Shown in pieces: positions 1 through 64,000 of a stretch of DNA of 64,000 nucleotides. How positions within the stretch are numbered: the stretch's first letter is position 1; every line of letters begins with the position of its first letter. The translations under genes were made by a program, and so were the position numbers. The notes below the pieces were generated by a model, which was not told where the DNA came from, searched no databases, and was given only the letters and a program-made list of their open reading frames with translations. Source of the DNA: Nannocystis sp. SCPEA4 (GTDB lineage Bacteria > Myxococcota_A > Polyangia > Nannocystales > Nannocystaceae); the NCBI RefSeq assembly GCF_026626685.1, contig NZ_JAPNJX010000001.1, positions 76,752 to 140,751 of the forward strand, in the 5' to 3' direction.

Positions 1-386
1 TGCAGGAGGCCCAGGGCCGGCTCGCCGCCGCCGCCGAGGCGGGCCTGAACGGCCCCGCCGAGGCCATCGGCAAGGCCGTGCAGCTGCTCGCCGCCAGCGC
101 CATGCACCTCGCCGGCCTCGGCAAGGCGCGCAAGGTCGAGGCGGCGATGATCCAGGCCGTCCCCTTCACCCGCATGTTCGGCCTGGTGCTGCTCGCCATC
201 GAGTGCGTCGAGCAGGCCCTCGTCGCCGCCCGTCTCCGCGAGACCCGCGGCGACGACCCGCTGCTGGTCGGCAAACAGCGCAACCTCGAGTTCTTCGTCG
301 CCGCGCTCCTCCCCCAGGCGATCGCCCTCGGCAAGAGCATCCAGTCGAACGACGAGAGCGCGCTCGACCCGGCCCTGTTCGCCTGA
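1..386 (+). CDS. Acyl-CoA dehydrogenase family protein, C-terminal part (5' end outside window)
   Basis: Frame 3 is open from the window edge to the stop at 386. The C-terminal alpha-helical region resembles the FadE/AidB-type C-terminal domain, and GC3 is strongly biased. Confidence 0.5.
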   Translation, partial: QEAQGRLAAAAEAGLNGPAEAIGKAVQLLAASAMHLAGLGKARKVEAAMIQAVPFTRMFGLVLLAIECVEQALVAARLRETRGDDPLLVGKQRNLEFFVAALLPQAIALGKSIQSNDESALDPALFA

Positions 387-409
387 GCATTCAGGCAGGT
401 GCAAAAAGA

Positions 410-441
410 CAGGGCCGTGAGGACATGTCCTCACGGCCCTG
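410..441 (+). terminator. Perfect 32-bp palindrome cagggccgtgaggaCATGtcctcacggccctg immediately 3' of the acyl-CoA DH gene; probable bidirectional hairpin terminator / REP-like element
   Basis: Reverse complement is identical. Stem 14 bp around a CATG core, followed by ttcattc. Lies between convergent gene ends. Confidence 0.45.
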
Positions 442-577
442 TTCATTCGGGCATACAAGACCCCCCCTGCCGATCGAGCGACGCCCTCGTTCGAAGCGAC
501 CACTCCGCCTCACGACAAGCGGGGCCCGCCACACTCTTCTGGGGCGGCCTCGCGGCGGCGGAGTGGGACGCAGCGAG

Positions 578-1887
578 CAACCGTCAGGCGTGTCAAGGCA
601 TCTTCGTCCACGGCGTGTTGGACCGGACCATGGCGTTGAGGATGACAAGGAGCTTGCGCATGCAGGCCACGATAGCGACCTTGTCGGGTTTCCCGGAGGC
701 CCTCAGGTGCGCGTAGTACTCGGCGAGCTGCGAGTTGTAGGCGTGCCCGACGGCGGCGCGCGTCGTGGCGTACAGAGCCCGACGGATGTCATGCCGGCCG
801 CCTCGGATATGGCGTTCTCCGCGGTGCTTGCCCGAGTCACAGTTGAACGGTGCGACGCCGACAAGGGCGGCGATCGCCGTGCGGCTGAGCTTCCCGAGCT
901 CGGGAAGGCCAGCGAGAAGGGTCATCGAGAGCACACGACCTACGCCTGGAACGCTCTGGAGCAGCTTGTCGGCCTCGCGCCAGATCGGGCTGGCTTTGAT
1001 CGCTTTGCGGAGCTCCTTCTCGATGTCCTTGAGCTCCTGGTCGATCCACGCGACGTGGCGCTCGAGGCTCTGGCGCTCGCGCTTGTACAGTGCCGTTCGC
1101 AGCCGGTTGTTCTCGCTGATCTGGTTCTCTTGCAGCTGCTTGCGCCGACGAACGAGCGAGTCGATCTCCATCGTCTGCTCATCCTTGAGTGGCCGGGGCT
1201 CGGGCTTGAAGACCTCGGCGTACTCGGCGATCACGGCTGCGTCGATCTTGTCCGTCTTGGCGAGTCGGCCCTTGGCCTTGGCGAAGTCGCGGATCTGTCT
1301 CGCGTTCACCACCGCGACGGGGAGCCCAGCCGCGGCCAGCGCCGCTGCCACCGGGATCTCGTAGCCGCCTGTCGGTTCCATCACGATCAGCACCGGATCG
1401 AGCTGCTTCAGCCTGTCGATCAGGGCCGCGATAGCCGCCGGGTCATTGGCAATCTCAAACACCGGGCCTCGCGGTCCGAGGGCCACACAGAGGGTCTCCT
1501 TCGCAAGATCAATGCCGATGTACTGGTTCTTCGGGTCTTCTGGGGTCATGGCGATCCTTGCCGACGAATGTCCCGCGCCTCTCCCGCCGCCCTGCCTTGC
1601 AGGATTCGAGCTCGGTCTGACCGGCTCAGGCAACCGTTCGGGCTCTTGGAGAAGTCAACGCTTGGCGATCCTCGCTCTCTGGCGGGCTTGAGGCTCAGGG
1701 GCCCTACGATCTACCGAGCGCCCGGGAGCGAAGTCGTACCGCTTCTCAAGCCCACAAGCGGTTCGACAGCACACCAGAATTTCACTGGGAGAAAATCAAG
1801 GAGAGCGTCCGGCGATCCCTGCTCCCTGGCGGGCTCATGGCACCGGGGCCCCATCGATCTGCCGGACGCTCGGGGAGTTGATACAAG
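578..1887 (-). mobile_element. IS110-family insertion sequence (~1.31 kb), no obvious terminal IRs or target duplication
   Basis: Boundaries inferred from the uninterrupted repeat copy at 37100-37260. There is a single DEDD-type transposase ORF. The 335-bp non-coding arm is upstream of the transposase and the other arm is 15 bp, which is the typical IS110 asymmetry. Confidence 0.75.
593..1549 (-). CDS. IS110-family transposase (DEDD recombinase)
   Basis: N-terminal YIGIDLAKETLCVAL motif and C-terminal IS116/IS110/IS902 transposase-domain motifs (GVGRVLSMTLLAGLPELG, FNCDSGKHRGERHIRGGR). ATG at 1549. Confidence 0.85.
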   Translation of the reverse strand: MTPEDPKNQYIGIDLAKETLCVALGPRGPVFEIANDPAAIAALIDRLKQLDPVLIVMEPTGGYEIPVAAALAAAGLPVAVVNARQIRDFAKAKGRLAKTDKIDAAVIAEYAEVFKPEPRPLKDEQTMEIDSLVRRRKQLQENQISENNRLRTALYKRERQSLERHVAWIDQELKDIEKELRKAIKASPIWREADKLLQSVPGVGRVLSMTLLAGLPELGKLSRTAIAALVGVAPFNCDSGKHRGERHIRGGRHDIRRALYATTRAAVGHAYNSQLAEYYAHLRASGKPDKVAIVACMRKLLVILNAMVRSNTPWTKMP

Positions 1888-2158
1888 GGGCCCCATGCCT
1901 CACGCGCAGACGCGGGATCAATCTTCGGACATGCCCCATCGCCCTTCCGCGTCGAGCATGTGGCATGGCAGGTCTCGCGTCGCGAGGGACCCGCGCCGCC
2001 GCCGCGAGGCCGCCCCTCCCCGCTCCCCACGGCCCCGCGTCCTCGCGCACGCGATCCTCGACTCTCGCCTTCCCTCGCCGGCCTGGGCGACTCACCCGCA
2101 GAAAGCGACATGACCGCCAGGACATGTCCCGGCGGTCATGCTGTTGCGCCGCTGAACC

Positions 2159-3724
2159 TCAGGGCACCGCGGCCCACTCGCCGGTGGTGTCGGGGCACGC
2201 CGGCGTGAACACGGCCGTCTTCACCCACGCCTCGCCGGATTCGTCGAGCGTGTGGGCCGCGAGCGGGCTGCACACCTCGCCCTTGGCGTCGAAGTCGAGC
2301 GGCCCGGTGATGCCCGTGAGGTCGACGGACTTGCCGGTGGCGAACGCCGACAGCGCGGCGGGCACGAACATCTTCGGGCCCGTGCCGAAGTCGACCGGCA
2401 CGCCGGACTTGTCGGACAGCTTCTCCATCGCGTCGGCGACGCGCAGGCCGACGACGATGTCGCCGGACTTCACCGCGGCCATGCCGATCAGCGACGCCAT
2501 CGTCGCGTCGTAGGCGAGGCCGGCCTCGGGCGCCAGCGACGACTCGCCGAGGCGGGTGCGCAGCTTGGCGAGCTGCGGGGTGTCGAGGTCCGGGGTGATG
2601 GCGACGACGACGCCGGCGAGGTCCTTGTCCTTGAGCGCGGCGACCGCGGCCATCGCCCGCTGCGGCACGTAGATCTTCTGCGGCAGAGGGGCGCCGGTGG
2701 TCTTGTAGTACTTGATGATGTCGGCGACCTCGGCGCGGCCGAGCAGGACCAACATCTGCGGCATGTCGAAGCTCGTGAGCGCCGCGTCGAGCTTGGCCTT
2801 CGCGCCCTTGGTGGCGTCGTCGAGCCCGCGGTACGAGGCGATGAACTGGTTGCCGGGGACCTGGGGGATCTGGCTCGGACCGCCCGTCTCCTCGGTCGCC
2901 ACCGCGTTGTAGAGGCTGAGCCCGTACGCGTCCTCCGCCAGCAGCAGCACCGCGTTCGCGTCGGGGACGCCCATGAAGTCGGCGCCGATCCGGGCGCCGA
3001 GCGCCGGGCCCTGGTACTTGGCGCCGGCCATCGCCTGGAAGACCAGGTTGGCCGAGGTGTCGAGCTCGCTCATGTCGGCCGTGACCATCGGCCCCATCGT
3101 GAACGCGTTGACGCCGGGGGCGAACGTCACCTGGTCGACCACCGCCGTGAACTCGACGTCGTCGACCGGGCCGATGAGCACCGGGATCGCCAGCGTGTCG
3201 CCGAGGTGGCGGCCGGCCGACGTCGCCGACGCCACCTCGCTCTTGGTGTCGCAGACCACCAGCGCGATCTTGTCGCCGTTCGGCAGCTCGCCGGAGCCGT
3301 TGAACTCCTCGACCGCCGCCAGCACGCCCTTCTCCATCGCCTCGCCGAGCGCCGCGTCAGCGCCGGTCTTCGGCAGCATCACGCCGATGAAGGCGACGTC
3401 GTCGCTGACCTCGCCACCGGGGTAGATCGGCGCGCCGCACTCGTCGGTCTCGGTCGACGCACACTCGCGCGGCGCGCTCGAGGTGGCGCAGATGAACGCC
3501 TCGCCGAGGCCCGCGCACTGCGAGTTGGCGTCGCAGCCTTTCTCGCGGACCTGGCAGGTGTTGGCCGCGCAGTACATCGGCTTGTTGTCGTCGAAGAAGG
3601 CCGCGCAGTCGGCGTCCTCGTAGCACTCGGTGAAGTCGAGCGTCGCCGAGCACGCGCCCGCGATCACCCCGAGGACGCCGCAGACAGAGATCCGGGTCAG
3701 CATATGCGAGAAGACAGACGACAT
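2159..3724 (-). CDS. Periplasmic ligand-binding lipoprotein (type-1 PBP, Leu/Ile/Val-binding/ANF-receptor-like) with N-terminal Cys-rich module
   Basis: Lipobox VIAGAC, then a Cys-rich ~90 aa region, then a PBP1-like fold. ATG start with RBS. Confidence 0.65.
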   Translation of the reverse strand: MSSVFSHMLTRISVCGVLGVIAGACSATLDFTECYEDADCAAFFDDNKPMYCAANTCQVREKGCDANSQCAGLGEAFICATSSAPRECASTETDECGAPIYPGGEVSDDVAFIGVMLPKTGADAALGEAMEKGVLAAVEEFNGSGELPNGDKIALVVCDTKSEVASATSAGRHLGDTLAIPVLIGPVDDVEFTAVVDQVTFAPGVNAFTMGPMVTADMSELDTSANLVFQAMAGAKYQGPALGARIGADFMGVPDANAVLLLAEDAYGLSLYNAVATEETGGPSQIPQVPGNQFIASYRGLDDATKGAKAKLDAALTSFDMPQMLVLLGRAEVADIIKYYKTTGAPLPQKIYVPQRAMAAVAALKDKDLAGVVVAITPDLDTPQLAKLRTRLGESSLAPEAGLAYDATMASLIGMAAVKSGDIVVGLRVADAMEKLSDKSGVPVDFGTGPKMFVPAALSAFATGKSVDLTGITGPLDFDAKGEVCSPLAAHTLDESGEAWVKTAVFTPACPDTTGEWAAVP

Positions 3725-3750
3725 GGTCGCAAAGCTCCAGCGTTCGCGGC

Positions 3751-4617
3751 TCAGAAGCGATAGACGTAACCGAGGCCGAGCTGGCTCGGCGAGACCTTGG
3801 GCTGCATCGCCTGCACGGCCTTCGACTTGCGCGCCTTCGGCACCAGCAAGAGCACCATGCCGACCACCGCCATCACGCCGCCGGCGATGAACAGGCCGTC
3901 GGCCGCGGCCGCCAGCGACTTGCCCTTTTGACCGGCCTCGCGCTGGTCGTCGAGCGTCTCCGCGGCCTCGAACTTGTTCTCTTGCCCCTTCGCCAGGCCG
4001 CCCGCGATCCCGCCGCCGATCAGCAGCGCCGCGCCGACGCCGAACATCGTGTAGCCGATCGGCCGCAGGATCTTGGCCTTGTTCTGCGGCGACTTGTCGT
4101 CGCCCGGCGGCGGCTGCGGGCCGAGCTGCGGGCCGACCGGCTGCGTCGCCTCCGGCTGCTTGGCCGGCTCGGGCTGCTTCGGCTTCTGCTTGGCCTCTTC
4201 CTTCTCGCGGATCTCGACGATCTTCTCGAGCGTCGCCAGCCGCTGCAGCGCCGTGTCACGCAGACCGATGTCGACCGACTCGTCGGCGATGAACCTCTGG
4301 TAGTAGGAGATCGCCGCGTCGACGTTGTTGGCCTGCTCCTGGATCCGGCCGATGTTGAACAGGATGTTCGGGTCGGGCTGCACCTTGTAGGCGCGCTCGA
4401 ACAACACCACCGCGGCGGCGTAGTCCTTCTCGCGGTACTTCGCCCGCGCCTGCTCGGCCAGGCTCTCGAACGTCTCGCCGTTGGCGTCGGTCGGGGGCGG
4501 CTCGGCCAGCGCCGCACGCACGGCGATCGGGACGTACACCGCGGCGGCCGCCGAGCGGGCGGGCATGCTCGAGGCGAGAAACGCTGCGGCCACGAGAGTG
4601 ACGATCGGCTTCTTCAT
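3751..4617 (-). CDS. TPR-repeat membrane protein (signal peptide, TPR, Pro/Gln-rich linker, C-terminal TM helix)
   Basis: Signal peptide MKKPIVTLVAAAFLASS, TPR-like helices, and a TM segment GVGAALLIGGGIAGGL. Confidence 0.55.
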   Translation of the reverse strand: MKKPIVTLVAAAFLASSMPARSAAAAVYVPIAVRAALAEPPPTDANGETFESLAEQARAKYREKDYAAAVVLFERAYKVQPDPNILFNIGRIQEQANNVDAAISYYQRFIADESVDIGLRDTALQRLATLEKIVEIREKEEAKQKPKQPEPAKQPEATQPVGPQLGPQPPPGDDKSPQNKAKILRPIGYTMFGVGAALLIGGGIAGGLAKGQENKFEAAETLDDQREAGQKGKSLAAAADGLFIAGGVMAVVGMVLLLVPKARKSKAVQAMQPKVSPSQLGLGYVYRF

Positions 4618-4675
4618 GGGGGGCCTGTGGGGCGGGGTCGACGGCGGCGACCCTCATGAACCCGAGAGCTAGAGA

Positions 4676-6751
4676 CTAACGCTTTTTGCTCGGACCGACC
4701 GGCAACAAATCGTCATCCGGCGCGGGGTTCGGCTTCTGCTTGACCTGCCCGTCGGGCGGCCGCTTGGTCCCGCCGCCCCCCGGTTTTTTGGTCCCGCCGC
4801 CCGCCGGCGGCTTCGGCTGCTCCACCGGCGGCTGCGGGATCGGCGTCGTCCCGGCCTTGGCCGTCAGCATGTAGTCGTAGGGCTGGTCCTTGGCCGCGCT
4901 GACGCTCAGCGCGGTCTGCATCGGCCCGTAGCCGGGCGCGGCCAGCGTGAGGTTGTATTTGCCGGCGTGCAGCGGCACCTCGACCGTGGTCGAGCCGAGC
5001 GGCCGCCCGTCGAGCGTGACCTCCGCAGTCACCGGGGCCGACCGGATCGTGATGATCGCGAACCCCATGTCCGGGTTCAGCTCCGGGAACAGCCCCTTGA
5101 TGCGCTGCTTCGCCTCCTCGTTGGCGGCGTCGAGCGCCAGCACGTCGCGGTAACCCTTGACCGCGCTGATGCGATCGCCGTCGCGCTCGTACTTGCGGGC
5201 GCTGGCCAGCGCCTTCTGCACCTCGAGCTTCGACCGCAGCTCGTCGGCGCGGTCGGACAGCTCCGGGTCGCGGGCGAACTCCTCCTCGGCGATCTCGAGC
5301 TTGCGCTCGGCCTGCGGCAGCTTGCCCTCGTCGATGAGCTGCGCGATCTTGTCGAGGTTGCTCTCGAGCTGCTCGCGCCCGCCCTCCTCGCGGGTCGCGA
5401 CCTCGGGGCGGTCGGCCTCGGCCTCGTTGCTGCCGCCGCCGAACGCGTACAGCAGCAACGCCAGCACCGAGAAGGCCGCCGCGCCGACCAGGATCAGGTT
5501 GAAGGTCCGCTGGCGGGCCGCGGCCTCTTGCGCCTGCGGACCGACCACCAGCAGCGTGCGCCCGTCCTGGCTCTGCACCAGGCTCCCGCCCTCGAGCGGG
5601 ATGCCCTGGGCCTTGAGCTGGTCGAGCGTCGCCTGCGGAAACTGAGCCGTGATCGGCATCACCGGCGACGGCATCGACTGTGCCAGTGCACCGGCGCCCG
5701 ACATCGGCTGCGCAAGGGGCGCGGCGGCAGCGGCCGGTGCCGACCGCGGCCGGCCGAACGTGCCGACCACGATATTCTCCGGCGACGGGATCGGCTTGCT
5801 GTGTTCGGTGCTGCTCTGCGGCTCCTCCGGCTCGAGCGGCTCCGTCCGCGGCTGGGCGCGCGGCAGGCGGAACATCGAGAACGGCACCTGGTCGATGAGC
5901 CCCTCGACGACCTCGTTGGCGTCGCGCGGGCGGCGTTCCCGGCTCTTCTCGAGGCACCGGCTGATGAGCTCCAGGACCCCTTCGGGGACGCCGTTGTCGG
6001 GCGGCAGGAGGTCCTGGATCGGCTGCGCCTTCTCGTGGACGTGCTTGTACAGGACCGACGCGTCGTTGTCGGCCTGGAACGGCATCACGCCCGTCAGCAT
6101 GAAGTAGAACAGGATGCCGACCGCGTAAACATCGACGCGCTGGTCGATCTTCTCGCCCAGGATCTGCTCCGGAGACAGGCAGGTGGGCGTGCCGAGGACG
6201 TTCTGCTTGGTGATGTCGGACGAGCCGGAGACCAGCTTTGCGAGCCCGAAATCGAGGATTTTGACGTAGTTGGCCCGGCCCTGCCGCTCGCACAGCATGA
6301 TGTTGGCGGGCTTGATGTCGCGGTGGATGATCCCGCGCGAATGGGCCTCGCCGAGGCCTTTGAGCACCTGCGCGGCGATCGGCACGAAGTCGGCCAGCGT
6401 GAGGTGGCCGCGGCGGCGGACGAACCGGTCGAGCGTCTCGCCCTGGACGTACTCCATGACGATGAAGGCCCGTCCGTCGATCCGGCCGAAGTCGTGGATG
6501 GTCACGATGTTCGGGTGCTGCAGGCTGGAAAGCCCGCGGGCCTCGCGTTCAAAGCGGGCCAGGGCCTCGGAATCGCCGACCCAGTCGGGCGCCAGCACCT
6601 TGAGGACCACCGGGCGATTCAGGTCGATCTGCGTCGCCTGGTACACGACGCCCATCCCACCGCGGCCGAGCCGGCGCTCGATCAGGTAGCGCCGAGCGAA
6701 AGTCGTCCCCAGCAGGGGGTCTGCTTGTGCTTGGTCTTCCGGTTTGCTCAT
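4676..6751 (-). CDS. Hanks-type Ser/Thr protein kinase with TM segment and extracellular TPR/PEGA domains
   Basis: Kinase motifs GRGGMGVVY, VLK, HRDIKPANIML, DFGLAK. One TM segment after a Pro-rich linker. C-terminal PEGA-like beta domain. Confidence 0.9.
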   Translation of the reverse strand: MSKPEDQAQADPLLGTTFARRYLIERRLGRGGMGVVYQATQIDLNRPVVLKVLAPDWVGDSEALARFEREARGLSSLQHPNIVTIHDFGRIDGRAFIVMEYVQGETLDRFVRRRGHLTLADFVPIAAQVLKGLGEAHSRGIIHRDIKPANIMLCERQGRANYVKILDFGLAKLVSGSSDITKQNVLGTPTCLSPEQILGEKIDQRVDVYAVGILFYFMLTGVMPFQADNDASVLYKHVHEKAQPIQDLLPPDNGVPEGVLELISRCLEKSRERRPRDANEVVEGLIDQVPFSMFRLPRAQPRTEPLEPEEPQSSTEHSKPIPSPENIVVGTFGRPRSAPAAAAAPLAQPMSGAGALAQSMPSPVMPITAQFPQATLDQLKAQGIPLEGGSLVQSQDGRTLLVVGPQAQEAAARQRTFNLILVGAAAFSVLALLLYAFGGGSNEAEADRPEVATREEGGREQLESNLDKIAQLIDEGKLPQAERKLEIAEEEFARDPELSDRADELRSKLEVQKALASARKYERDGDRISAVKGYRDVLALDAANEEAKQRIKGLFPELNPDMGFAIITIRSAPVTAEVTLDGRPLGSTTVEVPLHAGKYNLTLAAPGYGPMQTALSVSAAKDQPYDYMLTAKAGTTPIPQPPVEQPKPPAGGGTKKPGGGGTKRPPDGQVKQKPNPAPDDDLLPVGPSKKR

Positions 6752-6875
6752 GGCTTCTCGGGGGACCCTGTGACGTTAACACACCTTCCCCCGGTGTTGC
6801 GCGTCTTCGGCAAAACCCGGCGGCAGTTGCCGCAATGGCGCGCTCGTAGAAGCGCGGGACGACGCAGTCGACAGC

Positions 6876-8354
6876 TTGTGGCATGCTGCGGCCGTGCCCA
6901 CGACCCTGAGCTTCGCCCCGACCATTCCCGCTCTGCTCCACGGCAGCCGCGCCGTCCTCGTCGTCGCGGCGGCCGGCGTCCTCACCGGTGAGTTGCCGGC
7001 GTTCCTGCCGGCGCCGGCGCAGGCGCTGCTCGCCGAACTCGCGCGGGACACCAAACCGGGCGAGCTCGGAGCGGTATCCGGAACGCTGACCGGCCTGTCG
7101 GAGCCGCGCCGGTTGCTCCTCGGCGTGCTGCCCGACCACGGGTCTCGCTACAATTCGCCGAGCCGCGCCGAGAGCGTCCGCCGCGTGGTCGCCGGAGCGG
7201 ACCTCGGCAGCACCAAGGCCGGCATCATCCTGATCCTGCCGGATCCGGCGCACCTGCTGGCCACGGTCAACGCGGTCGGCCGCGCTCTCCCGCTCTATTC
7301 GAGCAAGAGCGGCGCGAGCAGCGGCGCCGAGGTCCAGATCCTCGCGCTCGACCTCGCCGGTCAACCGATCCCGATCCCGCCCGAGGTCGAGTCGACGATG
7401 CACGCCACGCGGATCGCCGCGCTGCACGTGGATACCCCGCCGACCGAGCTCAATCCCGAGGAGTTCGCCGCCCGCGCGCGCGACTTGTTGACCGCGATTC
7501 CGCGGGTCGAACTGCGCGAGATCGTCGGCGACGCCCTGCTCCAGGAGGGCCTCGCCGGCATCCACGCCGTCGGCCGCTGCGCGGTCAAGCCGCCGCGCAT
7601 GCTCATCGCCCAGTACACCCCGGCGACCGGCGGTGGCCGCTCGATCGCGCTGGTCGGCAAGGGCATCACGTACGACACCGGCGGTCTCAGTCTCAAGATC
7701 AGCGGCGCGATGAACACGATGAAGGGCGACTGCGGCGGCGCGGCCGCCGTGCTCGGGGCCTTCTGCGTGCTGGCCGCCAATCATTGCAAGCACAAGCTCT
7801 CGCTGATCCTCTGCATCGCCGAGAACGCCGTCGGCCCCGGCGCCTACAAGCCCGACGACATCCTCCGCATGCACTCCGGCAAGACCGTCGAGATCAACAA
7901 CACCGACGCGGAGGGCCGCCTGCTGCTCGCCGACGGCGTCAGCTACGCCACGCGAGCGCTCGGCGCCGAGGTCGTGTTCGACGCCGCCACCCTCACCGGC
8001 GCCCAGTTGATCTCGACCGGCCTGCTCCACGCCGCCATCGTCAGCAACGACGAGTTCCTCGAGCAGACCATCATCGCCGCCGGCAAGCACTGCGGCGACC
8101 TCGTCCACCCGCTGCCGTTCGCGCCCGAATTCTACAAGCAAGAATTCGAGAGTAATATCGCAGATATGGTCAATTCTGTAAAGAATCGCATGAACGCCCA
8201 GTCGGCCTGCGCGGCGCAGTTCGTCTACTGGCACATGGACGACACCAAGGCGTTGTGGTGCCACATCGACCTGGCGGGGCCGAGCTTCCCGAAGAACCGC
8301 GGCACTGGCTTCGGCGTGGCGCTGCTGTCGGAGACGATCCGCCGGATCCCCTGA
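6876..8354 (+). CDS. pepA: Leucyl aminopeptidase (peptidase M17)
   Basis: NTDAEGRL signature, the VGKGITYDTGG motif, and N-terminal M17 domain features. TTG start at 6876; a downstream ATG is possible. Confidence 0.9.
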   Translation: MWHAAAVPTTLSFAPTIPALLHGSRAVLVVAAAGVLTGELPAFLPAPAQALLAELARDTKPGELGAVSGTLTGLSEPRRLLLGVLPDHGSRYNSPSRAESVRRVVAGADLGSTKAGIILILPDPAHLLATVNAVGRALPLYSSKSGASSGAEVQILALDLAGQPIPIPPEVESTMHATRIAALHVDTPPTELNPEEFAARARDLLTAIPRVELREIVGDALLQEGLAGIHAVGRCAVKPPRMLIAQYTPATGGGRSIALVGKGITYDTGGLSLKISGAMNTMKGDCGGAAAVLGAFCVLAANHCKHKLSLILCIAENAVGPGAYKPDDILRMHSGKTVEINNTDAEGRLLLADGVSYATRALGAEVVFDAATLTGAQLISTGLLHAAIVSNDEFLEQTIIAAGKHCGDLVHPLPFAPEFYKQEFESNIADMVNSVKNRMNAQSACAAQFVYWHMDDTKALWCHIDLAGPSFPKNRGTGFGVALLSETIRRIP

Positions 8355-8365
8355 GGAGGTGCGGC

Positions 8366-9052
8366 ATGTACGGCTACGGCAACTGGACCCTGCCCGGCAG
8401 CTGGCACGCGGTGCTGGCCGACGAGATGGCCAAGCCATACTTCAAGGACCTCGTCGACTTCGTCAACTATGAGCGCGAAAACAATACGGTTTATCCTCCC
8501 GAGGAAGACGTCTTTCGCGCCTTCGAACTGACCCCCTTCGAGCAGGTCAAGGTCGTGCTGCTCGGGCAGGACCCGTACCACGACGAGGGTCAGGCCCACG
8601 GCCTGTGCTTCTCGGTCCTGCCGGGGGTCAAGCCGCCGGCCTCGCTGGCCAACATCTTCAAGGAGCTGGCCGCCGACCGCGGGTGCAGCGTCCCCCCGCA
8701 CGGCAACCTGCAATCGTGGGCCGAGCAAGGCGTCCTGCTGCTCAACACCGTCCTCACCGTCCGCGCCCACACCCCCGGCTCGCACAAGAACAAGGGCTGG
8801 GAGAAGTTCACCGACGCCGTCATCCGCGCCCTCGGCGAGCGCAACGAGCCGGTGGTGTTCGCCCTGTGGGGTGACTTCGCCAAGAAGAAGGCCACCCTGG
8901 TCGACCAGCGCCGCCACCGCGTCGTGGTCGCCCCCCACCCCTCGCCGATCCTCGGCAAGGGTCCGAAGTTCCTCGGCAGCCGGCCGTTCTCGGCCATCAA
9001 CACCGCGCTCGAGGACCTCGGCTACCCGGCGATCGACTGGCAAATCTTCTGA
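8366..9052 (+). CDS. ung: Uracil-DNA glycosylase (family 1)
   Basis: GQDPYH motif and the C-terminal HPSP loop; length ~228 aa. Confidence 0.9.
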   Translation: MYGYGNWTLPGSWHAVLADEMAKPYFKDLVDFVNYERENNTVYPPEEDVFRAFELTPFEQVKVVLLGQDPYHDEGQAHGLCFSVLPGVKPPASLANIFKELAADRGCSVPPHGNLQSWAEQGVLLLNTVLTVRAHTPGSHKNKGWEKFTDAVIRALGERNEPVVFALWGDFAKKKATLVDQRRHRVVVAPHPSPILGKGPKFLGSRPFSAINTALEDLGYPAIDWQIF

Positions 9053-9361
9053 CAGTCGCACGAGCCAGAGCCCGGGCCGTTGCCGGTGGTGGCAAAGCGC
9101 GATGACCTCCAGCCGCCGCCGCCGGCGATAGACGAGGAAATACGGCAGCCCGACGAGAAAACAGCGTCGAGTGCCGTACAGGTACGGCGGCCAGGCCTGG
9201 GGGAATTCGCGAATGCTGCTCAGGCTGCGCTGGAGTTCCGTCTCGAGTCGTTCTGCGTGCACACGGCCGAGTCGGCTTGCGAAGGCGCGCGCTTCTCGCA
9301 TTTCCCTGCGCACCTCTGGATGGAACGCGAACGTTTTCCGCTGCTCATTGTCGCCCTTCAT
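9053..9361 (-). CDS. ParE/RelE-family toxin-like ORF; 3' end unresolved because the frame stays open antisense through ung to 8225
   Basis: Toxin-like motifs FHPEVRREMREARAF...PYFLVYRRRRRLEVIALCHHRQRPGLW. Codon GC3 is lower than neighbours. No stop at the expected ~100 aa position, so it may be degenerate. Confidence 0.35.
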
Positions 9362-9375
9362 GCTACGGAATCGGA

Positions 9376-9570
9376 ATGACGACCGACTCTTTTGCAGGAG
9401 GCCCGCCGCGGATCCTCACGGACGCCGATGAGGTGACGCTTCGGAAGGCGCTGAAGCGTCGGCTGGCCGAGATCGACAGCGGCGAGGTCGAGCCCCTCTC
9501 CATCGAAGAGGTGTGGAAGGACGTGTTTGGGACCGAGGCGCCGCCGGAGTTGGTGGGCCCGTCGCGTTGA
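9376..9570 (+). CDS. Addiction-module antitoxin-like small protein (TIGR02574-like)
   Basis: RRLAEIDSGEVEPLSIEEV motif. 64 aa, ATG start 14 bp from the divergent toxin-like ORF. Confidence 0.5.
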   Translation: MTTDSFAGGPPRILTDADEVTLRKALKRRLAEIDSGEVEPLSIEEVWKDVFGTEAPPELVGPSR

Positions 9571-9648
9571 GCCGGCCCGATCCGCAGAAATTTTGTCCCC
9601 GCCGAAGTCGGCAGTTATCCTACATCACCCACACCGGAGTTTTGTCGG

Positions 9649-10032
9649 ATGACGCACGAACGACGCCAAGATCGCAGCGAAAACCCCTGCCTCGCCGGGG
9701 ATCTCTACCTTCGGGCGGTCGCCCAGCGGACCGGCCTGGAGCACCTCACGCTCGCCACGCATGAGGGCCTGCTCCTGGCGGGCGCGGGTGACAAGGACCT
9801 CGGCAACCGCGTCGCCGCGGTCGCCCCCATGTACGTCGAGGAGCCCGCGTCCCTGCGCGCCGGTCTGATCGACGAGTTGACCGACGGCCAGCCGATGCAG
9901 GTGTGGCGCGTCACCGTCCGCGACCGGCCCTTCTACCTCATCGGCTTCGGCACGCTCACCGACATGTCCGAAGAGGTCCAGGACGCCTTCGACCGGATCT
10001 TCGCCCGCCCCGCGCAGCGGACCGCGAACTGA
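9649..10032 (+). CDS. Hypothetical protein (127 aa)
   Basis: GC3-biased ORF with ATG start; no confident family assignment. Confidence 0.4.
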   Translation: MTHERRQDRSENPCLAGDLYLRAVAQRTGLEHLTLATHEGLLLAGAGDKDLGNRVAAVAPMYVEEPASLRAGLIDELTDGQPMQVWRVTVRDRPFYLIGFGTLTDMSEEVQDAFDRIFARPAQRTAN

Positions 10033-10062
10033 GATCCTCCTCGCGTCACGACGCGCGCTCCG

Positions 10063-10100
10063 AGAGCCGCGACGTTGTAGCGTCGCGGCTCTTTGCGTTG
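10063..10100 (+). terminator. Hairpin agagccgcgacg-ttgtag-cgtcgcggctct followed by ttgcgttg; probable intrinsic terminator of the 9649-10032 gene
   Basis: 12-bp perfect stem with a 6-nt loop and a T-rich tail. An identical stem recurs at 10373-10402. Confidence 0.45.
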
Positions 10101-10372
10101 TCCGAGTCGCAGAGCTGCGACGCACCTCGTCGTCGCGACCTGTCCCCGTCTCGCCTCGCCGTGCGTCTCCTTGAGTCGGCGGCGTTCTCGTCACGCGGCT
10201 TGCGTCTCGCGCACCTCGCCTCGTCATCCCTGCGCTCCGCGTCTCTCGTGACAAGCGCCCTGACGCGCCGCGTCATGTGGCCCGGCCGCCGTCACCGCCC
10301 TGCGAGAGTCAGCGCGACAGAGCCGCTGCGCACCAACCGCTCGCGCTCGTCGTCACCTCGCTTCTCGCGACC

Positions 10373-10402
10373 AGAGCCGCGACGATCCCTCGTCGCGGCT
10401 CT
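10373..10402 (-). repeat. Second copy of the same hairpin stem (agagccgcgacg-atccct-cgtcgcggctct), 24 bp beyond the stop of the 10426-11358 gene
   Basis: Stem sequence identical to 10063-10092 with a different loop; no U-tract on the minus strand. Confidence 0.4.
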
Positions 10403-10425
10403 TCGTCGCGGCAGCCTCTCGCGTC

Positions 10426-11358
10426 TCAGCTCGGGATCACGCAGACACCGACGTCATCGGTGCCCGGCGGTGGGTCGGCGAAGAACGGCACGCAGTCTTC
10501 GCTCGGGGCGCAGTCGGCGTCGCCGCCGGACACCGAGCAGAAGGGCGTGCAGCAGCCGGTCGAGCCCTCGTCGCAGCCTTCGACCGTCTCGGCGGCCTGG
10601 CAGCTGAAGCCCGCGAGGCAGGCGTTCGTGTACTCGCAGGGGGAGTTGTCGTCGCCGGTGTTGGCGCCCGTGTCGGGAGAGAAGCAGATGAAGCCGCCGA
10701 ACGACGCGTCGCCGTAGCAGCCCTGCATGCCTTCGCAGTCCTGCAACAGCGGGTCGCACGACTTCAGGCAGATCGGCAGCACGCCCTCGTTGGCCGTCTC
10801 GAGGCAGAGCTCACCGTCGCCGCAGCTGTTGCCCTCGCCGCAGTACGCCGTGCACGTGCCGCCCTGACCGGTCTCGAAGTCGAAGTTGAGGCAGATCGTG
10901 CCCTTCGAGCAGTTGTCGAGCCCACTGAAGACCGACTCGCCCGCGTTGATGTTGCACGGGTCGCCGACCACGCCGCCGTTCACCGGCTCCTCGACGCACT
11001 TGTTGGCGTCCCAGTAGTTCATCGCCATCGAGTCGTAGGCCACGCACTTCTGGCCTTCGGGACAGTCTTGGATCTTCGGGCTGCACATGCTCGTGCCGCC
11101 CTCGGTCGTCGGGTCGGTGGTCGTCGGCGAGTCGGTGCCGGCCTCCGTGCTCGTGCCCGTCGGTTCCGTCGACTCGGTCATCGACCCGGTCGTCGGCCCC
11201 GTGTTCGACTCCGTCCCCGGATCCGTCGTCGGATCGGTCGTCGGAGTGCTCGTGTCGGTCTCGGTGTCCTGCCCCTTCTCGCCGCACCCCGCGGTCAGCA
11301 GCGCGCCGACGAGCGCTGCAATGCCCAAGCCCTTCACGCTTCCCAGCTTCTCCATCAT
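10426..11358 (-). CDS. Cys-rich secreted lipoprotein with Thr/Pro-rich linker
   Basis: Lipobox LLTAGC, a TDPTT low-complexity linker, and >30 Cys in the C-terminal domain. Confidence 0.6.
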   Translation of the reverse strand: MMEKLGSVKGLGIAALVGALLTAGCGEKGQDTETDTSTPTTDPTTDPGTESNTGPTTGSMTESTEPTGTSTEAGTDSPTTTDPTTEGGTSMCSPKIQDCPEGQKCVAYDSMAMNYWDANKCVEEPVNGGVVGDPCNINAGESVFSGLDNCSKGTICLNFDFETGQGGTCTAYCGEGNSCGDGELCLETANEGVLPICLKSCDPLLQDCEGMQGCYGDASFGGFICFSPDTGANTGDDNSPCEYTNACLAGFSCQAAETVEGCDEGSTGCCTPFCSVSGGDADCAPSEDCVPFFADPPPGTDDVGVCVIPS

Positions 11359-11516
11359 GACGATTTTTATCGCGTGCCGGCTGCGCGGCAGTCAACGCCT
11401 GCATCCGTGCGCGCTGCTCCATGCCCCTAGTCTCGCGGCTCCAGCGCCGATGCAGCGGCGCGCGAACGCCCGGCCTCGGATTGAGCCACCGTCTCATTCT
11501 GATACACTCGGCGCGG

Positions 11517-13070
11517 ATGGAGCCAGCAGCCCGCAAGAAGCCCGCGCGAACGACCACTCCTGATGCGCCGGCGAAGCGGACGCGCGTCGATCGCGACAGC
11601 GTGCTGTTCGCGCTCGGCGAGCTGGTGCGTCGCGAGGTCGACCTCGACGCCTTGCTGGCGCAGGTCATCGACACCGTCACGAAGGCGATGGACGCCGACC
11701 GCGGGACCTTCTATCTGGTCGACCGCGCCCGCGGGGAGCTGTTCAGCAAGGCCGCGCATCTGCCGGAGCTGCGCGAGATCCGGCTCAAGGTCGGCCAGGG
11801 CATCGCCGGTCACGTCGCGCGCACCGGCGAGGCGATCAACCTCTCGCACACCGAGGGCGACCCGCGCTTCTACGGCGCCATCGACCGGGCCACCAACTAC
11901 GCCACGCGCTCCATGCTGTGCGTCCCGGTCCTCGATCGCGCCGGCGAGATCCTCGGCGTGCTCCAGCTGCTCAACAAGAAGGGCGCCGCCTTCGACGACG
12001 ACGACGAGGCCCTGCTGCGCGCGCTCGCCAGCCAGGTCGCCATGCTCGTCGAGAGCACCAGCCTCTACGCGCAGCTGCGGGCACCCACCGGCGGACCGCT
12101 GCGTTACCGCTTCAACGGCGTGGTCGGCGGCGGCGCGCGGATGAGACGCGTCTACGATCTCGTGACACGCGCGGCCGGCACCGACGCGACCGTCCTCATC
12201 ACCGGCGAGACCGGCACCGGCAAGGGTTTGATCGCGCGGGCGATCCACTACAACAGCCCGCGCGCCGGGCGACCATTCGTCGCCGTCGACTGCGCCTCGC
12301 TGCCGGCCACCTTGATCGAAAACGAGCTCTTCGGCCACGAGCGCGGCGCGTACACCGGCGCCGACCAGCGCAGCGTCGGCAAGTTCGAGGCCGCCGACGG
12401 CGGCACCGTCTTCCTCGACGAGCTCGGCGAGGTCCCGCTGACGCTGCAGAGCAAGCTGCTGCGCGTCCTGCAGGACCGCGAGTTCGAGCGGGTCGGCGGG
12501 CGCAAGACCCTCAAGGTCGACGTCCGGATCCTCGCCGCCACCAACCGCAACCTCGAGGACATGGTCGCGCGCCAGCGCTTCCGCGAGGACCTCTACTACC
12601 GCCTGCGCGTGCTCTCGCTGGCCATGCCGCCGCTGCGCGAGCGCGGGCCCGAGGACCTCGAGCAGCTCGCGTATCACTTCCTCGCCGGGTTCGCCCAGCG
12701 CCACAACAAGCAGGTCGTGCGCTTCTCGCCGCCCGCGCTCGCGCGGCTGCACGCGCACAGCTGGCCCGGCAACATCCGCGAGCTCGAGAACTGCATCGAG
12801 GGCGCGGTCGTCCTCAGCGTCGGCGACGCCATCGAGGTCGCCGACCTGCCCTTGCCCGCCGACCCGCGCGAGCTCCCGGCCGCGGGCCGCAAGGCGGGTC
12901 GCGGCGGCGCCGCCGACCTCGCGCGTCTGTCGTGGACCGAGATGGAGAAGCTCTACATCGAGGCGGTCCTCGCCGCCCACGACGGCAACCGCAGCGGCGC
13001 CGCGCGGGCCATGGGGATCGGCCGCGCCACCCTCCTGCGCAAGATCAAGACGCTCAAGATCCGCGCCTGA
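11517..13070 (+). CDS. Sigma-54-dependent transcriptional activator (GAF - AAA+ sigma-54 activation - HTH)
   Basis: GAF domain, Walker [15 protein letters not shown]-type loop (ERGAYTGA), ELENCIE motif and a C-terminal Fis-type HTH. Confidence 0.9.
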
Positions 13071-13209
13071 GCCCCGGCTCCAGCGCCGTTCGCTGCACCT
13101 GTTTCATTTCGATCCACGTGTATTGTTCCGATGCGCCCCGTCCGTGGCCTTGGCGCGCGGCCGCGGGCGCGGCGCCCGACAACCTCGCGTCCGGCCCCGC
13201 CGCGGTCGC

Positions 13210-13225
13210 TGGCACGGCGCCTGCT
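13210..13225 (+). promoter_or_regulatory. Sigma-54 (-24/-12) promoter TGGCAC-ggcgc-CTGCT upstream of the flotillin gene
   Basis: Matches TGGCAC-N5-TTGCW at GG and GC with correct spacing. Lies ~27 bp upstream of the ATG, with GGAG RBS between. Confidence 0.5.
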
Positions 13226-13251
13226 AAGTGGTCTCGCGCAGGAGTCGAACG

Positions 13252-14823
13252 ATGACCACCAAGCCCGCTACCACCACGCCCGCCACCCCCGACAGCCAAT
13301 GGCGCCAGGGCAAGCCCGTGGAGGACCCCGAGAAGATGAAGCGCTGGGGCTTCATCACCGCCAAGCCGTCCGAGTACCTCATCCACGTGCGTCGGGGACG
13401 GATCCGTCGCGCCAGCACCGGCCAGGGCGCGAGCTGCTTCAAGTGGCCGTGGGACAGCGTGGCCGTCATCCCGACCACCATCAACCGCCTGCAGTTCACC
13501 GCCGACCAGGTCACGCTCGAGAAGGTCGGCGTGCAGATCACCGGGCTCGCCGTCTACCGGATCGCCGAGCCGGAGCTGACCTTCCGCATGCTCAACTTCT
13601 CCTACAGCGAGCGCGCGCAGGAGAAGCTCGGCGAGATCCTCACCGAGATGTTCGTCGGCGCCACCCGGCGCCTCGTCGCCAACCTGCGCGTCGAGGACGC
13701 CATGACCCGGCGCAAGGAGTCGATCGCGCGCGAGCTGATGGCGGAGCTCGTGCCGATCGTCGAGGGCCGCGGCCGCACCGACGACAGCACCGCCACCGGT
13801 TGGGGCGTGATCATCGACACCGTCGAGATCCAGAACGTGCAGATCCTGTCGGACACCGTGTTCCAGGACATGCAGGCCCGGTTCCGCGCCGAGCTGGCCC
13901 TGCGCGCGCGCATGGCCGAGATGGAGAGCGCCCGCGAGATCGCCACCCTCGAGGCGACCTCGTCGCGCCAGATCGAGGAGGCCAAGATCGCCAGCGAGAC
14001 CGCCACGCGCGAGCTCAAGGCCCAGGCCGAGAGCCGCACCATGCAGATCGAGCTGGCCGAGGCCGCCAAGCGCGACGAGCTCGAGGCGCGCGCCGCCGAG
14101 GAGCAGCGCGTGCGCGACCAGATGCGCCTGTTCGCCGAGCTCAAGGCCTCCACCGAGCTCGCCGAGGAGCGAGCCGCCCGCGAGCAGGCGCGGGCCCTCG
14201 CCGAGCTCAAGGCCGCCACCGAGCTCGCCGAGGAGCGAGGTGCGCGCGAGCAGGCGCGCCTGCTCGGCGAGCTGCGGGCCAAGACCCAGATCGAGCAGGA
14301 GAAGGCCGCCCAGGCCGAGGCCGTGCGGCTGGCCCAGCTCGCGCGCGAGCGCAAGTACGCCGAGGCCGAGCGTCAGCTGCTCGAGGTCAAGCACACCACG
14401 CAGCAGCGCGAGGCCGAGCTCGCCGCCCAGCTGGCGATGAACCGCAGCAAGGCCAGCACCGAGCTCAAGGACCTCGAGAGCGCCGCGGCCGCGCGGCTCA
14501 AGGAGCGCGAGCTGCAGCTCGAGCGGCTCGCCGGCGAGGTCCGGGCCGCCGTGGCCCGGGCCGCTCGCGAGGTCGACAACCTCGTCTCCGACGACCGGAT
14601 CCGCATGGCCCTGGTCGAGACCGGCCTGCCCGCGATCGCCGGCGCGTTCGCGCAGAAGTTCGGCGAGGTCAAGATCACCTCGTTCGGCGAGGGCGCCGAC
14701 CCCTCGGCCATGGTCGCCCGCGGGATCGGCGAGGTCCTCGCGCTCGCCCGCAAGGTCGGCACCGACCTGCTCGCCACGCCGGCCGCGCCTGTCCCGTCGG
14801 ACAGCAGCCAGCCGGGCCAGTGA
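13252..14823 (+). CDS. Flotillin-like SPFH/Band-7 protein with long EA-rich coiled coil
   Basis: SPFH domain motifs, then ~200 aa of AEL/REQ repeats typical of FloT/YqiK. Confidence 0.85.
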   Translation: MTTKPATTTPATPDSQWRQGKPVEDPEKMKRWGFITAKPSEYLIHVRRGRIRRASTGQGASCFKWPWDSVAVIPTTINRLQFTADQVTLEKVGVQITGLAVYRIAEPELTFRMLNFSYSERAQEKLGEILTEMFVGATRRLVANLRVEDAMTRRKESIARELMAELVPIVEGRGRTDDSTATGWGVIIDTVEIQNVQILSDTVFQDMQARFRAELALRARMAEMESAREIATLEATSSRQIEEAKIASETATRELKAQAESRTMQIELAEAAKRDELEARAAEEQRVRDQMRLFAELKASTELAEERAAREQARALAELKAATELAEERGAREQARLLGELRAKTQIEQEKAAQAEAVRLAQLARERKYAEAERQLLEVKHTTQQREAELAAQLAMNRSKASTELKDLESAAAARLKERELQLERLAGEVRAAVARAAREVDNLVSDDRIRMALVETGLPAIAGAFAQKFGEVKITSFGEGADPSAMVARGIGEVLALARKVGTDLLATPAAPVPSDSSQPGQ

Positions 14824-15106
14824 ACGCGCCCCTCACATGTCCCAGGGGACAGCCAGCGCCGCAGGGCGGCGGCGCTCCACGCCCTGTCTCTTCGGACATA
14901 CCGGCGCCGGACCCATCGTTACGCGCATCGCCTGTCCTCCCGGACATGTCCTTGCGCACCCGTACGGGCGGCCCCTGCGCGGCTCCTCGCGGCTCGCCCG
15001 GCTCCTTCGTCGCCGCGCTGGCGACCACCCCCCTGTCCTCGGCCCCCCCGCGGCGCGACCGGTTGACCGGCACCGTGAGCAGTCCACGTTTTGCAGCACC
15101 ACGACG

Positions 15107-15727
15107 ATGCTGCCTGCCTCGACCTTGCCCGCCACGCCCCGCTCGACCTGTCTCTTGCGACAGGCTGTCGTCGTGCTGTCGATGGCCGCCTGCGACCCCT
15201 CGTCGGGCGACGGCGACGCCGACAGCGGCGACGACACCGGCGGGGCCGTCGCCTGTCCGCTCAACGACGCGTGGGAGCCGAACGACGACCCCGACGATCC
15301 GACCGACATGGCCTGGGACGCCGCCGACACGTGGTCGGCCTGGCACGAGGTCGACGACGCCTACCTGTGCCCTGGCGAGGACGACTGGTACCGCATCGAC
15401 CTCGCCGGCCTCGGCTACAGCGTGCACTACCTTTACGTCCGCGCGCTGGTGAAGGACGCCGGACTGTGCGGCGCCGCCTGCGGGGAGCCGGTGCTTGCGG
15501 CCGGCCCCGAGAACGCGATGACGATCGAGGTCTACCGGGCCGACACCCACGAGGCGCTGATCGCCCAGACCGCCGACGACGGCGTGCTCGCGCTCGCCGG
15601 CTCCGGCGACGACTACGCCGACGGCCTGCTGCTGCGCGTCCACAGCGACACACCGACGGCCGAGTATCCGTACCGGCTGAGCGTCTCCGTGCGCAACTAC
15701 GAAGGCGAGGACGAGTGTGAGTGCTGA
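15107..15727 (+). CDS. Secreted lipoprotein with PPC (pre-peptidase C-terminal)-like domain
   Basis: Signal plus lipobox VVLSMAAC, an acidic linker, and a DDWYRIDL motif. Confidence 0.5.
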   Translation: MLPASTLPATPRSTCLLRQAVVVLSMAACDPSSGDGDADSGDDTGGAVACPLNDAWEPNDDPDDPTDMAWDAADTWSAWHEVDDAYLCPGEDDWYRIDLAGLGYSVHYLYVRALVKDAGLCGAACGEPVLAAGPENAMTIEVYRADTHEALIAQTADDGVLALAGSGDDYADGLLLRVHSDTPTAEYPYRLSVSVRNYEGEDECEC

Positions 15728-16742
15728 GCCCGCACCATGGCGCGCCGCGATCGCGGCCCTCGCCGGCCTCGCGCTGACCTGTAGCGCGCCGACACCGACC
15801 GAGCCGACGAGCACCGACGACGAGGTCGTCCGCGATCGCGTCGACGTCCACGTCCACCTCGTCGGCGGCGCCGTCGACGAGTTGCTGGCCGCGCTCGACC
15901 GTCAGGCGATCGCGGCCGCCGTCGTCATCGCCTCGCCGCACCTCGATCCCGCCCTCGGCCGCGAGCCGGGCCGCGACGCCCGCCTGCGCGGCTGGCGGGA
16001 GGCCAACGAGGCCCTGCTCGCCGCCACCGCCGACCACCGCGATCGCCTGTTCCCCTTCATCACCGTCGAGCCGGCCGAGGTCGGCATCGCCGAGCTCGAG
16101 CGCTGGTTTCAGCGCGGCGCTCGCGGGGTCAAGCTCTACGCCGGCCACCAGGAGCTGCACGCGCGCCCGCTCGACGACCCGGCCCACGCCTCGCTGTTCG
16201 AGTGGCTCGAGCATCACTCCGTCCCTGTGCTCGCCCACGTCAACACCGTCCGCTACCGCGACGAGCTGGCCCGGCTCCTGCGCGCCCACCCGCGGCTCGA
16301 GCTGGTGTGCGCCCACCTGTGCGGCAGCCGGACCGACCTCGATCGCCTCGCCGGTCTCCTGCGCGAGTTCCCGCGGCTGCGCGTCGACACCAGCCACGGC
16401 GCCGGCCTGCCCGGCGTCGACGGCTTCACCGCGATCGAGACCGACCGCGATCGCCTGCGCGCCCTGATCGAGGTCCAGCCCGAGCGCTTCCTGTTCGGCT
16501 CTGACCTCGTCACCACCCGCGCGCCGGGCCACGAGGCCGACGCCGCGCGCGAGTGGGACCTGCAGCTGTCCGCCAACCTCGGGTTGCTCGAGCGCGAGCG
16601 CTTCGAGTTCTGGCGCCACACCGCCCGGATCGGCGCGTTCACCCCCGGCGTCTACCACGGCCTCGCGCTCGCCGACCCCGCGGTCTCGCGCGTGCTCGGC
16701 GGCAACGCCCGCGCCTGGCTCGGCGCCTACGGCCGCGAGTGA
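15717..16742 (+). CDS. Amidohydrolase-family (TIM-barrel metal-dependent hydrolase) lipoprotein
   Basis: VDVHVHL metal-binding motif and a conserved His/Asp pattern. GTG start overlapping the upstream stop. Lipobox-like LALTC. Confidence 0.7.
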   Translation: MSAEPAPWRAAIAALAGLALTCSAPTPTEPTSTDDEVVRDRVDVHVHLVGGAVDELLAALDRQAIAAAVVIASPHLDPALGREPGRDARLRGWREANEALLAATADHRDRLFPFITVEPAEVGIAELERWFQRGARGVKLYAGHQELHARPLDDPAHASLFEWLEHHSVPVLAHVNTVRYRDELARLLRAHPRLELVCAHLCGSRTDLDRLAGLLREFPRLRVDTSHGAGLPGVDGFTAIETDRDRLRALIEVQPERFLFGSDLVTTRAPGHEADAAREWDLQLSANLGLLERERFEFWRHTARIGAFTPGVYHGLALADPAVSRVLGGNARAWLGAYGRE

Positions 16743-16745
16743 CGC

Positions 16746-18116
16746 TCACTCATCGGACTCTTCGGACATGTCCGATTCGCCATCCGGTCCGAGCTCGAGG
16801 TCGACCAGGATCGGGTTGTGATCCGACACCAGCTTGCCCTCGGCGACCGGCCGCTCGATGACCTGCGGCGCGCGCGGGCGCAGCCCCTTGCCGGCGAACC
16901 AGTCGACGCGCAGCGGCACCCGCCCGCCCCACGGCGCCAGCCGGCGCTCGAGGTACGTCCACATCACCCGGCGCATCGCCTTCGGCATGTAGTCGAGCGC
17001 CTTGCGGAAGATCTCGGGGTCGTAGATGTCGTAGTAGATGGTCCCGCGGGTGAAGTCGTTGAAGCCGTCGATCTCGAACCCGCCCTCGCGCATCGCCGCG
17101 AACACCGCCCGCTCGAAGTGCTCCTCCGGCTTCATGTACTGGGCCGCCATGCCCTCGATGCCGAAGCGCGTCAGCTTGTAGAAGAAGTTGTAGGCCAGGC
17201 CGCGGCCGCTGCTCAGGTCGTACGTGTTGGTGTTGAGGTCGCCGCCGAGGAGCATGCGTTCGCCGCCGAACTCGCGCAGGCGGGCCACGATCTCGCGGAT
17301 GTGGCGGGCCCGGTCGCGCGGGCCGGCGAACGGGTCGAGGTGGACCAGCGCGACCGTCAGCGGCCCGTCGGGCAGCAGCAGCTCGCACAGCAGCGCGCGC
17401 TTGTTGCCGATCCGCTTCTCCGTCGCGTGGAACTTGTCGCGCCGCTCGTGCAGCTCGACCGCCTCGAAGCGCAGCACCGGGAAGCGGGTCAGCAGGGCGC
17501 AGCCGTGCATCGCCTTGGTGTTCGGCACCCCGTGGCCACGTTCGCCGCGGTCGCCCTCGACCAGCACGATGTGATAGTTGGCGAACACGTAGCCCATGCC
17601 GAGCGCGTGGGCCAGCTCCTTGGGCACGTTGCGGTTGCCCGAGCGACCCATGCCGATGTCGACCTCGGTCAGCAGCAGCAGGTCGGCCGCGGTCAGCTCG
17701 GGGTCGGAGGTCAGGAGCGTGTGCAGGCCCTCGAAGCGCTTCCCGCGCTCCACGTTCCAGGCGACCGCGCGGACGATCCCCGGCCGCCGTGGCGCCAGCG
17801 AGTGGCCGAGCGTCGGCTCCAGATCCCACTCGAAGCCGCGGAGGACCCGCTCGAGCTGCGGGCGGATCGTGCGGAACACCGGGTCTCGCTCCAGGCGCCG
17901 GCGCGTGCGGATCCGGGCGATGTGGGCCAGCGCGTCGGTGAAGTCGTGGTCGAGCTGCGAGCGGAGCGGGAGGGGACCTGGCTCGGAGACCAGGTTAGGA
18001 TAGGCGAAGAGATTCGTCGGCACGCGTCTCCCCGGGTCGGACAGATCGGTACCAGATCGCCGGGGCGCTGTCCTCGTCTGCTCCCGCGCGCCCCGGGCAA
18101 TTTCGATCTCGCTCAC
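16746..18116 (-). CDS. Endonuclease/exonuclease/phosphatase (EEP) family protein
   Basis: EEP motifs including the C-terminal SDHNPILVDL. GTG start. Confidence 0.75.
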   Translation of the reverse strand: MSEIEIARGAREQTRTAPRRSGTDLSDPGRRVPTNLFAYPNLVSEPGPLPLRSQLDHDFTDALAHIARIRTRRRLERDPVFRTIRPQLERVLRGFEWDLEPTLGHSLAPRRPGIVRAVAWNVERGKRFEGLHTLLTSDPELTAADLLLLTEVDIGMGRSGNRNVPKELAHALGMGYVFANYHIVLVEGDRGERGHGVPNTKAMHGCALLTRFPVLRFEAVELHERRDKFHATEKRIGNKRALLCELLLPDGPLTVALVHLDPFAGPRDRARHIREIVARLREFGGERMLLGGDLNTNTYDLSSGRGLAYNFFYKLTRFGIEGMAAQYMKPEEHFERAVFAAMREGGFEIDGFNDFTRGTIYYDIYDPEIFRKALDYMPKAMRRVMWTYLERRLAPWGGRVPLRVDWFAGKGLRPRAPQVIERPVAEGKLVSDHNPILVDLELGPDGESDMSEESDE

Positions 18117-18178
18117 GGCTGCGCGGTACGCGGGGCAGAGCGCCGTGGATCGCCCGCGACCCGGGTTATTCTTGTCGC

Positions 18179-19093
18179 ATGTTGCAGTTCGGCCTCGTCG
18201 CCATCCTCGCCTCGCCGCTCCCGTGGACCGCGCCTGCGCCCGCGCCCAGTCCGATCTACGGCGGCGACCTCGTCGAGCCGGGCTCGTGGCCGAGCGCCGT
18301 GGCGATCCTCATGGGCGACGTGCTGTGCACCGGCACCCTCGTCAGCGACACCGTCGTCCTCACCGCCGCGCACTGCCTCGACAGCAACCCGTCGCCGTCG
18401 CTCATGCACGTCGTCATCGGCGACGACGTGTTCTCTCAGTTCGACGAGTTCGTCGGTGTCGTCGAGCACGGCTCGCACCCCGACTTCTGCGGCACCGACA
18501 CCGAGAAGTGCAAGGTCGACATCTGGGACTACGGCTACGTCGTGCTCGAGCGGCCGATCACCAGCGTCGAGCCGACGCGGCCGATCGCCAGCCAGGCCGA
18601 GTGGGACGAGTCGATGTACATCGGAGCCCCGCTCACCTTGGTCGGCTTCGGCGACGACGAGAAGATGCTCAAGGGCTTCAAGCGCCAGGTCGACGTCGAG
18701 ATCGTCCGCTTCAGCACCACCGGCCTCGAGTTCCAGGCCGGCGGCATGGGCTTCGATTCGTGCCAGGGCGACTCCGGCGGCCCCGCGTTCGCCACGCTCG
18801 CCTCCGGCGAGGTCGTGCTCGCGGGCGTCGTCTCGCGCGGCTACACCTGCGGCAAGGGCGGCTTCTACGCCATCCCTTACGCCGCGCTGTGCTGGCTGAA
18901 CCAAGAGACAGGCGTCGACCTGCGCACCGACGCGTGCGAGGCCTGCGACTGCCTCGACATCTCGCCCAAGTCCGACGAGGGCTGCAACTGCCGCAGCGGC
19001 GAAGCCGGCGGCCCGCTCGGGCTCGCCGTGTTGCTCGCGCTGGCCGGTCTCAGAAGACCTGGGGCCCGACGACGACGTACGTCTCGGCCTTGA
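18179..19093 (+). CDS. Trypsin-like serine protease (S1) with MYXO-CTERM sorting tail
   Basis: TAAHC and GDSGGP catalytic motifs. C-terminus CNCRSGEAGGPLGLAVLLALAGLRRP...RRRR. Confidence 0.85.
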   Translation: MLQFGLVAILASPLPWTAPAPAPSPIYGGDLVEPGSWPSAVAILMGDVLCTGTLVSDTVVLTAAHCLDSNPSPSLMHVVIGDDVFSQFDEFVGVVEHGSHPDFCGTDTEKCKVDIWDYGYVVLERPITSVEPTRPIASQAEWDESMYIGAPLTLVGFGDDEKMLKGFKRQVDVEIVRFSTTGLEFQAGGMGFDSCQGDSGGPAFATLASGEVVLAGVVSRGYTCGKGGFYAIPYAALCWLNQETGVDLRTDACEACDCLDISPKSDEGCNCRSGEAGGPLGLAVLLALAGLRRPGARRRRTSRP

Positions 19094-19844
19094 GCACCTC
19101 GAGCAGCCCGGCCTCGAGCGCCGCCTTGTCGTAGTTGGCGAAGTCGAGGCCGCGGAAGAACGCGTCGTAGGTCTTGGCGACCGTCAGCGCCTTGCCGCCC
19201 GGCTCCTTGCCGGTGATCACGAGCGGGCGGCCTTCCACGGCGGTGCTCAGGTCGAGCTCGACGATCGCCGTCTGATTGGTCTCGAAGCCGAAGTTGGCGC
19301 CCTCGCTCTCGTTCGCCAGGTCTTTCGCCGTGCCGGCGAGGTAGACCGTGAGCCCCTCGATCGGCGCGTGGCCCTGGACCGCGTACGGCGTGTCGAACGC
19401 CTGCTCGGCCAGCGACGACTGGTAGCGGCCGTACTCGACGCGCAGCTTGCAATATGACCCTTCGGGCAGGTCGACCATGGCGAAGTCGACGAGGTCCTGG
19501 TCCTGCGCCAGCTGGTACTCGGGGAACGGACCGTAGGGCAGCTCGAAGTCGAAGCTCTCGCCGGCGCACGACTCGATCTGCGCCGCGGTCATCACGATCA
19601 CGCCCTCGGCCAGCGTGACCTCCCAGCCCTTGTCGTTGACGAACACGCGGGCGGCCTCGGGCTCGCCGAGATCCGGCAGAACTCCGTTCGCGTCGCGCGT
19701 ACCGTGGTGCGAGATGGCCAGCGAAACCTTCGTCGTCGGGTTCAACAGCGACTCGCAAGATGCCAGGCTCATCGTCGCCAGGGTCGCCAACACAACGCGT
19801 CGCGTGCTCCGCATCATCGTCATAAGTTGGGGCATCTTAGCCAT
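19050..19844 (-). CDS. Hypothetical lipoprotein
   Basis: Lipobox MSLASC and an ATG start; no family recognised. Confidence 0.5.
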   Translation of the reverse strand: MAKMPQLMTMMRSTRRVVLATLATMSLASCESLLNPTTKVSLAISHHGTRDANGVLPDLGEPEAARVFVNDKGWEVTLAEGVIVMTAAQIESCAGESFDFELPYGPFPEYQLAQDQDLVDFAMVDLPEGSYCKLRVEYGRYQSSLAEQAFDTPYAVQGHAPIEGLTVYLAGTAKDLANESEGANFGFETNQTAIVELDLSTAVEGRPLVITGKEPGGKALTVAKTYDAFFRGLDFANYDKAALEAGLLEVLKAETYVVVGPQVF

Positions 19845-19964
19845 GAACCCCTGTGACCCGGAACTACTCTTTCGCCAAAGCGTGTGCGCTAGCGGGTCAC
19901 GCGGGCGAACCTGCTCCGGCGACGCCGGCGCAGGACCCGACGGCGGACCGGCGCGGCCCCCGAG

Positions 19965-21905
19965 TCACGGTCCCGCGGGCCTGAGCCCGCGCCGCGGCCG
20001 CCTGCCGCCCGCGACATGCGACACGCTCGATGTACGCGACGCTCCTCCCTCCGGCGGCACCAGACACGAAGGTCCGTGGCCGATGAGAGCACCGCGACCG
20101 GCTCGCCGCAGCGCCTCGCGGGCGAGGTGATGCTGCGACTCGTCCCAATAAAGAAGGAGCGACTTCTGCAACTTCTTCTCGCGCAGCTCTTTCGCCGTGT
20201 AGACCGGCGCGCGCGTGAAGGGATCGCGACCCGTGTAGTACATGCAGGTCGCCATGCTCATCGGCGTGGGAATGAAGTCCTGCACCTGTCGCGGCCGGAC
20301 GCCCCGCGCCTTGAGCCATAGCGCAAGGTCGACCATGTCGTCGAGCGTGCTGCCCGGGTGCCCCGAAATGAAGTACGGCACCAAATGCTGATCCTTGCCG
20401 GCGGCCTCGCTCGCGCACGCGAACTGCTCGGCGAAGCGCTCGTAGCTGGCGACGCCCGGCTTCTTCATCCGCGCGAGCACCTCGTCCTTCACGTGCTCCG
20501 GAGCCACGGACAATTGTCCGCCGGTATGGTGTGTGGCGAGCTCGCGGATGAACGCCGGAGATCGTTCAGCCAGGTCGTAGCGAACACCCGACGCGATGAA
20601 CACGCGGCGCACACCCTCGGCCTGGCGCACCTTCTTCAGCAGGTCGACCAGCGGCGCGTGGTCGGTGTCGAGGTTCTCGCATACACCGGGGTGCACGCAC
20701 GACAGCTTCCGGCACGCGCGCTCGATCTCCTCGCTCTTGCAGCGCATGCGATACATGTTGGCCGTCGGCCCGCCGACGTCGGAGATCACCCCGCGGAAGT
20801 CGTCCATGCGGCGCAGCGCCCGGATCTCGCGCAGCACGCTCTCGGCCGAGCGCGACTGGATGATGCGGCCTTCATGCTCGGTGATCGAGCAGAACGTGCA
20901 GCCGCCGAAGCAGCCGCGCATCGTCACGATCGAGTGCTTGACCGTCTCGAACGCCGGGATCTTGCTGCCCTCGTACGTCCAGTGCGGCCGGCGCACGAAC
21001 GGCAGGTCGTACAGCTGATCCATGTCGCGCATGTCGAGCGGCAGCGCCGGCGGGTTGCAGTAGAGCGCCCGATCGCCGTGCGGCTGGATCAGCGGGCGTC
21101 CGTTGCCCGGGTTGGTCTCGTGCTGGAACGCCCGCGACATCTCGAGGAACGCGTCCTTGTCGGCGCTCACCTCCTCGAAGCTCGGCAGGTGCAGCGGCAG
21201 CCCGTCGCGCACGTAGCGGCTCTTCGGCAGGTGCTCCCACTGCCCCTTGGGCAGCATCACCGCGGTGCCGCGGATGTCGCGGATCGTGCTGATGTCTTCG
21301 CCGGCCTTGAGGCGCCGCGCGACCTCCCACACCGGCCGCTCGCCCATGCCGAAGATCAGCAGGTCGGCCTTGCTGTCGACCAGCACCGAGCGGCGCACCT
21401 GGTCGCTCCAGTAGTCGTAGTGGGCGATCCGCCGCAGGCTCGCCTCGATGCCGCCGAGCACCACCGGCAGCCCCGGGAACGCCTGCCGGGCCAGGTTCGC
21501 GTAGACGATGCTGGCGCGGTTCGGCCGCTGCTCGAGCGCGCCGTCGGGCGAGTACTGGTCCTCGCCGCGGACCTTCTTCTGCGCCGTCAGCTTGTTGAGC
21601 ATCGAGTCGAGGTTGCCCGCGGTGATGCCGACGAACAGCCGCGGCCGGCCCAGGCGTGAGATGTCCTTCGGGTCATCCCAGCGCGGCTGCGCGATCATCC
21701 CGACCCGCAGCCCGCGGCCCTCGAGGAACCGGCCGATCAGCGCCCCGCCGAACGCCGGGTGGTCGACGTACGCGTCGCCGTTGATGATGAGGACGTCGAG
21801 CTCGTCCCACCCGCGCGCGTCCATCTCCTCGCGGGTCATCGGCAGGAACCCCCGCAGGTCGCGCGGCGGCGCCGTCTTGCTGGCCCTGAGCTGGACGAGC
21901 GACAT
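19965..21905 (-). CDS. YgiQ-family radical SAM protein (UPF0313)
   Basis: CxxxCxxC-like radical SAM cluster ([12 protein letters not shown]) and YgiQ N- and C-terminal domains. Confidence 0.85.
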
Positions 21906-22004
21906 GCGGCGAACACTAGTCGATCCGGCGCCGGCGCGCCCGCGCCAGCGCGTGCGCCACCTCTTGCCGCGGGCTTGCCCGGCCCCCCCGGCTTCCTCCT
22001 ATTA

Positions 22005-22781
22005 ATGCCTCGCATGACCGACGCGCCCGCCCTCGCCGCTCGCGGCCTGTCGCACCGGCTCGCCGATCGGGTCCTCTACGACGGCCTCGACCTCGACCTC
22101 CGCCGCGGCCGGATCTGCGTGGTCGCCGGCCCCAACGGCGCCGGCAAGTCGACCCTCCTGCGCACCCTCGCCGGCCTCGACCGTCCCCAGGCCGGCCGCA
22201 TCGAGCTGCTCGGCGACTCGCTCGCCGCCCTCTCGCCCGCTGCGCGCGCCCGCCGGCTGGCCTATTTGCCGCAGCACTGCCCGGCCGAGCCCGACCTGCT
22301 GGTCCGCGAGGTCGTCCTCCTCGGCCGCCTGCCCAACCTCCCGCGCTTCGGCCCGCCGCGCGACGTCGACGCCGCCGCCGCCGCCGCCGCCCTCGACCGG
22401 CTCGGCCTCGGCGCGTTCGCCGACAGGCCGGTCGGCCAGCTCAGCGGGGGCGAGCGCCAGCGCGTCATGCTCGCGCGCATGCTCGCTGCCGACGCCGCCG
22501 TCGTCATCCTCGACGAGCCGGCAGCCGGCCTCGACATCGGCCACGCGCTCGGCCTCTACCGTCACCTGCGGGCGCTCGCGGGCGAGGGCGTCGCCGTCCT
22601 CGTCGCCGAGCACGACCTCGACCTCGCCCGTCGCCACGCCGACGACGCCGTGCTCCTGGCCGCCGGCCGCGCCCGCGTCGGCCCCTGCAGCGCCGTCTTC
22701 AGCCCCGAGCACCTCGGCGCCGCGTTCGGCGTGATCGCCCGCGAGCGAGACGGCCGCCTGTGGTTCGAGGCGTCCACGTAG
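22005..22781 (+). CDS. ABC transporter ATP-binding protein (FecE/FhuC-like), orphan
   Basis: Walker A GPNGAGKST, signature LSGGERQRV, Walker B ILDEP. No cognate permease adjacent. Confidence 0.8.
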   Translation: MPRMTDAPALAARGLSHRLADRVLYDGLDLDLRRGRICVVAGPNGAGKSTLLRTLAGLDRPQAGRIELLGDSLAALSPAARARRLAYLPQHCPAEPDLLVREVVLLGRLPNLPRFGPPRDVDAAAAAAALDRLGLGAFADRPVGQLSGGERQRVMLARMLAADAAVVILDEPAAGLDIGHALGLYRHLRALAGEGVAVLVAEHDLDLARRHADDAVLLAAGRARVGPCSAVFSPEHLGAAFGVIARERDGRLWFEAST

Positions 22782-23049
22782 CGACACGCCGGCGAGCCGC
22801 GAAGACGAAGCCGCGCATGCCGAACATGGTTCGCAACCCTGACACCGTCGAACGTCGATCCATTCGCAGGCGCTGACAGGCCGGCGAGCCGCGAAGAAGC
22901 GGCGGCCGTCCAACATCGTTCGCCGCGACACACGAGGCCTCGCGACCCGCTCATGGGCTCGCGCGACGACAGTCGCGCGAACGAAGTCAACCACGCAATT
23001 GTTCTTCGTACAGCTGTCACTTTCTCCTGTCGCCCTCAAGGAGCCGCCG

Positions 23050-24936
23050 ATGTCCGCGCGAACCGAGCCGAATTATGCCCGCTCACTGCTCGTCAACTGC
23101 ATGACCGTCTCGCTCGCCGCGCTGGTCCTCGCGTGCGAGCCCGCCGACGCTGCCGGCGATCCGGGAGCTCTCATCGACGTCGTCATGACCGGCCGCGTCG
23201 GCGTCGTCCTCGACGAGTTCCCCGCGGGCTCGCGCGACCGCGCCGCCGAGCTGTTCCTCGCCAAGCCGCTCGCGTTCTGGGAGGCGCGTGCGCGCCGGCA
23301 GACGCGCATGACCAACTACCGCCTCGCCTTCCGTCAGTTCTTCCACGACGACAAGTTGCAGCTGCCGCTCCCGCCCGACGCCGGCCTTCACTACGAGTTC
23401 GCCGGCGACGGCGCGCGCCGTGACAGCGTCGACGGCCACGACGTCGTCGTCATCGACTACACCCTCACCGGCACTCTCCTCGGCGACGTCGCCTCGATCC
23501 CCGCCTCCGAGCCCGCGCTCGTCGACGTCGGCGGCACCTGGGAGGAGCCCTTCGTCCTCCCGCTCGACCCCGAGTACCTGCGCCAGCGCACCGGCTACGC
23601 CTGCGTCGACGAGGAGGACTTCCCGCCCGACTCCTCGGACGAGGAGAACATCGCCGACTTCTTCGATCACGAGTGCGACGTCGAGGTCGCGCCCGACTAC
23701 GCCTGTCACCTCAGCGAGCCGCGGCCGACCGAGTCGTGCGTCGACGCGCTGCACGACCACGTCGGCGCCGTCGACACCGTCGTCCGCTTCGAGCGGCGCG
23801 CCTGGGATCCGCAGCGCGCCGACGAGGTGCGCCTCGGCGAGGTCACCACCCCCGACGCGCCCGACCTCGCCGTCGTCGGCGACGTCATCGGCAGCTCCGC
23901 CCGCCTCGTCTACCGCTACATCGCCCCCGACAGCTGCACCATGCGCGAGGGCTGCGTCGGCGGGTCCGGCTGGCGCCGCCTGCTGCAGTTCGACGCCAGC
24001 GTGCAGAACGTCGGCGGCGCCGACCTCCACCTCGGTGAGGTCGACTACTACGGCGAGGGCGTCGACGGCGAGCTCGCCGCCCACAACATCTACGAGTACA
24101 GCGACTGCCACCAGCACTATCACTTCCGTTTCTACGGCGACTTCGCCTACGCCACCGACGAGCACGCCGAGGGCTTCAAGCAGTCGTTCTGCCTGCAGAC
24201 CACCTCGCGCGCCGGCAACCACGAGAAGAGCCCGCTCAACACCCCCTACGGCAGCTGCGACTACCAGGGCATCGCCGCCGGCTGGGGCGACGACTACATC
24301 GCCGGCCTCGACTGTCAGTGGGTCGACGTCACCGACGTCGCCGTCCCGGGCGCCTCCGTCACCGCCCCGCTGGTCTTCACCTCCAACCCCGATCGCTTCC
24401 TCTGCGAGGGCGCCCCCGTGCTCGACGACGCCGGCGCCCGCCGCTACGAGCCCACCGACCTCAGGACCGAGACCGGCGCCGCCATCGAGCGGCCCATGTG
24501 CGAGTTCAGCAGCGGCTGGGACGGCAACAACGTCGGCGAGCGTCCGGTCGAGATCCCCGCCGTCGGCAGCTACGTCACCGCCGCCTGCGACCGCGAGCAG
24601 GAGGGCCCGCTGCGCAACTGCGGCTTCGCCGAGCAGACCGCCGCCATCGCCTGCAACGCCGGCGAGACCGTCGAGCTCGGGTGCACGATCCCCGCCGGCG
24701 CCGCGCCTATGGCCGTGCGCGTGTGCCCCGTCAGCGCCGTCCTCGGCGTCCCGCTCGCGTGCACGTACGTCCACGCGCTCGGAACCGGCGTCGTCGACGA
24801 CGGCGCCATGACCACCGTCCGCTTCACCTGCCCCGCCCCGCTCGCCGCCGACGAGCCCGGCGGCGAGGTCTCCCTGTTCACCGCCCCGCTCCTGCGCAGC
24901 GACCCGGGCGTCGAGGTCGCGTGCATGCCGCTGTGA
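23050..24936 (+). CDS. Lysyl oxidase-like copper amine oxidase lipoprotein
   Basis: Lipobox LVLAC. LOX catalytic-domain motifs CHQHYH, GFKQSFCLQTTS (cf. GHKASFCLEDTS) and DCQWVDVTDV (cf. DCQWIDITDV). RBS ggag before the ATG. Confidence 0.75.
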   Translation: MSARTEPNYARSLLVNCMTVSLAALVLACEPADAAGDPGALIDVVMTGRVGVVLDEFPAGSRDRAAELFLAKPLAFWEARARRQTRMTNYRLAFRQFFHDDKLQLPLPPDAGLHYEFAGDGARRDSVDGHDVVVIDYTLTGTLLGDVASIPASEPALVDVGGTWEEPFVLPLDPEYLRQRTGYACVDEEDFPPDSSDEENIADFFDHECDVEVAPDYACHLSEPRPTESCVDALHDHVGAVDTVVRFERRAWDPQRADEVRLGEVTTPDAPDLAVVGDVIGSSARLVYRYIAPDSCTMREGCVGGSGWRRLLQFDASVQNVGGADLHLGEVDYYGEGVDGELAAHNIYEYSDCHQHYHFRFYGDFAYATDEHAEGFKQSFCLQTTSRAGNHEKSPLNTPYGSCDYQGIAAGWGDDYIAGLDCQWVDVTDVAVPGASVTAPLVFTSNPDRFLCEGAPVLDDAGARRYEPTDLRTETGAAIERPMCEFSSGWDGNNVGERPVEIPAVGSYVTAACDREQEGPLRNCGFAEQTAAIACNAGETVELGCTIPAGAAPMAVRVCPVSAVLGVPLACTYVHALGTGVVDDGAMTTVRFTCPAPLAADEPGGEVSLFTAPLLRSDPGVEVACMPL

Positions 24937-24938
24937 CA

Positions 24939-24984
24939 CGTGTTCTTCAAGACATGTTCAAAAGAGCATGTCTTGAAGAACACG
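24939..24984 (+). terminator. Perfect 18-bp inverted repeat cgtgttcttcaagacatg/catgtcttgaagaacacg with 10-nt loop between the LOX gene and the next gene; hairpin terminator/attenuator or operator
   Basis: Arms are exact reverse complements. The element is AT-richer than its context and contains the recurring AAGACATG motif. Confidence 0.5.
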
Positions 24985-24992
24985 CCCATACC

Positions 24993-26117
24993 ATGCCCCA
25001 CCGCGAGCGAGCCGCCTCCCCGCCGCTCGCGCTCCTCGTCCTCCTGTTCACGGCCCTGCCCGCCGTCCCCGCCCGCGCCGGCAACCCCGTCCGCCCGCGC
25101 ACCCCCGTCGTCCACCTCGACGAGGCCTGCCTCGTCACCCTCGATCGCGCCGTCACGCCCACCGCCGCGCTCGCGTACACGATCCCGTACGAGGACACCT
25201 GCGACCTCCCCCACGCCGCGCCGACCCACCAGTTCTTCGCCCTCTGCCGCGCGCTCGCCCCCGGCGAGTCACTCCCGCAGTGGCTGTCCGACCTCGACCT
25301 GCACGCCGCCCTCACGACCGGCGTCCTCCTCCCGCCCGTCGTGCCCGTCGACATCGTCGCCTTCAACCCCGAGTGGTCGGGCTGCATCACCCGGATCGCC
25401 GCCCCCCGCGCGATCGACTGCGAAGCCGCCCGCGAGCCCGTCCTCTGGGATCTTCACGACATGTCCCCCGGGACATACGCCGTCGCGGCCTACACCTTCC
25501 ACCCGCCCGCCAACCTGTGGACCCCGCGCCGCGGCCTGTTCCGGATCGTCGACAGCGCCGCCGGCGAGCTGCCTCCTGCCGCCGCGTTCGCCAACCGCGA
25601 GACCTTCGTGTACGAAGGCGAGGCGCTCGACCTCGAGGTCTGCGTCGGCGCCGAGCCGGGCGCCACCGCCGACCTCGCCTACGCCCTGCACGCCGCCCCC
25701 GACACCTGGTTCCCGATCGCCGCCGACCTGCCGATCGCCGGCGATCGCCTGCACGTCCCGTGGGACCCGCCCCCCGAGCTCGCCGCCACCGAGCTCCACC
25801 TGCGCGTCTACATCCGCGACCTGTCCGGGCGCACCGCCACCGCCGTCGCCCCGGAGCTTGTCCACATCCTCGCGGTCCCCGGCGAGAGCGTCGAGCCGTC
25901 CATCCCCGACCCCGCGCCCGACATCTGCCGCCCCCCCGGCCAGGAGCTGCCCGCCGTCGACTGCGAGGATCGTTCCGGCACCGACGGACAGGTCCACGAG
26001 GACATGTCCATCAAGACATCCTGCAACCTCGCCGTCGCCAGTCCGCCCCCGCTGCTGGCCTTGCTCCTGCTCGTCCGCCGCCGCCGAGCGCCGGCGCGCC
26101 GGCACCTGGCAAAATAG
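24993..26117 (+). CDS. Secreted hypothetical protein with MYXO-CTERM tail
   Basis: Signal peptide LALLVLLFTALPAVPARAG. C-terminus CNLAVASPPPLLALLLLVRRRR. Confidence 0.6.
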   Translation: MPHRERAASPPLALLVLLFTALPAVPARAGNPVRPRTPVVHLDEACLVTLDRAVTPTAALAYTIPYEDTCDLPHAAPTHQFFALCRALAPGESLPQWLSDLDLHAALTTGVLLPPVVPVDIVAFNPEWSGCITRIAAPRAIDCEAAREPVLWDLHDMSPGTYAVAAYTFHPPANLWTPRRGLFRIVDSAAGELPPAAAFANRETFVYEGEALDLEVCVGAEPGATADLAYALHAAPDTWFPIAADLPIAGDRLHVPWDPPPELAATELHLRVYIRDLSGRTATAVAPELVHILAVPGESVEPSIPDPAPDICRPPGQELPAVDCEDRSGTDGQVHEDMSIKTSCNLAVASPPPLLALLLLVRRRRAPARRHLAK

Positions 26118-26155
26118 TTCGACGACACCCGCCGGTGCCGGGGACTTCACAGGTC

Positions 26156-26806
26156 ATGACCGCCTCGCGCCACCCATCTCTCGCCCTATTCCTCGTCCTC
26201 GTCACCGTGGCCCCCGCCTGCGTGCTCACCCCCGAGCTAGTCGGCGAGACGCTCACCGAGGGCGGGGACTCCGCCACGACCACCTCCGCCGGCACTGCGG
26301 CGAGCGTCACGATCACCACCGCCACGGACTCCGCCGGTCAACCGAATCCGCTGCTCTACGGCCAGCCGTGCGAGCTCGTCGCCGAGGTGTGGGAAGAGAC
26401 CGCCGACCCGCCCGACGAGGACGACGTGGCTCAGCCGATGGCCTCCGCGCTGTCGGTGAGCGAGCAGTGCGTGTCCGGCATGTGCCTCCTGATTTACGAC
26501 GACTACCAGCTGATCGACTGCGAGACCGACGCCGACTGCGGCAAGCCCGAGCTCATCTGCGCCGGCTCCGGCCACTGCGCGCTGGCGCCCGAGTACGTCG
26601 CCGAGCACACCCGCTGCACCCAGGCCTGCGAGACCGCCGCCGACTGCCCGGACATCCCGGGCTGCCAGACGGGTGTCTCCTGTGTGATCGTCAGCCGCCT
26701 CGGCGCCAATTGCTGCCGACCCGTGTGCGCGTGCAACGACCAGCTCAGCGTCGGTCGCAGCGAGGAGCTCGCCGCCATCTGCGCCTACGACCCCGAGTGC
26801 CCCTGA
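26156..26806 (+). CDS. Cys-rich secreted lipoprotein
   Basis: Lipobox TVAPAC, a Thr-rich linker, and 16 Cys in the C-terminal domain. Confidence 0.55.
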   Translation: MTASRHPSLALFLVLVTVAPACVLTPELVGETLTEGGDSATTTSAGTAASVTITTATDSAGQPNPLLYGQPCELVAEVWEETADPPDEDDVAQPMASALSVSEQCVSGMCLLIYDDYQLIDCETDADCGKPELICAGSGHCALAPEYVAEHTRCTQACETAADCPDIPGCQTGVSCVIVSRLGANCCRPVCACNDQLSVGRSEELAAICAYDPECP

Positions 26807-26861
26807 CGCCTGCGACCCGGGAGGCGGCCGAGGACCTCGTGCCGCCGTCGCTCGGCCTGCA

Positions 26862-26978
26862 CTCTCGGACATGTCCTCGACAACATGCCATGCCCTGGCC
26901 TCGCGCCCGCGCCCGCGCCCGCACGACACGAGCCCGCGACTCGCCTGCACTCCCGGACATGTCCTCGACAGCATGTCC
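26862..26978. repeat. Two direct copies of ctc(t/c)cggacatgtcctcgaca(a/g)catg in the 226-bp spacer before mqnD
   Basis: The copies start at ~26866 and ~26949 and each contains the GGACATGTCC palindrome. Confidence 0.45.
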
Positions 26979-27032
26979 CGCCGCGCCTCTCGCCCTCGGG
27001 TCTGCGCGGCAGCCCCGGCGCCCGGCATCGCC

Positions 27033-27857
27033 TCAGCGCGGCAAGAGCCCCGCCGCCTGCCCGCGCGCGCGCAGCTCGGCCAGCGCCGCCGCGCCCTCGG
27101 CCCCCATGTCGCGCGAGAACTGATTGACGTAGAGGGCGATGTGCTGCCGGCACACCTCGTCGCTCAGCTCCTGCGAATGCGCCTTGACGAACGGCCACGC
27201 CGCGGCCGGGTCGGCCTCCGCCGCCGCGATCGAGCGGGCGATCCCCTCCTCGACCGCGCGCACCTGCCAGGCCGGCAGCGAGCGGTGGGCCGCGATCACC
27301 CCGAGCGGCAGCGGCAGCCCCGTGGCCGCCTCCCACACCTCGCCAAGGTCCGCCACCTGCACCAGCCCGTGGTCGCGGAACACGAACCGCGCCTCGTGGA
27401 TCACCAGCCCCGCGTCGACCTCGCCGGCCGCGACCGCCGGCATGATGCGATCGAAGCGCATCGGCACCACCTTCGCCGACGCCGGGGCGAAGCAGCGCAG
27501 CAGCAGGTGCGCCGTCGTGTACGCGCCCGGGATGGCGATCGTCCGTCCCTCGAGCGCCTCGAGCTCGCCCGCCGCGCGCGCGACCACCAGCGGCCCGCAG
27601 CCGCGGCCCAGCGCCGCACCTGTCCGCAAGACCATGTAGTTGTGCTCGACCCAGAACAACCCGTGCGCGCTCAGCTTCGTCACCGGCAGCGGCTCCTCGC
27701 CGGCCAGCGCGCGCTCGTTGAGCGCCTCGATGTCGGCCAGCCACGGCAGCGGCCGCAGCCCCGGCACGAACTCCGGCACGCGCACCAGCGCGTCGAACAT
27801 CCACGTGTCGTTCGGACACGGCGAGAACCCGATCGGCAGCGGTTCGCTCGCGCTCAT
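27033..27857 (-). CDS. mqnD: 1,4-dihydroxy-6-naphthoate synthase (futalosine pathway)
   Basis: MqnA/MqnD periplasmic-binding-like fold family, ~274 aa with conserved N-terminal IGFSPCPNDT. Confidence 0.75.
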   Translation of the reverse strand: MSASEPLPIGFSPCPNDTWMFDALVRVPEFVPGLRPLPWLADIEALNERALAGEEPLPVTKLSAHGLFWVEHNYMVLRTGAALGRGCGPLVVARAAGELEALEGRTIAIPGAYTTAHLLLRCFAPASAKVVPMRFDRIMPAVAAGEVDAGLVIHEARFVFRDHGLVQVADLGEVWEAATGLPLPLGVIAAHRSLPAWQVRAVEEGIARSIAAAEADPAAAWPFVKAHSQELSDEVCRQHIALYVNQFSRDMGAEGAAALAELRARGQAAGLLPR

Positions 27858-28501
27858 CTCATCCCCCAGTTCGCGGCCTCCAGCCGCCTCAACGCCTCTT
27901 GCACCCCGGTCACCGCGCGCGGCAGATCCCAGCCGCCCGCGGCCCGTCGTCCGGTCCGGTTGCTGACGCAGCGCAGCTGGACCCACGGCACGCCCGCGCG
28001 CCCGCACGCCCACGCCACCGCCGCGCCCTCCATCGTCTCGACCGTCGCCCCCGTCAGGGTCGCCAGCTCGCGCGAGCGCGGGTCGGTCCCGCTGCACGCG
28101 CTGACCGTCGCCCCGCGCACGATCGGCGCCCCGAGCACCCGGGCCGCCGCCGCCGAGCGCTCCGCGTCGGCGTGAAACGGCCCGTTCGACCCCAGCCCCA
28201 GCTGCGACAGCGGCAGGAACCCGTCGTCGGTCGCCACCCCCTCGTCGGCGAGCCACTCGTCGCCGACCAGGCACACGTCGCCGACGTCCAGCCTGCCCCC
28301 CGGGCCATGTCCCTCGGGATAGGCGCCGCAGACCCCGAACAGCAGCACCCACGCCGGCCGGCGCTCGTGCAGCGCCGCGGTCATGGCCACCGCCGCGGCC
28401 ACCTTGCCGACGCCGAGGCGCAGCGCCGAGGGCAGCCCGCGGCCCTCGACCTCGGCGGCGCAGACGAGCAGCGGCGGGGTCACGACCACACGATAGCGCA
28501 C
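27854..28501 (-). CDS. mqnB: Futalosine hydrolase (MTA/SAH-nucleosidase family)
   Basis: PNP/MTAN fold motifs (ETMEGAAVAWAC). Probable GTG start. The 4-bp overlap with mqnD points to an operon. Confidence 0.65.
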   Translation of the reverse strand: MRYRVVVTPPLLVCAAEVEGRGLPSALRLGVGKVAAAVAMTAALHERRPAWVLLFGVCGAYPEGHGPGGRLDVGDVCLVGDEWLADEGVATDDGFLPLSQLGLGSNGPFHADAERSAAAARVLGAPIVRGATVSACSGTDPRSRELATLTGATVETMEGAAVAWACGRAGVPWVQLRCVSNRTGRRAAGGWDLPRAVTGVQEALRRLEAANWGMR

Positions 28502-28590
28502 CTCGACGCGCGACCCACCGGTGACGCCCCGACCACCGCGATTCGGGGAGCAATTTCTTAAACGCACGGTCAAACGTCCGCGGCAACTAC

Positions 28591-28606
28591 TTACTCGCGC
28601 GAGTAA
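28591..28606. promoter_or_regulatory. Perfect 16-bp palindrome TTACTCGCGCGAGTAA in the divergent mqnB / lipid-operon promoter region; candidate operator
   Basis: Exact palindrome ~200 bp upstream of the HAD gene start. Confidence 0.3.
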
Positions 28607-28799
28607 ACATCTCGGGCCTTCGCTAGCCTCGCCGCCAAAGCCCGCCGAACGGCCACCAAGGCCTCGTCGCCGCCGATCCTGCGCACCCCGGTGCACGCGT
28701 AAAACGGCGTGCGCAGCGGCCTTCGCAGGCATCTCCGTCAGCTTGGGAATGCTTGTAACGCTGGCCTCGGGTGCGCTAACTAGGCCGCGAGTCTGGTCG

Positions 28800-29477
28800 A
28801 TGACACAAACCAACACGGCAGCATTCGTCCGCGTCGAAGGCATCCTGCTCGCCCGCGGCGTGCTCAGCGCGGCGGCCTACCTGGCCGCCAACGCCAAGAA
28901 GTTCGGCGAGCGGGCGCTGCGCCTCGGCCTCGTCGGTCTGGCCGCTCCGGTCCACCGCTTGCTCGGCCAGACCGACCGCGCGCTGGCCCACCGTCTGGCC
29001 CACCTCGCCATCCGCGGCATGAGCCGCGACCGCGTCGAGGTCCTGTGCGAGGAGTACGCCGAGGATGTCCTGAAGGACACCATCCTCGATCAGGGCCTCG
29101 AGCTGCTCAAGCGGCTGCAGGCCGAGGGACGGCGGGTCGTGCTGCTGTCCGACAGCATCGAGCCGATCATGAAGCCGCTCGCGCGTCACCTCAAGCACTA
29201 CGACGAGCTCGTCTTCAACCACATCGAGTTCGAGGACGACGAGGCGACCGGCAGGCTGCTCGATCCGGTCATCGGCTCCAACGTCGGCGGCCGCTGGCTC
29301 GACGACTACGCGGCCGTGCACAAGCTCGAGCTCGCCCGCTGCTCGGCCTACGGCGCCCACGGCCCCGACATGCTGCTGCTCTCGCGCGTCGGCAAGCCGT
29401 GCGCCGTCAACCCCGACTTCGTCCTGCGCCGCAGCGCCAAGGACGCCGACTGGCCGATCATCGACTATCGCGACTGA
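28800..29477 (+). CDS. HAD-superfamily hydrolase, subfamily IB (phosphatase)
   Basis: HAD-IB architecture; the ORF track shows LLSDSIEPIMKP and a D-rich C-terminal motif. Confidence 0.65.
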   Translation: MTQTNTAAFVRVEGILLARGVLSAAAYLAANAKKFGERALRLGLVGLAAPVHRLLGQTDRALAHRLAHLAIRGMSRDRVEVLCEEYAEDVLKDTILDQGLELLKRLQAEGRRVVLLSDSIEPIMKPLARHLKHYDELVFNHIEFEDDEATGRLLDPVIGSNVGGRWLDDYAAVHKLELARCSAYGAHGPDMLLLSRVGKPCAVNPDFVLRRSAKDADWPIIDYRD

Positions 29478-29505
29478 CCTTACGGACAGGAACCGGAGGA
29501 CACCC

Positions 29506-31191
29506 GTGAACACGCCGCTCTCGATCAAGCACTGCTACGCCGGCCGCCACGTCCTGCTCACCGGCGTCACCGGCTTCCTCGGCAAGGTGTGGCTGGCGAT
29601 GGTGCTGCAGCACGTGCCCGAGATCGGCAAGATCTACGTGCTCACCCGCAAGAAGGCGCTGCGCCCGGCGGCCGACCGGTTCGAGCGCCAGGTCCAGACC
29701 TCGCCGTGCTTCCGCCCGCTGCACGAGAAGTACGGCGCCGACATGAGCCGCTTCATCAGCGAGCGGGTCGAGGTCGTCTCCGGCGACGTCTCGCTGCCCG
29801 ACATGGGCGTCGAGGACCCCGAGGTGCTCGCCCGCCTGCGCCGCGACATCGACCTCGTGGTCAACTGCGCCGGCCTCGTCGACTTCGACCCCGACCTGCG
29901 CGACGCCATGACGACCAACGTCGAGGGCGCCCGCAACGCCGCCAACTTCGTCGCCGCCTGCGACAAGGCCGTCCTCCTCCACATCTCGACCTGCTACGTC
30001 ACCGGCAAGAAGAACGGCAAGATCGGGGAGGACATCCGCCCCGACCTCGCGCCCAGCGGCGACGCCTTCGACGTCGAGGCCGAGAGCGCCGACATCCAGA
30101 CCAGCATCGACGCCATCCTCGCCGAGCACGAGTCGCCCGAGATGGACCGGCGCGCCCAGGACGACGCGATCAAGCAGATCCGCGAGAAGGGCGGCGACGA
30201 GAACAACGCGATGCTGGTGCGCAACACCGCCCGCCGGATCAAGCGCAACCTGCTCAAGGACGCGATGGTCGCCGAGGGCCAGCGCCGCGCCGGCCGCTGG
30301 GGCTTCACCAACATCTACACCTTCACCAAGAACATGGCCGAGGCGTGGATCGCCCGCCGCCTCGATCCTGGCCGCTGGGCCATGTTCCGCCCGGCCATCG
30401 TCGAGAGCTCGATGAGCTACCCGTTCCCCGGGTGGAACCAGGGCTTCAACACCTGCGGCCCGCTGAGCTACGCGCTCGGCAGCTGGTTCCGCCACCTGCC
30501 GTGCAAGAAGGGCAACCCCTTCGACATCATCCCGGTCGACTACGTCTGCCGCGGCATGACCGTCGCCGGCGCCGCGCTCATGCGGGGCGAGCACGCGCCC
30601 GTCTACCAGTGCGGCAGCTCCGACCTCAACCTGCTGACCATCGACCGCGCCGTCGAGCTGGTCGCGCTGGCCCACCGCAAGCACCTGCGCACCCGCGGCG
30701 ACACCACCCTCGACCGCGTCGTCAAGTCGCGCTGGGACGCCATCGCCGTCACGCCCGACCACCCGATGCGGATCGAGAACGTGCGCAAGATGACCGAGTC
30801 GGTCGACGAGTGGCTGCGCGACCCGCCGAAGGAGTGGCCGGAGTTCATCCGCCGCCGGCTCACCGACTTCGCCGAGCACACCGAGGACGCGCTCGAGGCG
30901 ATCGACAAGATCGAGCGCATGTGCGAGCTCTACCTGCCGTTCATCCACGACAACCACTTCGCGTTCTACACGCGCAACCTGCTGCGCCACCCCGTGGTCG
31001 AGCCCGAGTGGGACTGCGACCCGCGCAGCATCGACTGGCGCCACTACTGGATCGACGTGCACATCCCCGGGCTGCGCAAGTGGTGCTTCCCGCTGTTCGA
31101 GAACAAGACCCCCGAGAGCTACTCCCCGCGCCACCCCTTCCGCCTGCGCTCGCCCGAGGCCGCGCCCGCGCCCCACGCCGAGGTCGTCTGA
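29506..31191 (+). CDS. Fatty acyl-CoA reductase (alcohol-forming FAR; NAD_binding_4 + FAR_C)
   Basis: [11 protein letters not shown] Rossmann motif, YTFTK catalytic motif, and a C-terminal sterile/FAR_C domain. GTG start with GGAGGA RBS. Confidence 0.85.
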
Positions 31192-31195
31192 CACC

Positions 31196-32341
31196 ATGGC
31201 CATCTTCCTCACCGGAGCCACCGGATACATCGGCTCGTACGTCGCCGCCGGCCTGCTCGACGAGCACCCGAACGAGCGGCTCGCCCTGCTCGTGCGCGCC
31301 AAGGATCCCGCCGAGGCCGAGCAGCGGCTGTGGAAGTCCATGCAGCTGCACATGGACTTCCCGCGCTTCCTCGACCTCGTCCGCACCCGCTGCGACCTCT
31401 ACCTCGGCGACCTGACCTTCCCCGGCCTCGGCCTCGAGGCCGGCGCGCGCGAGAAGCTGGTCCGCACCATGGACTCGGTCATCCACTGCGCCGCGTCGCT
31501 CAACCGCAAGTCGTCGAAGGCCTGCTTCAACGTCAACCTGCGCGGCACCCTGAGCGTCCTCAAGCTCGCGCGCGACGCCCAGGACCAGCACGGCCTGCGC
31601 CGCTTCACCGACATCAGCACGGTCGCGGTCTCCGGCGAGCGCAAGAGCGAGGTCGTCACCGAGGACAACACCGTCGACTGGGACAAGTCCGACTACGACC
31701 CGTACGCGCGGACCAAGAAGTTCTGCGAGCACATGCTGCACGAGCTCCTGCCCGACGTCCCGGGCCTCGTGCTGCGGCCCTCGATCGTCCTCGGCGACAG
31801 CCGCTTCCCCGAGACCACCCAGTTCGACATGGTGCGGGCGTTCGTCATGCTCGCCAAGCTGCCGATCTTGCCGTTCCACCCCGACTGGCGGCTCGACATC
31901 GTCCCGGTCGACTACGTCGCCAAGGCGATCGTCACCCTGCACCAGCGCGACAAGCTGCCGCACGACGCCTACAGCCTCAGCTCCGGCACCGCCTCGCTCA
32001 CCTACCGCCAGGTCGTCGACGCCATGCGGCGCGCCGGCCACCCGGTCAAGCACCGCTTCGTCCCCGGCCTCAACGGCGCGTTCAACCGCGTCGTCGAGAC
32101 CGCCTCCAACACCCCGCGCAACTGGGGCGTCTCGCTCCCGGCCTCGCTGCTCAAGGTGTTCCTGCCCTACCTCACCTTCGACACCGTGTTCGACAACCGC
32201 CGGGTCGTCGACGCCCTCGGCGAGGCGCCCGCCTCGTTCGATCGCTACGCCTACGGGCTCTACCGCTTCGCGGTCGACCACAACTTCAGCTACCCGTACA
32301 AGCCCTGGCCCGGCGGCGCGCAGGTGCGGCAGGTGGCCTAG
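31196..32341 (+). CDS. NAD(P)-binding reductase of the NAD_binding_4 / thioester-reductase type
   Basis: LTGATGYIG and YARTK motifs; 381 aa; lacks the FAR_C domain. Confidence 0.7.
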
Positions 32342-32351
32342 CCCTTCGAAC

Positions 32352-33833
32352 ATGTCCAAGAGCGCACCCGTCAAGAAGACCACCAGCAAGATCTGGGACA
32401 AGGTCAAGGAGGTCGTCGACCCCGACCGCGCCCTCCAGGCCACCGTCGCCGCCGCGATCGAGGGCGTCGCCGTGCGCCACGTGCTCGGCATGTCGCCGGA
32501 GACGTGGAAGCCGGGCAAGCCGCTCAAGCTGCTGCTGGCCGGCTACGTCGGCACGCGCAACACCGGCGCCGACGTCCGCGTCGAGGAGATGATCCGCCAG
32601 CTGCGCCACGTCGTCGGCGACGACGACCTCGAGCTGACGATCATGACCGTCGATCCCAAGCTGACGCGCGGCTACTTCCGCGCCGTCCACCAGATCGAGC
32701 TGCCGGCGGTGTTCCCCAAGTTCATCGCCCAGGAGTGCCCCAAGCACCACGGCGTCATCGCTTGCGAGGGCTCGATGTTCAAGTCGAAGTTCTCGAGCGC
32801 GCTGACCTGCTTCATGGCCGGCTCGCTCGGCCTCGCCAACGCCGAGAACAAGATCAGCGTCGGCTACGGCGCCGAGGCCGGCAGCATGACCCCGGGGCTG
32901 CGTGACTTCGTGCGCGACGCCTGCAAGAAGTCGCTGGTCATCTGCCGCAACGAGCCCTCGCGCCAGGTCCTGGGCGAGCTCGGGATCCGCACCACCTCCG
33001 GGGCCGACACCGCCTGGACCTTCGATCCCGCGCCGCTGTCGCGCGGCGCTCAGCTGCTGCGCGAGGCCGGCTGGGACGGCCGCCAGAAGGTCCTGGTCGT
33101 CTGCCCGATCAACCCGTTCTGGTGGCCGGTCAAGCCCGACCTGCTCAAGTACGCCGCCTACAAGCTCGGCGGTCAGTACAAGCACGAGCACTACAGCGCC
33201 TTCTACTTCCACCACCACAGCGAGGCGGCGGAGAAGAAGTACAACAACTACATCCAGGCCCTGGCCGACGGCGTCAACGCCTTCGCGCAGGAGCGCGAGT
33301 TCTTCACCATCCTCGTCGGCATGGAGCAGCTCGACCGCCACGCCTGCGAGGACCTGCAGCCGCGACTCGACCGCGGCGGCGTGCTGTTCGTCAGCGACGA
33401 GCACGACATGTTCGACCTCGTCAGCGTGCTGCGCAATTGCAGCATGATGGTGAGCTCTCGCTTCCACGCGATCGTCACCTCGATGCCGGGCCTCGTGCCC
33501 TCGGCCGGCGTCACCATGGACGAGCGGATCCGTAACCTCATGAACGATCGCGGCCATCCGGACATGTTCTTCGAGGTCGACGAGGACGACCTCGGCGAGA
33601 AGCTGCTGCACACCCTGCGCCGGCTGTGGCGCGACGCCGACGGCATCAGCGCCGACATCGCCCGCGCCGTCCCGGCCCAGCTCAAGCTCATGGGCCAGAT
33701 GGGCATCGACTTCATGGACGAGGTCGTGCGCGTCTATCCCCAGTTCCCGCGGCGCGACCTCCCGCGCACCTGGGACGCTCACCTGCCGCCGCTGCCGGCC
33801 AACGTGCAGCGCCTGCTGGAGCGCCACGCATGA
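32352..33833 (+). CDS. Polysaccharide pyruvyl transferase-family protein (CsaB/WcaK-like fold)
   Basis: N-terminal LKLLLAGYVGTRNTGADVRVEEMIRQLR and C-terminal SSRFHAIVTSMPGLVPS motifs. The ATG sits inside a GAACATGTCC motif. Confidence 0.6.
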   Translation: MSKSAPVKKTTSKIWDKVKEVVDPDRALQATVAAAIEGVAVRHVLGMSPETWKPGKPLKLLLAGYVGTRNTGADVRVEEMIRQLRHVVGDDDLELTIMTVDPKLTRGYFRAVHQIELPAVFPKFIAQECPKHHGVIACEGSMFKSKFSSALTCFMAGSLGLANAENKISVGYGAEAGSMTPGLRDFVRDACKKSLVICRNEPSRQVLGELGIRTTSGADTAWTFDPAPLSRGAQLLREAGWDGRQKVLVVCPINPFWWPVKPDLLKYAAYKLGGQYKHEHYSAFYFHHHSEAAEKKYNNYIQALADGVNAFAQEREFFTILVGMEQLDRHACEDLQPRLDRGGVLFVSDEHDMFDLVSVLRNCSMMVSSRFHAIVTSMPGLVPSAGVTMDERIRNLMNDRGHPDMFFEVDEDDLGEKLLHTLRRLWRDADGISADIARAVPAQLKLMGQMGIDFMDEVVRVYPQFPRRDLPRTWDAHLPPLPANVQRLLERHA

Positions 33834-35464
33834 GCGACAACTTCCTCGACGTCATCCACGCCGCGGTCCAGAAGACCCGCGAGGATCACCTGCTCATCGA
33901 GCTCCACGGCAAGGAGCGGCGCCCGACCTCGGCCGCGCAGCTGCTGCACCTCGTCGCCCACGCGCGCGGCTTCCTCCGCCGCGCCGGCGTCAAGCCCGGC
34001 GACCGCGTCGCCCTGCTCGCCCCCAACTCCGCGCGGTGGGTCGCGGCTGACCTTTCGATCCTGTTCGAAGGTGCGATCGTCGTCCCCCTCTACAGCCGCC
34101 AGGACCCGCGCGAGCTGGCCGTCATGGTCAAGGACTGCAGCCCGGTGCTCGTCATCGCCGACGGCCCCGAGCTCGCCGCCGGCCTGCGCGGCGCCTGGCC
34201 CGAGCACTGCCCAATCGAGGACCTGCGCGACGTCCTCCGCGGCGATCCGGTGCACGAGCCGCCGCGCCCGGTCGCGCCCGCCGATCCGGTCACGATCATC
34301 TACACCTCCGGCACCAGCGGCGAGCCCAAGGGCGTCGTCCTCACCCGCGCCAACGTCGACTACATGCTGCCGCAGACCCGCAGCAGCGTCGACAAGATCA
34401 CCGGCGGGCAGCGGGCCGACAAGGTGTTCCACTTCCTGCCGTTCTGCTTCGCCGGCTCGCGCATCATGCTGTGGACGCAGCTGTACCGCGGCAACCCGCT
34501 GCTGCTGTCGACCGACCTGCAGAACCTCGTCGCCGAGATGGGCGCCGCCGATCCGCACTACTACCTCAACGTCCCCGCCGTGCTCGAGCGGATCAAGAAC
34601 GGCGTCGGCAAGAAGATCGCGGAGCGCGGCGGCGTCGCCCTCGCCCTCTACCAGCGCGGCCAGGCCGCCTTCCGCCGCCAGCGCGAAGGCAAAGCTGGCC
34701 TTGCGGACAGGCTCACCCTCGCCCTCGCCAAGAGGCTCGTCTTCAGCAAGATCAAGCAGCAGGTCGGGCCCAGCCTCGAGTTCCTGATCTGCGGCTCGGC
34801 CGCGCTCGCCGAAGAGACCCAGTGGTGGTTCGAGCTGATCGGCGTGCAGGTCTACCAGGTCTACGGCCTGACCGAGACCACCGCGATCGTCACCATGGAC
34901 ACCCCCGGCGGCGTGCGCCCCGGCTACGTCGGCCACGCCATCGGCGGCTGCGAGCTCAAGCTCAGCGACGAGGGCGAGCTGCTGGTGCGCGGCCCGGGCA
35001 TCTTCGCCGGCTACTGGAAGCGCGAGCAGGCCACCGCCGAGGCCATCCGCGACGGCTGGTTCCACACCGGCGACCAGTGCGAGCTCGACCACACCGGCAA
35101 CCTGCGGATCATCGGTCGCGTCAAGAACATCCTCGTCCCCGAGTCGGGCCACAACATCGCCCCCGAGCCGATCGAGGAGAAGTTCATGACCGCCTGTCCG
35201 CGCGCCGAGCAGTGCATGCTCGTCGGCCACGCGCGCCCCTTCCTCGGCATCATCGTCCCTGGCGACGTCCCGAAGGAGGACATCGACGCCGCGCTCGAGG
35301 TCGTCAACGCCAGCGTCCCGCACTACAAGAAGATCCGCGCCTTCATCCGCGTCGCCGACCCGTTCACCATCGAGAACGGCCTCCTCACCGCCAACCAGAA
35401 GCTGCGGCGCCGCGCCGTCGAGCAGCGCTACCGCGCCGAGATCGACAGGGCCTACGCGTCATGA
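33830..35464 (+). CDS. Long-chain acyl-CoA synthetase (AMP-dependent ligase)
   Basis: YTSGTSGEPKG, YGLTET and GWFHTGD motifs. Start overlaps the upstream stop (ATGA). Confidence 0.85.
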   Translation: MSDNFLDVIHAAVQKTREDHLLIELHGKERRPTSAAQLLHLVAHARGFLRRAGVKPGDRVALLAPNSARWVAADLSILFEGAIVVPLYSRQDPRELAVMVKDCSPVLVIADGPELAAGLRGAWPEHCPIEDLRDVLRGDPVHEPPRPVAPADPVTIIYTSGTSGEPKGVVLTRANVDYMLPQTRSSVDKITGGQRADKVFHFLPFCFAGSRIMLWTQLYRGNPLLLSTDLQNLVAEMGAADPHYYLNVPAVLERIKNGVGKKIAERGGVALALYQRGQAAFRRQREGKAGLADRLTLALAKRLVFSKIKQQVGPSLEFLICGSAALAEETQWWFELIGVQVYQVYGLTETTAIVTMDTPGGVRPGYVGHAIGGCELKLSDEGELLVRGPGIFAGYWKREQATAEAIRDGWFHTGDQCELDHTGNLRIIGRVKNILVPESGHNIAPEPIEEKFMTACPRAEQCMLVGHARPFLGIIVPGDVPKEDIDAALEVVNASVPHYKKIRAFIRVADPFTIENGLLTANQKLRRRAVEQRYRAEIDRAYAS

Positions 35465-36234
35465 TCGACTGGACCTACGACAGCGGCGTCTACGAGCTCA
35501 CCCTCGCCACGCCGCCCTGCAACGAGATCGGCACGGCGATGCTCGCCGATCTGCGCCGCTTCATCGACCAGATCGATCGCGACGCCCACACCCTCATCCT
35601 CCGCAGCGGCCTGCGCCAGGGCTTCTGCGCCGGCGCCGACCTGCGCGAGCTCTACCGCGGCCTGTGCGACGCCCCCGCCGAGCAGCACGGCCCGCAGATC
35701 CGCAAGTTCATCGACGAGATCCACGGCGTCATGGACGACCTCGACATGCTGCCGCTGACCACCGTCGGCGTCGTCCACGGCGTCTGCTTCGGCGGCGGCT
35801 TCGAGCTCGCGCTCACCTGCGACGTCCTGATCGCCGAGAAGTCGGCCCGCTTCTGCTTCCCCGAGCTGCGCCTCGGCATCATCCCCGGCTTCGGCGGGAT
35901 CCCGCGCCTGCGCCGCGACGTCGGCAACGGCCTCATCCGCGACCTCCTGCTCAGCGGCCGCAGCATCAACGCCAAGAAGGCCCAGGCCGCCGGCCTCGTC
36001 AGCCAGGTCGTCGCCGGCGGCGAGGGCATCACCGCCGCGCGCGCCCTCGCGGCCCAGACCGCCAAGTTCGATCCGACGGCGCGCAAGGCCGCCAAGGCCT
36101 TCATCAAGAAGCTCCCGACCGACGAGCTCGTCGCCGAGCGCGAGCTGTTCGTCCGCCTGGCCCAGGGACCCGCGCTGCTGGCCGCCCTCAAGCGCTTCGT
36201 CGAATCCACCGACCTGCGGCCCTACCTGCCATGA
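35461..36234 (+). CDS. Enoyl-CoA hydratase/isomerase (crotonase fold)
   Basis: Crotonase motifs GFCAGADL and GGGFELALTCD. ATGA overlap with the upstream gene. Confidence 0.85.
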   Translation: MIDWTYDSGVYELTLATPPCNEIGTAMLADLRRFIDQIDRDAHTLILRSGLRQGFCAGADLRELYRGLCDAPAEQHGPQIRKFIDEIHGVMDDLDMLPLTTVGVVHGVCFGGGFELALTCDVLIAEKSARFCFPELRLGIIPGFGGIPRLRRDVGNGLIRDLLLSGRSINAKKAQAAGLVSQVVAGGEGITAARALAAQTAKFDPTARKAAKAFIKKLPTDELVAERELFVRLAQGPALLAALKRFVESTDLRPYLP

Positions 36235-36261
36235 GCCTCCTCGTTCCACACCAGCGCGGAG

Positions 36262-36597
36262 CCTCGAGCTGCGACGCATCTCTTGTTCCGCATTGGCGCG
36301 GGACCTCGAGCTGCGACTCGTCTCTTGTTTCGCGCGGGCGCGGGGCCTCGAGCTGCGACACATCTCTTGGTCCGCATTGGCGCGGGGCCTCGAGCTGCGA
36401 CGCATCTCTTGGTCCGCATTGGCGCGGGGCCTCGAGCTGCGACGCATCTCTTGGTCCGCATTGGCGCGGGGCCTCGAGCTGCGACGCATCTCTTGGTCCG
36501 CATTGGCGCGGAACCTCGAGCTGCGGCTCGTCTCTTGTTCCGCGCCGGTGCGGGGCCTCGAGCTGCGCCTCGTCTCTTGTTCCGCGCTGGCGCGGGG
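36262..36597. repeat. 42-bp minisatellite x8 (cctcgagctgcgacgcatctcttggtccgcattggcgcgggg), non-coding
   Basis: Eight head-to-tail units, the central four identical. The periodic ORFs on both strands are repeat artefacts. Confidence 0.8.
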
Positions 36598-36879
36598 CCA
36601 CGGAGACCCGGGGGGGTCGGCCCGGGCGCGGCGGAGCGGGTCCCTCGCTACGCGAGACCTGCCATGCCAGGTGCTCGCCGGCGATGTTTTGCTCTCCGCT
36701 TTCCGAAGGTTCTCTCGCCGTCTGCGCGCCAGGCATGGGGCCCCTCGCTGCGTCCCACTCCGCCGCGCCCGGGCCGACCCAGAAGATCCTCGAGCGGCCC
36801 CGCTCATCCCCGCGCGGCTGTCCCTTCGGTCCTGCTTCCAGGAACCTGTCTGAACGAGCAGGAGTGACGCTCTCCGTCT

Positions 36880-37560
36880 CTCGACAAGCGGTACCCCTCA
36901 CGCCCTCCGTTCTCTCGTTCGAAGCGACCATCTCCGCCTCACGACAAGCAGGGCCCGCCACGACCTCCTCGCGCGAAGCGACCATCTCCGCCTCACGACA
37001 AGCGGGGCCCGCCACTGCCTCCGCTCTCTCGCTCGAAGCGACCATCTCCGCCTCACGGCAAGCGGGGCCCGCCACGGCCTCCGCTCTCTCGCGCGAAGCG
37101 GTCATCTCCGCCTCACGACAAGCGGGGCCCACCACAATCTTCTGGGGCGGCCTCGCGGCGGCGGAGTGGGACGCAGCGAGGGGCCCCATGCCTCACGCGC
37201 AGACGCGGGATCAATCCTCGGACATGCCCCATCGCCCTTCCGCGTCGAGCATGTGGCATGGCAGGTCTCGCGTCGCGAGGGACCCGCTCCGCCGCCGCGA
37301 GGCCGCCCCTCCCCGCTCCCCACGGCCCCGCGTCTCCGCACACGCGATTCCCGATGCCTCTCGCCTGAGCCGCTCCCCACGGCCCCGCGTCCCCGCGCAC
37401 GCGATCCGAGACGACTCTCGCCTGAGCCGCTCCTCACGGCCCCGCGTCCCCGCGCACGTGCTCTTCGACGCGTCTCGCCCGAGCCGCCCGAGCAGCCCCG
37501 CGTCCGAGCACGCCTGATTCCCGTCCCGACAGCAGAAGCCCGCAGAACATTGAGAGCAAA
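36880..37560. repeat. Dispersed composite repeat, copy B: ~60-bp unit x4.5 (36885-37140), shared core (37100-37330), second ~58-bp unit x3 (37330-37500)
   Basis: ~95% identity to 505-577 plus 1888-2050. Both tandem blocks are collapsed to one unit in copy A. Contains the GGACATGCCCCAT motif. Confidence 0.75.
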
Positions 37561-37564
37561 TCCG

Positions 37565-37798
37565 ATGAGCGACACTCTCGACACACTCATCCGTCTCGCC
37601 GCCAAGCGCTTCGGCGCCGATCCGGCCAAGCTCCGCGCCGAGGACGACCTGTTCGAGCGCCTGGGCATCGACAGTTTTCAGGCCGTCGAGCTCATCTCGG
37701 ACGTCGAGGACGAGTTCGACGTCGAGCTGCCCGACTACGAGCTTCAGGGGATCAAGACCTTCGCTGCTCTGGCGCAGAAGATCGACGCGAGGCGCTAG
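37565..37798 (+). CDS. Acyl carrier protein
   Basis: 77 aa; LGIDSFQAVEL phosphopantetheine-attachment motif. Confidence 0.85.
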   Translation: MSDTLDTLIRLAAKRFGADPAKLRAEDDLFERLGIDSFQAVELISDVEDEFDVELPDYELQGIKTFAALAQKIDARR

Positions 37799-39514
37799 AT
37801 GCTCGACCTGGGAAAGCTGTCCTGCCTGGGCGAGGCGCTGCGTGACGCCACCATCACGTACAAGAGCCGCGTCGCGCTGATCGAGGCCGATCGGCACCGC
37901 GAGAATTCGCGCCACACCTTCGCCGAGCTGCGGGCGCAGGCCGAGCGGTTCGGGGCTGGCCTGCAGGTTCACGGGTTCGGACCTGGCGATCGCTGTGCGA
38001 TCGTCATGCAGAATCAGTCGAAGTGGCTCATCGGCGCCACCGGGGCCTTGTGGGCCGGCGCCGTCCTCGTCCCCATCGACTACAAGTTGACCGCGCCCGA
38101 GCAGCACGCCTTGCTCGCGCACTGTCGGCCGCGGGTCGTGCTCGCGGAGTGGCCGGCGTGGGACAAGCTGCAGCGCGAGGATCCCTCGATCTTCGAGCGC
38201 ACCCTCGTCATCGTCACCGAGGCGCCCGACGGGGCCAACATCGGCCGGGCGCTGCGCTGGGAGGACCTGCCCCAGGGGTCAGGTTTCACCTTTCACGCGC
38301 GAGCGCGCGAGGACGTCGCCTGCATCGTCTACTCCTCGGGCACCGGCGGAGCGGCCAAGGGTTGCCAGCTCTCGCACGCCAACTACATGGCGCAGGCCGA
38401 GACGCTCGGCAACCTCTACCCGCTGAGCGAGGGTGATCGATACTTCTCGATCCTCCCGACCAACCACGCCATCGACTTCATGTGCGGCTTCTTGCTCGCG
38501 CTGATGATGGGCGGCGCCGTCGTCCACCAGCGGACCTTGAGGCCGGCCTATCTGGCCAGCACCATGAAGCGATACGGCATCACGCACATGGCGCTGGTGC
38601 CGACGATCCTCAAGACCCTCGAGAAGAAGATCAAGGACAAGATCGCCGAGCTGCCGAAGTGGCAGCGGCTCGTGCTCGACGGGCTCATGGACATCAACGA
38701 GTACGCCACCCGGCAGGCGCCGAACCACGGGCTGAGCAAGACCTTGCTGGCCCCGATCCACGAGTATTTCGGCGGCAAGCTGCGGCTCATGTTCTGCGGC
38801 GGCGCCTTCGTCGACCGCCAGAGCGCCGAGTACTTCAACCGGCTCGGGCTGCCGGTCGTCATCGGCTACGGCCTCACCGAGGCCGGCACCGTCCTCACCG
38901 TCAACGACCTCAAGCCGTTCCGCGGCGACAGCGTCGGCAAGGCGGTCGAGGGCACCGAGATCGAGCTGCGCGACGTCAACGAGAGCGGCGTCGGCGAGGT
39001 GTGGGTGCGGGGCCCCACCGTCATGTTGGGTTATCTCGACGCGCCCGAGCTGACGCGCGAGGCGATCGTCGATGGTTGGCTGCGGACCGGCGACCTCGGC
39101 ACCATGGACGCTGCCGGGCACCTCAAGCTGCTCGGTCGCACCAAGAACATGATCGTCACCGAGGGCGGCAAGAACGTCTATCCGGAGGACATCGAGGCCG
39201 CCTTCGGCGACATCGACGACTGCGAGGAGTTCTGCGTGTTCGCGGCCAACTTCATCTGGCCGACCGGCAAGATGACCGACGAGCAGCTGATCGTCGTCGT
39301 GCGGCCCAAGGCCGGGCTCGACGAGGCCGCGCGGGCCGACGTCATCGACGCCTTCCGCAAGCGCAACCGCCAGCTCGCCGACTACAAGCGGATCTCCGCC
39401 TACGTCCTGTGGGAGCGCGAGTTCCCGCGCACCGCCTCGCAGAAGATCAAGCGCGACCCTCTCGCCCGCGAGCTCAAGCCGCTCGGCCGCGCCCTCGCCC
39501 TGCGCGAGCTGTAA
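37799..39514 (+). CDS. AMP-dependent synthetase/ligase (acyl-ACP/acyl-CoA synthetase)
   Basis: YSSGTGGAAKG, GYGLTE and GWLRTGD motifs. ATG overlaps the ACP stop. Confidence 0.85.
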   Translation: MLDLGKLSCLGEALRDATITYKSRVALIEADRHRENSRHTFAELRAQAERFGAGLQVHGFGPGDRCAIVMQNQSKWLIGATGALWAGAVLVPIDYKLTAPEQHALLAHCRPRVVLAEWPAWDKLQREDPSIFERTLVIVTEAPDGANIGRALRWEDLPQGSGFTFHARAREDVACIVYSSGTGGAAKGCQLSHANYMAQAETLGNLYPLSEGDRYFSILPTNHAIDFMCGFLLALMMGGAVVHQRTLRPAYLASTMKRYGITHMALVPTILKTLEKKIKDKIAELPKWQRLVLDGLMDINEYATRQAPNHGLSKTLLAPIHEYFGGKLRLMFCGGAFVDRQSAEYFNRLGLPVVIGYGLTEAGTVLTVNDLKPFRGDSVGKAVEGTEIELRDVNESGVGEVWVRGPTVMLGYLDAPELTREAIVDGWLRTGDLGTMDAAGHLKLLGRTKNMIVTEGGKNVYPEDIEAAFGDIDDCEEFCVFAANFIWPTGKMTDEQLIVVVRPKAGLDEAARADVIDAFRKRNRQLADYKRISAYVLWEREFPRTASQKIKRDPLARELKPLGRALALREL

Positions 39515-39544
39515 TCGTCCTCCGGGGCCTGATAGGCTGCACCC

Positions 39545-40453
39545 ATGCACGATCCGGCCGCACTCCTCGCAGTCGTCAATCCAGCCGCCGGCGGCGGCGT
39601 GTGCGGCAAGCGGGCTCCCGCGGCCGTCGAGCGGCTGCGGCAGTCGGGCGTCAAGGTCGACGTCGTCGAGACGAGGGCGCCCGGTCAGGCCACCGACGTC
39701 GCGCGCGAGGCCGTCGCCGCCGGGCGGCGCCACTTCATCGCCGTCGGCGGCGACGGCACCAGCTACGAGCTCATCAACGGTATCTTCTCCGGCGCCTTGC
39801 CCGCGGGCGAGCGGCCCTCGCTCGGCATGCTGCCTCTCGGGACAGGCAACTCCTTCCTGCGCGACTTCACCGACCAGGGCGCCGAGTACGCGATCGAGGC
39901 CATCATCGCCGGCAAGACGCGCCCGTGCGACCTCATCCGCTGCACCCACACGCGCGGCGCCCTGCACTTCATCAACATCTTCAGCATCGGTTTCGTCGCC
40001 GACGTCGGCGCCACCCGCAACCGCAGCTTCTCCGGCCTGGGCGAGTTCGGCTACACCCTGAGCACCGTGCTGCGGGTCGCCGCGCTGCGGCCGTACACCT
40101 TCCCGATGCAGATCGACGGTCAGCCCGAGGATCGGGAGCCGCTGACCTTCCTCTCGTTCAACAACAGCCGCTTCACCGGCGGCAAGATGATGATGGCGCC
40201 CGACGCCAACACGCGCGACGGTCTGCTCGACATCATCCGTGTCGGCCGCCTGGGCCGCGTCGGGCTGCTGCGCACCTTCCCGAAGATCTTCAGCGGCACC
40301 CACGTGCAGCACCCGGCCGTGCGCTGCTATCAGGCCCCTGGCCTCGACCTCCGCCTCGCCGACGACATCGACGTGATGGTCGACGGCGAGATGATCAAGA
40401 TCAACCCGCGGCGGCTGGAGGTCGTCCCGGCCGCGCTCGATGTCCGGACGTGA
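39545..40453 (+). CDS. Lipid kinase of the diacylglycerol-kinase catalytic-domain family (YegS/BmrU-like)
   Basis: GGDGT motif, DAGK_cat fold, ~300 aa. Confidence 0.8.
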   Translation: MHDPAALLAVVNPAAGGGVCGKRAPAAVERLRQSGVKVDVVETRAPGQATDVAREAVAAGRRHFIAVGGDGTSYELINGIFSGALPAGERPSLGMLPLGTGNSFLRDFTDQGAEYAIEAIIAGKTRPCDLIRCTHTRGALHFINIFSIGFVADVGATRNRSFSGLGEFGYTLSTVLRVAALRPYTFPMQIDGQPEDREPLTFLSFNNSRFTGGKMMMAPDANTRDGLLDIIRVGRLGRVGLLRTFPKIFSGTHVQHPAVRCYQAPGLDLRLADDIDVMVDGEMIKINPRRLEVVPAALDVRT

Positions 40454-40458
40454 TCGTC

Positions 40459-41253
40459 ATGGTGTTCAAGTTCATCAAGAAGGCAGCTCAGGTCGTCTAC
40501 TCCGCCGTCGTCTGGACGGTCTCGTTCACATGGATGGGCGCCGTCGCCGTCACGTGGGCCGCCGTGTCCACCGTCGTGCCCTCGCGCAAGACCCACAACT
40601 ACATCGGCGGGCCCGGCATGGGCGCCGTCCTCAAGATCACGCTGAGCCGCGTCGAGATCATCTACGACCCCGACTTCGACCCCGAGCGGCGCGGCGTGTT
40701 CATGCAGAATCACGTCAACCTGCTCGACGCGCACGCCGCCTGCGCCTCGATCCCGCACGCCTTCTGCGGGCTGATGAACGCCTGGCAGTTCAAGATCCCG
40801 ATGTACGGCTGGATCATGAAGCTCGCCGACGGCATCCCGGTGCCGAACGGCTCCAACCGCTACCGTGCGATCGCCGAGGCCGCGCGCGACCGGGCCAAGA
40901 AGGGCATCTCGATCCTCGCCTTCCCCGAGGCTCATCGCACGCTCGACGGCAAGGTCGCCGAGTTCAAGCGCGGCGTGTTCTGGATGGCCCGGATCGCCGG
41001 CTTGCCGGTCATCCCGCTGGCCACGCACGGCATGTACGATCTGATGCAGAAGGGCTCGTACCTGCTGACGCCGTCCCGGATCACGATCTACGTCGGCGCG
41101 CCGATCGAGACCAAGGGCCTGTCCGACGCCGAGCTCGCGCAGGTCATGGAGCGGGCCCACAAGATCATCGCCGACTTCGCCGAGCGCGGCATCGTGCCCG
41201 GGCGCACTGCTCCGATCCCCTCCGACGTGACGCCGATCGCCTCCGGGGCGTGA
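40459..41253 (+). CDS. 1-acyl-sn-glycerol-3-phosphate acyltransferase family (LPLAT/PlsC) membrane protein
   Basis: NHVNLLD (HX4D) and FPEAHRT (FPEGTR) motifs; N-terminal TM helix. Confidence 0.85.
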   Translation: MVFKFIKKAAQVVYSAVVWTVSFTWMGAVAVTWAAVSTVVPSRKTHNYIGGPGMGAVLKITLSRVEIIYDPDFDPERRGVFMQNHVNLLDAHAACASIPHAFCGLMNAWQFKIPMYGWIMKLADGIPVPNGSNRYRAIAEAARDRAKKGISILAFPEAHRTLDGKVAEFKRGVFWMARIAGLPVIPLATHGMYDLMQKGSYLLTPSRITIYVGAPIETKGLSDAELAQVMERAHKIIADFAERGIVPGRTAPIPSDVTPIASGA

Positions 41254-41568
41254 TCGTCAGCGGACCGCCCCGGTCGTCGATCGGGGTCGGTCGATCCTCC
41301 GTCTGCATCTCGCGGCGGTGAGCATGTGGGCCCGGGTGTCATCGCTGCCGCGGCGCCCATCACTCGCCGGCAACCGCAGTGAGATCGTTGCGAGTTTCTT
41401 TGCAGGTGCACGCCGCGTCGATCCTGGTGTGTGTCACGGACGCACGAATGCGAGCGCGTACGTGACCGGACAATCGTAACGCCGGACGCTTGCATCCGGA
41501 TCGCAACCTCCTCGCTTGCGCTCCACAATGACCTCGATCATGCAGTTCGGTCAGGAGATGATGAGCTC

Positions 41569-42585
41569 ATGACTCGTGGGATCTGCCTTCTGCTCATCGG
41601 TTCGGTGGTGGCCTGTGATGTCGTCGAGAACGACGACGGAACAGCGATTACGGTACGCAACGACGAAGACAACGGCATCGCGTTGAATACCGCGCAGCTC
41701 AACGGCTGGAACCTCAACGGTATGCGCATGAACGGCACCGCCCTCAACGGCATGCGCATGAACGGCTGGAACCTCAACGGGTGGAACCTCAACGGCATCA
41801 GCCTGGTCGGCAGCAGTTTCTCTGCCACCCACGACGTCGACGGCACGCCCGTGCCCGTCAGCGGCGACGACCTGATCGGTTCGGTGCTCACGCTCGAGGG
41901 CGGCGGCACCACCTTCGTCCTGCGCTTCGACGACATCTATCTCGACCCGGCCGACCCGAACGGCGACGTGTGGTTCTACGACATCGCCGTCCAGGACAAC
42001 GAGACCAGCCTGTGGTCGAGCCTCTGCAACGACCACAACGGGCAGCCGACCCAGGCGATCGCCATCGCCAACTGGTGGAACCCCACCACCGGCGCGCGGG
42101 TCGACGATCCCACGGCGGTGACGTTCGCCTGCCGCGACGCCGTGCTGGCCAAGTGTGTCGAGTGGGGCTACCGCCCGTGGGCCACCGTCGGCGGCGTCGG
42201 GCTCGCCGATCACCACCAGACGTGCACGCGGCTGGCCCGTGCCGACTACTGCGGCGACGGCACCCCGCACACCTTCACCGGCACGCCGATCGACGTGTTC
42301 GACGCGCTCAGCCCGGCGATCCAGAGCCCGGCCACGCTCGAGCGGCAGAACTGGGGCATCGAGGCCGAGTGGGGCCCGAACGGCGCTGTGTGCATCGGCG
42401 ACCAGCTGCGCCTCAAGATGTACGACGACAACGGCGTGCCCTACGACTTCCCGGGCTGCTTCGACGCCCTCGACGACATCAGCGGCTGCGGCGACTTCGA
42501 CAGCAGCCGCGGTGCCCTCCTCGCCGACCGCTACTGCGACGTGTGGGAGAGCGACCCGGGCGCCTGCGCGGCCGCCACGTACTAG
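41569..42585 (+). CDS. Lipoprotein with pentapeptide repeats (NLNGW/RMNGT x7) and Cys-containing C-terminal domain
   Basis: Lipobox IGSVVAC, five-residue tandem repeats, and an AGGAG RBS. Confidence 0.6.
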   Translation: MTRGICLLLIGSVVACDVVENDDGTAITVRNDEDNGIALNTAQLNGWNLNGMRMNGTALNGMRMNGWNLNGWNLNGISLVGSSFSATHDVDGTPVPVSGDDLIGSVLTLEGGGTTFVLRFDDIYLDPADPNGDVWFYDIAVQDNETSLWSSLCNDHNGQPTQAIAIANWWNPTTGARVDDPTAVTFACRDAVLAKCVEWGYRPWATVGGVGLADHHQTCTRLARADYCGDGTPHTFTGTPIDVFDALSPAIQSPATLERQNWGIEAEWGPNGAVCIGDQLRLKMYDDNGVPYDFPGCFDALDDISGCGDFDSSRGALLADRYCDVWESDPGACAAATY

Positions 42586-42596
42586 TGCCGAGACCG

Positions 42597-43804
42597 GGTG
42601 TTACTGATCAGGTTGAGGCGCGAATTTGCGCCTCGCGCAAAAACCTGATCTACAGGCTTCATGAGGCAGAAGAAGCCGACCCGGCCGTGGTTCCCCGGGC
42701 TCAAGCTCAAGCAGGAAGATCGAGAGCTCCTGCGTCGTAAGGCGCGGGAGCGGCTCACCGAGAGGACCTGGAAGCGGATCCGTGCGCTTCAGATGCTGGA
42801 CGAGGGGTACTCGCTTGCAGCCACGGCGGCGGCGATCGGTTCGGCCGTTCCGTCGGTGCGTCGTGTCGGGGAGCGATATCTCGCCTCTGGCGTCGAGGTA
42901 GCGCTGAAGGATGCGAAGCGACCACTTCGGCCACGAAGGCTCGACACGCGACAGGAGGCGGCGATCATCGCCATGGTCTGCGGGCCTGCCCCCGAAGGCC
43001 GCGCTCGATGGACGATCATGCTCATCGTCGAAGAGAGCATCAAACGCGGGATCGTCGACGAGGTCGGTCGGGAGACGATCCGCGTGCTGCTCAAGAACCA
43101 CGAACTGAAACCGTGGCGGGAAAAAAATGTGGTGCGTCCCACGACTGGACGAGCACTACGTGGCGCGCATGGACGACGTACTCGACACGCTCGCGCAACC
43201 GCAGGACGCGGCCGAGCCAGTCGTCGCACTCGATGAGCGGCCAGTCGTCCTCCGTGACTCTGCGCGGCAAGGCCGCTGCGCGTCACCCGGCCGGTTGGCG
43301 CGCATGGACTACGAATACGTACGTCGCGGGACCGCGAACATCTTCTGCATCGTCGAACCGAAGGCCGGCCGTCACATGACCTTCGCCACGCCGAACCGCA
43401 AAGGCTGCGAGTTCGCGCGTGCGCTCCGGAAGATCGCCCGCCGATACTCCTCTGCGAGGACGATCCACCTGGTCATGGATAACCTCAGCACGCACAGCCA
43501 GAACTCCTTGTGCACAGCCTTCGGAGATCAAGCGGGACGTGCGCTGTGGAATCGCTTCACGGTGCACTACACACCGAAGCACGGCAGCTGGCTCAACCCC
43601 GCCGAGATCGAAGCGAGCCTGTGGTCACGCGAGTGCCTCGGGCGCCTGCGCATCGGCTCGCTCGCAGAGCTTCGCCGTCGAACGTCTCGATGGAACGCCG
43701 ACGCTCACCGGCGACGCCGGAAGATCACCTGGCGGTTCACGAAAGAACGTGCCCGCTCCGTGTTCAAGATCGACCAGATCGATACGGCCCGGTCGCGGCA
43801 CTAG
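42597..43804 (+). mobile_element. Degenerate IS630-family (Tc1/mariner-like) element; inverted repeat gatcaggtt...aacctgatc at the 5' side, no recognisable right end
   Basis: The transposase reading frame is split. Its 3' end overlaps the stop of the convergent hydrolase gene by 4 bp, leaving no room for a right IR. Confidence 0.6.
42661..43804 (+). pseudogene. IS630-family transposase interrupted by a +1 frameshift at an A7 homopolymer (~43118-43124); orfA 42661-43236, orfB frame from 43127
   Basis: Frame A ends ...LKPWREKNVV. Frame +1 reads KKMWCVPRLDEHY, the conserved IS630 KPWREKMWCVP junction, which would be restored by A6. Confidence 0.75.
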
Positions 43805-44622
43805 CCCCTGGCGAACGCCAGCAGGTCGGCGTTCAGTTGCTGCTGGTGCGTCTGCGCCAGCCCGTGCGGCCCGCCGGCGTACACCTTCAGCGTCGCGCCC
43901 TTCACCAGCTTGCTCGACAGCGCGGCCGAGTTGGCGAAGGGCACGATCTGGTCGTCGTCGCCGTGGATGACCAGCGTCGGCACCGTGAAGCGTTTGAGGT
44001 CCTCGGTGAAATCCGTCTCCGAGAACGCCTTGATACAGTCGTACTGGCCCTTCAGCCCGCCCATCATGCCCTGCAGCCAGAAGCTGTCGCGCATGCCCTG
44101 CGACACCTGTGAGTCGGGGCGGTTGGCGCCGAAGAACGGCCCCGACAGGTCGCGGTAGAACTGCGAGCGGTCGGCCGCCACCCCGCGGCGAATGTCGGCG
44201 AAGAACGTCAGCGGCAGGCCGTTCGGGTGCGACGGCGACTGCACCATCACCGGCGGCACCGCGCCGACCAGCACCGCCTTCGCCACGCGCTCCTGCCCGT
44301 GACGGCCGATGAAGCGCGCCACCTCGCCGCCGCCGGTCGAGTGCCCGACCATGATCGCCTGCTTCAGGTCGAGCGCCGCGAACAGCTCGGCGAGATCGTC
44401 GGCGTACTGGTCCATGTCGTTGCCCTGCCACGGCTGACTCGATCGCCCGTGGCCGCGACGGTCGTGGCCGATCGCGCGGAAGCCATGGTCGGCCAGGTAC
44501 ATCATCTGGGCGTCCCACGCGTCGGCCGTGAGCGGCCAGCCGTGACTGAAGACCACCGGCTGCCCCGTGCCCCAGTCCTTGAAGTAGATCGTCGTCCCGT
44601 CCTTGGTCGTGATGTGCGGCAT
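43801..44622 (-). CDS. Alpha/beta hydrolase (non-haem haloperoxidase/arylesterase family)
   Basis: HGWPL and GHSTGG motifs; 273 aa from the ATG at 44622. Confidence 0.85.
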
Positions 44623-44857
44623 CGGCGTCGTCCCCCGGGCGCACACTGTGGTCCGGGGCTGCCCCGCGCGAGCCAGGACCTCGCCCGCGTCACCGCGGAC
44701 CTGCATCACGACGGGGGTCGTCGACCCACACGCAGATCTGCGCGTGCCCCGCGACCCGCGTGACAGCCGAACACCGCCTGTCTCTTCGGACATCTGCGAA
44801 GCGTGCAGCTGCACCTATGCTCGCTCCAGCTCGCGCTCTGCGAGCGCCGAGCACCGC

Positions 44858-45448
44858 TCACCAGCGGTCGTCGCGATAGGAGCTCTTCCCCAGATCCTCG
44901 ATCCGACGAATCGGCGGCGCCGGCTCCTCGGGCGGAGGCGGAGCATCGAGCCGCGACAGACGCAGCCCCCTGTAGGTCCACTCGATTCGCCACCCGCGCG
45001 CGGCAAACACCGCGGCCTCGTCGGCGCTCCGGGCACCGTCGACGAACCTGCCCGCCACATACCACGACGGCGTGGGAACGCCCTGCTCCGGAACGACCGC
45101 GAACGCGTCCTCCTTGAGCCACCGGCACGCCAGCGCTGCGGGGAGCCAGCGCGCCCGCCAGCTCTCTGCGGCGAGGATCTCCAGCGCCGCGGCGCAGACG
45201 ATCGGCGTCTCGGCGTCGGGTCCGTCGGCCGGGACCGGCACGATGAACGCCGCCAGTCGTGGATCGCCGCGGACGTGCTCGAGCGCCGATCGGCTCGTCT
45301 TGCACACGTCGGAGGAGAACATCGCGATCTTGTCGGGCCCGATCGCGCGCCACGGCGACAGGAACCCGCGCAACGCCGGCGCCAGGGCCACGGCGACCAT
45401 GCAGCCGAGCAGCCAGGCGCCGAGGTGAATCCACCACGCGCGACTCAT
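44858..45448 (-). CDS. Hypothetical protein with N-terminal TM helix
   Basis: GC3-biased ORF whose ATG overlaps the upstream gene (ATGA). No family assigned. Confidence 0.4.
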   Translation of the reverse strand: MSRAWWIHLGAWLLGCMVAVALAPALRGFLSPWRAIGPDKIAMFSSDVCKTSRSALEHVRGDPRLAAFIVPVPADGPDAETPIVCAAALEILAAESWRARWLPAALACRWLKEDAFAVVPEQGVPTPSWYVAGRFVDGARSADEAAVFAARGWRIEWTYRGLRLSRLDAPPPPEEPAPPIRRIEDLGKSSYRDDRW

Positions 45449-46152
45449 CGTCGCTGCCCTCGCTGCTGCAACACCGCCAGCAGCTGCGCCTTCCGCTCGC
45501 GGAAGAACCTGTGCAGGCGCTGCGCCTCGGGGGGCATCGTGAGGAGGTCGGGAGGATCCGGGGCCGCGAGGAGCGCGGTCAGCTCCGCACGCTCGCGCTC
45601 CTCGTCTTCCACGCTGGGCCGCCGCGTCGCGTGCGTCACCTTGTCGGTGATGCGCAGGCCGGACGGGTGCGCGAGAAAGACGTCCTCGGGCACCTCGAGC
45701 TGCGCGCTCGCCAGCCCCGGCAGGCGGCACTCGACGTACGCCCGACACGGCGATGCCTCGCCCGCGGTCACGAGCGCCTCGATCCCGAGCACCCGCCCGC
45801 GTCGATCGGGGTCGAGCCACAACGAGTACTCGACCCGGCAATTCGCGTCCTCCGGCATCTCGTGCAAGCGCGAGATGCACGCCCGCTTGTCGCCGGCGAG
45901 GAACTCCGGATCCTCGAGCTGCAGCAGCAGGGGCAACCATTGGGTCTCGCCGTGGAGCACGTAACGCTCGAGCGGGAAGACCACGTCGGCGGCGCGGAAC
46001 CCTTGTCCCTCGGTGCCCAGGCTCACCGTCGTCGCCTCGGGGGGCGCGGGTGGAATCGGCGGCTGCGAGTTTGCCACGGCGAGCCCCAGCATCAGCCCCA
46101 AGGTCAGCGCGACCCCGGCCAGACCCGTGAGAACCGGCTGCCACCAGCGCAT
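45445..46152 (-). CDS. Hypothetical membrane-anchored protein
   Basis: N-terminal TM/signal anchor LTGLAGVALTLGLMLGLAV. Start uncertain. Confidence 0.4.
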   Translation of the reverse strand: MRWWQPVLTGLAGVALTLGLMLGLAVANSQPPIPPAPPEATTVSLGTEGQGFRAADVVFPLERYVLHGETQWLPLLLQLEDPEFLAGDKRACISRLHEMPEDANCRVEYSLWLDPDRRGRVLGIEALVTAGEASPCRAYVECRLPGLASAQLEVPEDVFLAHPSGLRITDKVTHATRRPSVEDEERERAELTALLAAPDPPDLLTMPPEAQRLHRFFRERKAQLLAVLQQRGQRR

Positions 46153-46434
46153 CAGCGCGCTTCCCTGGTGGCCCGGCGTCGTCGTCGGGGGCGGGAGTGC
46201 GATTGGCGGCACCATCGGCGCGGGCTGTCCCAGGGACGGTGGCCCGGCGAGCGGCCGATTGCAAGGCGAAACTCCGGGCGACCGGTCGAGTGTGGCGAAT
46301 CGGTGGACCCTCGCGTCGCGCCTGCTCAGGCACGCCACGATGTCGTCGCTGGCCGGCAGCCGCGGCTGGGCGACGCACGCGTCGGGCCTCCGTACCATCT
46401 GTCTCTTCGGACACCTCTGTGCCATCCTGCCGCC

Positions 46435-46875
46435 ATGAGCCGGATCCGGATCGGTCACGACACGTGGACATTGGACCGCGCCTCGCTCGCGGCCTATCAC
46501 TGCCACGCTCCCGAGGCCGACTGGAACCTCGCCCTCGATCACGCCGGGCAGATGCTGTGGCTGGCCGGCACCGTGACGCCGGGTCCACGCGCGCCCGCCG
46601 AGCTCGTGGGCGCCGAGGTCACCGTCGACCTGCGCTCCCTCGACGAGGTCGTCGGCGCCCTGCTCGGCCGCGCCGTCACCCTCTACCCCGGCGGCCAGGA
46701 CATCTGCGCCCTCGGCTTCACGCTCGCCTCCTCGCCCGCGGGCGTGCGCCTCGCCGTCACCGTCACCTGCGACTGGGACCGCGCGCTCGCGACCTTCCCC
46801 CACGACGAGCCCGTCGTCCTCGAGCTCGACATCGACGCCGGAGTCGAGGCGCTCCATCCCGGTAATCTGCCTTGA
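46435..46875 (+). CDS. Hypothetical protein (146 aa)
   Basis: GC3-biased ORF with ATG start. A CTGTCTCTTCGGACA motif lies 25 bp upstream. Confidence 0.4.
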   Translation: MSRIRIGHDTWTLDRASLAAYHCHAPEADWNLALDHAGQMLWLAGTVTPGPRAPAELVGAEVTVDLRSLDEVVGALLGRAVTLYPGGQDICALGFTLASSPAGVRLAVTVTCDWDRALATFPHDEPVVLELDIDAGVEALHPGNLP

Positions 46876-47042
46876 AGAACATGTCTTGATGGACATACCG
46901 ATCCGCCGGGCCGGCGACACTGTCCCTGAGGTTTGCCGGACCCCCCCGGGGTCTCGCGTCGTCGCGTGCGCGTGCGCGCCGCGTTCTGCCGGATTGACGC
47001 AGCCGCTCCGTGCCCCGAAGATCCCGCGCGGAGGGGCGGACG

Positions 47043-48059
47043 ATGCGGAGCTTCATGGGGTGCGCGAGCGTGGCGCTGATGCTGGCATGCGGCGGTGCGC
47101 CGGCGCCAGGGGACGGCGACGACGAGACGGCAGGCACCAGCGGCGGCGCCACGGCGGACACGACAGGCAGCGCCAGCGCCGGGACCACCGACCCCACAGG
47201 CGGCGCGACCGACGGCGCCGGCAGCACGACGACGACCACCACCACTGCGCCCACCACCGACGCGCCCACCACCGGCGGGACCACCGCCGACGAGACCGGC
47301 ACCACCACCGACCCCACCACCGGCGAGCCGCTCGGCCCGTGTGACGGCCCGCGGCCCGGGCCCGACAACACGGGCGTGCAGCAGGGCGTCCCCCTCGTGC
47401 CGAGCGGCTCGATCACCGTCGAGGAGGACGGCGCCGTGATCGAGGGCCTCGACATCGACGGCACGATCACGATCCTGGCCGACGACGTCACGATCCGGAA
47501 CGTCCGGATCCGCACCGACGATTACTACCCGATCCGCTACTTCGACGAGGACAACGTCGGCCTCGTGGTCGAGGACAGCGAGATCGAGGGCCTGAGCGGC
47601 AACGCCACCGCCGCGATCTCGTTCGCCAACTACACCGCGCGCCGGCTGAACATCCACGGCACTGCCGACGGCTTCAAGGCCGACAGCAACGTGCTGATCG
47701 AGGACTGCTGGGTGCACGACCTGTCCAACGGGGAAGGTGAGCACAACGACGGCGTGCAGTCGACCGGCGGCGCCGGCGTCACCTTGCGCCACAACGACAT
47801 CTCCGGGGCCAGCAACGCCGCCGTGCAGACCGGCGACCTCGGCGGCGCCACCATCGACCTCATTCTCGAGTGCAACTGGTTCGACGGCGGCGGCTGGACC
47901 CTCAACATCCGCGGCGAGGGCGACACCGTGCCGATGGGCACCCAGGTGATCGACAACCGCTTCGGCCGCGGCCACGGTTACGGCCCGTGGGTCATCGACG
48001 ACCCGAACCCGGTCATCTCGGGCAACGTCTACGACGACGACGACACGCCGATCCCGTGA
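47043..48059 (+). CDS. Lipoprotein with Thr-rich linker and right-handed parallel beta-helix domain
   Basis: Lipobox LMLACGG, ~80 aa of T/G/D linker, and beta-helix-like repeats (NVRIR, HND). Confidence 0.6.
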   Translation: MRSFMGCASVALMLACGGAPAPGDGDDETAGTSGGATADTTGSASAGTTDPTGGATDGAGSTTTTTTTAPTTDAPTTGGTTADETGTTTDPTTGEPLGPCDGPRPGPDNTGVQQGVPLVPSGSITVEEDGAVIEGLDIDGTITILADDVTIRNVRIRTDDYYPIRYFDEDNVGLVVEDSEIEGLSGNATAAISFANYTARRLNIHGTADGFKADSNVLIEDCWVHDLSNGEGEHNDGVQSTGGAGVTLRHNDISGASNAAVQTGDLGGATIDLILECNWFDGGGWTLNIRGEGDTVPMGTQVIDNRFGRGHGYGPWVIDDPNPVISGNVYDDDDTPIP

Positions 48060-48340
48060 GCACGACGCCTGGTGTCCGGAAATGGGACGGCCGGTGCCGG
48101 AACCGGACACGCCGCCGCCCACGCCGCGGCCAAGGCTGCGAGATCATTGACGGCACGGCGATTGCGAACGACGTCCGCGGACGCGGCTCGCGGTGTCTGA
48201 CCTGATTCAAGAGACACACCGGTGCCGGCGCGAACAGCGAGAGGACCGCGGAATGTCAATCAATATCGAGAGCGCACCGAGCCGCGGCTTCGACGGCGGC
48301 ATGCATTCGTTCGCGGGTCGCGTGACCACGGAGGACCGCC

Positions 48341-50785
48341 ATGTCCGCGCTGCTTAGGGACCTGCGCTTCGCGCTGCGCACGCTGGGCAAGAGCCGGACC
48401 TACGCGTGCGTGGCGATCATCACCCTGGCGGTAGCGATCGGCGCCAACACGGCGATCTTCAGCGCGGTCAATCGCGTGCTCCTCAAGCCGCTGCCGTTCG
48501 CCGACCCCGAGCGTCTCCTGTACATCTACGAGAGCCGCCCGGAGCTCGGCATGGTGACGCCGTCGTACCCCAACTACATCGATTACCGGGACGGCAACGC
48601 CTCGTTCGACGACGTCGGGGCGGTCACCCTGTCGAACATGACGGCGACCGGACGCGGCGAGCCCGAGCGGTTGAACGTGGAGTGGTACTCGCAGAACTTG
48701 CTGCCGATGCTGGGCGTCGCACCCGCGCTCGGCCGCAACTTCCTGCCCGAGGAGGACGTGCCGAACGGCAAGAAGGCGGTCCTGCTGTCGCACGGCTTCT
48801 GGACGCGGCGCTTCGCCGCCGATCCCGAGGTCATCGGCAGTCCGATCACCCTCGACGGCCGCGACTGGACGATCGTCGGCGTGATGCCGCCCGACTTCCA
48901 GTTTGCCTTCCATGTCGACAAGCACATCATCGCCCCGCTCGGCACGCGGGCCGAGGAGGAGGGCTTCCGCCATCGCGCCGCGGTCCTGGCCCTGTTCACG
49001 GTCGCGCGCCTGAAGGACGGCGTGACCCTCGCCCAGGCCACGGAGGACATGAACGCGCTGGGCGACGGCCTGGCGCGCAGCTTCCCCGCCGAATACGGGC
49101 AGGCGAGGCCGGTTCTCGCGGACCTGCACGCGGAGGTCACCCAGGAGCACCGCGGCTGGCTGATGATGATGATGTGCGCGGTGGTCTTCGTGCTGCTGAT
49201 CGCGATCGCCAACGTCGCCAACCTCATGCTCGAGCGGGCGATGCGGCGCCAGAAGGAGATGAGCGTGCGCGCGGCCCTGGGCGCCGGGCGCTGGCGGCTG
49301 ATCCGCCAATTGCTGGTCGAGAGCTCGCTCGTCGCGCTGCTCAGCGGCGGCCTCGGGCTCCTGCTGGCGCTGTGGGGCGTCGACCTGCTGACCGCGGCGC
49401 TGCCGCAGCGGCTCGGGCTGGCGATCTTCGGGCCGATCACGATCGACCGGACAGTGTTGATATTCACGCTGCTGGTGGCGAGCGGCACCGGGCTGTTGTT
49501 CGGGCTGGTGCCGGCGGTCTACGCCTCGCGCCAGGACCTCGCGCAGGCGATGAAGGAGGGCGACCAGCGCGCGACCTCCGGGTCCCGGCACCTGCGCGCG
49601 CGCAGCCTGCTGGTCGTCGGCGAGGTGGCGCTGGCGCTGATGCTGCTGGTCGCCGCCGGGCTGACGATGCGCGGCCTGGCCCGCCTGCAGGCGGTCGACC
49701 TCGGCTTCGATTCGACCCATGTGCTGACCGCCGCCGTCCCGGTGAAACCCGAGCGCAACGCGACGGCGGCGCAGCTGCGCATGTTCGTCAGCGAGCTCCA
49801 GCGCAGCGTCGCCGCACTCCCCGGGGTCACCGCGGTGAGCGTGCAGATGGGCGCGCCGTTCATCGGCGCCCACCACGACAACTTCCTGCCGCTCGACGAT
49901 CCGCGCCCGATCGTCAGCGGCCCGGTGTCGGTGGTGTACTTCGTCGACCTCGGCGGCATCGAGATGCTGCGGAACCGGCTGCTGGCGGGCCGCACGTTCG
50001 GCGCCGAGGACACGCCCGAGGCGCCGCCGAAGGTCATCATCGACAAGGTGCTCGCCGACAAGTTCTTCCCCGGCCAGGACCCGGTCGGGCAGCGGCTGCG
50101 CGACCGACTCAGCGAGCAGCCGAGCGTCGAGATCATCGGCGTCGTCGACCACGTGAAGCACTACTCGCTCGACGACTGGGAGGTCGCGCCGTACCAGATG
50201 TACTACCTCCATTCGCAGGTGCCCGACAAGCTCCGGCAGGGGATCTCGGGGTTGACCCTGCTGGTGCGCACGCAGGGCGAGCCGGGCGAGCTCGCCCCGC
50301 AGGTCCGCTCGGCCGTCGCCGAGCTCGACCCGAAGCTGGCGGTCCACAGCATCGACACCTACGAGAAGATCATCGGCACGACGCTCGAGTCGCCGCGGTT
50401 CGTCCTCCGCCTGCTGACGATCTTCGCCGGCCTCGCGCTGCTGCTGGCCGCGGTCGGGCTCTACGCGGTGATGTCGAACGCCGTGGCCCAGCGGACGCAC
50501 GAGCTCGGCCTGCGCCTGGCTCTGGGGGCGCAGCCGCAGGCGGTGGTCGCCCTCGTCGTCCGCCAGGGCGCGCGGCTGATCGCCATCGGCCTCGTCGTCG
50601 GCATCGCCGGCGCGCTGGCGCTGACGCGGGTGCTGGCCTCGATGCTGCCCGACCTCGGCGACCCCGACCCGCTGACCTTCATCGCGGTGACGCTGATCCT
50701 CGTGGTCGTCGGGCTGACGGCGACCTACGTGCCCGCGCGCCGCGCCACCCGCATCGATCCGATGGTGGTGCTGCGCCACGAATGA
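48341..50785 (+). CDS. ABC transporter permease, duplicated FtsX/MacB-type (ADOP family)
   Basis: N-terminal DLRFALRTLGKSRTYACVAIITLAVAIGANTAIFS signature, two FtsX domains, 814 aa, GGAGGA RBS. Confidence 0.85.
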   Translation: MSALLRDLRFALRTLGKSRTYACVAIITLAVAIGANTAIFSAVNRVLLKPLPFADPERLLYIYESRPELGMVTPSYPNYIDYRDGNASFDDVGAVTLSNMTATGRGEPERLNVEWYSQNLLPMLGVAPALGRNFLPEEDVPNGKKAVLLSHGFWTRRFAADPEVIGSPITLDGRDWTIVGVMPPDFQFAFHVDKHIIAPLGTRAEEEGFRHRAAVLALFTVARLKDGVTLAQATEDMNALGDGLARSFPAEYGQARPVLADLHAEVTQEHRGWLMMMMCAVVFVLLIAIANVANLMLERAMRRQKEMSVRAALGAGRWRLIRQLLVESSLVALLSGGLGLLLALWGVDLLTAALPQRLGLAIFGPITIDRTVLIFTLLVASGTGLLFGLVPAVYASRQDLAQAMKEGDQRATSGSRHLRARSLLVVGEVALALMLLVAAGLTMRGLARLQAVDLGFDSTHVLTAAVPVKPERNATAAQLRMFVSELQRSVAALPGVTAVSVQMGAPFIGAHHDNFLPLDDPRPIVSGPVSVVYFVDLGGIEMLRNRLLAGRTFGAEDTPEAPPKVIIDKVLADKFFPGQDPVGQRLRDRLSEQPSVEIIGVVDHVKHYSLDDWEVAPYQMYYLHSQVPDKLRQGISGLTLLVRTQGEPGELAPQVRSAVAELDPKLAVHSIDTYEKIIGTTLESPRFVLRLLTIFAGLALLLAAVGLYAVMSNAVAQRTHELGLRLALGAQPQAVVALVVRQGARLIAIGLVVGIAGALALTRVLASMLPDLGDPDPLTFIAVTLILVVVGLTATYVPARRATRIDPMVVLRHE

Positions 50786-50806
50786 GCGCGAGGGCAACGG
50801 CCCCGC

Positions 50807-52213
50807 TCACCCCGGCGGGTTGCAGGCGACGGTCTTGAGCGACCCCCCGGTCATGTCGGAGTACGTGTACGCCCCGACCAGCCCGCCGATCATCTGATAG
50901 CTGAGGTCGTCGGGATCGACGCGATAGGCCCGGTTCTGCGCGTCGGGCACCGCCCAGATGAAGCCGTCGACGTCGACGCTGATGCCCTTGCACTGCACGT
51001 TCTCGCCGGCGAACATCACCGTGTCGGTGAGCGCCATCGTCTCGACGTCGATCGCCTGGATCCCGCCGACGATCCCGACCCACATGCGGTGCTGGTGATC
51101 CTCGGCGAGGCCGACCCCCGCGTTGTTGATGTTGCCCTGGATCGTCGTCCACACCTGGGCCATCGGGTCCCACTGGCCCGGCACGCCGGTGCCGCCCCAG
51201 ATCCGGCCCTTGTGGTCGACGGTGATGCCGTAGCCGTAGAACGGCCCGATCGTGTCGTACGTCAGCGTCTCGAAGTCGACGTGGATCGCCCCGGCGCCGC
51301 CCTCGAACAGCCGCGTCAGCCACAGGTCGTTGCTCGCGTCCACCACCCCGCCGTACAGCCCGAATGTCGTGCACGGGAACGGCATCTCGATGGTGTCCTC
51401 GACCACCCCCGTCATGCCGTCGAGGCGGTGGACGAAGATCTTGCTGTCGTTGCAGAAGCTGCCGCCCTGCCCGCCCGGGTCGCGGCCCTCGCCGGTCCAG
51501 ATCTTCTGATTCTCCCACTCGCACGTCTGCGGATTGCGCACCCCCGTGGTCCACGCGACCGGACGCTGGCTCGCCGCCTCCGGGAAATCGGTGTACCACG
51601 CCACGCAATCGTCGGTGCCCCACGGCTTCACGTCCCCCGCGCCGCTCGACGTGTTGGGGCCCTTGCAGTCCTCCGGTCGGGCCCAGATCTTGATGACCCC
51701 GCCCTCGCGGTTGGCGACCGCGACCGCGCGCCCGTCGACGCTCACCGACGTGCGCGACGGATTGCCCCACGTCTCGCGCGTCAGGTAGCGCCCCTCCTCC
51801 ACCAGAGTGCGCGTATTGATCTTCGACACCGTGCTCTCGGTGCTGTTGGCGATCCAGATGTAACTGAAGTCGGCCTGGCCGCACATCTTGGCGCAATCGG
51901 CCGCCCCGGCGTCGGGCAGCACGCCGGCGTCGAACTTGAACCCGCCCGAGGTCTCGCTCGGGTCCAGGGTCACGCCCGCGCTGGTCTCGCTGGTGGTCGG
52001 CACCGTGCTCGTGCTCGTCGTCGTCGTGCCGCCGTCGCTGTCGCTGCCGCTCCCCGTGGTCGTCGTCGGCCCCGTCGGGCCCCCGGTGCCTGTCGGCGTC
52101 GTGCTCGTGCCGGCCGTCTCCGTCGCCCCCTTCGAGTCCCCGACCGAATCGCCGCAAGCGCCGGCGACCATCGCCCCGAACCCGACCACGAACGCACACG
52201 TGGATCTCCGCAT
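50807..52213 (-). CDS. Lipoprotein with Thr-rich linker and beta-propeller-like domain
   Basis: Lipobox MVAGAC and a long TTTT linker. Confidence 0.55.
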   Translation of the reverse strand: MRRSTCAFVVGFGAMVAGACGDSVGDSKGATETAGTSTTPTGTGGPTGPTTTTGSGSDSDGGTTTTSTSTVPTTSETSAGVTLDPSETSGGFKFDAGVLPDAGAADCAKMCGQADFSYIWIANSTESTVSKINTRTLVEEGRYLTRETWGNPSRTSVSVDGRAVAVANREGGVIKIWARPEDCKGPNTSSGAGDVKPWGTDDCVAWYTDFPEAASQRPVAWTTGVRNPQTCEWENQKIWTGEGRDPGGQGGSFCNDSKIFVHRLDGMTGVVEDTIEMPFPCTTFGLYGGVVDASNDLWLTRLFEGGAGAIHVDFETLTYDTIGPFYGYGITVDHKGRIWGGTGVPGQWDPMAQVWTTIQGNINNAGVGLAEDHQHRMWVGIVGGIQAIDVETMALTDTVMFAGENVQCKGISVDVDGFIWAVPDAQNRAYRVDPDDLSYQMIGGLVGAYTYSDMTGGSLKTVACNPPG

Positions 52214-52709
52214 CCGACCAGGCTATCCCGCCGCCAGAGACGAGGTCAAGCCCTCACCTGCGGCCATGGGGAATCACCCGGCCGGCCGGCGGGCCCGGCA
52301 GCTCGCCGGCCGACAGGGCGACCCGAGAGGCGTCGCGGCGTCCGTCGCATCGCTCGCCTCGCAATTGCGGGTCGCATCATTCGCCGATCTCGAGCGACGC
52401 GCCGCCGTGAATCATGCGTACCATTCTCATGACATGATTCGAATCACCGCCGCCGGAATCCACACACGAATCCGGCTTCGGCCGTCGTGCGAGTACCCGA
52501 CATTTTCTGCGCTCTCCGGCCCGCGGTGGTGAGACGTCCGCCGACCTGTCCGACCCGGCCTCGCTGCGGGCGCGCGGATGACCCGGGCCGGCGACGAATC
52601 GTGACACAACACACCCATCTCACGCCGAATCGCGGTCGGGGCGGTGCGACAATCGAGCGGCGGAGCGACGGCCTTCTGCGCCGCAGCACTCGCGCCGCAC
52701 GTTCGACGT

Positions 52710-53657
52710 ATGAAGCAGACAGCGTTGTTTTTCGGGGTGGCGCTCGCTCTCGGCGGGTGTCGTATGTTCGCAGGCTCGAGCGAGCCCAGCCGGGTCGACG
52801 CCCTCGTCGACGAGTCGGAGCGGGGCGCCAAGGAGGCGATGGCCCGCTGGGAGCAGGCCGAGATCGAGGCCAAGAAGGCCGAGGAGGCCGCGCAGGCGGC
52901 GATCGACGCCGCCAAGCAATACGAGGTGCGCGCCAAGGCCGCCGACGCCGAGCTCGAGCAGTACACCGCCGTCCTCGCGGAGGCGCGCGACGTGGCCGAC
53001 GGGTGCAAGGCCACGCGCGAGCGTCTGGTCGAGATCCACGATTTTCTGCTCGAGTACGTGTCCGAGCCGCGACGCGACGCCGCGATCGCCGGGCTGGAGC
53101 CGTGCCGCAAGGCCGCCGCGAAGCCCAAGAAGGCGGACGTCGAGCGCGAGAACGCCGCCATGCGCAAGGATGTCGCGGCGACGCTCGAGCAGCAGTTCGA
53201 CGCCGCGTTCCCGGACGAGCGCGGCCATCTGGTCGCCACCGTGAAGGGCGAGGTCCTCGACGTCGACATGCCGACCTTCTCCGGCTGGGACGCGGAGCGC
53301 TCGCAAAACGAGGTCGACGGGTGGTGCGACAAGGTCCCGAACTTCACCTCGATCGCGCTGCGCAATCGCAGCGGCAGCTTCAAATGCAAGGTCAAGGAGC
53401 CGCCGAAAGAGTACGCGGCGCGAATGTTGCGAGCCGCGAAGCTCGACGAGCCGTGGACCTCACCGCCGGGCGGTCCGAAGCCCATTCCAGCCCCGCAGGG
53501 CGAGGCCGAGCGCGCCGAGATGGAGCGCCTCATCGGCGAAATGAAGACGACCGGCGACGCGATGGAGGAGGCCCATATCCGTCTCGACGGCGCCAAGGAG
53601 CGAGCCGAGAACGCCATCGCGCATTTCGAGGAGATGGTGAAGGAGGCCTCGCGCTGA
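52710..53657 (+). CDS. Coiled-coil lipoprotein
   Basis: Lipobox LALGGC followed by EA/K-rich helical heptads. Confidence 0.5.
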   Translation: MKQTALFFGVALALGGCRMFAGSSEPSRVDALVDESERGAKEAMARWEQAEIEAKKAEEAAQAAIDAAKQYEVRAKAADAELEQYTAVLAEARDVADGCKATRERLVEIHDFLLEYVSEPRRDAAIAGLEPCRKAAAKPKKADVERENAAMRKDVAATLEQQFDAAFPDERGHLVATVKGEVLDVDMPTFSGWDAERSQNEVDGWCDKVPNFTSIALRNRSGSFKCKVKEPPKEYAARMLRAAKLDEPWTSPPGGPKPIPAPQGEAERAEMERLIGEMKTTGDAMEEAHIRLDGAKERAENAIAHFEEMVKEASR

Positions 53658-53688
53658 ACGCCGCCCCGCCCTCCGGGCAGCCGCAGCC

Positions 53689-54981
53689 TCACGTCGGCGT
53701 GAGGCGGAACATGCCCGACTGGCTGGCCGGGCGCAGCTTGGCCAGCAGCGGCTCGACCTCGCGGCTCAGCGCCTGCTCGTCGGCCTTGCCGATCGAGGCG
53801 CCGCACGACAGCAGCGCGAACGCGACGTAGTCGTACATCATCTCGCGCACCAGCACCTCGGGCTCGCCGCCGAGGGCCTTGCAGGTGTTGCTCGCGTTGC
53901 GGTCGATCATCTGCCCGTTGAACCCGCCGTGCTCGAACGGACCTGCCCCACGGAACAGGTCGTCGTAGGACCCGCGGGCGAACCCCGCCATGGCGTTGCG
54001 GAACACGGTGCCGCGGCCGGCCATGTCCGCGCGCTGGTGAATCGCCCGCAGCGCCGTGTTGGCCAGCTCGACCGCCTCGGCCGCCCCGCCGCGCAGCCGC
54101 GGCGGCAGGATGATCACGTGCTGCGACTGCGTCAGCTGGAACAGCATCTCGGTGACCTGGAACTCGCCGAGGCCGGTCGAGCGGCCCAGCTGCTCGACGC
54201 TCTGCACGCCGTCGAGCGCGTTCCACAGCGGCAGCAGCTCGGTCCCCGGGGCTACCGCGCCGGGCCGCTTCTTCGGGATGTACTGCGACGACGGGATCCA
54301 TGGGCGGAAGTAGCGGATCCCGTCGAGCCGCACGATCAGGTGCATCAGCAACGACGTCGCGCTGTGGACCTGGCGGAACGGCAGGCGCGACTCCTCGTAG
54401 CCGTCGAGGAACGCGTACAGCCCGTCGTCGGCCATCAGCACCGCGAACACGACCTCCTCGACCTGGCGCCCGAGCAGGCTCAGCACCTGCTCCTCGGTCA
54501 GCGCGCCCATCGCCACCGCCGCCACGCCGAAGCGCTCGCCGGTCTTGCGCGCGCGCACCAGCACGTCGCCCAGCACGTCCTCGTGGACCGCGCCGAAGCG
54601 GTAGGCGATGTTGCCGAGCAGCTCGTCGCCGGCGTCCGACTGCACGCCGACGATCGACCCGTGCTCGAAGAACAGGCTGCGCGAGTGCTCCGAGTCCTGC
54701 ACCACCAGCTCGCCGCGCCAGCCGACCTGCGCGAGCAGGGCGATCACGTCGGCCATCGCACCGGGCCCCGTGATCTCGCCGGCGATCCGGACCACCGCGC
54801 CGTCCTCGCGATCGCGGCGGCCGTCGGCGCCGACGTAGCGCATGAACACGAGATGGCGCGGGGACGGCATGATGCGGAACGCGCCCTCACGGGTACGCAT
54901 CCGCTGCGTCGCCACCTCGCCCAAAGGATGCGCCGCGCCCGTCCCGTCGATCCAGACCAGCTCGTCCTGCGCGTGCTTCAT
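53689..54981 (-). CDS. DUF4388-domain protein
   Basis: N-terminal DUF4388-like segment GEITGPGAMADVIALLAQVGWRGELVV...GSIVGVQSD. Confidence 0.6.
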   Translation of the reverse strand: MKHAQDELVWIDGTGAAHPLGEVATQRMRTREGAFRIMPSPRHLVFMRYVGADGRRDREDGAVVRIAGEITGPGAMADVIALLAQVGWRGELVVQDSEHSRSLFFEHGSIVGVQSDAGDELLGNIAYRFGAVHEDVLGDVLVRARKTGERFGVAAVAMGALTEEQVLSLLGRQVEEVVFAVLMADDGLYAFLDGYEESRLPFRQVHSATSLLMHLIVRLDGIRYFRPWIPSSQYIPKKRPGAVAPGTELLPLWNALDGVQSVEQLGRSTGLGEFQVTEMLFQLTQSQHVIILPPRLRGGAAEAVELANTALRAIHQRADMAGRGTVFRNAMAGFARGSYDDLFRGAGPFEHGGFNGQMIDRNASNTCKALGGEPEVLVREMMYDYVAFALLSCGASIGKADEQALSREVEPLLAKLRPASQSGMFRLTPT

Positions 54982-55285
54982 GCTCGGGGCCGCACTGTAA
55001 CACCTGTCCGTTCGGTTCTCACCCCGCCGTACGCGGCCCGCGGTCCGGTGACCCCGCCCGGTGATGCCCGCGAAGCCTGCTCTTTCGGTCAGCCAGTCCC
55101 GGGCCTGCACTAGGCATTCGCTCCGTCCTCGCGCAGGGACGAAAGTGCAAGCAAACACGGCGGAAACAGGCGCGGGAGCTCGAATGCCCGCCGCGACACG
55201 GGTGCCGCGACCGCGACATTCGGCATCCTGTCGCGACAGCAAGAGCGCCCGAAGGCCCTGCGCGGGCGTTCGGGCGGGATCGCGC

Positions 55286-56737
55286 TCAGCCCTCGGGCAG
55301 CACCACGAACGCGAACTCGCCGGGCGTCGCGGTCCCGAGCGTGTCGACGGACAGGAAGTAGGTGCCCGGCTGCAGCGGCCCCTCGAGCTCGCGGTCGCCC
55401 CGTTTCACGCACGTGCCGGCGTCGGTCAGCGTCATCAAGTGGAGGTCGACGTCGACGTTGCCCTGGTCGAACACCAGCGCCCGGATCGTCGTCGGCGCGT
55501 CGATCGTCAGCTCGTACACGAATTCGGGCCCGTCCTCGCCCATCGCCATGCACGCGCCCTGGTAGGCGTCGATCGCGTCGCTGGGGCTGTCGGCGGTGCT
55601 GCGCATGTCGGCGAACGGCAGGCCCGGGATCACGATCGGCTCCTCGAGCGTGCCGGCGCCCAGCAGCGTCGGCGCGGTCGCGTCGGGCGGCGGACCGCCG
55701 TCCACGATCACCGTCTTGCCGCGGGCGAGCGCCTCGAGCGTGACCAGGTTGCGGCGGTTGTAGCCGCTGGTGATGCCGCTGAAGCCGAACGCGCACGGAG
55801 CCGGCGTCACCATGTCGGCCGCGAGGGCGACGCTGAGGTCGATGCCGTCGGCCGCGAGCCCGGCGTTGGGCAGGCCCGCGAGCGCGAGGTTGAGGTCGAT
55901 CAGCGGGATCTTGCGGCCCTGCGCGAGGGCGCGGATGAACGCGTTGTAGCGCGGCACGTAGACATCGATCCCGGCCGGCATCGTGCGCGCAGGGATGGTC
56001 GACAGGATCGGCACCGTGCCGCCGGCGATCAGCGCGTCGACCACGGCGACGAGGTTGTCGGCGAACGTGAACACGCCGTCGGGCGGCGGCGCCTCGAGCT
56101 CGGTGGTGCCGAGCAGCACGACCGCGAAGCGCGGGTTGATCTCGGTCACCTCGCTTACCAGCGGCGACGGGGCGCCGGCCAGGATCTCGGCCCCGGTCCA
56201 GCCCGGCATCGCCGCCAGGCTGACGCGACTGAACGACGTCGCCCCCATGCCGGCCGCGGTGGCGTTGAAGAAGTCGACCGTGGGCTGCAGCGCCGGCGGC
56301 AGCTCGGCGATCTGCATGGCGTCGGCCAGGCAGTTCATGAAATTGCTGCTGGCGGTGTGCGTCCCGCCGACCTTGGCGAACACGCCGTCGGTCTTGACCC
56401 CCTTGGCCGCGATCGCGGTCATCGCCGCCGCCACGTCGGCCGTGATCGGCGAGTGCACCTCGGTGAACGGGTAGTACTCGCCGAGCACCGTCGGCTCGCC
56501 GGTCGTCGTCGTCTCGGTCTCACCTGTCTCCGAGGTCAGGGTGTCGCCCGTCGTCGTCGTCGTCGTCGTCTCGGTCGTGTCGGTCGCCGGCTCCGGCCCG
56601 GTGGTCGGGTCGGTCGACGTCGGCATCGCCGTCGCCGAGGTCGTGGCGAGCGTCCCGCTGGTCTCGCCGTCGAGCGGCGCTCCCGCTGCGCACCCGACCG
56701 CCAGCGCGGCCATCGGTCCGATAATCCATCGCGTCAT
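55286..56737 (-). CDS. Lipoprotein with Thr-rich linker (possible SGNH/hydrolase-like and PPC-like C-terminal domains)
   Basis: Lipobox LAVGCAAG and a TTETTTTT linker. Confidence 0.55.
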   Translation of the reverse strand: MTRWIIGPMAALAVGCAAGAPLDGETSGTLATTSATAMPTSTDPTTGPEPATDTTETTTTTTTGDTLTSETGETETTTTGEPTVLGEYYPFTEVHSPITADVAAAMTAIAAKGVKTDGVFAKVGGTHTASSNFMNCLADAMQIAELPPALQPTVDFFNATAAGMGATSFSRVSLAAMPGWTGAEILAGAPSPLVSEVTEINPRFAVVLLGTTELEAPPPDGVFTFADNLVAVVDALIAGGTVPILSTIPARTMPAGIDVYVPRYNAFIRALAQGRKIPLIDLNLALAGLPNAGLAADGIDLSVALAADMVTPAPCAFGFSGITSGYNRRNLVTLEALARGKTVIVDGGPPPDATAPTLLGAGTLEEPIVIPGLPFADMRSTADSPSDAIDAYQGACMAMGEDGPEFVYELTIDAPTTIRALVFDQGNVDVDLHLMTLTDAGTCVKRGDRELEGPLQPGTYFLSVDTLGTATPGEFAFVVLPEG

Positions 56738-56914
56738 GGCCCGGCAGGGTACACCATGTCGGCCGCCCCACCGCAGGGCCCGAGAGCGCGCCGGTCACGG
56801 CCCGGGGCGCCCGGCGAACGCGGGCCCGGCCCGTCGCACGCCGATCCGCGCGCGCCGGCCTTCGCGCGGCGCAGCCCGCTTCCGGGGCGTCCGCGCGCGT
56901 CTTCGCAACCGCGG

Positions 56915-57145
56915 CACAACATGTCCTCGCGGACATCTGCTCCCCGGATCGGGGCCGCACGGACGCCGCGCATGCAGGCGGACGTGCACCCGCTATCTCA
57001 GCGCCCGAGACGCGACAATTGTCGCGCCTGCCTGGCCCGAGAGACATGTCCGGATCGACCGCCGATCGTCCATGTCCCATCAGACATGTCCATGGCAGAC
57101 CCCGCGACCGCGCCACGGACATGACCATGAAGACATGTCCATGAA
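56915..57145. promoter_or_regulatory. Array of at least seven GACATGTCC-type sites in the promoter region of the 55286-56737 lipoprotein gene
   Basis: Sites in order: caacatgtcctcg, cggacatctgc, agacatgtccgga, tccatgtccca, agacatgtccatgg, cggacatgaccatg, agacatgtccatg. Confidence 0.45.
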
Positions 57146-57168
57146 GCCATCCGTGCGCAGCCTGGCGC

Positions 57169-58569
57169 TCAATCGCCGCGGCCGGCGCGGCCGAGGAAGA
57201 AGCCGGCGAGCCCGCCGGTCACGCCCCACGACGTCCCGCGCGGGATCTCCGGGACCGCCGTCTCGAGCCGCTGCCAGTTGACGGCCGCGAACACCCGCAG
57301 GTGCTGCAGGAGCACCCAGTTGACGCCCGCGGACGCGGCCGTGATGCCGTTGCCGGCCAGGTCGCGGGCGCCGACGCGGAAGCGCTCGAAGCGGGCCGAC
57401 AGCTCGACCGCGCTGTCGCGGACGCGCCGGCTCGCCAGCCGCGGCAGCAGCGTCGCCGGGTCCTTCTCCTGCCCCGTCACCACCGCCCCGAGCTGCGCGT
57501 AGCCGCCGGCGCCGATGAACTGCGGCAGCGGGTCGCCGGGCGTGAACGGGTCGCCGTCGGTGTCGCGCTCGCGCGAGTCGTACGTGTAGAAGAACTCGCC
57601 GCGGGCCGACAGGAAGCGCCAGAACAGCCCGCCGCCGGCCGTGAAGCGCCGCGACGCCCCGCTGCTCGGCAGCCCGTGGAAGAAGTCGAAGCCGAACGCG
57701 GTCGTCACCGTCGGCGTGAAGCCGTTGGTCTTGTGGTACGCGAACACCGACGCCACCAGGATCAGCTTCGGCCCGCGCTGCAGCCCCGCCAGCGGGTTGA
57801 GCTGGACCTTGCCGGCGAACGCGATCTTCGTGTTGTTGGCCTCGCGGTTCTGGCCGATGCCGGAGAACACCGCCGCCGTCACCTCGGCCCAGCGCCAGAA
57901 GTCGTACGCCACCTCGAGCCCGACCTGCCGGCCCGGCGTGGCCGCCAGCAGCGACAGCGGCGCCCGCGGCAGCTCGTCGACCAAATCGGGCGCGTTGAAG
58001 CGGAGCCCGAACGGCGCCTTGAACTGGCCCGCGCGCAGCCGCAGCCGCGGCGCCGCCGCCCACGCCACGAACGCGTCGAACAGCTGCGGCCCCTTGGCCT
58101 GCGCCGCCTCGATCGTCACGAACGCCGTCACCGGCCCGACGCTCACCCCGCCGCCGATCCGCGCCCCGGCCAGGCTGATGTTGCTGTAGCCCTCGCGCGG
58201 CGCCGAGTACCAGGTCGCGTCGGTGCGGATCCACCCGTACGGGAAGAACTCGAACCGCTCGCGCAGCGGCTTCTTCGCGGCTGGAAGTTCGGGCATGCTC
58301 TTCGGGACAGGCGTCTCACCGCCGGCCGCAGCGGCCCCTGCAGGCCCTGAAGTGGATGTGTCCGTTCGGACATGCTCCTTCGGACCTCCGCCCTGGGCGT
58401 CGCCCGGCGCCGGCACAGAGATGTCCGTTTGGACAGGTTCGCCTGTACCTGCCTCACCGGGTGTGTGGCCAGCGCTCTGCCCCGGGCGCTCGGGCACCGG
58501 CACGCTGGTCACCTCCTCGGCCGGCGCCGTCGCCAGCGCTGCCCCCATGATGATCGTCGTCGACAGCAC
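57169..58569 (-). CDS. Outer-membrane beta-barrel porin-like protein
   Basis: Signal peptide, low-complexity N-terminal region, and alternating beta-strand pattern ending in an aromatic residue. GTG start; alternative ATG at 58548. Confidence 0.45.
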   Translation of the reverse strand: MLSTTIIMGAALATAPAEEVTSVPVPERPGQSAGHTPGEAGTGEPVQTDISVPAPGDAQGGGPKEHVRTDTSTSGPAGAAAAGGETPVPKSMPELPAAKKPLRERFEFFPYGWIRTDATWYSAPREGYSNISLAGARIGGGVSVGPVTAFVTIEAAQAKGPQLFDAFVAWAAAPRLRLRAGQFKAPFGLRFNAPDLVDELPRAPLSLLAATPGRQVGLEVAYDFWRWAEVTAAVFSGIGQNREANNTKIAFAGKVQLNPLAGLQRGPKLILVASVFAYHKTNGFTPTVTTAFGFDFFHGLPSSGASRRFTAGGGLFWRFLSARGEFFYTYDSRERDTDGDPFTPGDPLPQFIGAGGYAQLGAVVTGQEKDPATLLPRLASRRVRDSAVELSARFERFRVGARDLAGNGITAASAGVNWVLLQHLRVFAAVNWQRLETAVPEIPRGTSWGVTGGLAGFFLGRAGRGD

Positions 58570-58575
58570 GGGCGC

Positions 58576-59577
58576 TCAACAGGCCGGCATGACCACGATC
58601 TGCTGGGTGTCGCGGGCCGACACGAAGATCCGGCTGACGCCGTCGAACGCGATCCCGCGCGGCTCCCAGTCGCCCTGCGCGACCGTCGTGATCGCGCAGT
58701 CGGCGGTCACGCGGTAGACGTAGCCGGTGCTGTTGGCCGTGTCGTACGACAGCACCAGCAGCGCCCCGTCGGGGGTCGTCTCCATCAGGTCGAGCGACTC
58801 GAACTCGTCGGACACCAGCGTCAGGGCCGGCGTGGCGGCCGTGAGGTCGACCTTGAACAGCTGCCGCTGCGCCTGGTCGCCGACGAACAGCGTGTCGCCG
58901 AGCACCGCGATGCCCACCGGCTTGCTGAGCCCCCCGAGCAGCATGGTCTCGACACCGGCGACCGGGTCGACGCTGGCGATCCAGCCGGTGTACACGTCGT
59001 CGGCGTCGCGCGAGTACGTGGACACCCACAACAGCCCGCGCGCGTCGTCGTGGTCGAGCCCGACCCGCCGCCACTCGGCGTTCACGCCCGCGATCGCCTC
59101 CGGCGCGCCGCCGGGCGCGACCTGGAAGATCGCCCCTAGCCCCGGCATGCCGAACCCGAAGCGCGGCACGAACAGCGTGCCGTCGGCCGCGAAGTCGAGG
59201 TCGCCGAGGCCGTCCGAGCCGGGATCGTTCGAGGGGTTGGGGATCTCCGCGAACACCTCGATCGCGCCGTCCTCGTCGCGCACCAGCACGCGGTTGTTGT
59301 CGTCGTCGGCGATGTACAGCCGCTGCTCCTCGACGCGGTAGTAGAGCCCGTTGGGCTCGGCCTGCACGTCGATGCGGTACTGGGCGAACGTCTCGCACTG
59401 CGCCGGCTCCCCGATCGTCCCGGTGGTCGTCGGCGCATCGTCGCTCGTGGTCGTGCCCGGGTCCGTCGCGGCCGCGGTCGTCGCCGTCCCGGTCTCGCTC
59501 TCGTCGGTCGTCGTCGCCAGCTCCGGCACACAGCCGGCGGCCAGGGCCAGCAGGACAAACTTCACGCGTGTCGTCAT
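58576..59577 (-). CDS. Lipoprotein with SMP-30/gluconolactonase/LRE-like beta-propeller
   Basis: Lipobox LAAGC, a Thr-rich linker, and propeller repeats. Confidence 0.55.
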   Translation of the reverse strand: MTTRVKFVLLALAAGCVPELATTTDESETGTATTAAATDPGTTTSDDAPTTTGTIGEPAQCETFAQYRIDVQAEPNGLYYRVEEQRLYIADDDNNRVLVRDEDGAIEVFAEIPNPSNDPGSDGLGDLDFAADGTLFVPRFGFGMPGLGAIFQVAPGGAPEAIAGVNAEWRRVGLDHDDARGLLWVSTYSRDADDVYTGWIASVDPVAGVETMLLGGLSKPVGIAVLGDTLFVGDQAQRQLFKVDLTAATPALTLVSDEFESLDLMETTPDGALLVLSYDTANSTGYVYRVTADCAITTVAQGDWEPRGIAFDGVSRIFVSARDTQQIVVMPAC

Positions 59578-59628
59578 GACTGCTCCAAAGGTCAGGTTGT
59601 CGTCGTCGGTTGTTGCCTGTCCCGCAGG

Positions 59629-60738
59629 TCAGGCGGCCGCGAGCTCGGCGACGCGGTCGCCGCAGCCGCGCACGTCGTAGCCGAGCGACGACAGCTCGCG
59701 GCGGAACGCCGCCGAGGTCATCGCGTCGAGGAAGCGCAGCACCCGGGGGTCGGCCAGCAGCGCCCGCGGGATCGCCAGGTCGTAGCGCTCCTCGGCCAGC
59801 GGCACGAACTCGAGCCCGAACGCGAGCGCCGCGTCGCGCGTGGCCACCCCGACCTCGCCGGCCCCGCTGGCGATCGCCTGCGCGACCTCGAGGTGCCCGC
59901 TCGCCCGCACCGGCGCCGCGTCGGCCAGCGTCGCCGGCAGACCGGCGCGCTGCAGCTCGCGCTCGAGCAGCCGCCGCGCGCCCGAGCCGGCCTCGCGCGC
60001 GACCAGCCGCAGCCCGCGGCGCCCGAGGTCGCCGGCGCCGCGGATCTTCCGCGGATTGCCCGGCGCGAGCAAAAGCCCCGCCTCCCATCGCGCCAGCGTG
60101 ATCAGCACCAGCGCCGCGCCGGTGTGCTTGCGGACGTCGGGCACGTTGGCCTCGCCGGTGCGCCCGTCGACCAGGTGCACTCCGGCCACGTGCGTGTGCT
60201 CGGCCGCCAGCGCCGCCAGAGCCTGCGTGCTCGAGCGCGGCAGCCACACGCAGCGACCGGCCCCGGCGCGCGTGCTCAGCCGATCGGCGAGCACCCCGAG
60301 GGCCGCAGCGCAGCCCATCACCACCAGGTTGCCCTGCGCCTCGGCCCGCGGCCGCACCAGCTCGACCTCGACCCGACCGCGCCGCCCGGGCGCCCGCGCC
60401 ACGATCGCGTCGGCCGCCAGCCGCATCGCCTCGCCGCTCAGCGGATACGCCACCCAGCGCCCGCCGACGTGGGCCAGAGCCACCCGCCCCGCCGACACCG
60501 CCGACGCCGGCTCGGCCTCGATCCGCAGCTCGCCGGTCGGGACCGCGAACAGATCCTCGACGCGACAGTCGAGCGCCCGCGCCAGCCGCAGCGCCACGTC
60601 GACCGCCGGCGTCGCCCGCCCGGCCTCGATCGCCCCCACGCTCTGGCGCGACAGGTTCGCCGCCTCCGCCAGCTCGACCTGGGACATCCCGCAGGCCTCT
60701 CGCGCCGCTCGCACCCGGTTGGGCTCGTTTTCGGTCAT
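59629..60738 (-). CDS. XRE-family HTH transcriptional regulator fused to a periplasmic-binding-protein-like (molybdate/ModE-type) domain
   Basis: HTH_XRE motif CGMSQVELAEAANLSRQSVGAIEAG, then a PBP-like fold. ATG at 60738; a TTG at 60777 is possible. Confidence 0.65.
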   Translation of the reverse strand: MTENEPNRVRAAREACGMSQVELAEAANLSRQSVGAIEAGRATPAVDVALRLARALDCRVEDLFAVPTGELRIEAEPASAVSAGRVALAHVGGRWVAYPLSGEAMRLAADAIVARAPGRRGRVEVELVRPRAEAQGNLVVMGCAAALGVLADRLSTRAGAGRCVWLPRSSTQALAALAAEHTHVAGVHLVDGRTGEANVPDVRKHTGAALVLITLARWEAGLLLAPGNPRKIRGAGDLGRRGLRLVAREAGSGARRLLERELQRAGLPATLADAAPVRASGHLEVAQAIASGAGEVGVATRDAALAFGLEFVPLAEERYDLAIPRALLADPRVLRFLDAMTSAAFRRELSSLGYDVRGCGDRVAELAAA

Positions 60739-60857
60739 GACGCGTACTCTTTCCTCGATGGAAAGCACACTTGTCAAGTGACTTCGCCGATCCCCTCCCC
60801 TCGCCCGTTCAGCGGCGCGGGCTGCCCCGACCCGGCGATGCGCGTAGGCTCGCGCGC

Positions 60858-61604
60858 ATGTCCGACGCCGAGTTCCTCACCGCCGAGTGGCGCGACCTCG
60901 TCCTGCTGAACTTCGCCGTCGACCCGGTCGTGCTCGCCCCGCACGTCCCGCCCGGCACCGAGCTCGATCTGTTCGACGGCGTCGCCTGCGTCAGCCTGGT
61001 CGGCTTCATGTTCCTGCGCACGCGGCTGCTCGGCTGCCCGGTCCCGTGGCACCGCGACTTCGAGGAGCTCAACCTGCGCTTCTACGTCCGCCGGCCCGGG
61101 CGCCCCGACGAGCCGCACGTCGGCGCCGACGGCTACAAGCGCGGGGTCGCCTTCTTCAAGGAGATCGTCCCGCGCGCCGCGGTCGCCATGGTCGCGCGCC
61201 GGCTCTACGGCGAGCGCTACGAGGCATGGCCGATGAAACATGTCCGAACAGTCACCTCCGAGGGCGCCGGCGAGGTCGCCTACGGGGCCCGCGTCGGCGG
61301 GCGCTGGCACGAGCTCGGCCTCGCCTTCCGCGGCGAGCCGGCCGCGCCTGCCCCCGGCAGCGAGGCCGAATTCATCGCCGAGCACTACTGGGGCTACGTC
61401 GCCGGCCCCGGCGGTCCGACCACCGAGTACCGCGTCGAGCACCCGCCCTGGCGGGTCTGGACCGGCGTCGATCCGCTGCTGCGCCTCGACGCCGCGGCCC
61501 TCTACGGCCCGGCCCTGGCCCCCGCGCTCGCCGGCCCGCCGCGCTCGGCGTTCCTCGCCGAGGGCTCCGCGGTCACCGTCTACCGCGGTCGCCGCCTGAC
61601 CTGA
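60858..61604 (+). CDS. DUF2071 (YqjF-like) protein
   Basis: WRDLVLLNFAVDPVVLAPHVPPGTELDLFDGVACVSLVGFMF...FEELNLRFYV matches the DUF2071 N-terminal consensus. Confidence 0.55.
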   Translation: MSDAEFLTAEWRDLVLLNFAVDPVVLAPHVPPGTELDLFDGVACVSLVGFMFLRTRLLGCPVPWHRDFEELNLRFYVRRPGRPDEPHVGADGYKRGVAFFKEIVPRAAVAMVARRLYGERYEAWPMKHVRTVTSEGAGEVAYGARVGGRWHELGLAFRGEPAAPAPGSEAEFIAEHYWGYVAGPGGPTTEYRVEHPPWRVWTGVDPLLRLDAAALYGPALAPALAGPPRSAFLAEGSAVTVYRGRRLT

Positions 61605-61626
61605 AGGCCAGGTCGCATCGAGCGGC

Positions 61627-61914
61627 TCAGCCCTCGAAGTCGGCGCCGATCACCACCGTCCACTTCCGCACGGTCCAGCGCCGCACCAGCCCCTCGCGGA
61701 CGTACGGGTCGGCGCGCGCGAACGCCTCCGCCGCGGCGCCGTCGGGGCCGCGGAACACCAGCATCGCCTCGTCGGCCGGCTCGGCCAGCGCCCCGCCGAG
61801 GCGCAGTTCGCCGCGCTCCACGGCGGCGCGGGCCAGTGCCAGGTGTTCCGGCCGCAGCGGCGTGCGGCGTTCGAGGTAGTCGTCGACGAGTTCGTAGCGG
61901 AGCACGAAGTACAT
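61627..61914 (-). CDS. YciI-like protein
   Basis: MYFVLRYELVDDYLERRTPLRPEHLA...DPYVREGLV matches the YciI family; 95 aa. Confidence 0.75.
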   Translation of the reverse strand: MYFVLRYELVDDYLERRTPLRPEHLALARAAVERGELRLGGALAEPADEAMLVFRGPDGAAAEAFARADPYVREGLVRRWTVRKWTVVIGADFEG

Positions 61915-62457
61915 CGCGCGCGAGCATACGCCGGACGCGGGCGTCCGTGATCGTCAGGCCGCGTCCCCTGGAACACCGTGCTGCGAACGCGCCGTCTCTT
62001 CCCGCCCCCGGACAGGTGACCGCAGCACCGGGGCCGTCTGCCACCGAACACTGTCACGACCCGCGCGGCCCCGGTCCCCAAATGACATTTGCGGCGCCCC
62101 GGATCCGCCGGCGAGCATCGACCACTATATACAATGTCAGAGCGCAGCCGCCCCCGATATTCACGTCACCGCGTCCGCGCCCGCGGGCTCACGGGCGCGC
62201 CCGCGGACAGGCGGGGCCCGAGAGCGTCGCGCGCGACCGACATCGCCGCACCCGGCCGAGCAATCATCATGGGTTCAATCACCGGAATCGCCGGAGCTTG
62301 CGCCATGAGATCAATGCGCCGACGACAACCACCTGTCAGCGGCCGTGGGTGAAGTGAAGCAAGGTACGCGGCGCTGCGCCAAAGTTGATGCATCGGCATC
62401 GATAATCGTTGACCCCGGTTCGCCGCCCCCGTAACGTGGTGGGGTTGGAGGTGTGGG

Positions 62458-63021
62458 ATGCAGCGGCCTGTTTTCATTTCGACGATTCTCCTCGCGCTCT
62501 CGATGTCGATCGCGGTACCCCAAGTCGTATCGGGTAACGGCTGGGGCCAAGGTAATGGCCACGGTTGGGGTAACGGCAACGGTAACGGTAACGGCAACGG
62601 TAACGGCCATTTCAAGAAGATCGCGGTGCCCAACCCGGAGGCGCCCGACTTCGGCGCGATCTTCAATTGGGGCCTGAAACTGCGCAACATCGACGAGCTG
62701 TTCTTGATCGCCGGCCACGGCGCCCACGATTCGACCGGGCAGATCCAGTTCCCCGGCGACGCGATCGGCCAGACGCAGTACATCCTCGACCACTTCGACG
62801 AATATCTCGACGACGCCGGCTACGATCGCAAGGACATCGTCCGCATCGAATTCACGATGACCACCGATGTCACCGACGGCGAGTTCAACGCGATCCTCGG
62901 CCTGTTCGCCGACTACTTCGCCCCGGTGAACATCAAGCCGGCCGCCGGCACCCTGCGGATCGTCGACGCCCTGGCGATCCCGGGCATGATGGTCGAGTAC
63001 GAGATCTGGTGCGCCAAGTAG
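62458..63021 (+). CDS. Secreted RidA/YjgF-like protein with N-terminal (GN)n repeat
   Basis: Signal peptide, GNGWGQGNGHGWGNGNGNGNGNGNGH repeat, and a RidA-like C-terminus (...MVEYEIWCAK). Local GC and codon usage are lower than neighbours. Confidence 0.6.
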   Translation: MQRPVFISTILLALSMSIAVPQVVSGNGWGQGNGHGWGNGNGNGNGNGNGHFKKIAVPNPEAPDFGAIFNWGLKLRNIDELFLIAGHGAHDSTGQIQFPGDAIGQTQYILDHFDEYLDDAGYDRKDIVRIEFTMTTDVTDGEFNAILGLFADYFAPVNIKPAAGTLRIVDALAIPGMMVEYEIWCAK

Positions 63022-63320
63022 TCCGCTCGCCCCGCCGCGGCCGTGTTCGCGCCCGCGCGGGGCAGCGGTGATTGTCGAGAGCGAGGCCGCCGGGTCCCGT
63101 GAACCCGGCGCCCGCGTCCGCGCCGTGGGACGGATCGACGCCGGAGCGCCGCTGCGGGGGCTCCGGTCGCGTTTCCGTTCGCCACGGCCCCCACCGCGCC
63201 GGCGCACGCCGTTCGCCACGCGGCTCGATTTCGCGGCATCGGTCCGCCCGCGGTGTGGCGAATCGCCAGGCCACACGATGAGGGCTGTCTGACCCGTCGC
63301 GGTCGGCGTATCCTCGCGCG

Positions 63321-64000
63321 ATGCCTCACGCCCTCGCGCGTCCTCGCCTCGGCCTCGGTCTCGCTGCGGTCCTCGCCCTCGCCTGCGGCCGCGGCGGCGC
63401 CGGCGGCACCGACGACCCCGCCGATCCCGCCCTCAAGGCGATCCACGCCCGCATGCCGCCGCTCGAGCGGCCGACCGTGAGCCAGGCGCCCGGGTTCGTC
63501 GAGGGCGGCTTCGTCTACATGGCCTTGCGGTCAGGTGCGATCCAGAAGTACCTGCAGTCGCTGCCGCTCGACCCCGACACCGCCCGCGACGTCGCCCGCG
63601 CCGGCGTCGATCTCGGCTTCGATCCGCGCGTCGACGACATCAGCGCCCGCCTCGGCCTCGATCCCGAGGCCTTCGTCACTGTCACGATCGCCCGCCCGAT
63701 CGCCGCCACCATGCCGGGCGTGCGCGAGGCCCTGCAGCGGGCCGGGAGCGCGCCCGGCCTGCCGAATCCGTTCCCCGGTGCCGCCACCACGCCGGCCGAC
63801 GTCGCCCCCTGGCCGGGGCCGCGCCCGGTCCGGCCGACCCCGCCGCCGCCGCCCCCGAGCCCGCCGCAGCCGTATCAGGACTCGGTGCCCGTCCAGCCGG
63901 TGCCGCCGATCCCACCGAGCGAGCCGTGGAAGCCGCCGCCGCCGCCCGGTCCGTCACCTGACCAGGAGGCCATGGCCCGAGGGGCAGGTAGCTTGGCGAT
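63321..64000 (+). CDS. Pro-rich lipoprotein (3' end outside window)
   Basis: The frame is open from the ATG at 63321 to the window edge with strong GC3 bias. Lipobox LALACG. It is absent from the ORF track because no stop falls within the window. Confidence 0.5.
   Translation, partial: MPHALARPRLGLGLAAVLALACGRGGAGGTDDPADPALKAIHARMPPLERPTVSQAPGFVEGGFVYMALRSGAIQKYLQSLPLDPDTARDVARAGVDLGFDPRVDDISARLGLDPEAFVTVTIARPIAATMPGVREALQRAGSAPGLPNPFPGAATTPADVAPWPGPRPVRPTPPPPPPSPPQPYQDSVPVQPVPPIPPSEPWKPPPPPGPSPDQEAMARGAGSLA

Follow-up and report, generated by a model that had tools for sequence, protein, structure and literature searches.

The inserted element and its insertion site

Within the window (the whole 64-kb stretch of DNA from Nannocystis sp. 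SCPEA4 that was analysed), an insertion sequence (IS) interrupts one copy of a hairpin-forming repeat at a locus between two convergent genes, and two further copies of the repeat core remain uninterrupted some distance away. The features of the element and of its target are as follows.

578-1887, minus strand: IS110-group insertion sequence of 1310 bp including one CT core copy, delimited by junction alignment to the intact repeat
593-1549, minus strand: recombinase (transposase) coding sequence from the open reading frame list, 318 amino acids, with DEDD RuvC-like and Tnp domains (PF01548, PF02371)
576-577, minus strand: CT core dinucleotide of the right-end junction (AG on the plus strand), read directly, following LD ACGGTTG (578-584)
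1886-1887, minus strand: CT core dinucleotide of the left-end junction, followed by RD TGTATC (1885-1880)
486-577, plus strand: left part of the interrupted repeat copy C, with one flanking unit and the 5′ arm of the core hairpin (541-577)
1888-2076, plus strand: right part of copy C, with the rest of the core to ~2014 and one 57-bp-type unit (family D4, 96%)
37144-37310, plus strand: uninterrupted core copy B, a long imperfect hairpin (DNA fold -68.5 kcal/mol, z -7.2)
37175-37189, minus strand: intact target site in core B, ATGGGGCCC-CT-CGCT
36617-36786, minus strand: uninterrupted core copy A, inverted relative to B (fold z-score -6.1)
36735-36749, plus strand: exact 15-nt target site ATGGGGCCCCTCGCT in core A, from sequence search
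36254-37505, no strand: tandem arrays (Tandem Repeats Finder) around cores A and B, within a single 1.3-kb intergenic region, with units of 42 bp x8.2 (36254-36599), 60 bp x4.5 (36871-37135) and 57 bp x3.4 (37313-37505)

The initial annotation had described a precise insertion between 577 and 1888 and had proposed aligning the flanks with the copy near 37 kb, and this alignment held. Indeed, local alignment of the joined flanks (486-577 plus 1888-2076) with 37000-37420 gave 279 columns, of which 262 were identical (93.9%), with four gap columns, none of them at the junction, and a matched span of 37087-37366 in the intact copy. The longest exact match across the junction reached 79 nt (43 left and 36 right), which is far beyond chance. 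Note that a global MAFFT alignment of 391-2158 with the intact copy misplaced the left half, and the joined-flank local alignment was used instead. Read directly, the junctions of the filled site are ...GGAGTGGGACGCAGCGAG/CAACCGTC... at 577/578 and ...GATACAAG/GGGCCCCATGCC... at 1887/1888, and both flanks are contiguous at 37160-37195 in the intact copy. The AG shared by both junctions (CT on the transposase strand) is found at 576-577 and 1886-1887 but only once in the intact copy; the element therefore comprises 1308 bp plus one core, i.e., 1310 bp, and the earlier boundaries are correct within this 2-bp ambiguity. The same dinucleotide qualifies the claim that there is no target-site duplication, which is right only in the IS110 sense, since a CT core flanks both ends. 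Terminal inverted repeats are absent, as had been claimed, since only 6 of 40 positions match between the two ends. As for the supposed pair of empty and filled sites, the uninterrupted copy at 37.1 kb is contiguous as described, but it is a paralogous repeat copy and not an empty allele of the same locus.

A pair of this kind might also be produced by duplication or recombination of repeat copies, for example if the repeat halves were carried with the IS in a larger mobile unit, and the paralogous rather than allelic flanks (94% identical), together with the multi-copy and array-flanked nature of the repeat, would suit such an origin. However, the element ends (CTTGTATCA... and ...GACGGTTGCT) are conserved in relatives with unrelated flanks, including one inserted inside a lipoprotein open reading frame (L042), the repeat halves are absent beside the relatives, and the junction is exact at the CT core, as the IS110 mechanism predicts. 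This origin is thus barely credible.

The assignment to the IS110 family made by the initial annotation is supported by matches to DEDD_Tnp_IS110 (PF01548, 1.3e-28) and Transposase_20 (PF02371, about 5e-15 (5.3e-15)) and to the IS621 transposase 8WT6 (E 1.9e-35). The latter alignment covers residues 6-314, with the DEDD and SG-serine positions and the IGID, ME/EATG, KTDxxDA and SG motifs aligned. In addition to these domains with the conserved serine, the element lacks inverted repeats, shares only the core dinucleotide between its junctions, and combines a long left non-coding end of 336-338 nt (336 upstream of the ATG) with a short right end of 15 nt past the stop. An IS110 family transposase listed for Nannocystis sp. 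SCPEA4, on one contig only, has the same sequence as the recombinase (100% identity); with one recorded copy in this genome, targeting there rests on one insertion plus the relatives. The element is an intact, single-copy, new and unnamed IS110-group IS of Nannocystis, and its insertion as such is ordinary, textbook IS110 biology.

The target is a ~165-nt long-hairpin repeat present in three copies in the 64-kb window, all intergenic. Within the window, the exact 15-nt site occurs only in the two intact cores, while loose 15-mer matches occur at chance frequency. The basal 21-bp stem of core A differs from that of core B, with both arms changed and the pairing kept. An nhmmer search with the repeat core gave matches confined to the window, apart from one weak match in L052, and an Rfam search over the whole window gave no match at gathering score, leaving the core without an Rfam family. 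The repeat shares with REP/BIME-type elements its multi-copy, intergenic and hairpin-forming nature, but not the short unit (20-40 nt), as its core of ~165 nt is framed by arrays of 42-, 57- and 60-bp units; it works like a REP target yet belongs to no described REP family. The proposal that it is a member of the CATG element family found no support, the long hairpin of ~165 nt being distinct from the short GGACATGTCC hairpins. Sister IS lineages (L001, L002 and L045) do insert into short GGACATGTCC hairpins.

Guide loops in the left end

The left end and the predicted circle junction carry the following features.

1550-1885, minus strand: left-end non-coding region, predicted bridge RNA (module and guide analysis)
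1803-1871, minus strand: target-binding loop (TBL) module m1, the 5′-most, with LTG AUGGGGCCCCg (1854-1844) and RTG AGGGAG (1827-1822)
1657-1722, minus strand: TBL module m2, donor-proximal, with LTG AGGGCCCCU (1705-1697) and RTG AGAGAG (1680-1675)
1589-1643, minus strand: donor-binding loop (DBL), with LDG ACGGUUGCc (1637-1629) and candidate RDG UGCAAG (1601-1596)
591-596, minus strand: TTGACA, candidate -35 box in the right end, overlapping the stop codon
1878-1883, minus strand: TATCAA, left-end candidate for a -10 box, assigned by analogy with IS621 (PMC11208160)
Right end joined to left end: predicted circle junction, ...GACGGTTG-CT-TGTATCAAC...

In the published geometry of bridge RNAs (Durrant et al. 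2024, PMC11208160), the LTG corresponds to the top-strand LT and core, and the RTG to the reverse complement of core and RT. The left end of our element contains loops that pair in this way with LT+core and core+RT and a loop that pairs with LD+core; instead of exactly one TBL and one DBL, two TBLs lie upstream of a single DBL. A covariance model trained on 21 modules of relatives and on none from the window gave exactly two strong matches over the 64 kb, namely m1 (1872-1802, 82.3 bits, E 1.4e-21) and m2 (1724-1655, 62.2 bits, E 1.1e-15), the next best match having an E-value of 0.03. The LTG of m2 matches the target at 8 of 9 positions in strict register, including CU, and that of m1 matches the target top strand at 8 of 9 with a 1-nt slip or 6 of 9 in strict register; each RTG matches at 5 of 6. 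Neither module is perfect, since m1 is shifted by 1 nt and the two RTGs fail to pair at one and the same RT position, and no perfect strict-register site for m1 was found in the repeat within the window. A U-rich tract (1802-1790) follows m1. The stems show compensatory changes at 9 of 14 pairs over all modules and at 10 of 14 when m2 alone is compared in 11 lineages, although an inner hairpin is not predicted consistently. Folded as a whole, the left end does not outdo shuffled sequences in minimum free energy (z -0.31), and no Rfam family matched at gathering score, the sole sub-threshold match being sX15 on the opposite strand.

The donor loop is defined by its LDG, which matches the LD and core of the right end (ACGGTTGCT) at 8 of 9 positions and keeps the same register to LD in 10 relatives with five different LD sequences. 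The final position of the core usually finds no partner in the LDG, as is also true of many LTGs. The inner hairpin of the donor loop changes from CGGU/ACCG to CGGC/GCCG in L001. Note that the pairing of the RDG (CAAG with CTTG) comprises only 4 nt and is invariant, so that the core+RD half of donor pairing is weakly tested. Joined in silico, the ends read TTGACA-17 nt-TATCAA, a configuration to which a generic promoter scan is blind because the promoter is split, and TTGAC is conserved in relatives at the same distance from the CT core. By analogy, this candidate promoter would be complete only in the excised circle.

Other readings of the loops were tried and set aside. A role of m2 as donor-binding loop or as LT-RD excision guide was rejected because it matches LT on the 5′ side and RT on the 3′ side, not LD/RD, and because the donor sequence is matched instead by the third, conserved loop. 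The sequence AGCGAG (1676-1671) is a 6/6 complement of CT-CGCT, but it was not counted as an RTG since it is out of register and recurs as GAGCGAGGAUC scaffold in unrelated modules (L047 m1). A CC core for m1 would place the junction 1 nt shorter than observed. Finally, m1 and m2 do not seem aimed at the two arms of the hairpin, as neither fits site 2 better than site 1.

Guides and target sites among relatives

With the same covariance model, three modules were found in L042 and L046 and two in ten other loci, whereas more distant relatives carry one module in each of 20 loci; two or three modules are a property of relatives with at least 67% protein identity. For the 15 modules first examined, the target of the own element scored best or tied best in every case. 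When the targets of eight lineages with different sites were permuted in all 40,320 ways, the own-target total was the maximum for m1 (109 vs 77 +/- 5.8) and for m2 (91 vs 71.9 +/- 4.2), giving P = 2.5e-5 for family-wide guide-target covariation by exhaustive permutation, with the reservations that the lineages are related and that gene conversion between m1 and m2 could produce the same picture as independent tracking. As an example, the target is ACATGTC in L001 and ACATGCC in L102, and between these two lineages m1 changes from ACAUGUCCU to ACAUGCCCU and m2 from CAUGUCC to CUUGCCC; the same U-to-C change is thus seen in both modules, and both RTGs change from UCAG to UGAG. In addition, all 10 copies of the P0023 element, a 63%-identical relative, lie at GCGGGTC-CT-CCCAGG in an analogous array-flanked repeat. 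This single site used by 10 copies, together with the guide loops matching the site in the window, supports the sequence-specific targeting of the repeat suggested in the initial annotation.

These data also bear on whether the insertion was fortuitous, i.e., whether the recombinase merely prefers a hairpin or cruciform and the complementarity of the left end arises by coincidence from GC-rich GGGGCCCC-type motifs. Every reconstructed target does lie within a strong hairpin (the empty sites rebuilt for L104, L108 and L002 form long hairpins), ISPpu10 has been reported to need a target hairpin besides RNA pairing (bioRxiv 10.64898/2026.03.19.712850), GC-rich palindromic motifs are common here, and loose 15-mer matches are as frequent as chance predicts. 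In contrast, the guides shift with the targets across lineages, including targets that contain AT (ACATGTC, AACAGTC, TTGCCTA), in L009, L012, L003 and L010 the RTG matches run to 7-8 contiguous nt, and the exact 15-nt sites in the window are restricted to the two intact cores. Structure as the sole determinant of the site is therefore very unlikely.

A more serious alternative is that only one TBL works, as in an ordinary IS110, the second module being a decaying duplicate or a structural spacer without targeting role, whose likeness to the target was inherited from the source loop or refreshed by gene conversion. Indeed, the 5′ module is near-perfect (8-9/9) in most relatives while the donor-proximal one is weaker (4-7/9 in strict register), duplication is recurrent and recent, with the m1 and m1b stems of L042 nearly identical, so that copies may be short-lived, and m1 and m2 of L110 specify different sites. 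Against this, the m2 stems are maintained by the compensatory changes described above, the own-target total of m2 is the best of all permutations, and m2 of L108 follows a radically different target (CCAGUCC for ACAGTCC, and GCGAG for CT-CGC). Moreover, m2 is orthologous to the only TBL of single-TBL relatives, which makes it the ancestral loop rather than a copy, and in the window it is m2 that has the correct register. We consider a single working loop rather unlikely. As judged from sequence comparison, m1 and m2 are both kept folded and both track the insertion site.

Probable insertion route, known systems and possible meaning of the tandem loops

Altogether, the IS very probably entered the ~165-nt hairpin repeat by bridge-RNA-guided recombination at the CT core, with the tandem modules m1 and m2 most likely both serving as working target guides. 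We infer circle formation, transcription and the choice of the module directing this insertion along the following route. The element would be excised as a circle, as in IS621, and the joining of its right and left ends would create a sigma-70 promoter (TTGACA-17-TATCAA) from which the left end (338 nt) would be transcribed. The donor-binding loop would then pair with the joined ends of the element itself (ACGGTTG-CT-TG) and a target-binding loop with ATGGGGCCC-CT-CGCT in the repeat, and the DEDD/Ser recombinase would exchange strands at CT, yielding LT-CT-[IS]-CT-RT with no duplication. In this route, m2 would be the ancestral, donor-linked loop, and m1 a loop added on the 5′ side, which may also function as a TBL-only RNA in its own right or broaden the range of repeat variants recognised.

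This route has its closest model in IS621 of E. coli (Durrant et al. 2024, PMC11208160; Hiraizumi et al. 2024, PMC11208158), with which our element shares a DEDD and Ser recombinase, a long left and a short right end, the lack of inverted repeats, the CT core, left-end RNA internal loops carrying LTG, RTG and LDG in the same geometry, and natural targets that are repetitive palindromic elements. The candidate promoter of our element would likewise be split across the circle junction. However, the IS621 RNA consists of a 5′ stem-loop, one TBL and one DBL, whereas here two tandem TBLs (up to three in relatives) precede one DBL; unlike in IS621, the LDG (usually) and many LTGs leave the last core position without a partner, protein identity is low, and the target is a ~165-nt hairpin repeat instead of a ~35-nt REP. 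ISPpu10 and ISPpu9 of Pseudomonas putida (bioRxiv 10.64898/2026.03.19.712850; 10.1101/2025.01.17.633520) are comparable IS110 elements, all copies of which lie in one conserved intergenic palindromic repeat, but they differ by host phylum, by repeat and by their single TBL. The IS1111 group (seekRNA) has the same recombinase family and RNA-guided targeting, but carries its RNA in a long right end with 7-17-bp subterminal inverted repeats, whereas our element encodes its RNA in the left end and lacks such repeats.

For CazIS110-1 (Sun et al., bioRxiv 10.1101/2025.10.25.684509), a natural stand-alone TBL RNA was described that exceeds the full bridge RNA in abundance and supports a single step of strand transfer, which suggests a plausible role for the extra 5′-most TBL with its U-rich tract (1802-1790). 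Note that the CazIS110-1 RNA is a truncated single-TBL bridge RNA, whereas here an additional TBL is encoded. Published bridge RNAs, as well as a September 2026 review, present a single programmable RNA in which a target loop and a donor loop occur once each, and no multiple, tandem or second target-binding loops were found in the literature searched, which is absence of evidence only; a tandem-TBL bridge RNA appears undescribed in these papers.

We tentatively propose, as a possible joint reading, that a Nannocystaceae clade of IS110 elements has a natural multi-guide bridge RNA with two to three functional TBLs and one DBL, in which the modules arose by recurrent duplication and each is kept folded and retargeted in step. 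How such a tandem-TBL bridge RNA would function is deduced from these comparisons. The insertion itself is mainly useful as a clean pair of filled and intact sites for a new Nannocystis element. The value of the finding lies in the RNA; the paired sites and guides from eight lineages make the multi-guide idea directly testable. If it is true, the loops would give one element several simultaneous targets, such as diverged copies or both arms of a hairpin repeat, or alternatively would divide the labour between a donor-linked TBL and a free TBL-only RNA. A natural multi-loop RNA would fit recent accounts of a separate transfer pathway driven by TBL-only RNAs, and multiplexed or split-guide bridge editing could take it over as a scaffold that already exists. 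If true, TBL duplication would also be a route by which bridge recombinases gain new targets without losing the old one, and two to three naturally co-evolving target loops would show how such elements change or broaden their specificity.

Insertion site and target repeat

Read directly in the window sequence, the repeat runs as GGAGTGGGACGCAGCGAG up to 577 and resumes as GGGCCCCATGCCTCACGCGCAG from 1888, and the two pieces adjoin without interruption at 37160-37195 in an intact copy. When the flanks (486-577 and 1888-2076) were joined and locally aligned with 37087-37366, 262 of 279 columns were identical, with an ungapped junction spanned by a 79-nt exact run. Direct reading and alignment thus confirm the initial annotation of a repeat split by the IS, with a contiguous copy at 37.1 kb. 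As an empty-site/filled-site pair, the uninterrupted copy does exist but is paralogous rather than allelic, and a third copy also lies in the window. AG (+ strand, i.e., the CT core) occurs at 576-577 and 1886-1887 and only once in the intact copy, which leaves a 2-bp boundary ambiguity; the insert therefore corresponds to 1308 bp plus one core dinucleotide, and the claimed lack of target-site duplication stands only beyond this core. Terminal inverted repeats are absent, as first annotated, since the inverted comparison of both ends shared 6/40 positions.

The interrupted sequence (copy C) is one of three window copies of a ~165-nt core, a long imperfect hairpin (z-scores of -7.2 and -6.1, DNA fold), and not a member of the CATG-hairpin family to which it had been assigned. 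Overall, the first interpretation is supported and required small corrections only. The features are the following.

Features of the element and its target repeat (window positions)
578-1887, - strand: IS110-group element
1549-593, - strand: recombinase ORF (318 aa, begins MTPEDPKNQYIGIDLAK), the sole long ORF consistent with the ends
1871-1803, - strand: target-binding-loop (TBL) module m1, upstream of the donor-binding loop
1722-1657, - strand: TBL module m2, upstream of the donor-binding loop
1643-1589, - strand: donor-binding loop (DBL), GCCC-GAACGGUUGCc-(hairpin)-AAUCCUGCAAGGCA-GGGC
36617-36786, inverted relative to B: core A, with a 21-bp basal stem unlike that of B, in which both-arm changes keep pairing
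37144-37310, + strand: core B, uninterrupted

Cores A and B share a single intergenic region of 1.3 kb, in which tandem arrays of 42-, 60- and 57-bp units frame them. Window 36234-37565 consists entirely of repeats (42-bp x8, inverted core A, 60-bp x4.5, core B, 57-bp x3.4), whose array units have the GCGGGGCC motif in common; the IS of metagenomic relatives (L049-L058) lies within comparable repeats that have flanking arrays. In-frame coding tandem repeats unrelated to the IS were also observed at 41670-41812 and 14094-14291, one with a 15/30-nt CAACGGC... unit and the other with three 66-nt units. A further IS-type site, GCGGGTCC-CT-CGCG/T (37265-37285 and 36635-36655, both +), is present on the other arm of each core hairpin. 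It fits the guides of the related loci L042 and L109 (UGGGUCC-CU with GCGAG) rather than those of the window IS, and elements of this IS clade thus seem to have two sites open to them in the repeat family.

Copy C is flanked by two convergent genes, both of which have a GGACATGTCC hairpin at their end. Seven window copies of GGACATGTCC were found (at 421, 2120, 14942, 16764, 26000, 26867 and 26955), most of them forming the loop of a GC-rich hairpin at the end of a gene (e.g., the terminator-like 409-442). Sister lineages L001, L002, L045 and L071 are inserted exactly in ACATGTC-CT-GA of such hairpins, and L102/L103 in an ACATGCC variant.

Recombinase and element ends

The 318-aa protein matched DEDD_Tnp_IS110 (1.3e-28) and Transposase_20 (5.3e-15) and could be aligned from one end to the other with the recombinases of IS621 and ISCro4, both of known structure (E 2e-35), with the IGID, E(P/A)TG, KTDxxDA and SG motifs kept. 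Nannocystis sp. SCPEA4 has an identical protein on record, annotated as IS110 family transposase and located on one contig. The coding sequence leaves 336 nt of non-coding end upstream and 15 nt downstream, and such a long-upstream/short-downstream layout is that of the IS110 group, not IS1111 (PMC11208160). On the transposase strand, the left junction reads ...ATGGGGCCC-CT-TGTATCAAC... (left target-core-right donor, LT-core-RD) and the right junction ...GACGGTTG-CT-CGCTGCG... (LD-core-RT); their CT core is the one typical of IS621. When the ends are joined in silico, TTGACA-17 nt-TATCAA is formed across the core, and a TTGAC box at the matching distance from CT is kept in about 20 relatives. 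In its protein, core and ends, in a candidate split promoter, and in its guide geometry and palindromic-repeat preference, the element matches the IS110 group as typified by IS621 and ISPpu9/10. It is a new member of that group, and its insertion here is nothing out of the ordinary.

Predicted bridge RNA with tandem target-binding loops

Alignment of the left end with the closest relatives, L001 (Polyangiaceae MAG) and L002 (Nannocystis pusilla), whose flanks differ (ACATGTC-CT-GA, in GGACATGTCC hairpins) and whose element ends are the same, brings out three modules, namely one DBL and two TBL modules. In the geometry of Durrant et al., the left target guide (LTG) equals top-strand LT+core (9 nt), the right target guide (RTG) reverse-complements core+RT over at least 4 nt, and the donor loop follows the same logic (PMC11208160). 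The left donor guide (LDG) ACGGUUGCc matches LD+core ACGGTTGCT at 8/9 positions; across 10 relatives, the same register gave 6-8/9 (8/9 in seven), with LD variants ACGGTTG, ACAGTCG, ACACCTG, ACAGTTG and ACCGTAG, and the inner hairpin of the DBL showed a compensatory change.

Both TBL modules follow one design. A 10-bp outer stem leads into A, GAUC and an 11-nt 5′ loop; next come a conserved segment containing AGCCCGC, a 10-nt 3′ loop, a second GAUC and the closing stem. RNAalifold on 15 modules identified compensatory changes at 9 pairs of the 14-bp stem, and at 10/14 pairs for the donor-proximal modules alone (11 modules); it gave no consistent prediction of an inner hairpin. A covariance model was trained on 21 modules, all from relatives and none from the window. 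In the 64 kb of the window it found exactly two strong matches, one at 82.3 bits (E 1.4e-21) and one at 62.2 bits (E 1.1e-15), and no further match with E below 0.03.

TBL modules per locus (covariance model, 46 loci)
Three: L042, L046
Two: L001, L002, L045, L047, L068, L102, L104, L108, L110
Two, plus a third cut by the contig end: L109
One: all of the more distant relatives, the 63%-identical P0023 clade among them

Stem sequences (CCGGCG...) identify the donor-proximal module as the orthologue of the relatives' single TBL, and the 5′ module(s) are additions; m1 and m1b look like separate recent tandem duplications in L042 and in L109. The m1-m2 linker (1723-1802, -) keeps ACUGAAA..., GUAAGCG.GC.AACUG and UACGAC across relatives, and these motifs also lie upstream of the TBL in the single-TBL P0023 clade. 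Directly after the m1 closing stem stands a U-rich tract, UCCUUGAUUUUCU (1790-1802, -); such a tract also follows the 5′ module in L001 (UUUUUU), L102, L104 and L109, not in L046, L047 and L068. It could, with low weight, act as a terminator yielding a short m1 (TBL-only) RNA. Rfam sX15, a Xanthomonadaceae sRNA, gave a sub-threshold match at 1571-1732 (+) (23.8 bits, E 0.069; gathering score 55), which spans m2 and the DBL and runs antisense to the predicted bridge RNA; sX15 could itself have arisen from the left end of an IS110 element.

Guide-target matching and meaning

The window insertion site is GGGGCCC-CT-CGCT. In strict register, m2 matches it with LTG AGGGCCC-CU (8/9) and RTG AGAGAG (5/6), and m1 with LTG UGGGGCC-CC (6/9) and RTG AGGGAG (5/6); slipped by one, m1 matches over 10 contiguous nt (AUGGGGCCCC). 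With up to 2 mismatches allowed, the 13-mer predicted from m2 matched the two intact cores and nothing else in the window; the strict m1 prediction did not recover them. Among relatives, the near-perfect module is usually the 5′ one.

Matches of the 5′ module to its own target
L042: LTG 9/9, RTG 6/6
L046: LTG 9/9, RTG 5/6
L047: LTG 8/9, RTG 6/6
L108: LTG 9/9, RTG 5/6
L001: LTG 9/9, RTG 4/6 (core + RT1-2 matched)

RTG matches in single-TBL relatives reached 6/6 to 8/8, and the own target was best or tied best for 15/15 modules first tested. With targets permuted exhaustively over 8 multi-TBL lineages, which are related, the true pairing was the single best of 40,320 permutations for both m1 (109 vs 77 +/- 5.8) and m2 (91 vs 71.9 +/- 4.2), and with the invariant core left out it was still the best or close to it. 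Between L001 and L102, UCAG changed to UGAG in the RTGs of both modules. Parallel change in the two modules could in general come from conversion between them. The modules of L110 are discordant, m1 specifying ACATGCC/CT-CAC and m2 being identical to that of L001; its right end, ACAGTTG-CT, is also mismatched to its own LDG ACGGUUGCc, and L110 could represent a recombinant element or else a chimera of the assembly.

The P0023 element occupies one identical site in an array-flanked repeat in ten copies, and for L104, L108 and L002 the empty sites, once reconstructed, form hairpins as long as ~50 bp. The three-TBL element L042 is inserted in a predicted lipoprotein ORF (MKQLLLALPLLLPACGEK..., L042 1000-1110) at TGGGTCC-CT-CGCT, a non-repeat, gene-disrupting example. 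Since this site perfectly matches the first module (m1) of L042, the site is defined by pairing and not by the repeat as such.

The number of target loops is the departure of this IS from the IS110 group of IS621 and ISPpu9/10, and searches of the literature with phrases denoting more than one target-binding loop (two, multiple or tandem) returned no match. TBL and DBL are functional when given as separate RNAs, and in CazIS110-1 and IS621 a TBL-only RNA is abundant and can sustain one transfer step (bioRxiv 10.1101/2025.10.25.684509); extra target loops would therefore be mechanistically plausible. Altogether, structure and guide-target covariation support the predicted tandem-TBL bridge RNA, which is what lifts this case above an ordinary insertion.

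Follow-up and report, generated by a model that had tools for sequence, protein, structure and literature searches.

REP/BIME elements lie outside genes, at their 3' sides and between convergent genes, and avoid divergent promoters. A topological or nucleoid anchoring role has reportedly been proposed for them as well as for HIP1, which is also said to have been linked recently to transformation. Known uptake sequences are asymmetric 9-12-mers occurring about once per kb, with inverted pairs at variable spacing. Here we analysed a stretch of 64,000 nucleotides (the window) from Nannocystis sp. SCPEA4, a strain near N. pusilla, in which a short motif recurs that resembles REP in where its sites fall. 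We tentatively read it, with a probability of about 45%, as a lineage-specific, iterated palindrome of the REP/HIP1 kind that is bound by a putative dimeric protein and marks the 3' flanks of genes.

Exact copies of the decamer GGACATGTCC lie at 421, 2120, 14942, 16764, 26000, 26867 and 26955, that is, seven times in the window against 0.07 expected from dinucleotide shuffles, and 21 sites against 1.9 are found when up to one mismatch is allowed. The original prediction that the motif is far from chance is therefore well founded, and the site coordinates given with it were right to 1-2 nt. Indeed, the top enriched multi-copy 8-mer in the window is GGACATGT (24 copies versus 2.4 under an order-3 Markov model), and 23 of the 38 GGACATG heptamers are intergenic, though only ~18% of the window is. 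Three exact copies of the 15-mer CTGTCTCTTCGGACA were recovered as described (14884, 44778 and 46399), and the array at 57042-57140, the overlap with a start codon at 32352 and the in-frame copies encoding ..DMS.. are all real. By contrast, the 20-mer put forward as a consensus has zero occurrences in the window; its 14 exact matches in the genome collection all fall in Nannocystis or Nannocystaceae.

The decamer is not the basic unit, because (A/C)TGTC is conserved at -10..-6 on both of its sides (37 exact decamers, pooled flanks) and because TGTCC and GGACA pair exclusively at one spacing. At this spacing, N4, the window has 8 pairs, 14 Nannocystis loci together have 40, and the related locus L015 has 2; apart from one N1 pair, none of the remaining spacings between 0 and 17 yielded a pair in the window and loci. 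The underlying unit is a 16-bp inverted repeat, M-TGTCC-N4-GGACA-K, i.e. (A/C)TGTCC-N4-GGACA(T/G), with a strict 4-bp spacer. Eight exact units occur in the window against 0.07 expected, and 23 against 1.9 with at most one mismatch. They stand singly, abut head-to-tail at a 14-bp period, or lie inside longer terminator-like palindromes (Table 1). GGACATGTCC is the junction of two abutting units, and head-to-tail abutting therefore places it at every seam. Of the palindromes noticed earlier, that at 410-441 (34 bp, 409-442) and that at 24939-24984 are real, the latter with arms of 21 nt. The fixed pair of half-sites, TGTCC-N4-GGACA, fits the dimeric DNA-binding protein envisaged at the outset. 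An ECF-sigma promoter, also suggested then, was rejected: the element is a strict palindrome that lacks a -35/-10 arrangement.

Table 1. Motif-bearing features of the window (positions in the window; strand in brackets; "decamer" is the junction motif described in the text).
Position	Feature	Gene context	Remarks
409..442	Perfect 34-bp palindrome, 17-nt arms, centred on decamer 421-430	Convergent gap; 23 nt past the stop of the + gene ending at 386	Terminator-like; - strand then reads CTTTTT; -32.6/-33.2 kcal/mol, z -7.5/-7.0
2109..2140	Two abutting units, TGACCgccaGGACA and TGTCCcggcGGTCA, joined at decamer 2120-2129	19 nt past the stop of gene 2159..3703 (-)	Outer half-sites GACA (2107-2110) and TG (2139-2140) start a third period; palindrome with 21-nt arms, 95% complementarity; -31.5 kcal/mol, z -6.0
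14790..14951	Four-unit array, spacings 48, 47 and 48 nt		No coding periodicity in 14824 to ~15050
14790-14803	Array unit 1, exact	Last codons of gene 13252..14823	
14838-14851	Array unit 2, exact		
14885-14898	Array unit 3, variant TGTCT-cttc-GGACA		The 15-mer
14933-14946	Array unit 4, exact		Adjoins TGTCC, giving decamer 14942-14951
16762..16775	TCGGACATGTCCGA	Last codons (..GESDMSEESDE*) of exo/endonuclease-phosphatase gene 16746..18023 (-); convergent gene meeting point	C-terminal tail of relative L016 one residue longer, unrelated in sequence
24939..24984	Hairpin, 21-nt arms 4 nt apart, 95% complementarity; arms hold degenerate decamers AGACATGTTC / GAGCATGTCT	3 nt past the stop of a lysyl-oxidase-like gene, 9 nt ahead of the next start codon	-35.9 kcal/mol, z -10.4
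25457..25475	CGACATGTCC and exact unit TGTCCcccgGGACA	Within gene 24993..26117	Exactly conserved in L015
25986..26018	Three half-site pairs around decamer 26000-26009	Within gene 24993..26117 (..HEDMSIK..)	In L015, arms kept, 3/4 spacer bases differ
26855..26982	88-bp duplication, two copies; exact decamers 26867-26876 and 26955-26964	Convergent gap	In each copy a degenerate decamer follows 14 bp on; in the L015 ortholog the other member is the near-perfect one
29066..29079	Exact unit	HAD-hydrolase gene	GAT GTC CTG AAG GAC ACC = DVLKDT
29475..29488	One-mismatch unit TGACCttacGGACA	28-nt gap before the next gene	TGA is the stop of gene 28860..29477
44779..44792	TGTCTcttcGGACA, core of the 15-mer	~70 nt ahead of 44709, the best-scoring start for an alpha/beta-hydrolase gene (-)	
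46400..46413	TGTCTcttcGGACA, core of the 15-mer	22-36 nt upstream of ATG 46435	One mismatch; only unit found in a divergent gap
46882..46895	TGTCTtgatGGACA	7 nt past the stop of gene 46435..46875	
56922..56935	Exact unit	~210 nt upstream of GDSL-lipase-like gene 55286..56713 (-)	In a ~110-nt block conserved in four relatives
57042..57140	Decamer-like sites (five or six) that partly keep a 14-bp register	29-127 nt past the stop of a porin-like gene (57169.. on -)	Segment differs in each of four relatives, yet all four have units
58359..58435	Exact units at 58359-58372 and at 58422-58435	Within the porin-like gene, in its N-terminal region (variable, low complexity)	Full ORF taken as 57169..58569 (-) because homologues have 410-473 aa
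59618..59631	One-mismatch unit TGTCCcgcaGGTCA	Gene 59629..60687 (-)	TCA is its stop codon

The pooled units comprise 50 exact and 96 one-mismatch copies, against 0.1 and 4.3 expected, and their variation follows sequence rather than base pairing. Spacers are free (25 different loops among 73 units) and arms hardly vary, while each flanking base changes independently of the other, the pairs A..T, C..G, A..G and C..T occurring 17, 16, 16 and 15 times. Neither these counts nor those of double mutants revealed base-pair covariation in the units: compensatory doubles number 6 against 3.9 expected, whereas non-compensatory paired doubles number 17 against 5.8. These features fit a dimer that reads double-stranded DNA sequence-specifically rather than a generic hairpin.

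These data bear directly on whether the motif works as RNA, its sites forming 3' UTR stem-loops that end transcription or shield the mRNA 3' end. Sites do lie near stop codons, three composite palindromes are very stable (-31 to -36 kcal/mol), the one at 442-409 has a U-tract, and a scan of 20 kb for strong canonical terminators turned up just one, which is among the three; canonical terminators are otherwise near shuffle level (10 vs 6.9). However, the folding energies of single units (-5 to -7 kcal/mol) are no better than those of shuffles, most units have no U-tract on their 3' side, Rfam gave no match for the element, and what is conserved in the stem is its sequence and not its structure, with the flanking bases unpaired. 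The same units also occur within genes and on either strand, and we regard an RNA-level element as very unlikely.

Confident coding sequence contains 8 exact units, ~35-fold more than the 0.23 obtained when synonymous codons are shuffled (40 shuffles, none with more than 1). They use two reading frames and encode unrelated peptides, which agrees with the earlier proposal of a DNA-level signal rather than a peptide motif. The HAD-hydrolase site illustrates how they arise. Its peptide is identical in relative L018 and differs in the last residue in L016 (DVLKDK); both relatives are one mismatch off the unit because both use GAC for the first Asp, and a GAC-to-GAT change yields the exact unit. 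Units are thus shown to be created in place within genes via synonymous codon choice. In orthologous alignments between relatives, arms are 88% identical compared with 67% for spacers and 71% for flanks, although the figure for arms may be inflated, the aligner anchoring on repeated pentamers and the comparisons not being independent.

We then come to placement, for which gene calls in the window and in L001-L014 were GC3-based. Exact sites reach 0.13 per kb in coding sequence and 1.8 in tandem and convergent gaps alike, while divergent gaps have 0. These classes are imperfect, since at least one array counted as "intergenic" (L002/L004/L013) probably represents a proline-rich coding linker. 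Density is thus ~14-fold lower in genes than in gaps. Tandem or convergent gaps, 24.5 kb in all, contain 45 exact sites, and 6.9 kb of divergent, promoter-only gaps contain none. With just 4% of the sequence, the stop zone holds 15 of 80 clusters (p=7e-7), whereas the start zone holds 3 of 80 and is not enriched. The preferred places are the first tens of bases 3' of stop codons, convergent and tandem gaps, and tolerant (disordered) coding tails; clusters also lie inside genes of unrelated function. The motif-positive DNA covered comes to ~250 kb, in which 14 loci had been picked via the motif itself. By extrapolation, exact sites number about one in every 3.7 kb, which would make some 3000 in a genome. 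Stop-codon proximity could merely mark where insertions or mutations are tolerated.

The initial idea was an operator, with a dimeric global transcription factor sitting on promoter-located units to govern a large regulon. An inverted repeat with fixed spacing, free spacer and constrained arms is exactly operator-like, abutting tandem sites would suggest cooperative binding, and the 15-mers at 44778 and 46399 precede gene starts (Table 1). The unit at 56922, inside its conserved upstream block, looks like the sole site resembling a conserved regulatory site. Nevertheless, the expected enrichment upstream of start codons did not emerge from the positional-bias check, and of the "promoter/intergenic" placement only the intergenic half stands, divergent gaps being devoid of exact sites. 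Six clusters sit in convergent gaps, which have no promoter; neighbouring genes share no function; genes themselves carry the codon-level excess described above; most intergenic sites are not position-conserved between 93-94% relatives; and the extrapolated copy number lies far beyond known regulons. A promoter operator is therefore quite unlikely.

Species that share 93-94% identity in the neighbouring proteins show fast turnover of the intergenic copies, and the segments that hold units are hypervariable and indel-rich between close relatives. This behaviour recalls REP/REPIN- or MITE-like hairpins that a transposase, RAYT-type (Y1) or another, copies and that pile up where they are harmless; the placement, the clusters and arrays, and the patchy distribution among lineages recall them too. 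In N. pusilla (L019), a 37-nt two-unit segment with duplicated ATTGA flanks lies right at the porin stop and is absent from the window, which hints at mobility. On the other hand, spacers are essentially random and the arms alone are common to all, so the units were not copied from a master element. A lone unit does not form a stable hairpin, and units arise in conserved genes by single synonymous changes. Decay would be even along a dead copy, yet the arms are kept more than spacer and flanks. The only transposase found among the window genes and 79 neighbouring genes is that of an IS110-family element (578-1885), and the notion that IS110 targets the motif fails, since the element is inserted in another repeat, a long hairpin of ~170 nt (37144-37310), at a point ~40 nt from a degenerate decamer and outside the motif. 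A REP/MITE-like family thus remains a fair analogy for placement but not for copy-and-paste spread, which we consider unlikely.

The motif family was found only in Nannocystis and close relatives, which belong to the suborder Nannocystineae and not, as first assumed, to Sorangiineae. Among Nannocystaceae lineages it is present in some, decayed in one and absent in others; the decayed sister lineage (L016/L018) has 15 one-mismatch units and 0 exact ones. Such genus restriction would also suit a self-DNA tag likened to DNA-uptake sequences (DUS/USS) or to HIP1, in which unit-bearing DNA is favoured by a receptor or by a protein of recombination or repair and molecular drive spreads units where they are tolerated. 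The >100-fold enrichment, synonymous sites in genes included, and the tolerance-limited spread into disordered tails, 3' flanks and inverted arrangements doubling as terminators are in line with this idea. Unlike in uptake sequences, however, the recognised entity here would be the pair itself at strict N4; moreover, genes are far sparser in sites than gaps, and ordinary selection also explains arm conservation. We judge a self-DNA tag to be distinctly improbable.

Returning to the protein-bound palindrome, we propose that each unit may be read on double-stranded DNA by a homodimer, with one GGACAK hexamer per subunit. The putative binder would be a DNA-binding protein that is abundant and lineage-specific; scanning all genes of the window and the 79 neighbouring genes with Pfam gave no recurrent candidate. 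Selection or molecular drive on the arms would keep the sites, and promoters may exclude them because bound protein or palindromes would be harmful there. Judging from position, the units would have a collective role at gene 3' boundaries rather than serve as operators of a regulon, and this role may lie in protein- or hairpin-assisted termination or insulation, or in providing topological or nucleoid anchoring points.

The CATG-centred decamer GGACATGTCC, on which the original prediction was built, indeed recurs in the window: seven exact sites were found against 0.07 expected from dinucleotide shuffles of the 64-kb sequence, and 21 sites with no more than one mismatch against 1.9. The top over-represented multi-copy 8-mer of the window is GGACATGT, with 24 copies versus 2.4 under an order-3 Markov model. 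The longer 15-mer CTGTCTCTTCGGACA, every one of the proposed palindromes, the array and the overlap with a start codon were likewise recovered (see table). However, the decamer is not the basic unit. Pooling the sequences around 37 exact decamers, taken from the window and from related loci, showed (A/C)TGTC to be conserved at positions -10 to -6 on either side. Tallying pentamer pairs at every spacing further revealed that TGTCC-Nd-GGACA is nearly confined to d=4 (8 cases in the window, 40 in the 14 Nannocystis loci chosen through the motif, L001-L014, and 2 in L015, a locus of a close relative), that GGACA-Nd-TGTCC peaks at d=0, which is the decamer itself, and at d=14, and that direct pentamer repeats peak at d=9, a period of 14 bp. 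The preceding base is A or C and the following base T or G in 64 of 73 units. The pentamer spacing and this flanking-base preference therefore define the element as a 16-bp inverted repeat, M-TGTCC-N4-GGACA-K, and the decamer as the seam where two units abut.

Counted as TGTCC-N4-GGACA, the eight exact units of the window compare with 0.07 expected, and the 23 with at most one mismatch with 1.9; over-representation exceeds 100-fold. The 15-mer is a single unit, C-TGTCT-CTTC-GGACA; its variant TGTCT-CTTC-GGACA is somewhat favoured (three window copies), and spacers are diverse overall. The 20-mer CTGTCTCTTCGGACATGTCC had been offered as the consensus, but its 14 genome matches are roughly the number that random sampling by the frequencies of units, spacers and variants would produce. 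We also considered a CRISPR array for the series of four 14-nt repeats beginning at 14790. CRISPR arrays have 23-47-nt repeats, unique spacers and cas genes, which do not match this series, and no cas genes occur among the window genes.

Coordinates of motif sites, repeats and associated features in the window
Feature	Position	Remark
Exact decamer GGACATGTCC	421, 2120, 14942, 16764, 26000, 26867, 26955	exact match
15-mer CTGTCTCTTCGGACA	14884, 44778, 46399	exact match
Palindromes	409-442	perfect
	2109-2140; 24939-24984	each 95% complementary
Motif array	57042-57140
Start-codon overlap	32352
Genes opening with cATGTCC	32352, 48341, 60858
Units overlapping or closely following stops	409-442, 2109-2140, 14790, 16764, 24939, 29475, 46882, 57131, 59618
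Series of 14-nt repeats	14790-14946	4 copies
Conserved block	56860-56990	~110 nt; contains unit 56922
Palindrome GACAATTGTC	57008-57029
Two hypothetical genes	15173-16742	absent in L016
Lysyl-oxidase-like three-gene block	23101-26806	absent in L016
Motif clusters at edges of the L016-absent blocks	14790-14951 and 16764; 26855-26982
Hydrolase gene to MacB/FtsX-like gene	~42600-53600	~11 kb; absent in N. pusilla L019
IS110-family element	578-1885	~1.3 kb; transposase ORF 593..1654 (-)
~250-bp repeat, split copy	503-577, 1886-2061	flanks of the IS110 element
~250-bp repeat, intact copy	37106-37354	96-97% identity
~170-nt hairpin repeat	37144-37310
	541-577 and 1886-2016
	36591-36804	inverted, 79% identical
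Non-coding tandem-repeat block	36235-37564	1.3 kb
Tandem repeats within this block	36254-36599	42 nt x 8.2
	36871-37135	60 nt x 4.5
	37313-37505	57 nt x 3.4
In-gene tandem repeat	14094-14291	66 nt x 3; hypothetical gene 13252..14823
In-gene 15/30-nt repeats	41670-41812	LNG-type; ADYC-domain gene 41605..42585

To what extent the units act as sequence or as structure can be read from their variants. In ~183 kb of motif-positive DNA, exact units number 50 against 0.1 expected and one-mismatch units 96 against 4.3. Double mutants that preserve pairing are unenriched (6 versus 3.9 expected), and those that break it at paired positions are, if anything, more enriched (17 versus 5.8). Within the arms, G2 and C4 tolerate change least, and changes at position 3 as well as C-to-T at position 5 are tolerated; the spacer takes 25 different 4-bp sequences among the 73 units. 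Since the four combinations of flank bases are equally frequent (17, 16, 16 and 15), the flanks are unpaired. The folding energy of lone units, -5 to -7 kcal/mol, is in the range of shuffled sequences. A generic RNA or single-stranded DNA hairpin was rejected on this lack of covariation, and the rival view that the family is purely an RNA-level hairpin is very unlikely on the same ground. Rfam returned nothing at the gathering threshold, and a known RNA family was dropped from consideration. What the variants show is instead the signature of duplex DNA being recognized through a pair of hexameric half-sites at constant spacing, and hence of a dimeric protein. Judging from sequence, we give a probability of roughly 45% to the reading that the units form a lineage-specific family of iterated palindromic sites that are putatively protein-binding. 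This family resembles REP/BIME in location and dynamics, HIP1 in abundance and in-gene enrichment, and operators in architecture.

The sites are distributed unevenly among sequence classes. With coding and gap classes taken from our own GC3-based gene calls, on which the densities depend, exact sites occur at 0.13 per kb in coding DNA (18 in 143 kb) and at 1.8 per kb in both tandem (40 in 21.7 kb) and convergent gaps (5 in 2.8 kb), so that non-divergent gaps are ~14 times as dense as genes. Divergent gaps, the promoter-only intergenic DNA, hold none in 6.9 kb (0 per kb), against ~12 expected at the density of the other gaps (45 in 24.5 kb). The long "intergenic" arrays of L002, L004 and L013 probably encode a proline-rich linker within one long ORF, and part of the tandem-gap sequence is therefore coding. 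The stop zone (-15 to +45), 4% of the sequence, is touched by 15 of the 80 exact-site clusters (p=7e-7); the equivalent start zone is touched by 3 of 80, a chance number. Loci that were not picked via the motif carry about one exact site per 3.7 kb, and neighbouring genes have no common function.

This distribution bears directly on the promoter operator that had been proposed. No exact site falls in divergent gaps, clusters gather at stops and are unenriched at starts, and the unit at 56922 is the only intergenic one conserved in four relatives, all of which speaks against the proposal. The start-codon overlap is part of a wider case, in which cATGTCC opens three genes, but start-codon context as an explanation was reduced to a minor by-product, with no overall enrichment at starts. 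Nor does an ECF-sigma promoter fit: such promoters have a -35 box (GGAAC-like) and a -10 box (CGTC-like) that are asymmetric, separated by 16-17 nt and facing the gene, whereas the element is a symmetric 5-N4-5 palindrome without orientation. Operators bound by dimers, such as the MetJ met-boxes and the PadR-type ATGT-N8-ACAT operators, are tandem palindromes at few promoters. Like them, the Nannocystis units are adjoining short palindromes with fixed half-sites and a free spacer, each of which a dimer could bind, and ATGTCC-N4-GGACAT matches the PadR pattern if the flanks are A and T. Unlike in them, the flank is A or C equally often, the sites would number thousands by extrapolation, and promoter-only DNA is avoided. 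The units also resemble the SOS box CTGT-N8-ACAG, the CRP/FNR 5-4-5 sites, the TGTCY half-sites of gamma-delta resolvase and, through GGACATGTCC, the p53 half-site; copy number and location speak against those that are regulator-type. A set of operators for a global regulator would account for the constrained half-sites at fixed spacing, the free spacer and the conserved site at 56922, but its location, copy number, in-gene copies and little positional conservation make it improbable.

Folding energies of -31 to -36 kcal/mol (z -6 to -10) were obtained for three composite palindromes centred on decamers. Of these, 442-409 on the minus strand is a stem-loop with a U-tract behind it; it is the sole strong terminator of canonical type within the first 20 kb, where terminator-like matches are otherwise at shuffle level (10 versus 6.9). 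By intrinsic-terminator criteria 2140-2109 is weak, and single units and most arrays do not qualify. Near one of the motif clusters, clear coding periodicity is absent from 14824 to ~15050, after which comes a short GC3 stretch in the frame of ATG 14946, and then the frame of gene 15173..15727 sets in. The segment 14824-15173 may represent a frameshift, the leader of a lipoprotein-like gene (..LSMAAC..) or a start that was mis-assembled.

The units also occur inside genes more often than codon usage predicts. In 106 kb, confident coding DNA holds 8 exact units against 0.23 after synonymous-codon shuffling within genes, where none of the 40 shuffles gave more than 1. They lie in two reading frames and encode unrelated peptides, for example LSxRT or xVxxD; the 20-mer often translates within ORFs as ..DMSEET... 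A peptide motif (MSEET or DMS) was nevertheless rejected, as the rare GAA and ACA codons are identical across unrelated genes, the two frames give unrelated peptides and synonymous shuffles destroy the units. The HAD-hydrolase gene offers a particular case. Its peptide DVLKDT is the same in L018, a locus of a more distant relative, and becomes DVLKDK in L016, with the last residue alone changed; the rarer Asp codon GAT of the window completes an exact unit, and GAC in both L016 and L018 leaves it one mismatch off. From the codon shuffles, the frames and this case, it follows that the element is not a peptide motif, and some copies at least arise in place by point mutation. Other units lie in disordered coding tails or linkers, including the variable N-terminal region of the porin-like protein. 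The C-terminus GESDMSEESDE* of a phosphatase-family gene also carries one, and the L016 tail is similar in length and unrelated in sequence. Two in-gene tandem repeats are separate from the motif: one, AEEQRxRxQ..AELKA-like, is coiled-coil-like, and the other is of LNG type (see table).

The closest conceptual precedent for the motif is HIP1 (GCGATCGC) of cyanobacteria, which is over-represented 15- to 300-fold, for which peptide, RNA and gene-regulation roles were not found and for which a chromosome-level function was proposed (PMC5861425); a full-text search of the literature found no description of the present motif. HIP1 has also been tied to the methylases DmtA and DmtC (10.64898/2026.06.24.733823). 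Like HIP1, the Nannocystis element is lineage-specific, hyper-abundant and present in genes and gaps beyond codon usage; HIP1 is maintained by selection, as the units may be. Unlike HIP1, a continuous 8-mer with a fairly even spread, it is split (5/6-N4-5/6), placed after stops and organized in arrays with a 14-bp period.

To follow individual sites through evolution, units were defined on one genome and their positions scored in the others. Most intergenic units are unalignable between the window and its relatives at 93-94% identity, yet every genome has units in those same gaps. Where the gap following the porin gene was compared among four genomes, each of them has its own arrangement of units. 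At orthologous positions, arms are 88% identical, spacers 67% and flanks 71% (p ~1e-9 to 1e-14), in comparisons that are non-independent and in which the aligner may anchor on the arms. Unit 56922 lies further on from the porin gap, within a conserved block, and its arms are identical in all four genomes, with a varying spacer. This block and the palindrome GACAATTGTC that follows it lie upstream of a GDSL-lipase-like gene and are kept in four Nannocystis relatives; they could represent a small RNA, or a genuine promoter or other regulatory DNA. Several larger segments of the window are absent from relatives, and motif clusters sit at the edges of those absent in L016 (see table).

Such hypervariability recalls REP/BIME elements, which are short palindromes present in hundreds to thousands of copies, clustered and hypervariable between relatives. 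They follow genes or lie in the gaps of convergent or co-transcribed pairs, and are avoided between divergent promoters; binding by gyrase, IHF and Pol I and action on mRNA 3' ends and topology have been proposed. REPs are imperfect palindromes of 20-40 nt with a conserved stem and loop, which form stable hairpins and are mobilised as copies by RAYTs. Like REP/BIME, the Nannocystis unit is extragenic at 3' ends, clustered, hypervariable and missing from divergent gaps, although 18 exact sites are in genes. Unlike a REP, it has 16 bp and a free 4-bp spacer, is unstable alone as a hairpin and also arises in genes, and its copies share the arms only, with 25 spacers in 73 units. Of the REP/MITE hairpin family that had been suggested, the extragenic 3' location thus stands; a stable hairpin per unit and copies with a shared stem and loop do not. 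A single hint of insertion comes from N. pusilla (L019), where a 37-nt two-unit segment at the porin stop has a duplicated ATTGA on either side and the window lacks the segment. That the family is a REP/MITE-type mobile element would suit this case, the location and the hypervariability, but it is unlikely given that spacers are free, units originate in place, decay is uneven and hairpins are weak. Neither a RAYT (Y1 transposase) nor a candidate partner gene emerged when every window gene and 79 genes close to arrays in L001-L014 were scanned against Pfam; among the window, selected neighbours and these 79 genes, no DNA-binding family recurs near arrays beyond orthologous triplets, and the sole transposase is that of IS110.

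The IS110-family element, with Pfam domains DEDD_Tnp_IS110 and Transposase_20, was suggested as one that may target the motif. Its junctions (GCAGCGAG/caaccgtc... and ...gatacaa/GGGGCCCC, at 577/578 and 1885/1886) lie instead in a separate ~250-bp repeat, which it splits, and the closest decamer-like site is ~40 nt off. Within the intact copy of this repeat, a ~170-nt segment forms one very long hairpin (-124 kcal/mol, z -6.6) with 27-bp outer arms and GGACATGCCC near its apex. The hairpin repeat has three copies in the window and none in 25 related loci; hit by the IS110 element, it looks like a MITE/REPIN-type element. Two of its copies lie in a non-coding block of tandem repeats between the genes for enoyl-CoA hydratase and acyl-carrier protein, which abut or overlap in L016, L018, L019 and L022.

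The motif is restricted to one lineage. When 185,579 species were searched with one genome each, the 20-mer gave 14 exact matches against ~1 expected by chance, all in Nannocystis/Nannocystaceae: five in N. punicea, three in N. bainbridge and the rest in N. pusilla, N. radixulma, strain RBIL2 and MAGs. The window, too, belongs to Nannocystis: its porin-like protein is 93% identical to one of N. pusilla, and the surrounding 21 kb are syntenic. Among the relatives' loci, exact sites are present in L015 (94% marker-protein identity to the window), L019 (N. pusilla, 93%) and L022 (66%). There are none in L016 and L018 (81-82% for the marker protein MqnD), which have 15 one-mismatch units against <1 expected, nor in L020, L021 and L023 (Enhygromyxa salina; 76%, 68% and 58%). 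The one-mismatch units of L016 and L018 are mostly at conserved coding positions common to both loci and look like relics left after loss of the agent that maintained the motif. In summary, N. pusilla, N. punicea, N. bainbridge and N. radixulma carry the motif, one sister lineage retains it in decayed form, and Enhygromyxa and two other Nannocystaceae lineages lack it; this patchy pattern suggests that the maintaining agent was gained and lost among lineages.

A further comparison is with the uptake signals DUS (Neisseria) and USS (Pasteurellaceae), which have an asymmetric 9-12-nt core in either orientation, about one per kb, and inverted pairs with variable spacing. As with these signals, the Nannocystis element is a genus-specific word in genes and gaps, its inverted pairs just downstream of genes may double as terminators, and the word is variant or decayed in relatives. 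It differs in being a strict N4 inverted pair, with about one exact copy per 3.7 kb. An uptake-sequence-like molecular drive would accommodate the tolerance-limited spread and the decayed sister lineage, but asymmetry and a much higher density mark the known uptake signals, and we hold this explanation to be rather improbable too.

Under the favoured reading of protein-bound palindromic sites, a candidate dimeric DNA-binding protein would read the units, and selection or drive on the arms would keep them. Sites are excluded from promoter-only DNA and accumulate in the 3' flanks of genes, in which adjoining copies build terminator-like palindromes. A role at 3' boundaries, suggested by position alone, is the weakest step. 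We also entertain a more specific model, which is somewhat unlikely: a dedicated putative DNA-binding protein and its 16-bp word would be gained and lost together, and the word would mark 3' boundaries or tag self DNA. It may then provide a code for protein-dependent termination, insulation or a topological barrier, or serve uptake, recombination or repair.

For annotation, the motif should not be taken as a regulon operator in promoter prediction, and its arrays flag hypervariable, indel-prone segments. The element is distinguished by its strictly spaced, split two-hexamer architecture, its 14-bp abutting arrays and its strong 3'-flank bias. If the favoured reading holds, extrapolation would give each 12-13-Mb Nannocystis genome a few thousand copies of a palindrome that is read by a protein, sits at gene ends and is maintained, at synonymous sites too, by selection or drive. 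The element would then be a new, split-site example of the poorly understood hyper-abundant words (REP, HIP1 and DUS), in a phylum for which the literature searched describes no such word, and its patchy lineage distribution would give a direct handle on the partner protein via phylogenetic profiling.

Follow-up and report, generated by a model that had tools for sequence, protein, structure and literature searches.

The long non-coding arm upstream of an IS110-family recombinase gene in Nannocystis sp. SCPEA4 raises the question of whether it encodes a bridge RNA and, if so, which guides this RNA would carry. In published descriptions and in engineered forms alike, a bridge RNA combines a single target loop with a single donor loop, and in the literature, searched up to a September 2026 review, we found no natural bridge-RNA architecture besides this one. 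An initial annotation of the window (the whole stretch of 64,000 nt analysed here) had proposed the arm as a candidate bridge-RNA locus, based on the layout of the element and on one segment matching the target core.

We located a minus-strand IS110-family element at positions 578..1885 of the window. Its ends were set by an uninterrupted paralogous copy of the flanking repeat (37088-37366), which aligns with 486-577 and 1886-2070 at 92-95% identity; because this empty-site copy aligns to both flanks, the element was defined as 578..1885. When the empty site (GCAGCGAG followed by GGGCCCC, 37170-37187) is compared with the two junctions, AG on the plus strand (CT when read along the recombinase gene) turns up once in the empty site and at each of the two junctions. 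The core dinucleotide CT (sense strand) flanks the element on both sides, at 576..577 (right-end junction, minus strand) and at 1886..1887 (left-end junction, minus strand). The recombinase gene (593..1549, minus strand, read from 1549 to 593) encodes 318 aa with the domains DEDD_Tnp_IS110 (PF01548, E 1.3e-28) and Transposase_20 (PF02371, E 5.3e-15), the first a RuvC-like DEDD domain at the N-terminus and the second a C-terminal Tnp domain that bears the catalytic Ser. The protein matches an NCBI entry from Nannocystis sp. SCPEA4 at 100% identity and the IS621 recombinase at 35%, and its catalytic residues D14, E58, D100, D103 and S239 align with D11/E60/D102/D105/S241 of IS621.

The gene is preceded by a left-end non-coding arm of 336 nt (1550..1885, minus strand) and followed by a right-end arm of 15 nt (578..592, minus strand), which is the end layout of the IS110 subgroup. 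The right end terminates in the left donor half ACGGTTG (578-584), and the first bases of the left end (1878..1885, minus strand) include the right donor half TGTATCA at 1879-1885. No terminal inverted repeats are present at the element's own ends; the sole inverted repeats that bracket it belong to the flanking repeat. The arm lengths of 335 bp and about 15 bp given in the initial annotation, as well as its assignment to the IS110-subgroup layout, were borne out: the long arm measures 336 nt by the empty-site alignment, and the element combines a long left end with a right end of 15 nt and a CT core and lacks inverted repeats of its own. In this Nannocystis genome the IS110-subgroup insertion sequence is intact, and the arm forms its left end. 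Two perfect target sites GGGGCCC-CT-CGCT exist in the window, one within the paralogous repeat (37175..37187, minus strand) and another at 36737-36749 on the plus strand; both are empty, and the element is apparently single-copy. The repeat families that contain the target have variants, as CGGGTCCCTCGCT at 36637 adjoins GGGGCCCCTCGCT.

Read along the minus strand from 1885 to 1550, the arm comprises, from 5' to 3', a target loop A, a spacer with a hairpin, a second target loop B and a donor loop. In the IS621 bridge RNA the 3' side of a loop is complementary to the core and the right half (PMC11208160), and the target loops found here follow the same rule, the 5' side representing the left half plus core and the 3' side complementing the core plus right half. 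Module B (1657..1722, minus strand) adjoins the donor loop and scores 70.6 bits with R1, a covariance model of the loop module that includes it as a training sequence. Its left target guide is AGGGCCCCT on the sense strand (1697-1705; AGGGGCCCT on the plus strand), and in this module GGGCCCCT is identical at 8/8 positions to the final 6 nt of the left target half together with the CT core. This is the match to the target core that had been noticed initially and ascribed to a target-binding guide segment; the match is real on the sense strand, and the segment is indeed the left target guide of a loop. One target guide was thereby recognized, while the second target loop was missed, as was the donor-binding one. 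In the right target guide region of module B (AGAGAGCGAG, 1671-1680), AGCGAG is the reverse complement of CTCGCT (6/6), yet lies 4 nt out of register; the in-register right guide AGAGAG fits at 5/6 positions with one mismatch. The stem of module B has one C-A mismatch.

Module A (1803..1871, minus strand; R1 81.2 bits, likewise a training sequence) is the 5'-most loop. Its outer stem of 15 bp, in which GAGCGTCCGGCaGATC is paired with GATCGCCGGACGCTC, is present in the minimum-free-energy fold. The left target guide ATGGGGCCCCg (1844-1854) contains the 10-nt target match ATGGGGCCCC (1845-1854); aligned in register with the relatives, it is TGGGGCC-CC and thereby shifted by one base against the actual site. 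The right target guide and handshake dinucleotide are AGGGAG-CA (1820-1827), with AGGGAG fitting at 5/6 positions (one mismatch). The handshake position is the dinucleotide 3' of the right target guide, which pairs with donor positions 6-7 (PMC11208158). In loop A it is the CA after AG, complementary to the TG that ends the left donor half ACGGTTG, and in loop B it is CG, giving one pair and one G-T.

The donor-binding loop (1578..1654, minus strand) is supported by guide/right-end covariation and paired helices. Its outer stem is formed by CTTCTCC (1648-1654) and GGGAGAGG (1578-1585), and GCCC pairs with GGGC; the loop further contains the left donor guide ACGGTTGCC (1629-1637), the inner hairpin GAGCCGGTCAGACCGAGCTC (1608-1627) and the right donor guide region GAATCCTGCAAGG (1595-1607); the 3' boundary lies about 30 nt ahead of the recombinase start codon. 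The guide segment ACGGTTGC (1630-1637) equals the right end ACGGTTG of the element plus C, and on the 3' side CAAG complements CTTG at the start of the left end. The donor loop would recognise the joined ends of the excised circle, ACGGTTG-CT-TGTATCA, and both target loops would recognise GGGGCCC-CT-CGCT, a site within the local repeat element. Matches to both target and donor ends are found in the arrangement defined for IS621 (PMC11208160). We also considered that a target loop reads the left or the right junction for excision and rejected this, as no in-register CAAG-type complement of the left end exists on the 3' sides.

In 20,000 dinucleotide-preserving shuffles of the arm the target 8-mer GGGCCCCT appeared in 1.9%, the 10-nt target match ATGGGGCCCC in 0.11% (p ~0.001) and the donor match ACGGTTGC in 0.26% (p 0.003); GGGCCCCT and ACGGTTGC together appeared in none (0 of 20,000). 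Folding of the minus strand, suggested initially as a check, recovered the stem of module A and missed that of module B in the whole-arm fold, and the minimum-free-energy z-scores of the arm on either strand (-0.7, -1.0, -1.2) were not significant against shuffles. Because single-sequence fold energies were no better than those of shuffles, the structure of the arm had to come from comparison. A covariance search had been suggested as well: with Rfam 15 at permissive E-values, positions 1-3000 yielded no family above threshold and none named bridge RNA, the sole match in the arm being sX15 on the opposite strand (23.8 bits vs a threshold of 55), while the newly built loop model finds a conserved module in relatives. 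R1 did not score significantly on the IS621 target loop (7.1 bits, E 0.9); since it provides no model-level link, the connection to IS621 rests on protein homology and a common layout.

In about 70 related loci R1 matched ahead of the recombinase gene, and the stems of this structured module show compensatory changes. All nine sampled IS types with a recombinase at least 67% identical carry two or three target-loop modules, and about 55 relatives with a recombinase at most 63% identical carry exactly one. In 37 of these single-loop relatives the guides match the flanks at a mean of 7.4 out of 9 positions. Pairing in the outer stem reaches 97% in both types, and both partners have changed at 6/15 pairs in A-type and at 8/12 pairs in B-type modules; the inner hairpin pairs at 94% in the A-type and at only 66% in the B-type. 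G-U pairs in the stems suit the recombinase strand rather than its complement. For the donor loop, 24 of 29 relatives have a guide 7-mer identical to the terminal 7 nt at the right end of their element, with CT following, and 7 guide variants are represented. Its helices, named and counted by hand, are 82-100% paired, with A-U replaced by G-C in the inner hairpin of 10 sequences; among distant relatives the pairing of the outermost helix falls to 57%, and RNAalifold on the donor-loop alignment predicted just 3 pairs owing to gaps. With covarying stems and with guides that correspond to target and donor in the relatives, the arm is very probably a bridge-RNA locus, as initially supposed. None of the three outcomes that had been named at the start as refuting this proposal was obtained.

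The spacer between the target loops contains a hairpin in minimum-free-energy folds (GTCGaACCGCTT...AAGCGGTaCGAC, 1733..1767, minus strand), which relative to module B occupies the position of the 5' stem-loop of a canonical bridge RNA. Spacers of several relatives have predicted hairpins of differing sequence, each then followed by GTACGA, most clearly in L130 and L134. Ahead of loop A a 5' stem-loop is absent here and present in relatives. Directly 3' of the module A stem we noted a T-rich tract, TCCTTGATTTTCT (1790..1802, minus strand), where, judging from the sequence, an RNA consisting of loop A only might terminate; clearer T runs are found at the same position in relatives, such as GCTTTTTTCC in L001 and TTTTT in L130. 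A scan of the integrated element called no promoter or terminator within the arm, the tract at 1790-1802 included, and found no sigma-70-like site in the integrated copy. A TTGACA -35 box (591-596) overlaps the stop codon of the recombinase, and a -10-like TATCAA lies at 1878-1883. Joining of the ends through a single CT would assemble them into a predicted promoter, TTGACA-17 nt-TATCAA (read by eye), from which transcription would begin close to the first base of loop A. The arrangement TTGAC(A/G)-N17-TATCA(A/G) across joined ends occurs in relatives as well.

Compared with known systems, the element resembles IS621 in its DEDD plus Ser recombinase with all five catalytic residues aligned, its long left and short right end, the CT core, and a left end that begins with TGTAT after the core. 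In both, the internal loops repeat the left half and core on their 5' side and complement core and right half on their 3' side, the left donor guide departs from the second core base (ACGGTTGCc here, IS621: ACAGTATCa) and the donor loop has a similar 3' side (GAATCCTGCAAGG here, TAATCCGTATTTGCAAGG in IS621); a promoter assembled across joined ends, here predicted from sequence, is a further likeness. The IS621 bridge RNA fits a single target loop and a single donor loop into about 177 nt (Durrant et al. 2024, PMC11208160; Hiraizumi et al. 2024, PMC11208158), whereas the arm described here holds two complete target loops and one donor loop in about 300 nt, and its first target loop is not preceded by a 5' stem-loop. 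The arm as a whole therefore departs from the canonical order of two loops after a 5' stem-loop, to which the hairpin, loop B and donor loop alone would conform. Single-loop relatives (L045/L135 at 63% identity; L015, L049 and L046 at 41-53%) share the CT core and the TGTAT start, the donor-loop consensus AGAGCCCGAAC-guide-GAGC...GCTCGAAT..GCAAGG.AGGGC and the target module ..AGATCG-guide-GGGC hairpin-guide-GATCGC.., and differ in having one target loop directly ahead of the donor loop, at the position of module B. The evidence that loop B corresponds to this single loop consists of the position and a shared upstream TCCCGG motif; by sequence, orthology is not decisive (68% vs 66%).

For CazIS110-1, a target-loop-only RNA about 10-fold more abundant than the full bridge RNA has been described, which is active in one step and can carry the left junction to a different site (Sun et al. 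2025, bioRxiv 10.1101/2025.10.25.684509). The extra 5' target loop together with the T-rich tract could yield the same stoichiometry here, although the loop-only RNA of CazIS110-1 is a truncated single bridge RNA and the second loop here is a separately encoded module, known from sequence. The seekRNA of IS1111/IS110 (Siddiquee et al. 2024, PMC11187229) is similar in that site choice is guided by short non-coding segments corresponding to the flanks of the target, and in IS110-type members the non-coding region lies upstream of the recombinase gene (PMC11187229). The IS1111 RNA, in contrast, lies downstream and is accompanied by subterminal inverted repeats, neither of which applies to this element.

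Taken as a whole, the statement that the arm encodes a bridge RNA with a donor loop and two target loops, both of them functional, appears to us reasonably probable. The RNA would be made and both target loops would be active, the extra loop raising the supply of target modules relative to donor modules, either within one three-loop RNA or through a separate loop-A-only RNA. An extra or stand-alone target loop is plausible because the target and donor loops of one complex have been found to derive from different RNA molecules (PMC11208158), and because the loop-only RNA of CazIS110-1 is abundant and active. Points that count against the whole statement are the fold energies and the Rfam search described above, the score of R1 on IS621, the guides of both loops that mismatch or lie out of register, the poorly paired inner hairpin of B-type modules, the fit of all recovered insertions to A-type guides, the absent stem-loop ahead of loop A, and the apparent single copy with two perfect sites left empty.

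Another way to use two loops would be to widen the target range, each loop specifying a different variant of the repeated site. The loops do differ within some elements: loop A of L044/L126 carries ATCGGCC-CT-CTCG and loop B CGGGCCC-CT-CATG (L044) or CCGGCCC-CC-CATG (L126); L122 has the left guides TGGGTCC-CT, ATGGATC-CT and GGGATCC-CC, which share one right guide, and L128 has three different left guides. The targets also sit in repeat families with variants, like the adjoining pair near 36637. Against this, both loops of the present element point to essentially the same site. Sites are known for eight IS types (GGGGCCC, ACATGTC, TGGGTCC twice, GGGTCCC, ATGGGGG, AACAGTC and TCGGCC; that of the ninth, L142, was not recovered), and in the thin sample of 1-4 sites per IS type every recovered insertion fits the A-type guide and none requires a guide of the B-type loop. 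We regard a widened target range as rather unlikely.

The arm could instead encode a canonical single bridge RNA, made up of the spacer hairpin together with loop B and the donor loop, from about 1767 to 1578, with loop A an inert leftover of an old duplication. These three parts repeat the published order of 5' stem-loop, target and donor loop, loop B of this element has the better in-register left guide with CT intact, and loop A has lost its upstream stem-loop. The A-type modules are nevertheless the better conserved ones (77% identical among themselves outside the guides vs 61% between types), their stems are compensated, and in each other IS type of the clade with a recovered site their guides fit the insertion site at 8-9/9 positions. 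In seven of the eight IS types with a known site the left-guide match of A-type loops is 8.1 of 9 for cognate vs 5.2 for non-cognate sites, and that of B-type loops 6.4 vs 4.6; the guides of both loop types change as the target changes. Since the A-type guide was retuned whenever the target changed, loop A does not behave as an inert relic, and this explanation is improbable.

Equally improbable in our view is the converse, that loop A and the donor loop form the working bridge RNA and loop B is a decaying copy serving as a structural spacer only. B-type guides are indeed further from the real sites, their second core base often mismatches (CA or CC), the inner hairpin is the poorly paired one, and no sampled insertion needs them. 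The B-type outer stem, however, is as fully paired as that of A and has two-sided changes at 8/12 pairs, and in each element A and B share a 6-nt guide core, the cores being wholly different between elements; in this window loop B is moreover the best matched. A CA at the core position is no mark of decay, because some single-loop relatives carry it too. Recent gene conversion as the origin of the shared guides is unlikely, except possibly in this window and L128, because the A-B identity within elements outside the guides (0.51-0.73) is not above that between elements (0.61).

That the arm is merely a 5' untranslated or promoter region with chance matches to target and donor is most improbable: GC-rich sequence and the palindromic GGGGCCCC make short matches easier, fold energies do not exceed those of shuffles and no internal promoter was called, but the target and donor 8-mers never co-occurred in shuffles, and guides and ends covary in dozens of relatives along with compensatory base-pair changes.

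For the clade as a whole we tentatively propose, at somewhat less than even chances, that IS110 elements of Myxococcota evolved multi-guide bridge RNAs with two or three independently evolving functional target loops and one donor loop, providing either guides for several site variants or stand-alone modules. Stand-alone target modules might alter how transposition divides between circle insertion and direct transfer, and the multi-loop arms bear on the debate over target-loop-only RNAs and alternative transposition routes. Should the second loop be inert, the element would simply add one more ordinary member to the IS110 bridge-RNA family. A target module duplicated once or twice and kept under selection would mean that modules are portable units, and a natural multi-loop lineage would imply that the recombinase tolerates RNAs with extra loops. 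The stoichiometry of target to donor loops, or multi-site targeting, may then be an evolved variable. The clade offers about nine natural designs, along with their cognate sites, on which bridge editing that is multiplexed or more efficient could be tested, and multi-guide bridge RNAs, if they prove true, would be a natural precedent for multiplexed bridge recombination.

A 318-aa ORF on the minus strand (1549..593) matches DEDD_Tnp_IS110 (E 1.3e-28) and Transposase_20 (E 5.3e-15), both IS110-family recombinase domains in Pfam. The ORF product matches an NCBI entry of Nannocystis sp. SCPEA4, found on one contig only, at 100% identity, and the recombinase of IS621 from E. coli, an IS110-subgroup element with a described bridge RNA, at 35%; the catalytic residues D14/E58/D100/D103/S239 align with D11/E60/D102/D105/S241 of IS621. 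Self-comparison of the window identified 486-577 and 1886-2070 as two halves of one repeat, of which an intact copy is present at 37088-37366 (92-95% identity). On the plus strand the empty site reads ...GCAGCGAG|GGGCCCCATG... and contains AG (CT on the recombinase strand) once, and AG is also found at each junction (576-577 and 1886-1887). The element therefore spans 578-1885 and has a CT core. No inverted repeats were found at its own ends. The target on the sense (recombinase) strand is CATGGGGCCC-CT-CGCTGCG, and the joined ends of the excised circle are predicted to read ...CCTTGACACGCCTGACGGTTG-CT-TGTATCAACTCCCC... The non-coding arms are 336 nt long upstream of the recombinase and 15 nt downstream, in agreement with the initial annotation.

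The intact repeat copy lies in a short-repeat cluster (36500-37450) with four tandem units of ~55-65 bp (CGAAGCGACCATCTCCGCCTCACGACAAGCGGGGCCCGCCAC) and two inverted copies of the interrupted repeat. Two perfect target sites are empty, at 36737-36749 (+) and 37175-37187 (-). A variant, CGGGTCCCTCGCT at 36637, matches the target type of a related IS in loci L122/L143 of our comparison set. The terminator hairpins of both genes flanking the IS (409-442 and 2109-2140; 15 further places belong to this observation) carry GGACATGTCC at the tip, and a sister IS (L001/L002/L043/L129) inserts at the palindrome GACATGTC-CT. Allowing at most 2 mismatches, 19 GACATGTCCTGA sites were counted in the window versus 3.4 expected.

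Within the upstream arm, a 67-nt direct repeat (1664-1704 versus 1811-1851, 80%) represents two copies of one structured module, each built from an outer stem that ends in GATC/GATC and from a 5' and a 3' loop with a small GGGC...GCCC hairpin between them. Module A (1803-1871, minus strand) has a perfect 15-bp outer stem that is recovered by the minimum-free-energy fold. Its 5' loop, ATGGGGCCCCgg, comprises 10 consecutive target bases (shuffle p 0.0011) but is one base out of step when registered with relatives; its 3' loop, AGGGAG-CA, provides a guide matching the target at 5/6 positions. The CA is complementary to TG at donor positions 6-7, as predicted for a handshake guide, the dinucleotide immediately 3' of the right guide, which after strand exchange pairs with the other DNA at positions 6-7 (PMC11208158). 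Module B (1657-1722, minus strand) directly precedes the donor loop. In its 5' loop, tAGGGCCCCTga, the segment GGGCCCCT matches the left half plus CT at 8/8 positions; this left guide is the very segment that had been quoted as a target match from the sequence alone. AGCGAG in its 3' loop, AGAGAGCGAG, exactly complements CT+CGCT, while the guide in register with relatives is AGAGAG (5/6), followed by CG. In the window element the better in-register left guide is that of module B.

The donor loop (1578-1654, minus strand) consists of a 5' guide, an inner hairpin and a 3' side. The 5' side, ACGGTTGCc, equals the element's final 7 nt followed by the C of the core; in IS621 (ACAGTATCa) the second core base is mismatched in the same way. 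The inner hairpin GAGC-CGGT-cag-ACCG-a-GCTC follows. The 3' side is GAATCCTGCAAGG, with TAATCCGTATTTGCAAGG at this position in IS621, and the CAAG in it is the complement of CT+TG where the left end begins. Dinucleotide shuffling of the arm produced the donor match 8-mer ACGGTTGC in 0.26% of cases. Among 29 aligned donor loops of relatives, 24 have a guide 7-mer that recurs exactly at the element's right end with CT after it, and 7 guide variants occur, including ACGGTTG, ACACCTG, ACAGTTG, ACAGCCG, ACAGTCG and ATAGCTG. The inner hairpin and a GCCC/GGGC helix are 82-100% paired, and 10 sequences show an A-U to G-C switch in the inner hairpin.

Rfam 15 yielded no family above threshold at the arm, no sigma-70-like promoter was called in the integrated copy, and folding energies on either strand of the arm were no better than those of shuffles. 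The case therefore rests on matches to the ends of the element itself and on comparative evidence from related loci. The arm is read as a bridge-RNA locus, and the earlier interpretation is supported.

Opposite the bridge RNA, on the other strand, there is a weak Rfam match to sX15 (RF02234; 1571-1732 (+), 23.8 bits, E 0.46). The reverse complement of the sX15 consensus, GCCCGAACAGTTGCTTGAGC..GCTCGAAGT..GACTGGGCGGGC, resembles the donor-loop consensus of the element's family. The Xanthomonas sX15 is complementary to a partner RNA, asX7, and Stenotrophomonas K279a contains 10 homologues (PMC3300014). Perhaps, therefore, sX15/asX7 marks an IS110 bridge-RNA locus whose model was built on the opposite strand.

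For comparison we collected 144 related loci by protein-guided genome and metagenome searches and protein-cluster look-ups, and built a covariance model of the target-loop module, R1, from 17 modules (16 base pairs; both-side changes at 7 of 11 outer-stem pairs). About 55 loci with recombinases at most 63% identical to that of the window element carry exactly one R1 module, always upstream of the recombinase and on the same strand. Every sampled IS type with at least 67% identity has two or three: two in the window element, L001/L002/L043/L129, L044/L126, L130-133, L134 and L143/144, three in L042 (= L122-124) and L128, and at least three in L142. These multi-loop types derive from two cultured Nannocystis genomes, one Polyangiaceae MAG and several unrelated metagenomes, so the layout is not an assembly artefact.

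The insertion site was recovered for 8 of 9 IS types, and sites differ between types: GGGGCCC-CT-CGCT (window element), ACATGTC-CT-GA (L001 type, four independent insertions), TGGGTCC-CT-CGC (L122), GGGTCCC-CT-CCGC (L128), ATGGGGG-CT-CGTT (L130), AACAGTC-CT-CGCC (L134), TCGGCC-CT-CTCG (L126/L044) and TGGGTCC-CT-CGCG (L143). Apart from the window element, in every type with a recovered site 8-9 of 9 positions of the 5'-most (A-type) module match the site of that type, and all recovered insertions agree with A-type guides. The B type, adjoining the donor loop, has a 6-nt core in common with the A type (GGGCCC, CATGTC, CAGTCC, GGGTGC, CGGCC, GGTCCC) and differs from it at distal positions and, in many cases, also at the second base of the core (CA or CC). 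Scored over seven types (L143 was compared by eye), left-guide matches averaged 8.1 of 9 for cognate versus 5.2 for non-cognate sites in the A type, and 6.4 versus 4.6 in the B type. As a control, single loops of 37 more distant relatives matched their flank at a mean of 7.4/9, the first position being mostly unmatched.

Outer stems are 97% paired in both types, with both-side changes at 6/15 pairs (A) and 8/12 pairs (B); the inner hairpin is 94% paired in the A type and only 66% in the B type. Shifting stem partners by 1-3 columns reduced pairing to 24-43% in both sets alike, and recurrent U-G pairs suit the recombinase strand, not its complement. With guide positions excluded, A-type modules are 77% identical among themselves and 61% identical to the B type. 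A-B identity within an element (0.51-0.73) is not above the between-element value. The duplication is therefore old, and recent loop-to-loop copying is an unlikely source of the guides common to both loops, except perhaps in the window element and L128. Position and a shared TCCCGG motif ahead of it would equate module B with the lone loop of the outgroup L045/L135 (63% identity); sequence by itself is not decisive.

A hairpin at 1733-1767 (minus strand) separates the modules and, relative to module B, lies where a canonical bridge RNA has its 5' stem-loop; spacer hairpins of other sequence, followed by GTACGA, are predicted in several relatives, most clearly in L130 and L134. Relatives also have an extra stem-loop separating the left end from module A, where the window element has only 15 nt. 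Directly after the module A stem lies a T-rich tract (TCCTTGATTTTCT in the window, GCTTTTTTCC in L001, TTTTT in L130), not called by the terminator scan, that might end a loop-A-only RNA. The joined ends create TTGACA-17 nt-TATCAA, the -35 box overlapping the stop codon, an arrangement kept in relatives; a transcript from this putative promoter would be predicted to begin close to module A's first base.

Further motifs were noted in the arm. The module 3'-stem motif occurs a third time at 1549-1561 (GGATCGCCA, sense strand), across the ribosome-binding region and the recombinase ATG; this copy could pair, as an alternative partner, with the 5' stem strand (GGCaGATC) of either target loop; relatives carry CAAGGA(T/C)AGCCATG at this place. 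A stretch after module A (1790-1830 (-), TTTTCTCCCAGTGAAATTCTGG) resembles that between the target and donor loops of IS621 (CTTTCTCCCAAAGTGATAAACCGG; 1770-1795 of L141, an E. coli IS621 copy). Spacers of most close relatives contain the motif (C/A)(A/G/C)TGAAA or, in L122, CAGTGAAG. This may be a remnant of a donor-loop 5' strand that the duplication left behind. In L141 itself (NZ_CP024240.1), the IS621 left end has a 72-bp partial tandem duplication (1560-1760) and restarts (TGTATTATCCC...) exactly past the DNA coding for the left target guide, ATCGGGC-CT. Since this DNA is identical to a target left half plus core, this copy seemingly recombined with its own guide-coding DNA. The best matches in two other E. 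coli genomes are likewise in two pieces.

Of the internal loops of IS621, the first is target-binding and the second donor-binding (PMC11208160). Judged from sequence, the present element departs from this architecture by another complete target-binding module, conserved and changing along with the target; close relatives have a third. Searches of one literature library gave no occurrence of two, second, additional, multiple or extra target-binding loops (TBLs), and word searches found no mention of duplicated or extra loops in companion texts of the two Nature papers of 2024, the IS622 preprint, the seekRNA paper and a review of September 2026; absence from a single library is not proof of novelty. 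Possible arrangements are one three-loop RNA or a loop-A RNA alongside a canonical RNA; the loops could also serve multi-site targeting, or one of them could be a slowly decaying passenger. The target and donor loops of one synaptic complex come from different RNA molecules (PMC11208158), and split bridge-RNA loops work according to published work. For CazIS110-1, a target-loop-only RNA is reported to exceed the full RNA about 10-fold in abundance and supports left-junction transfer to a new site (bioRxiv 10.1101/2025.10.25.684509). By analogy with these systems, the extra target module is plausible as a working part of the element.
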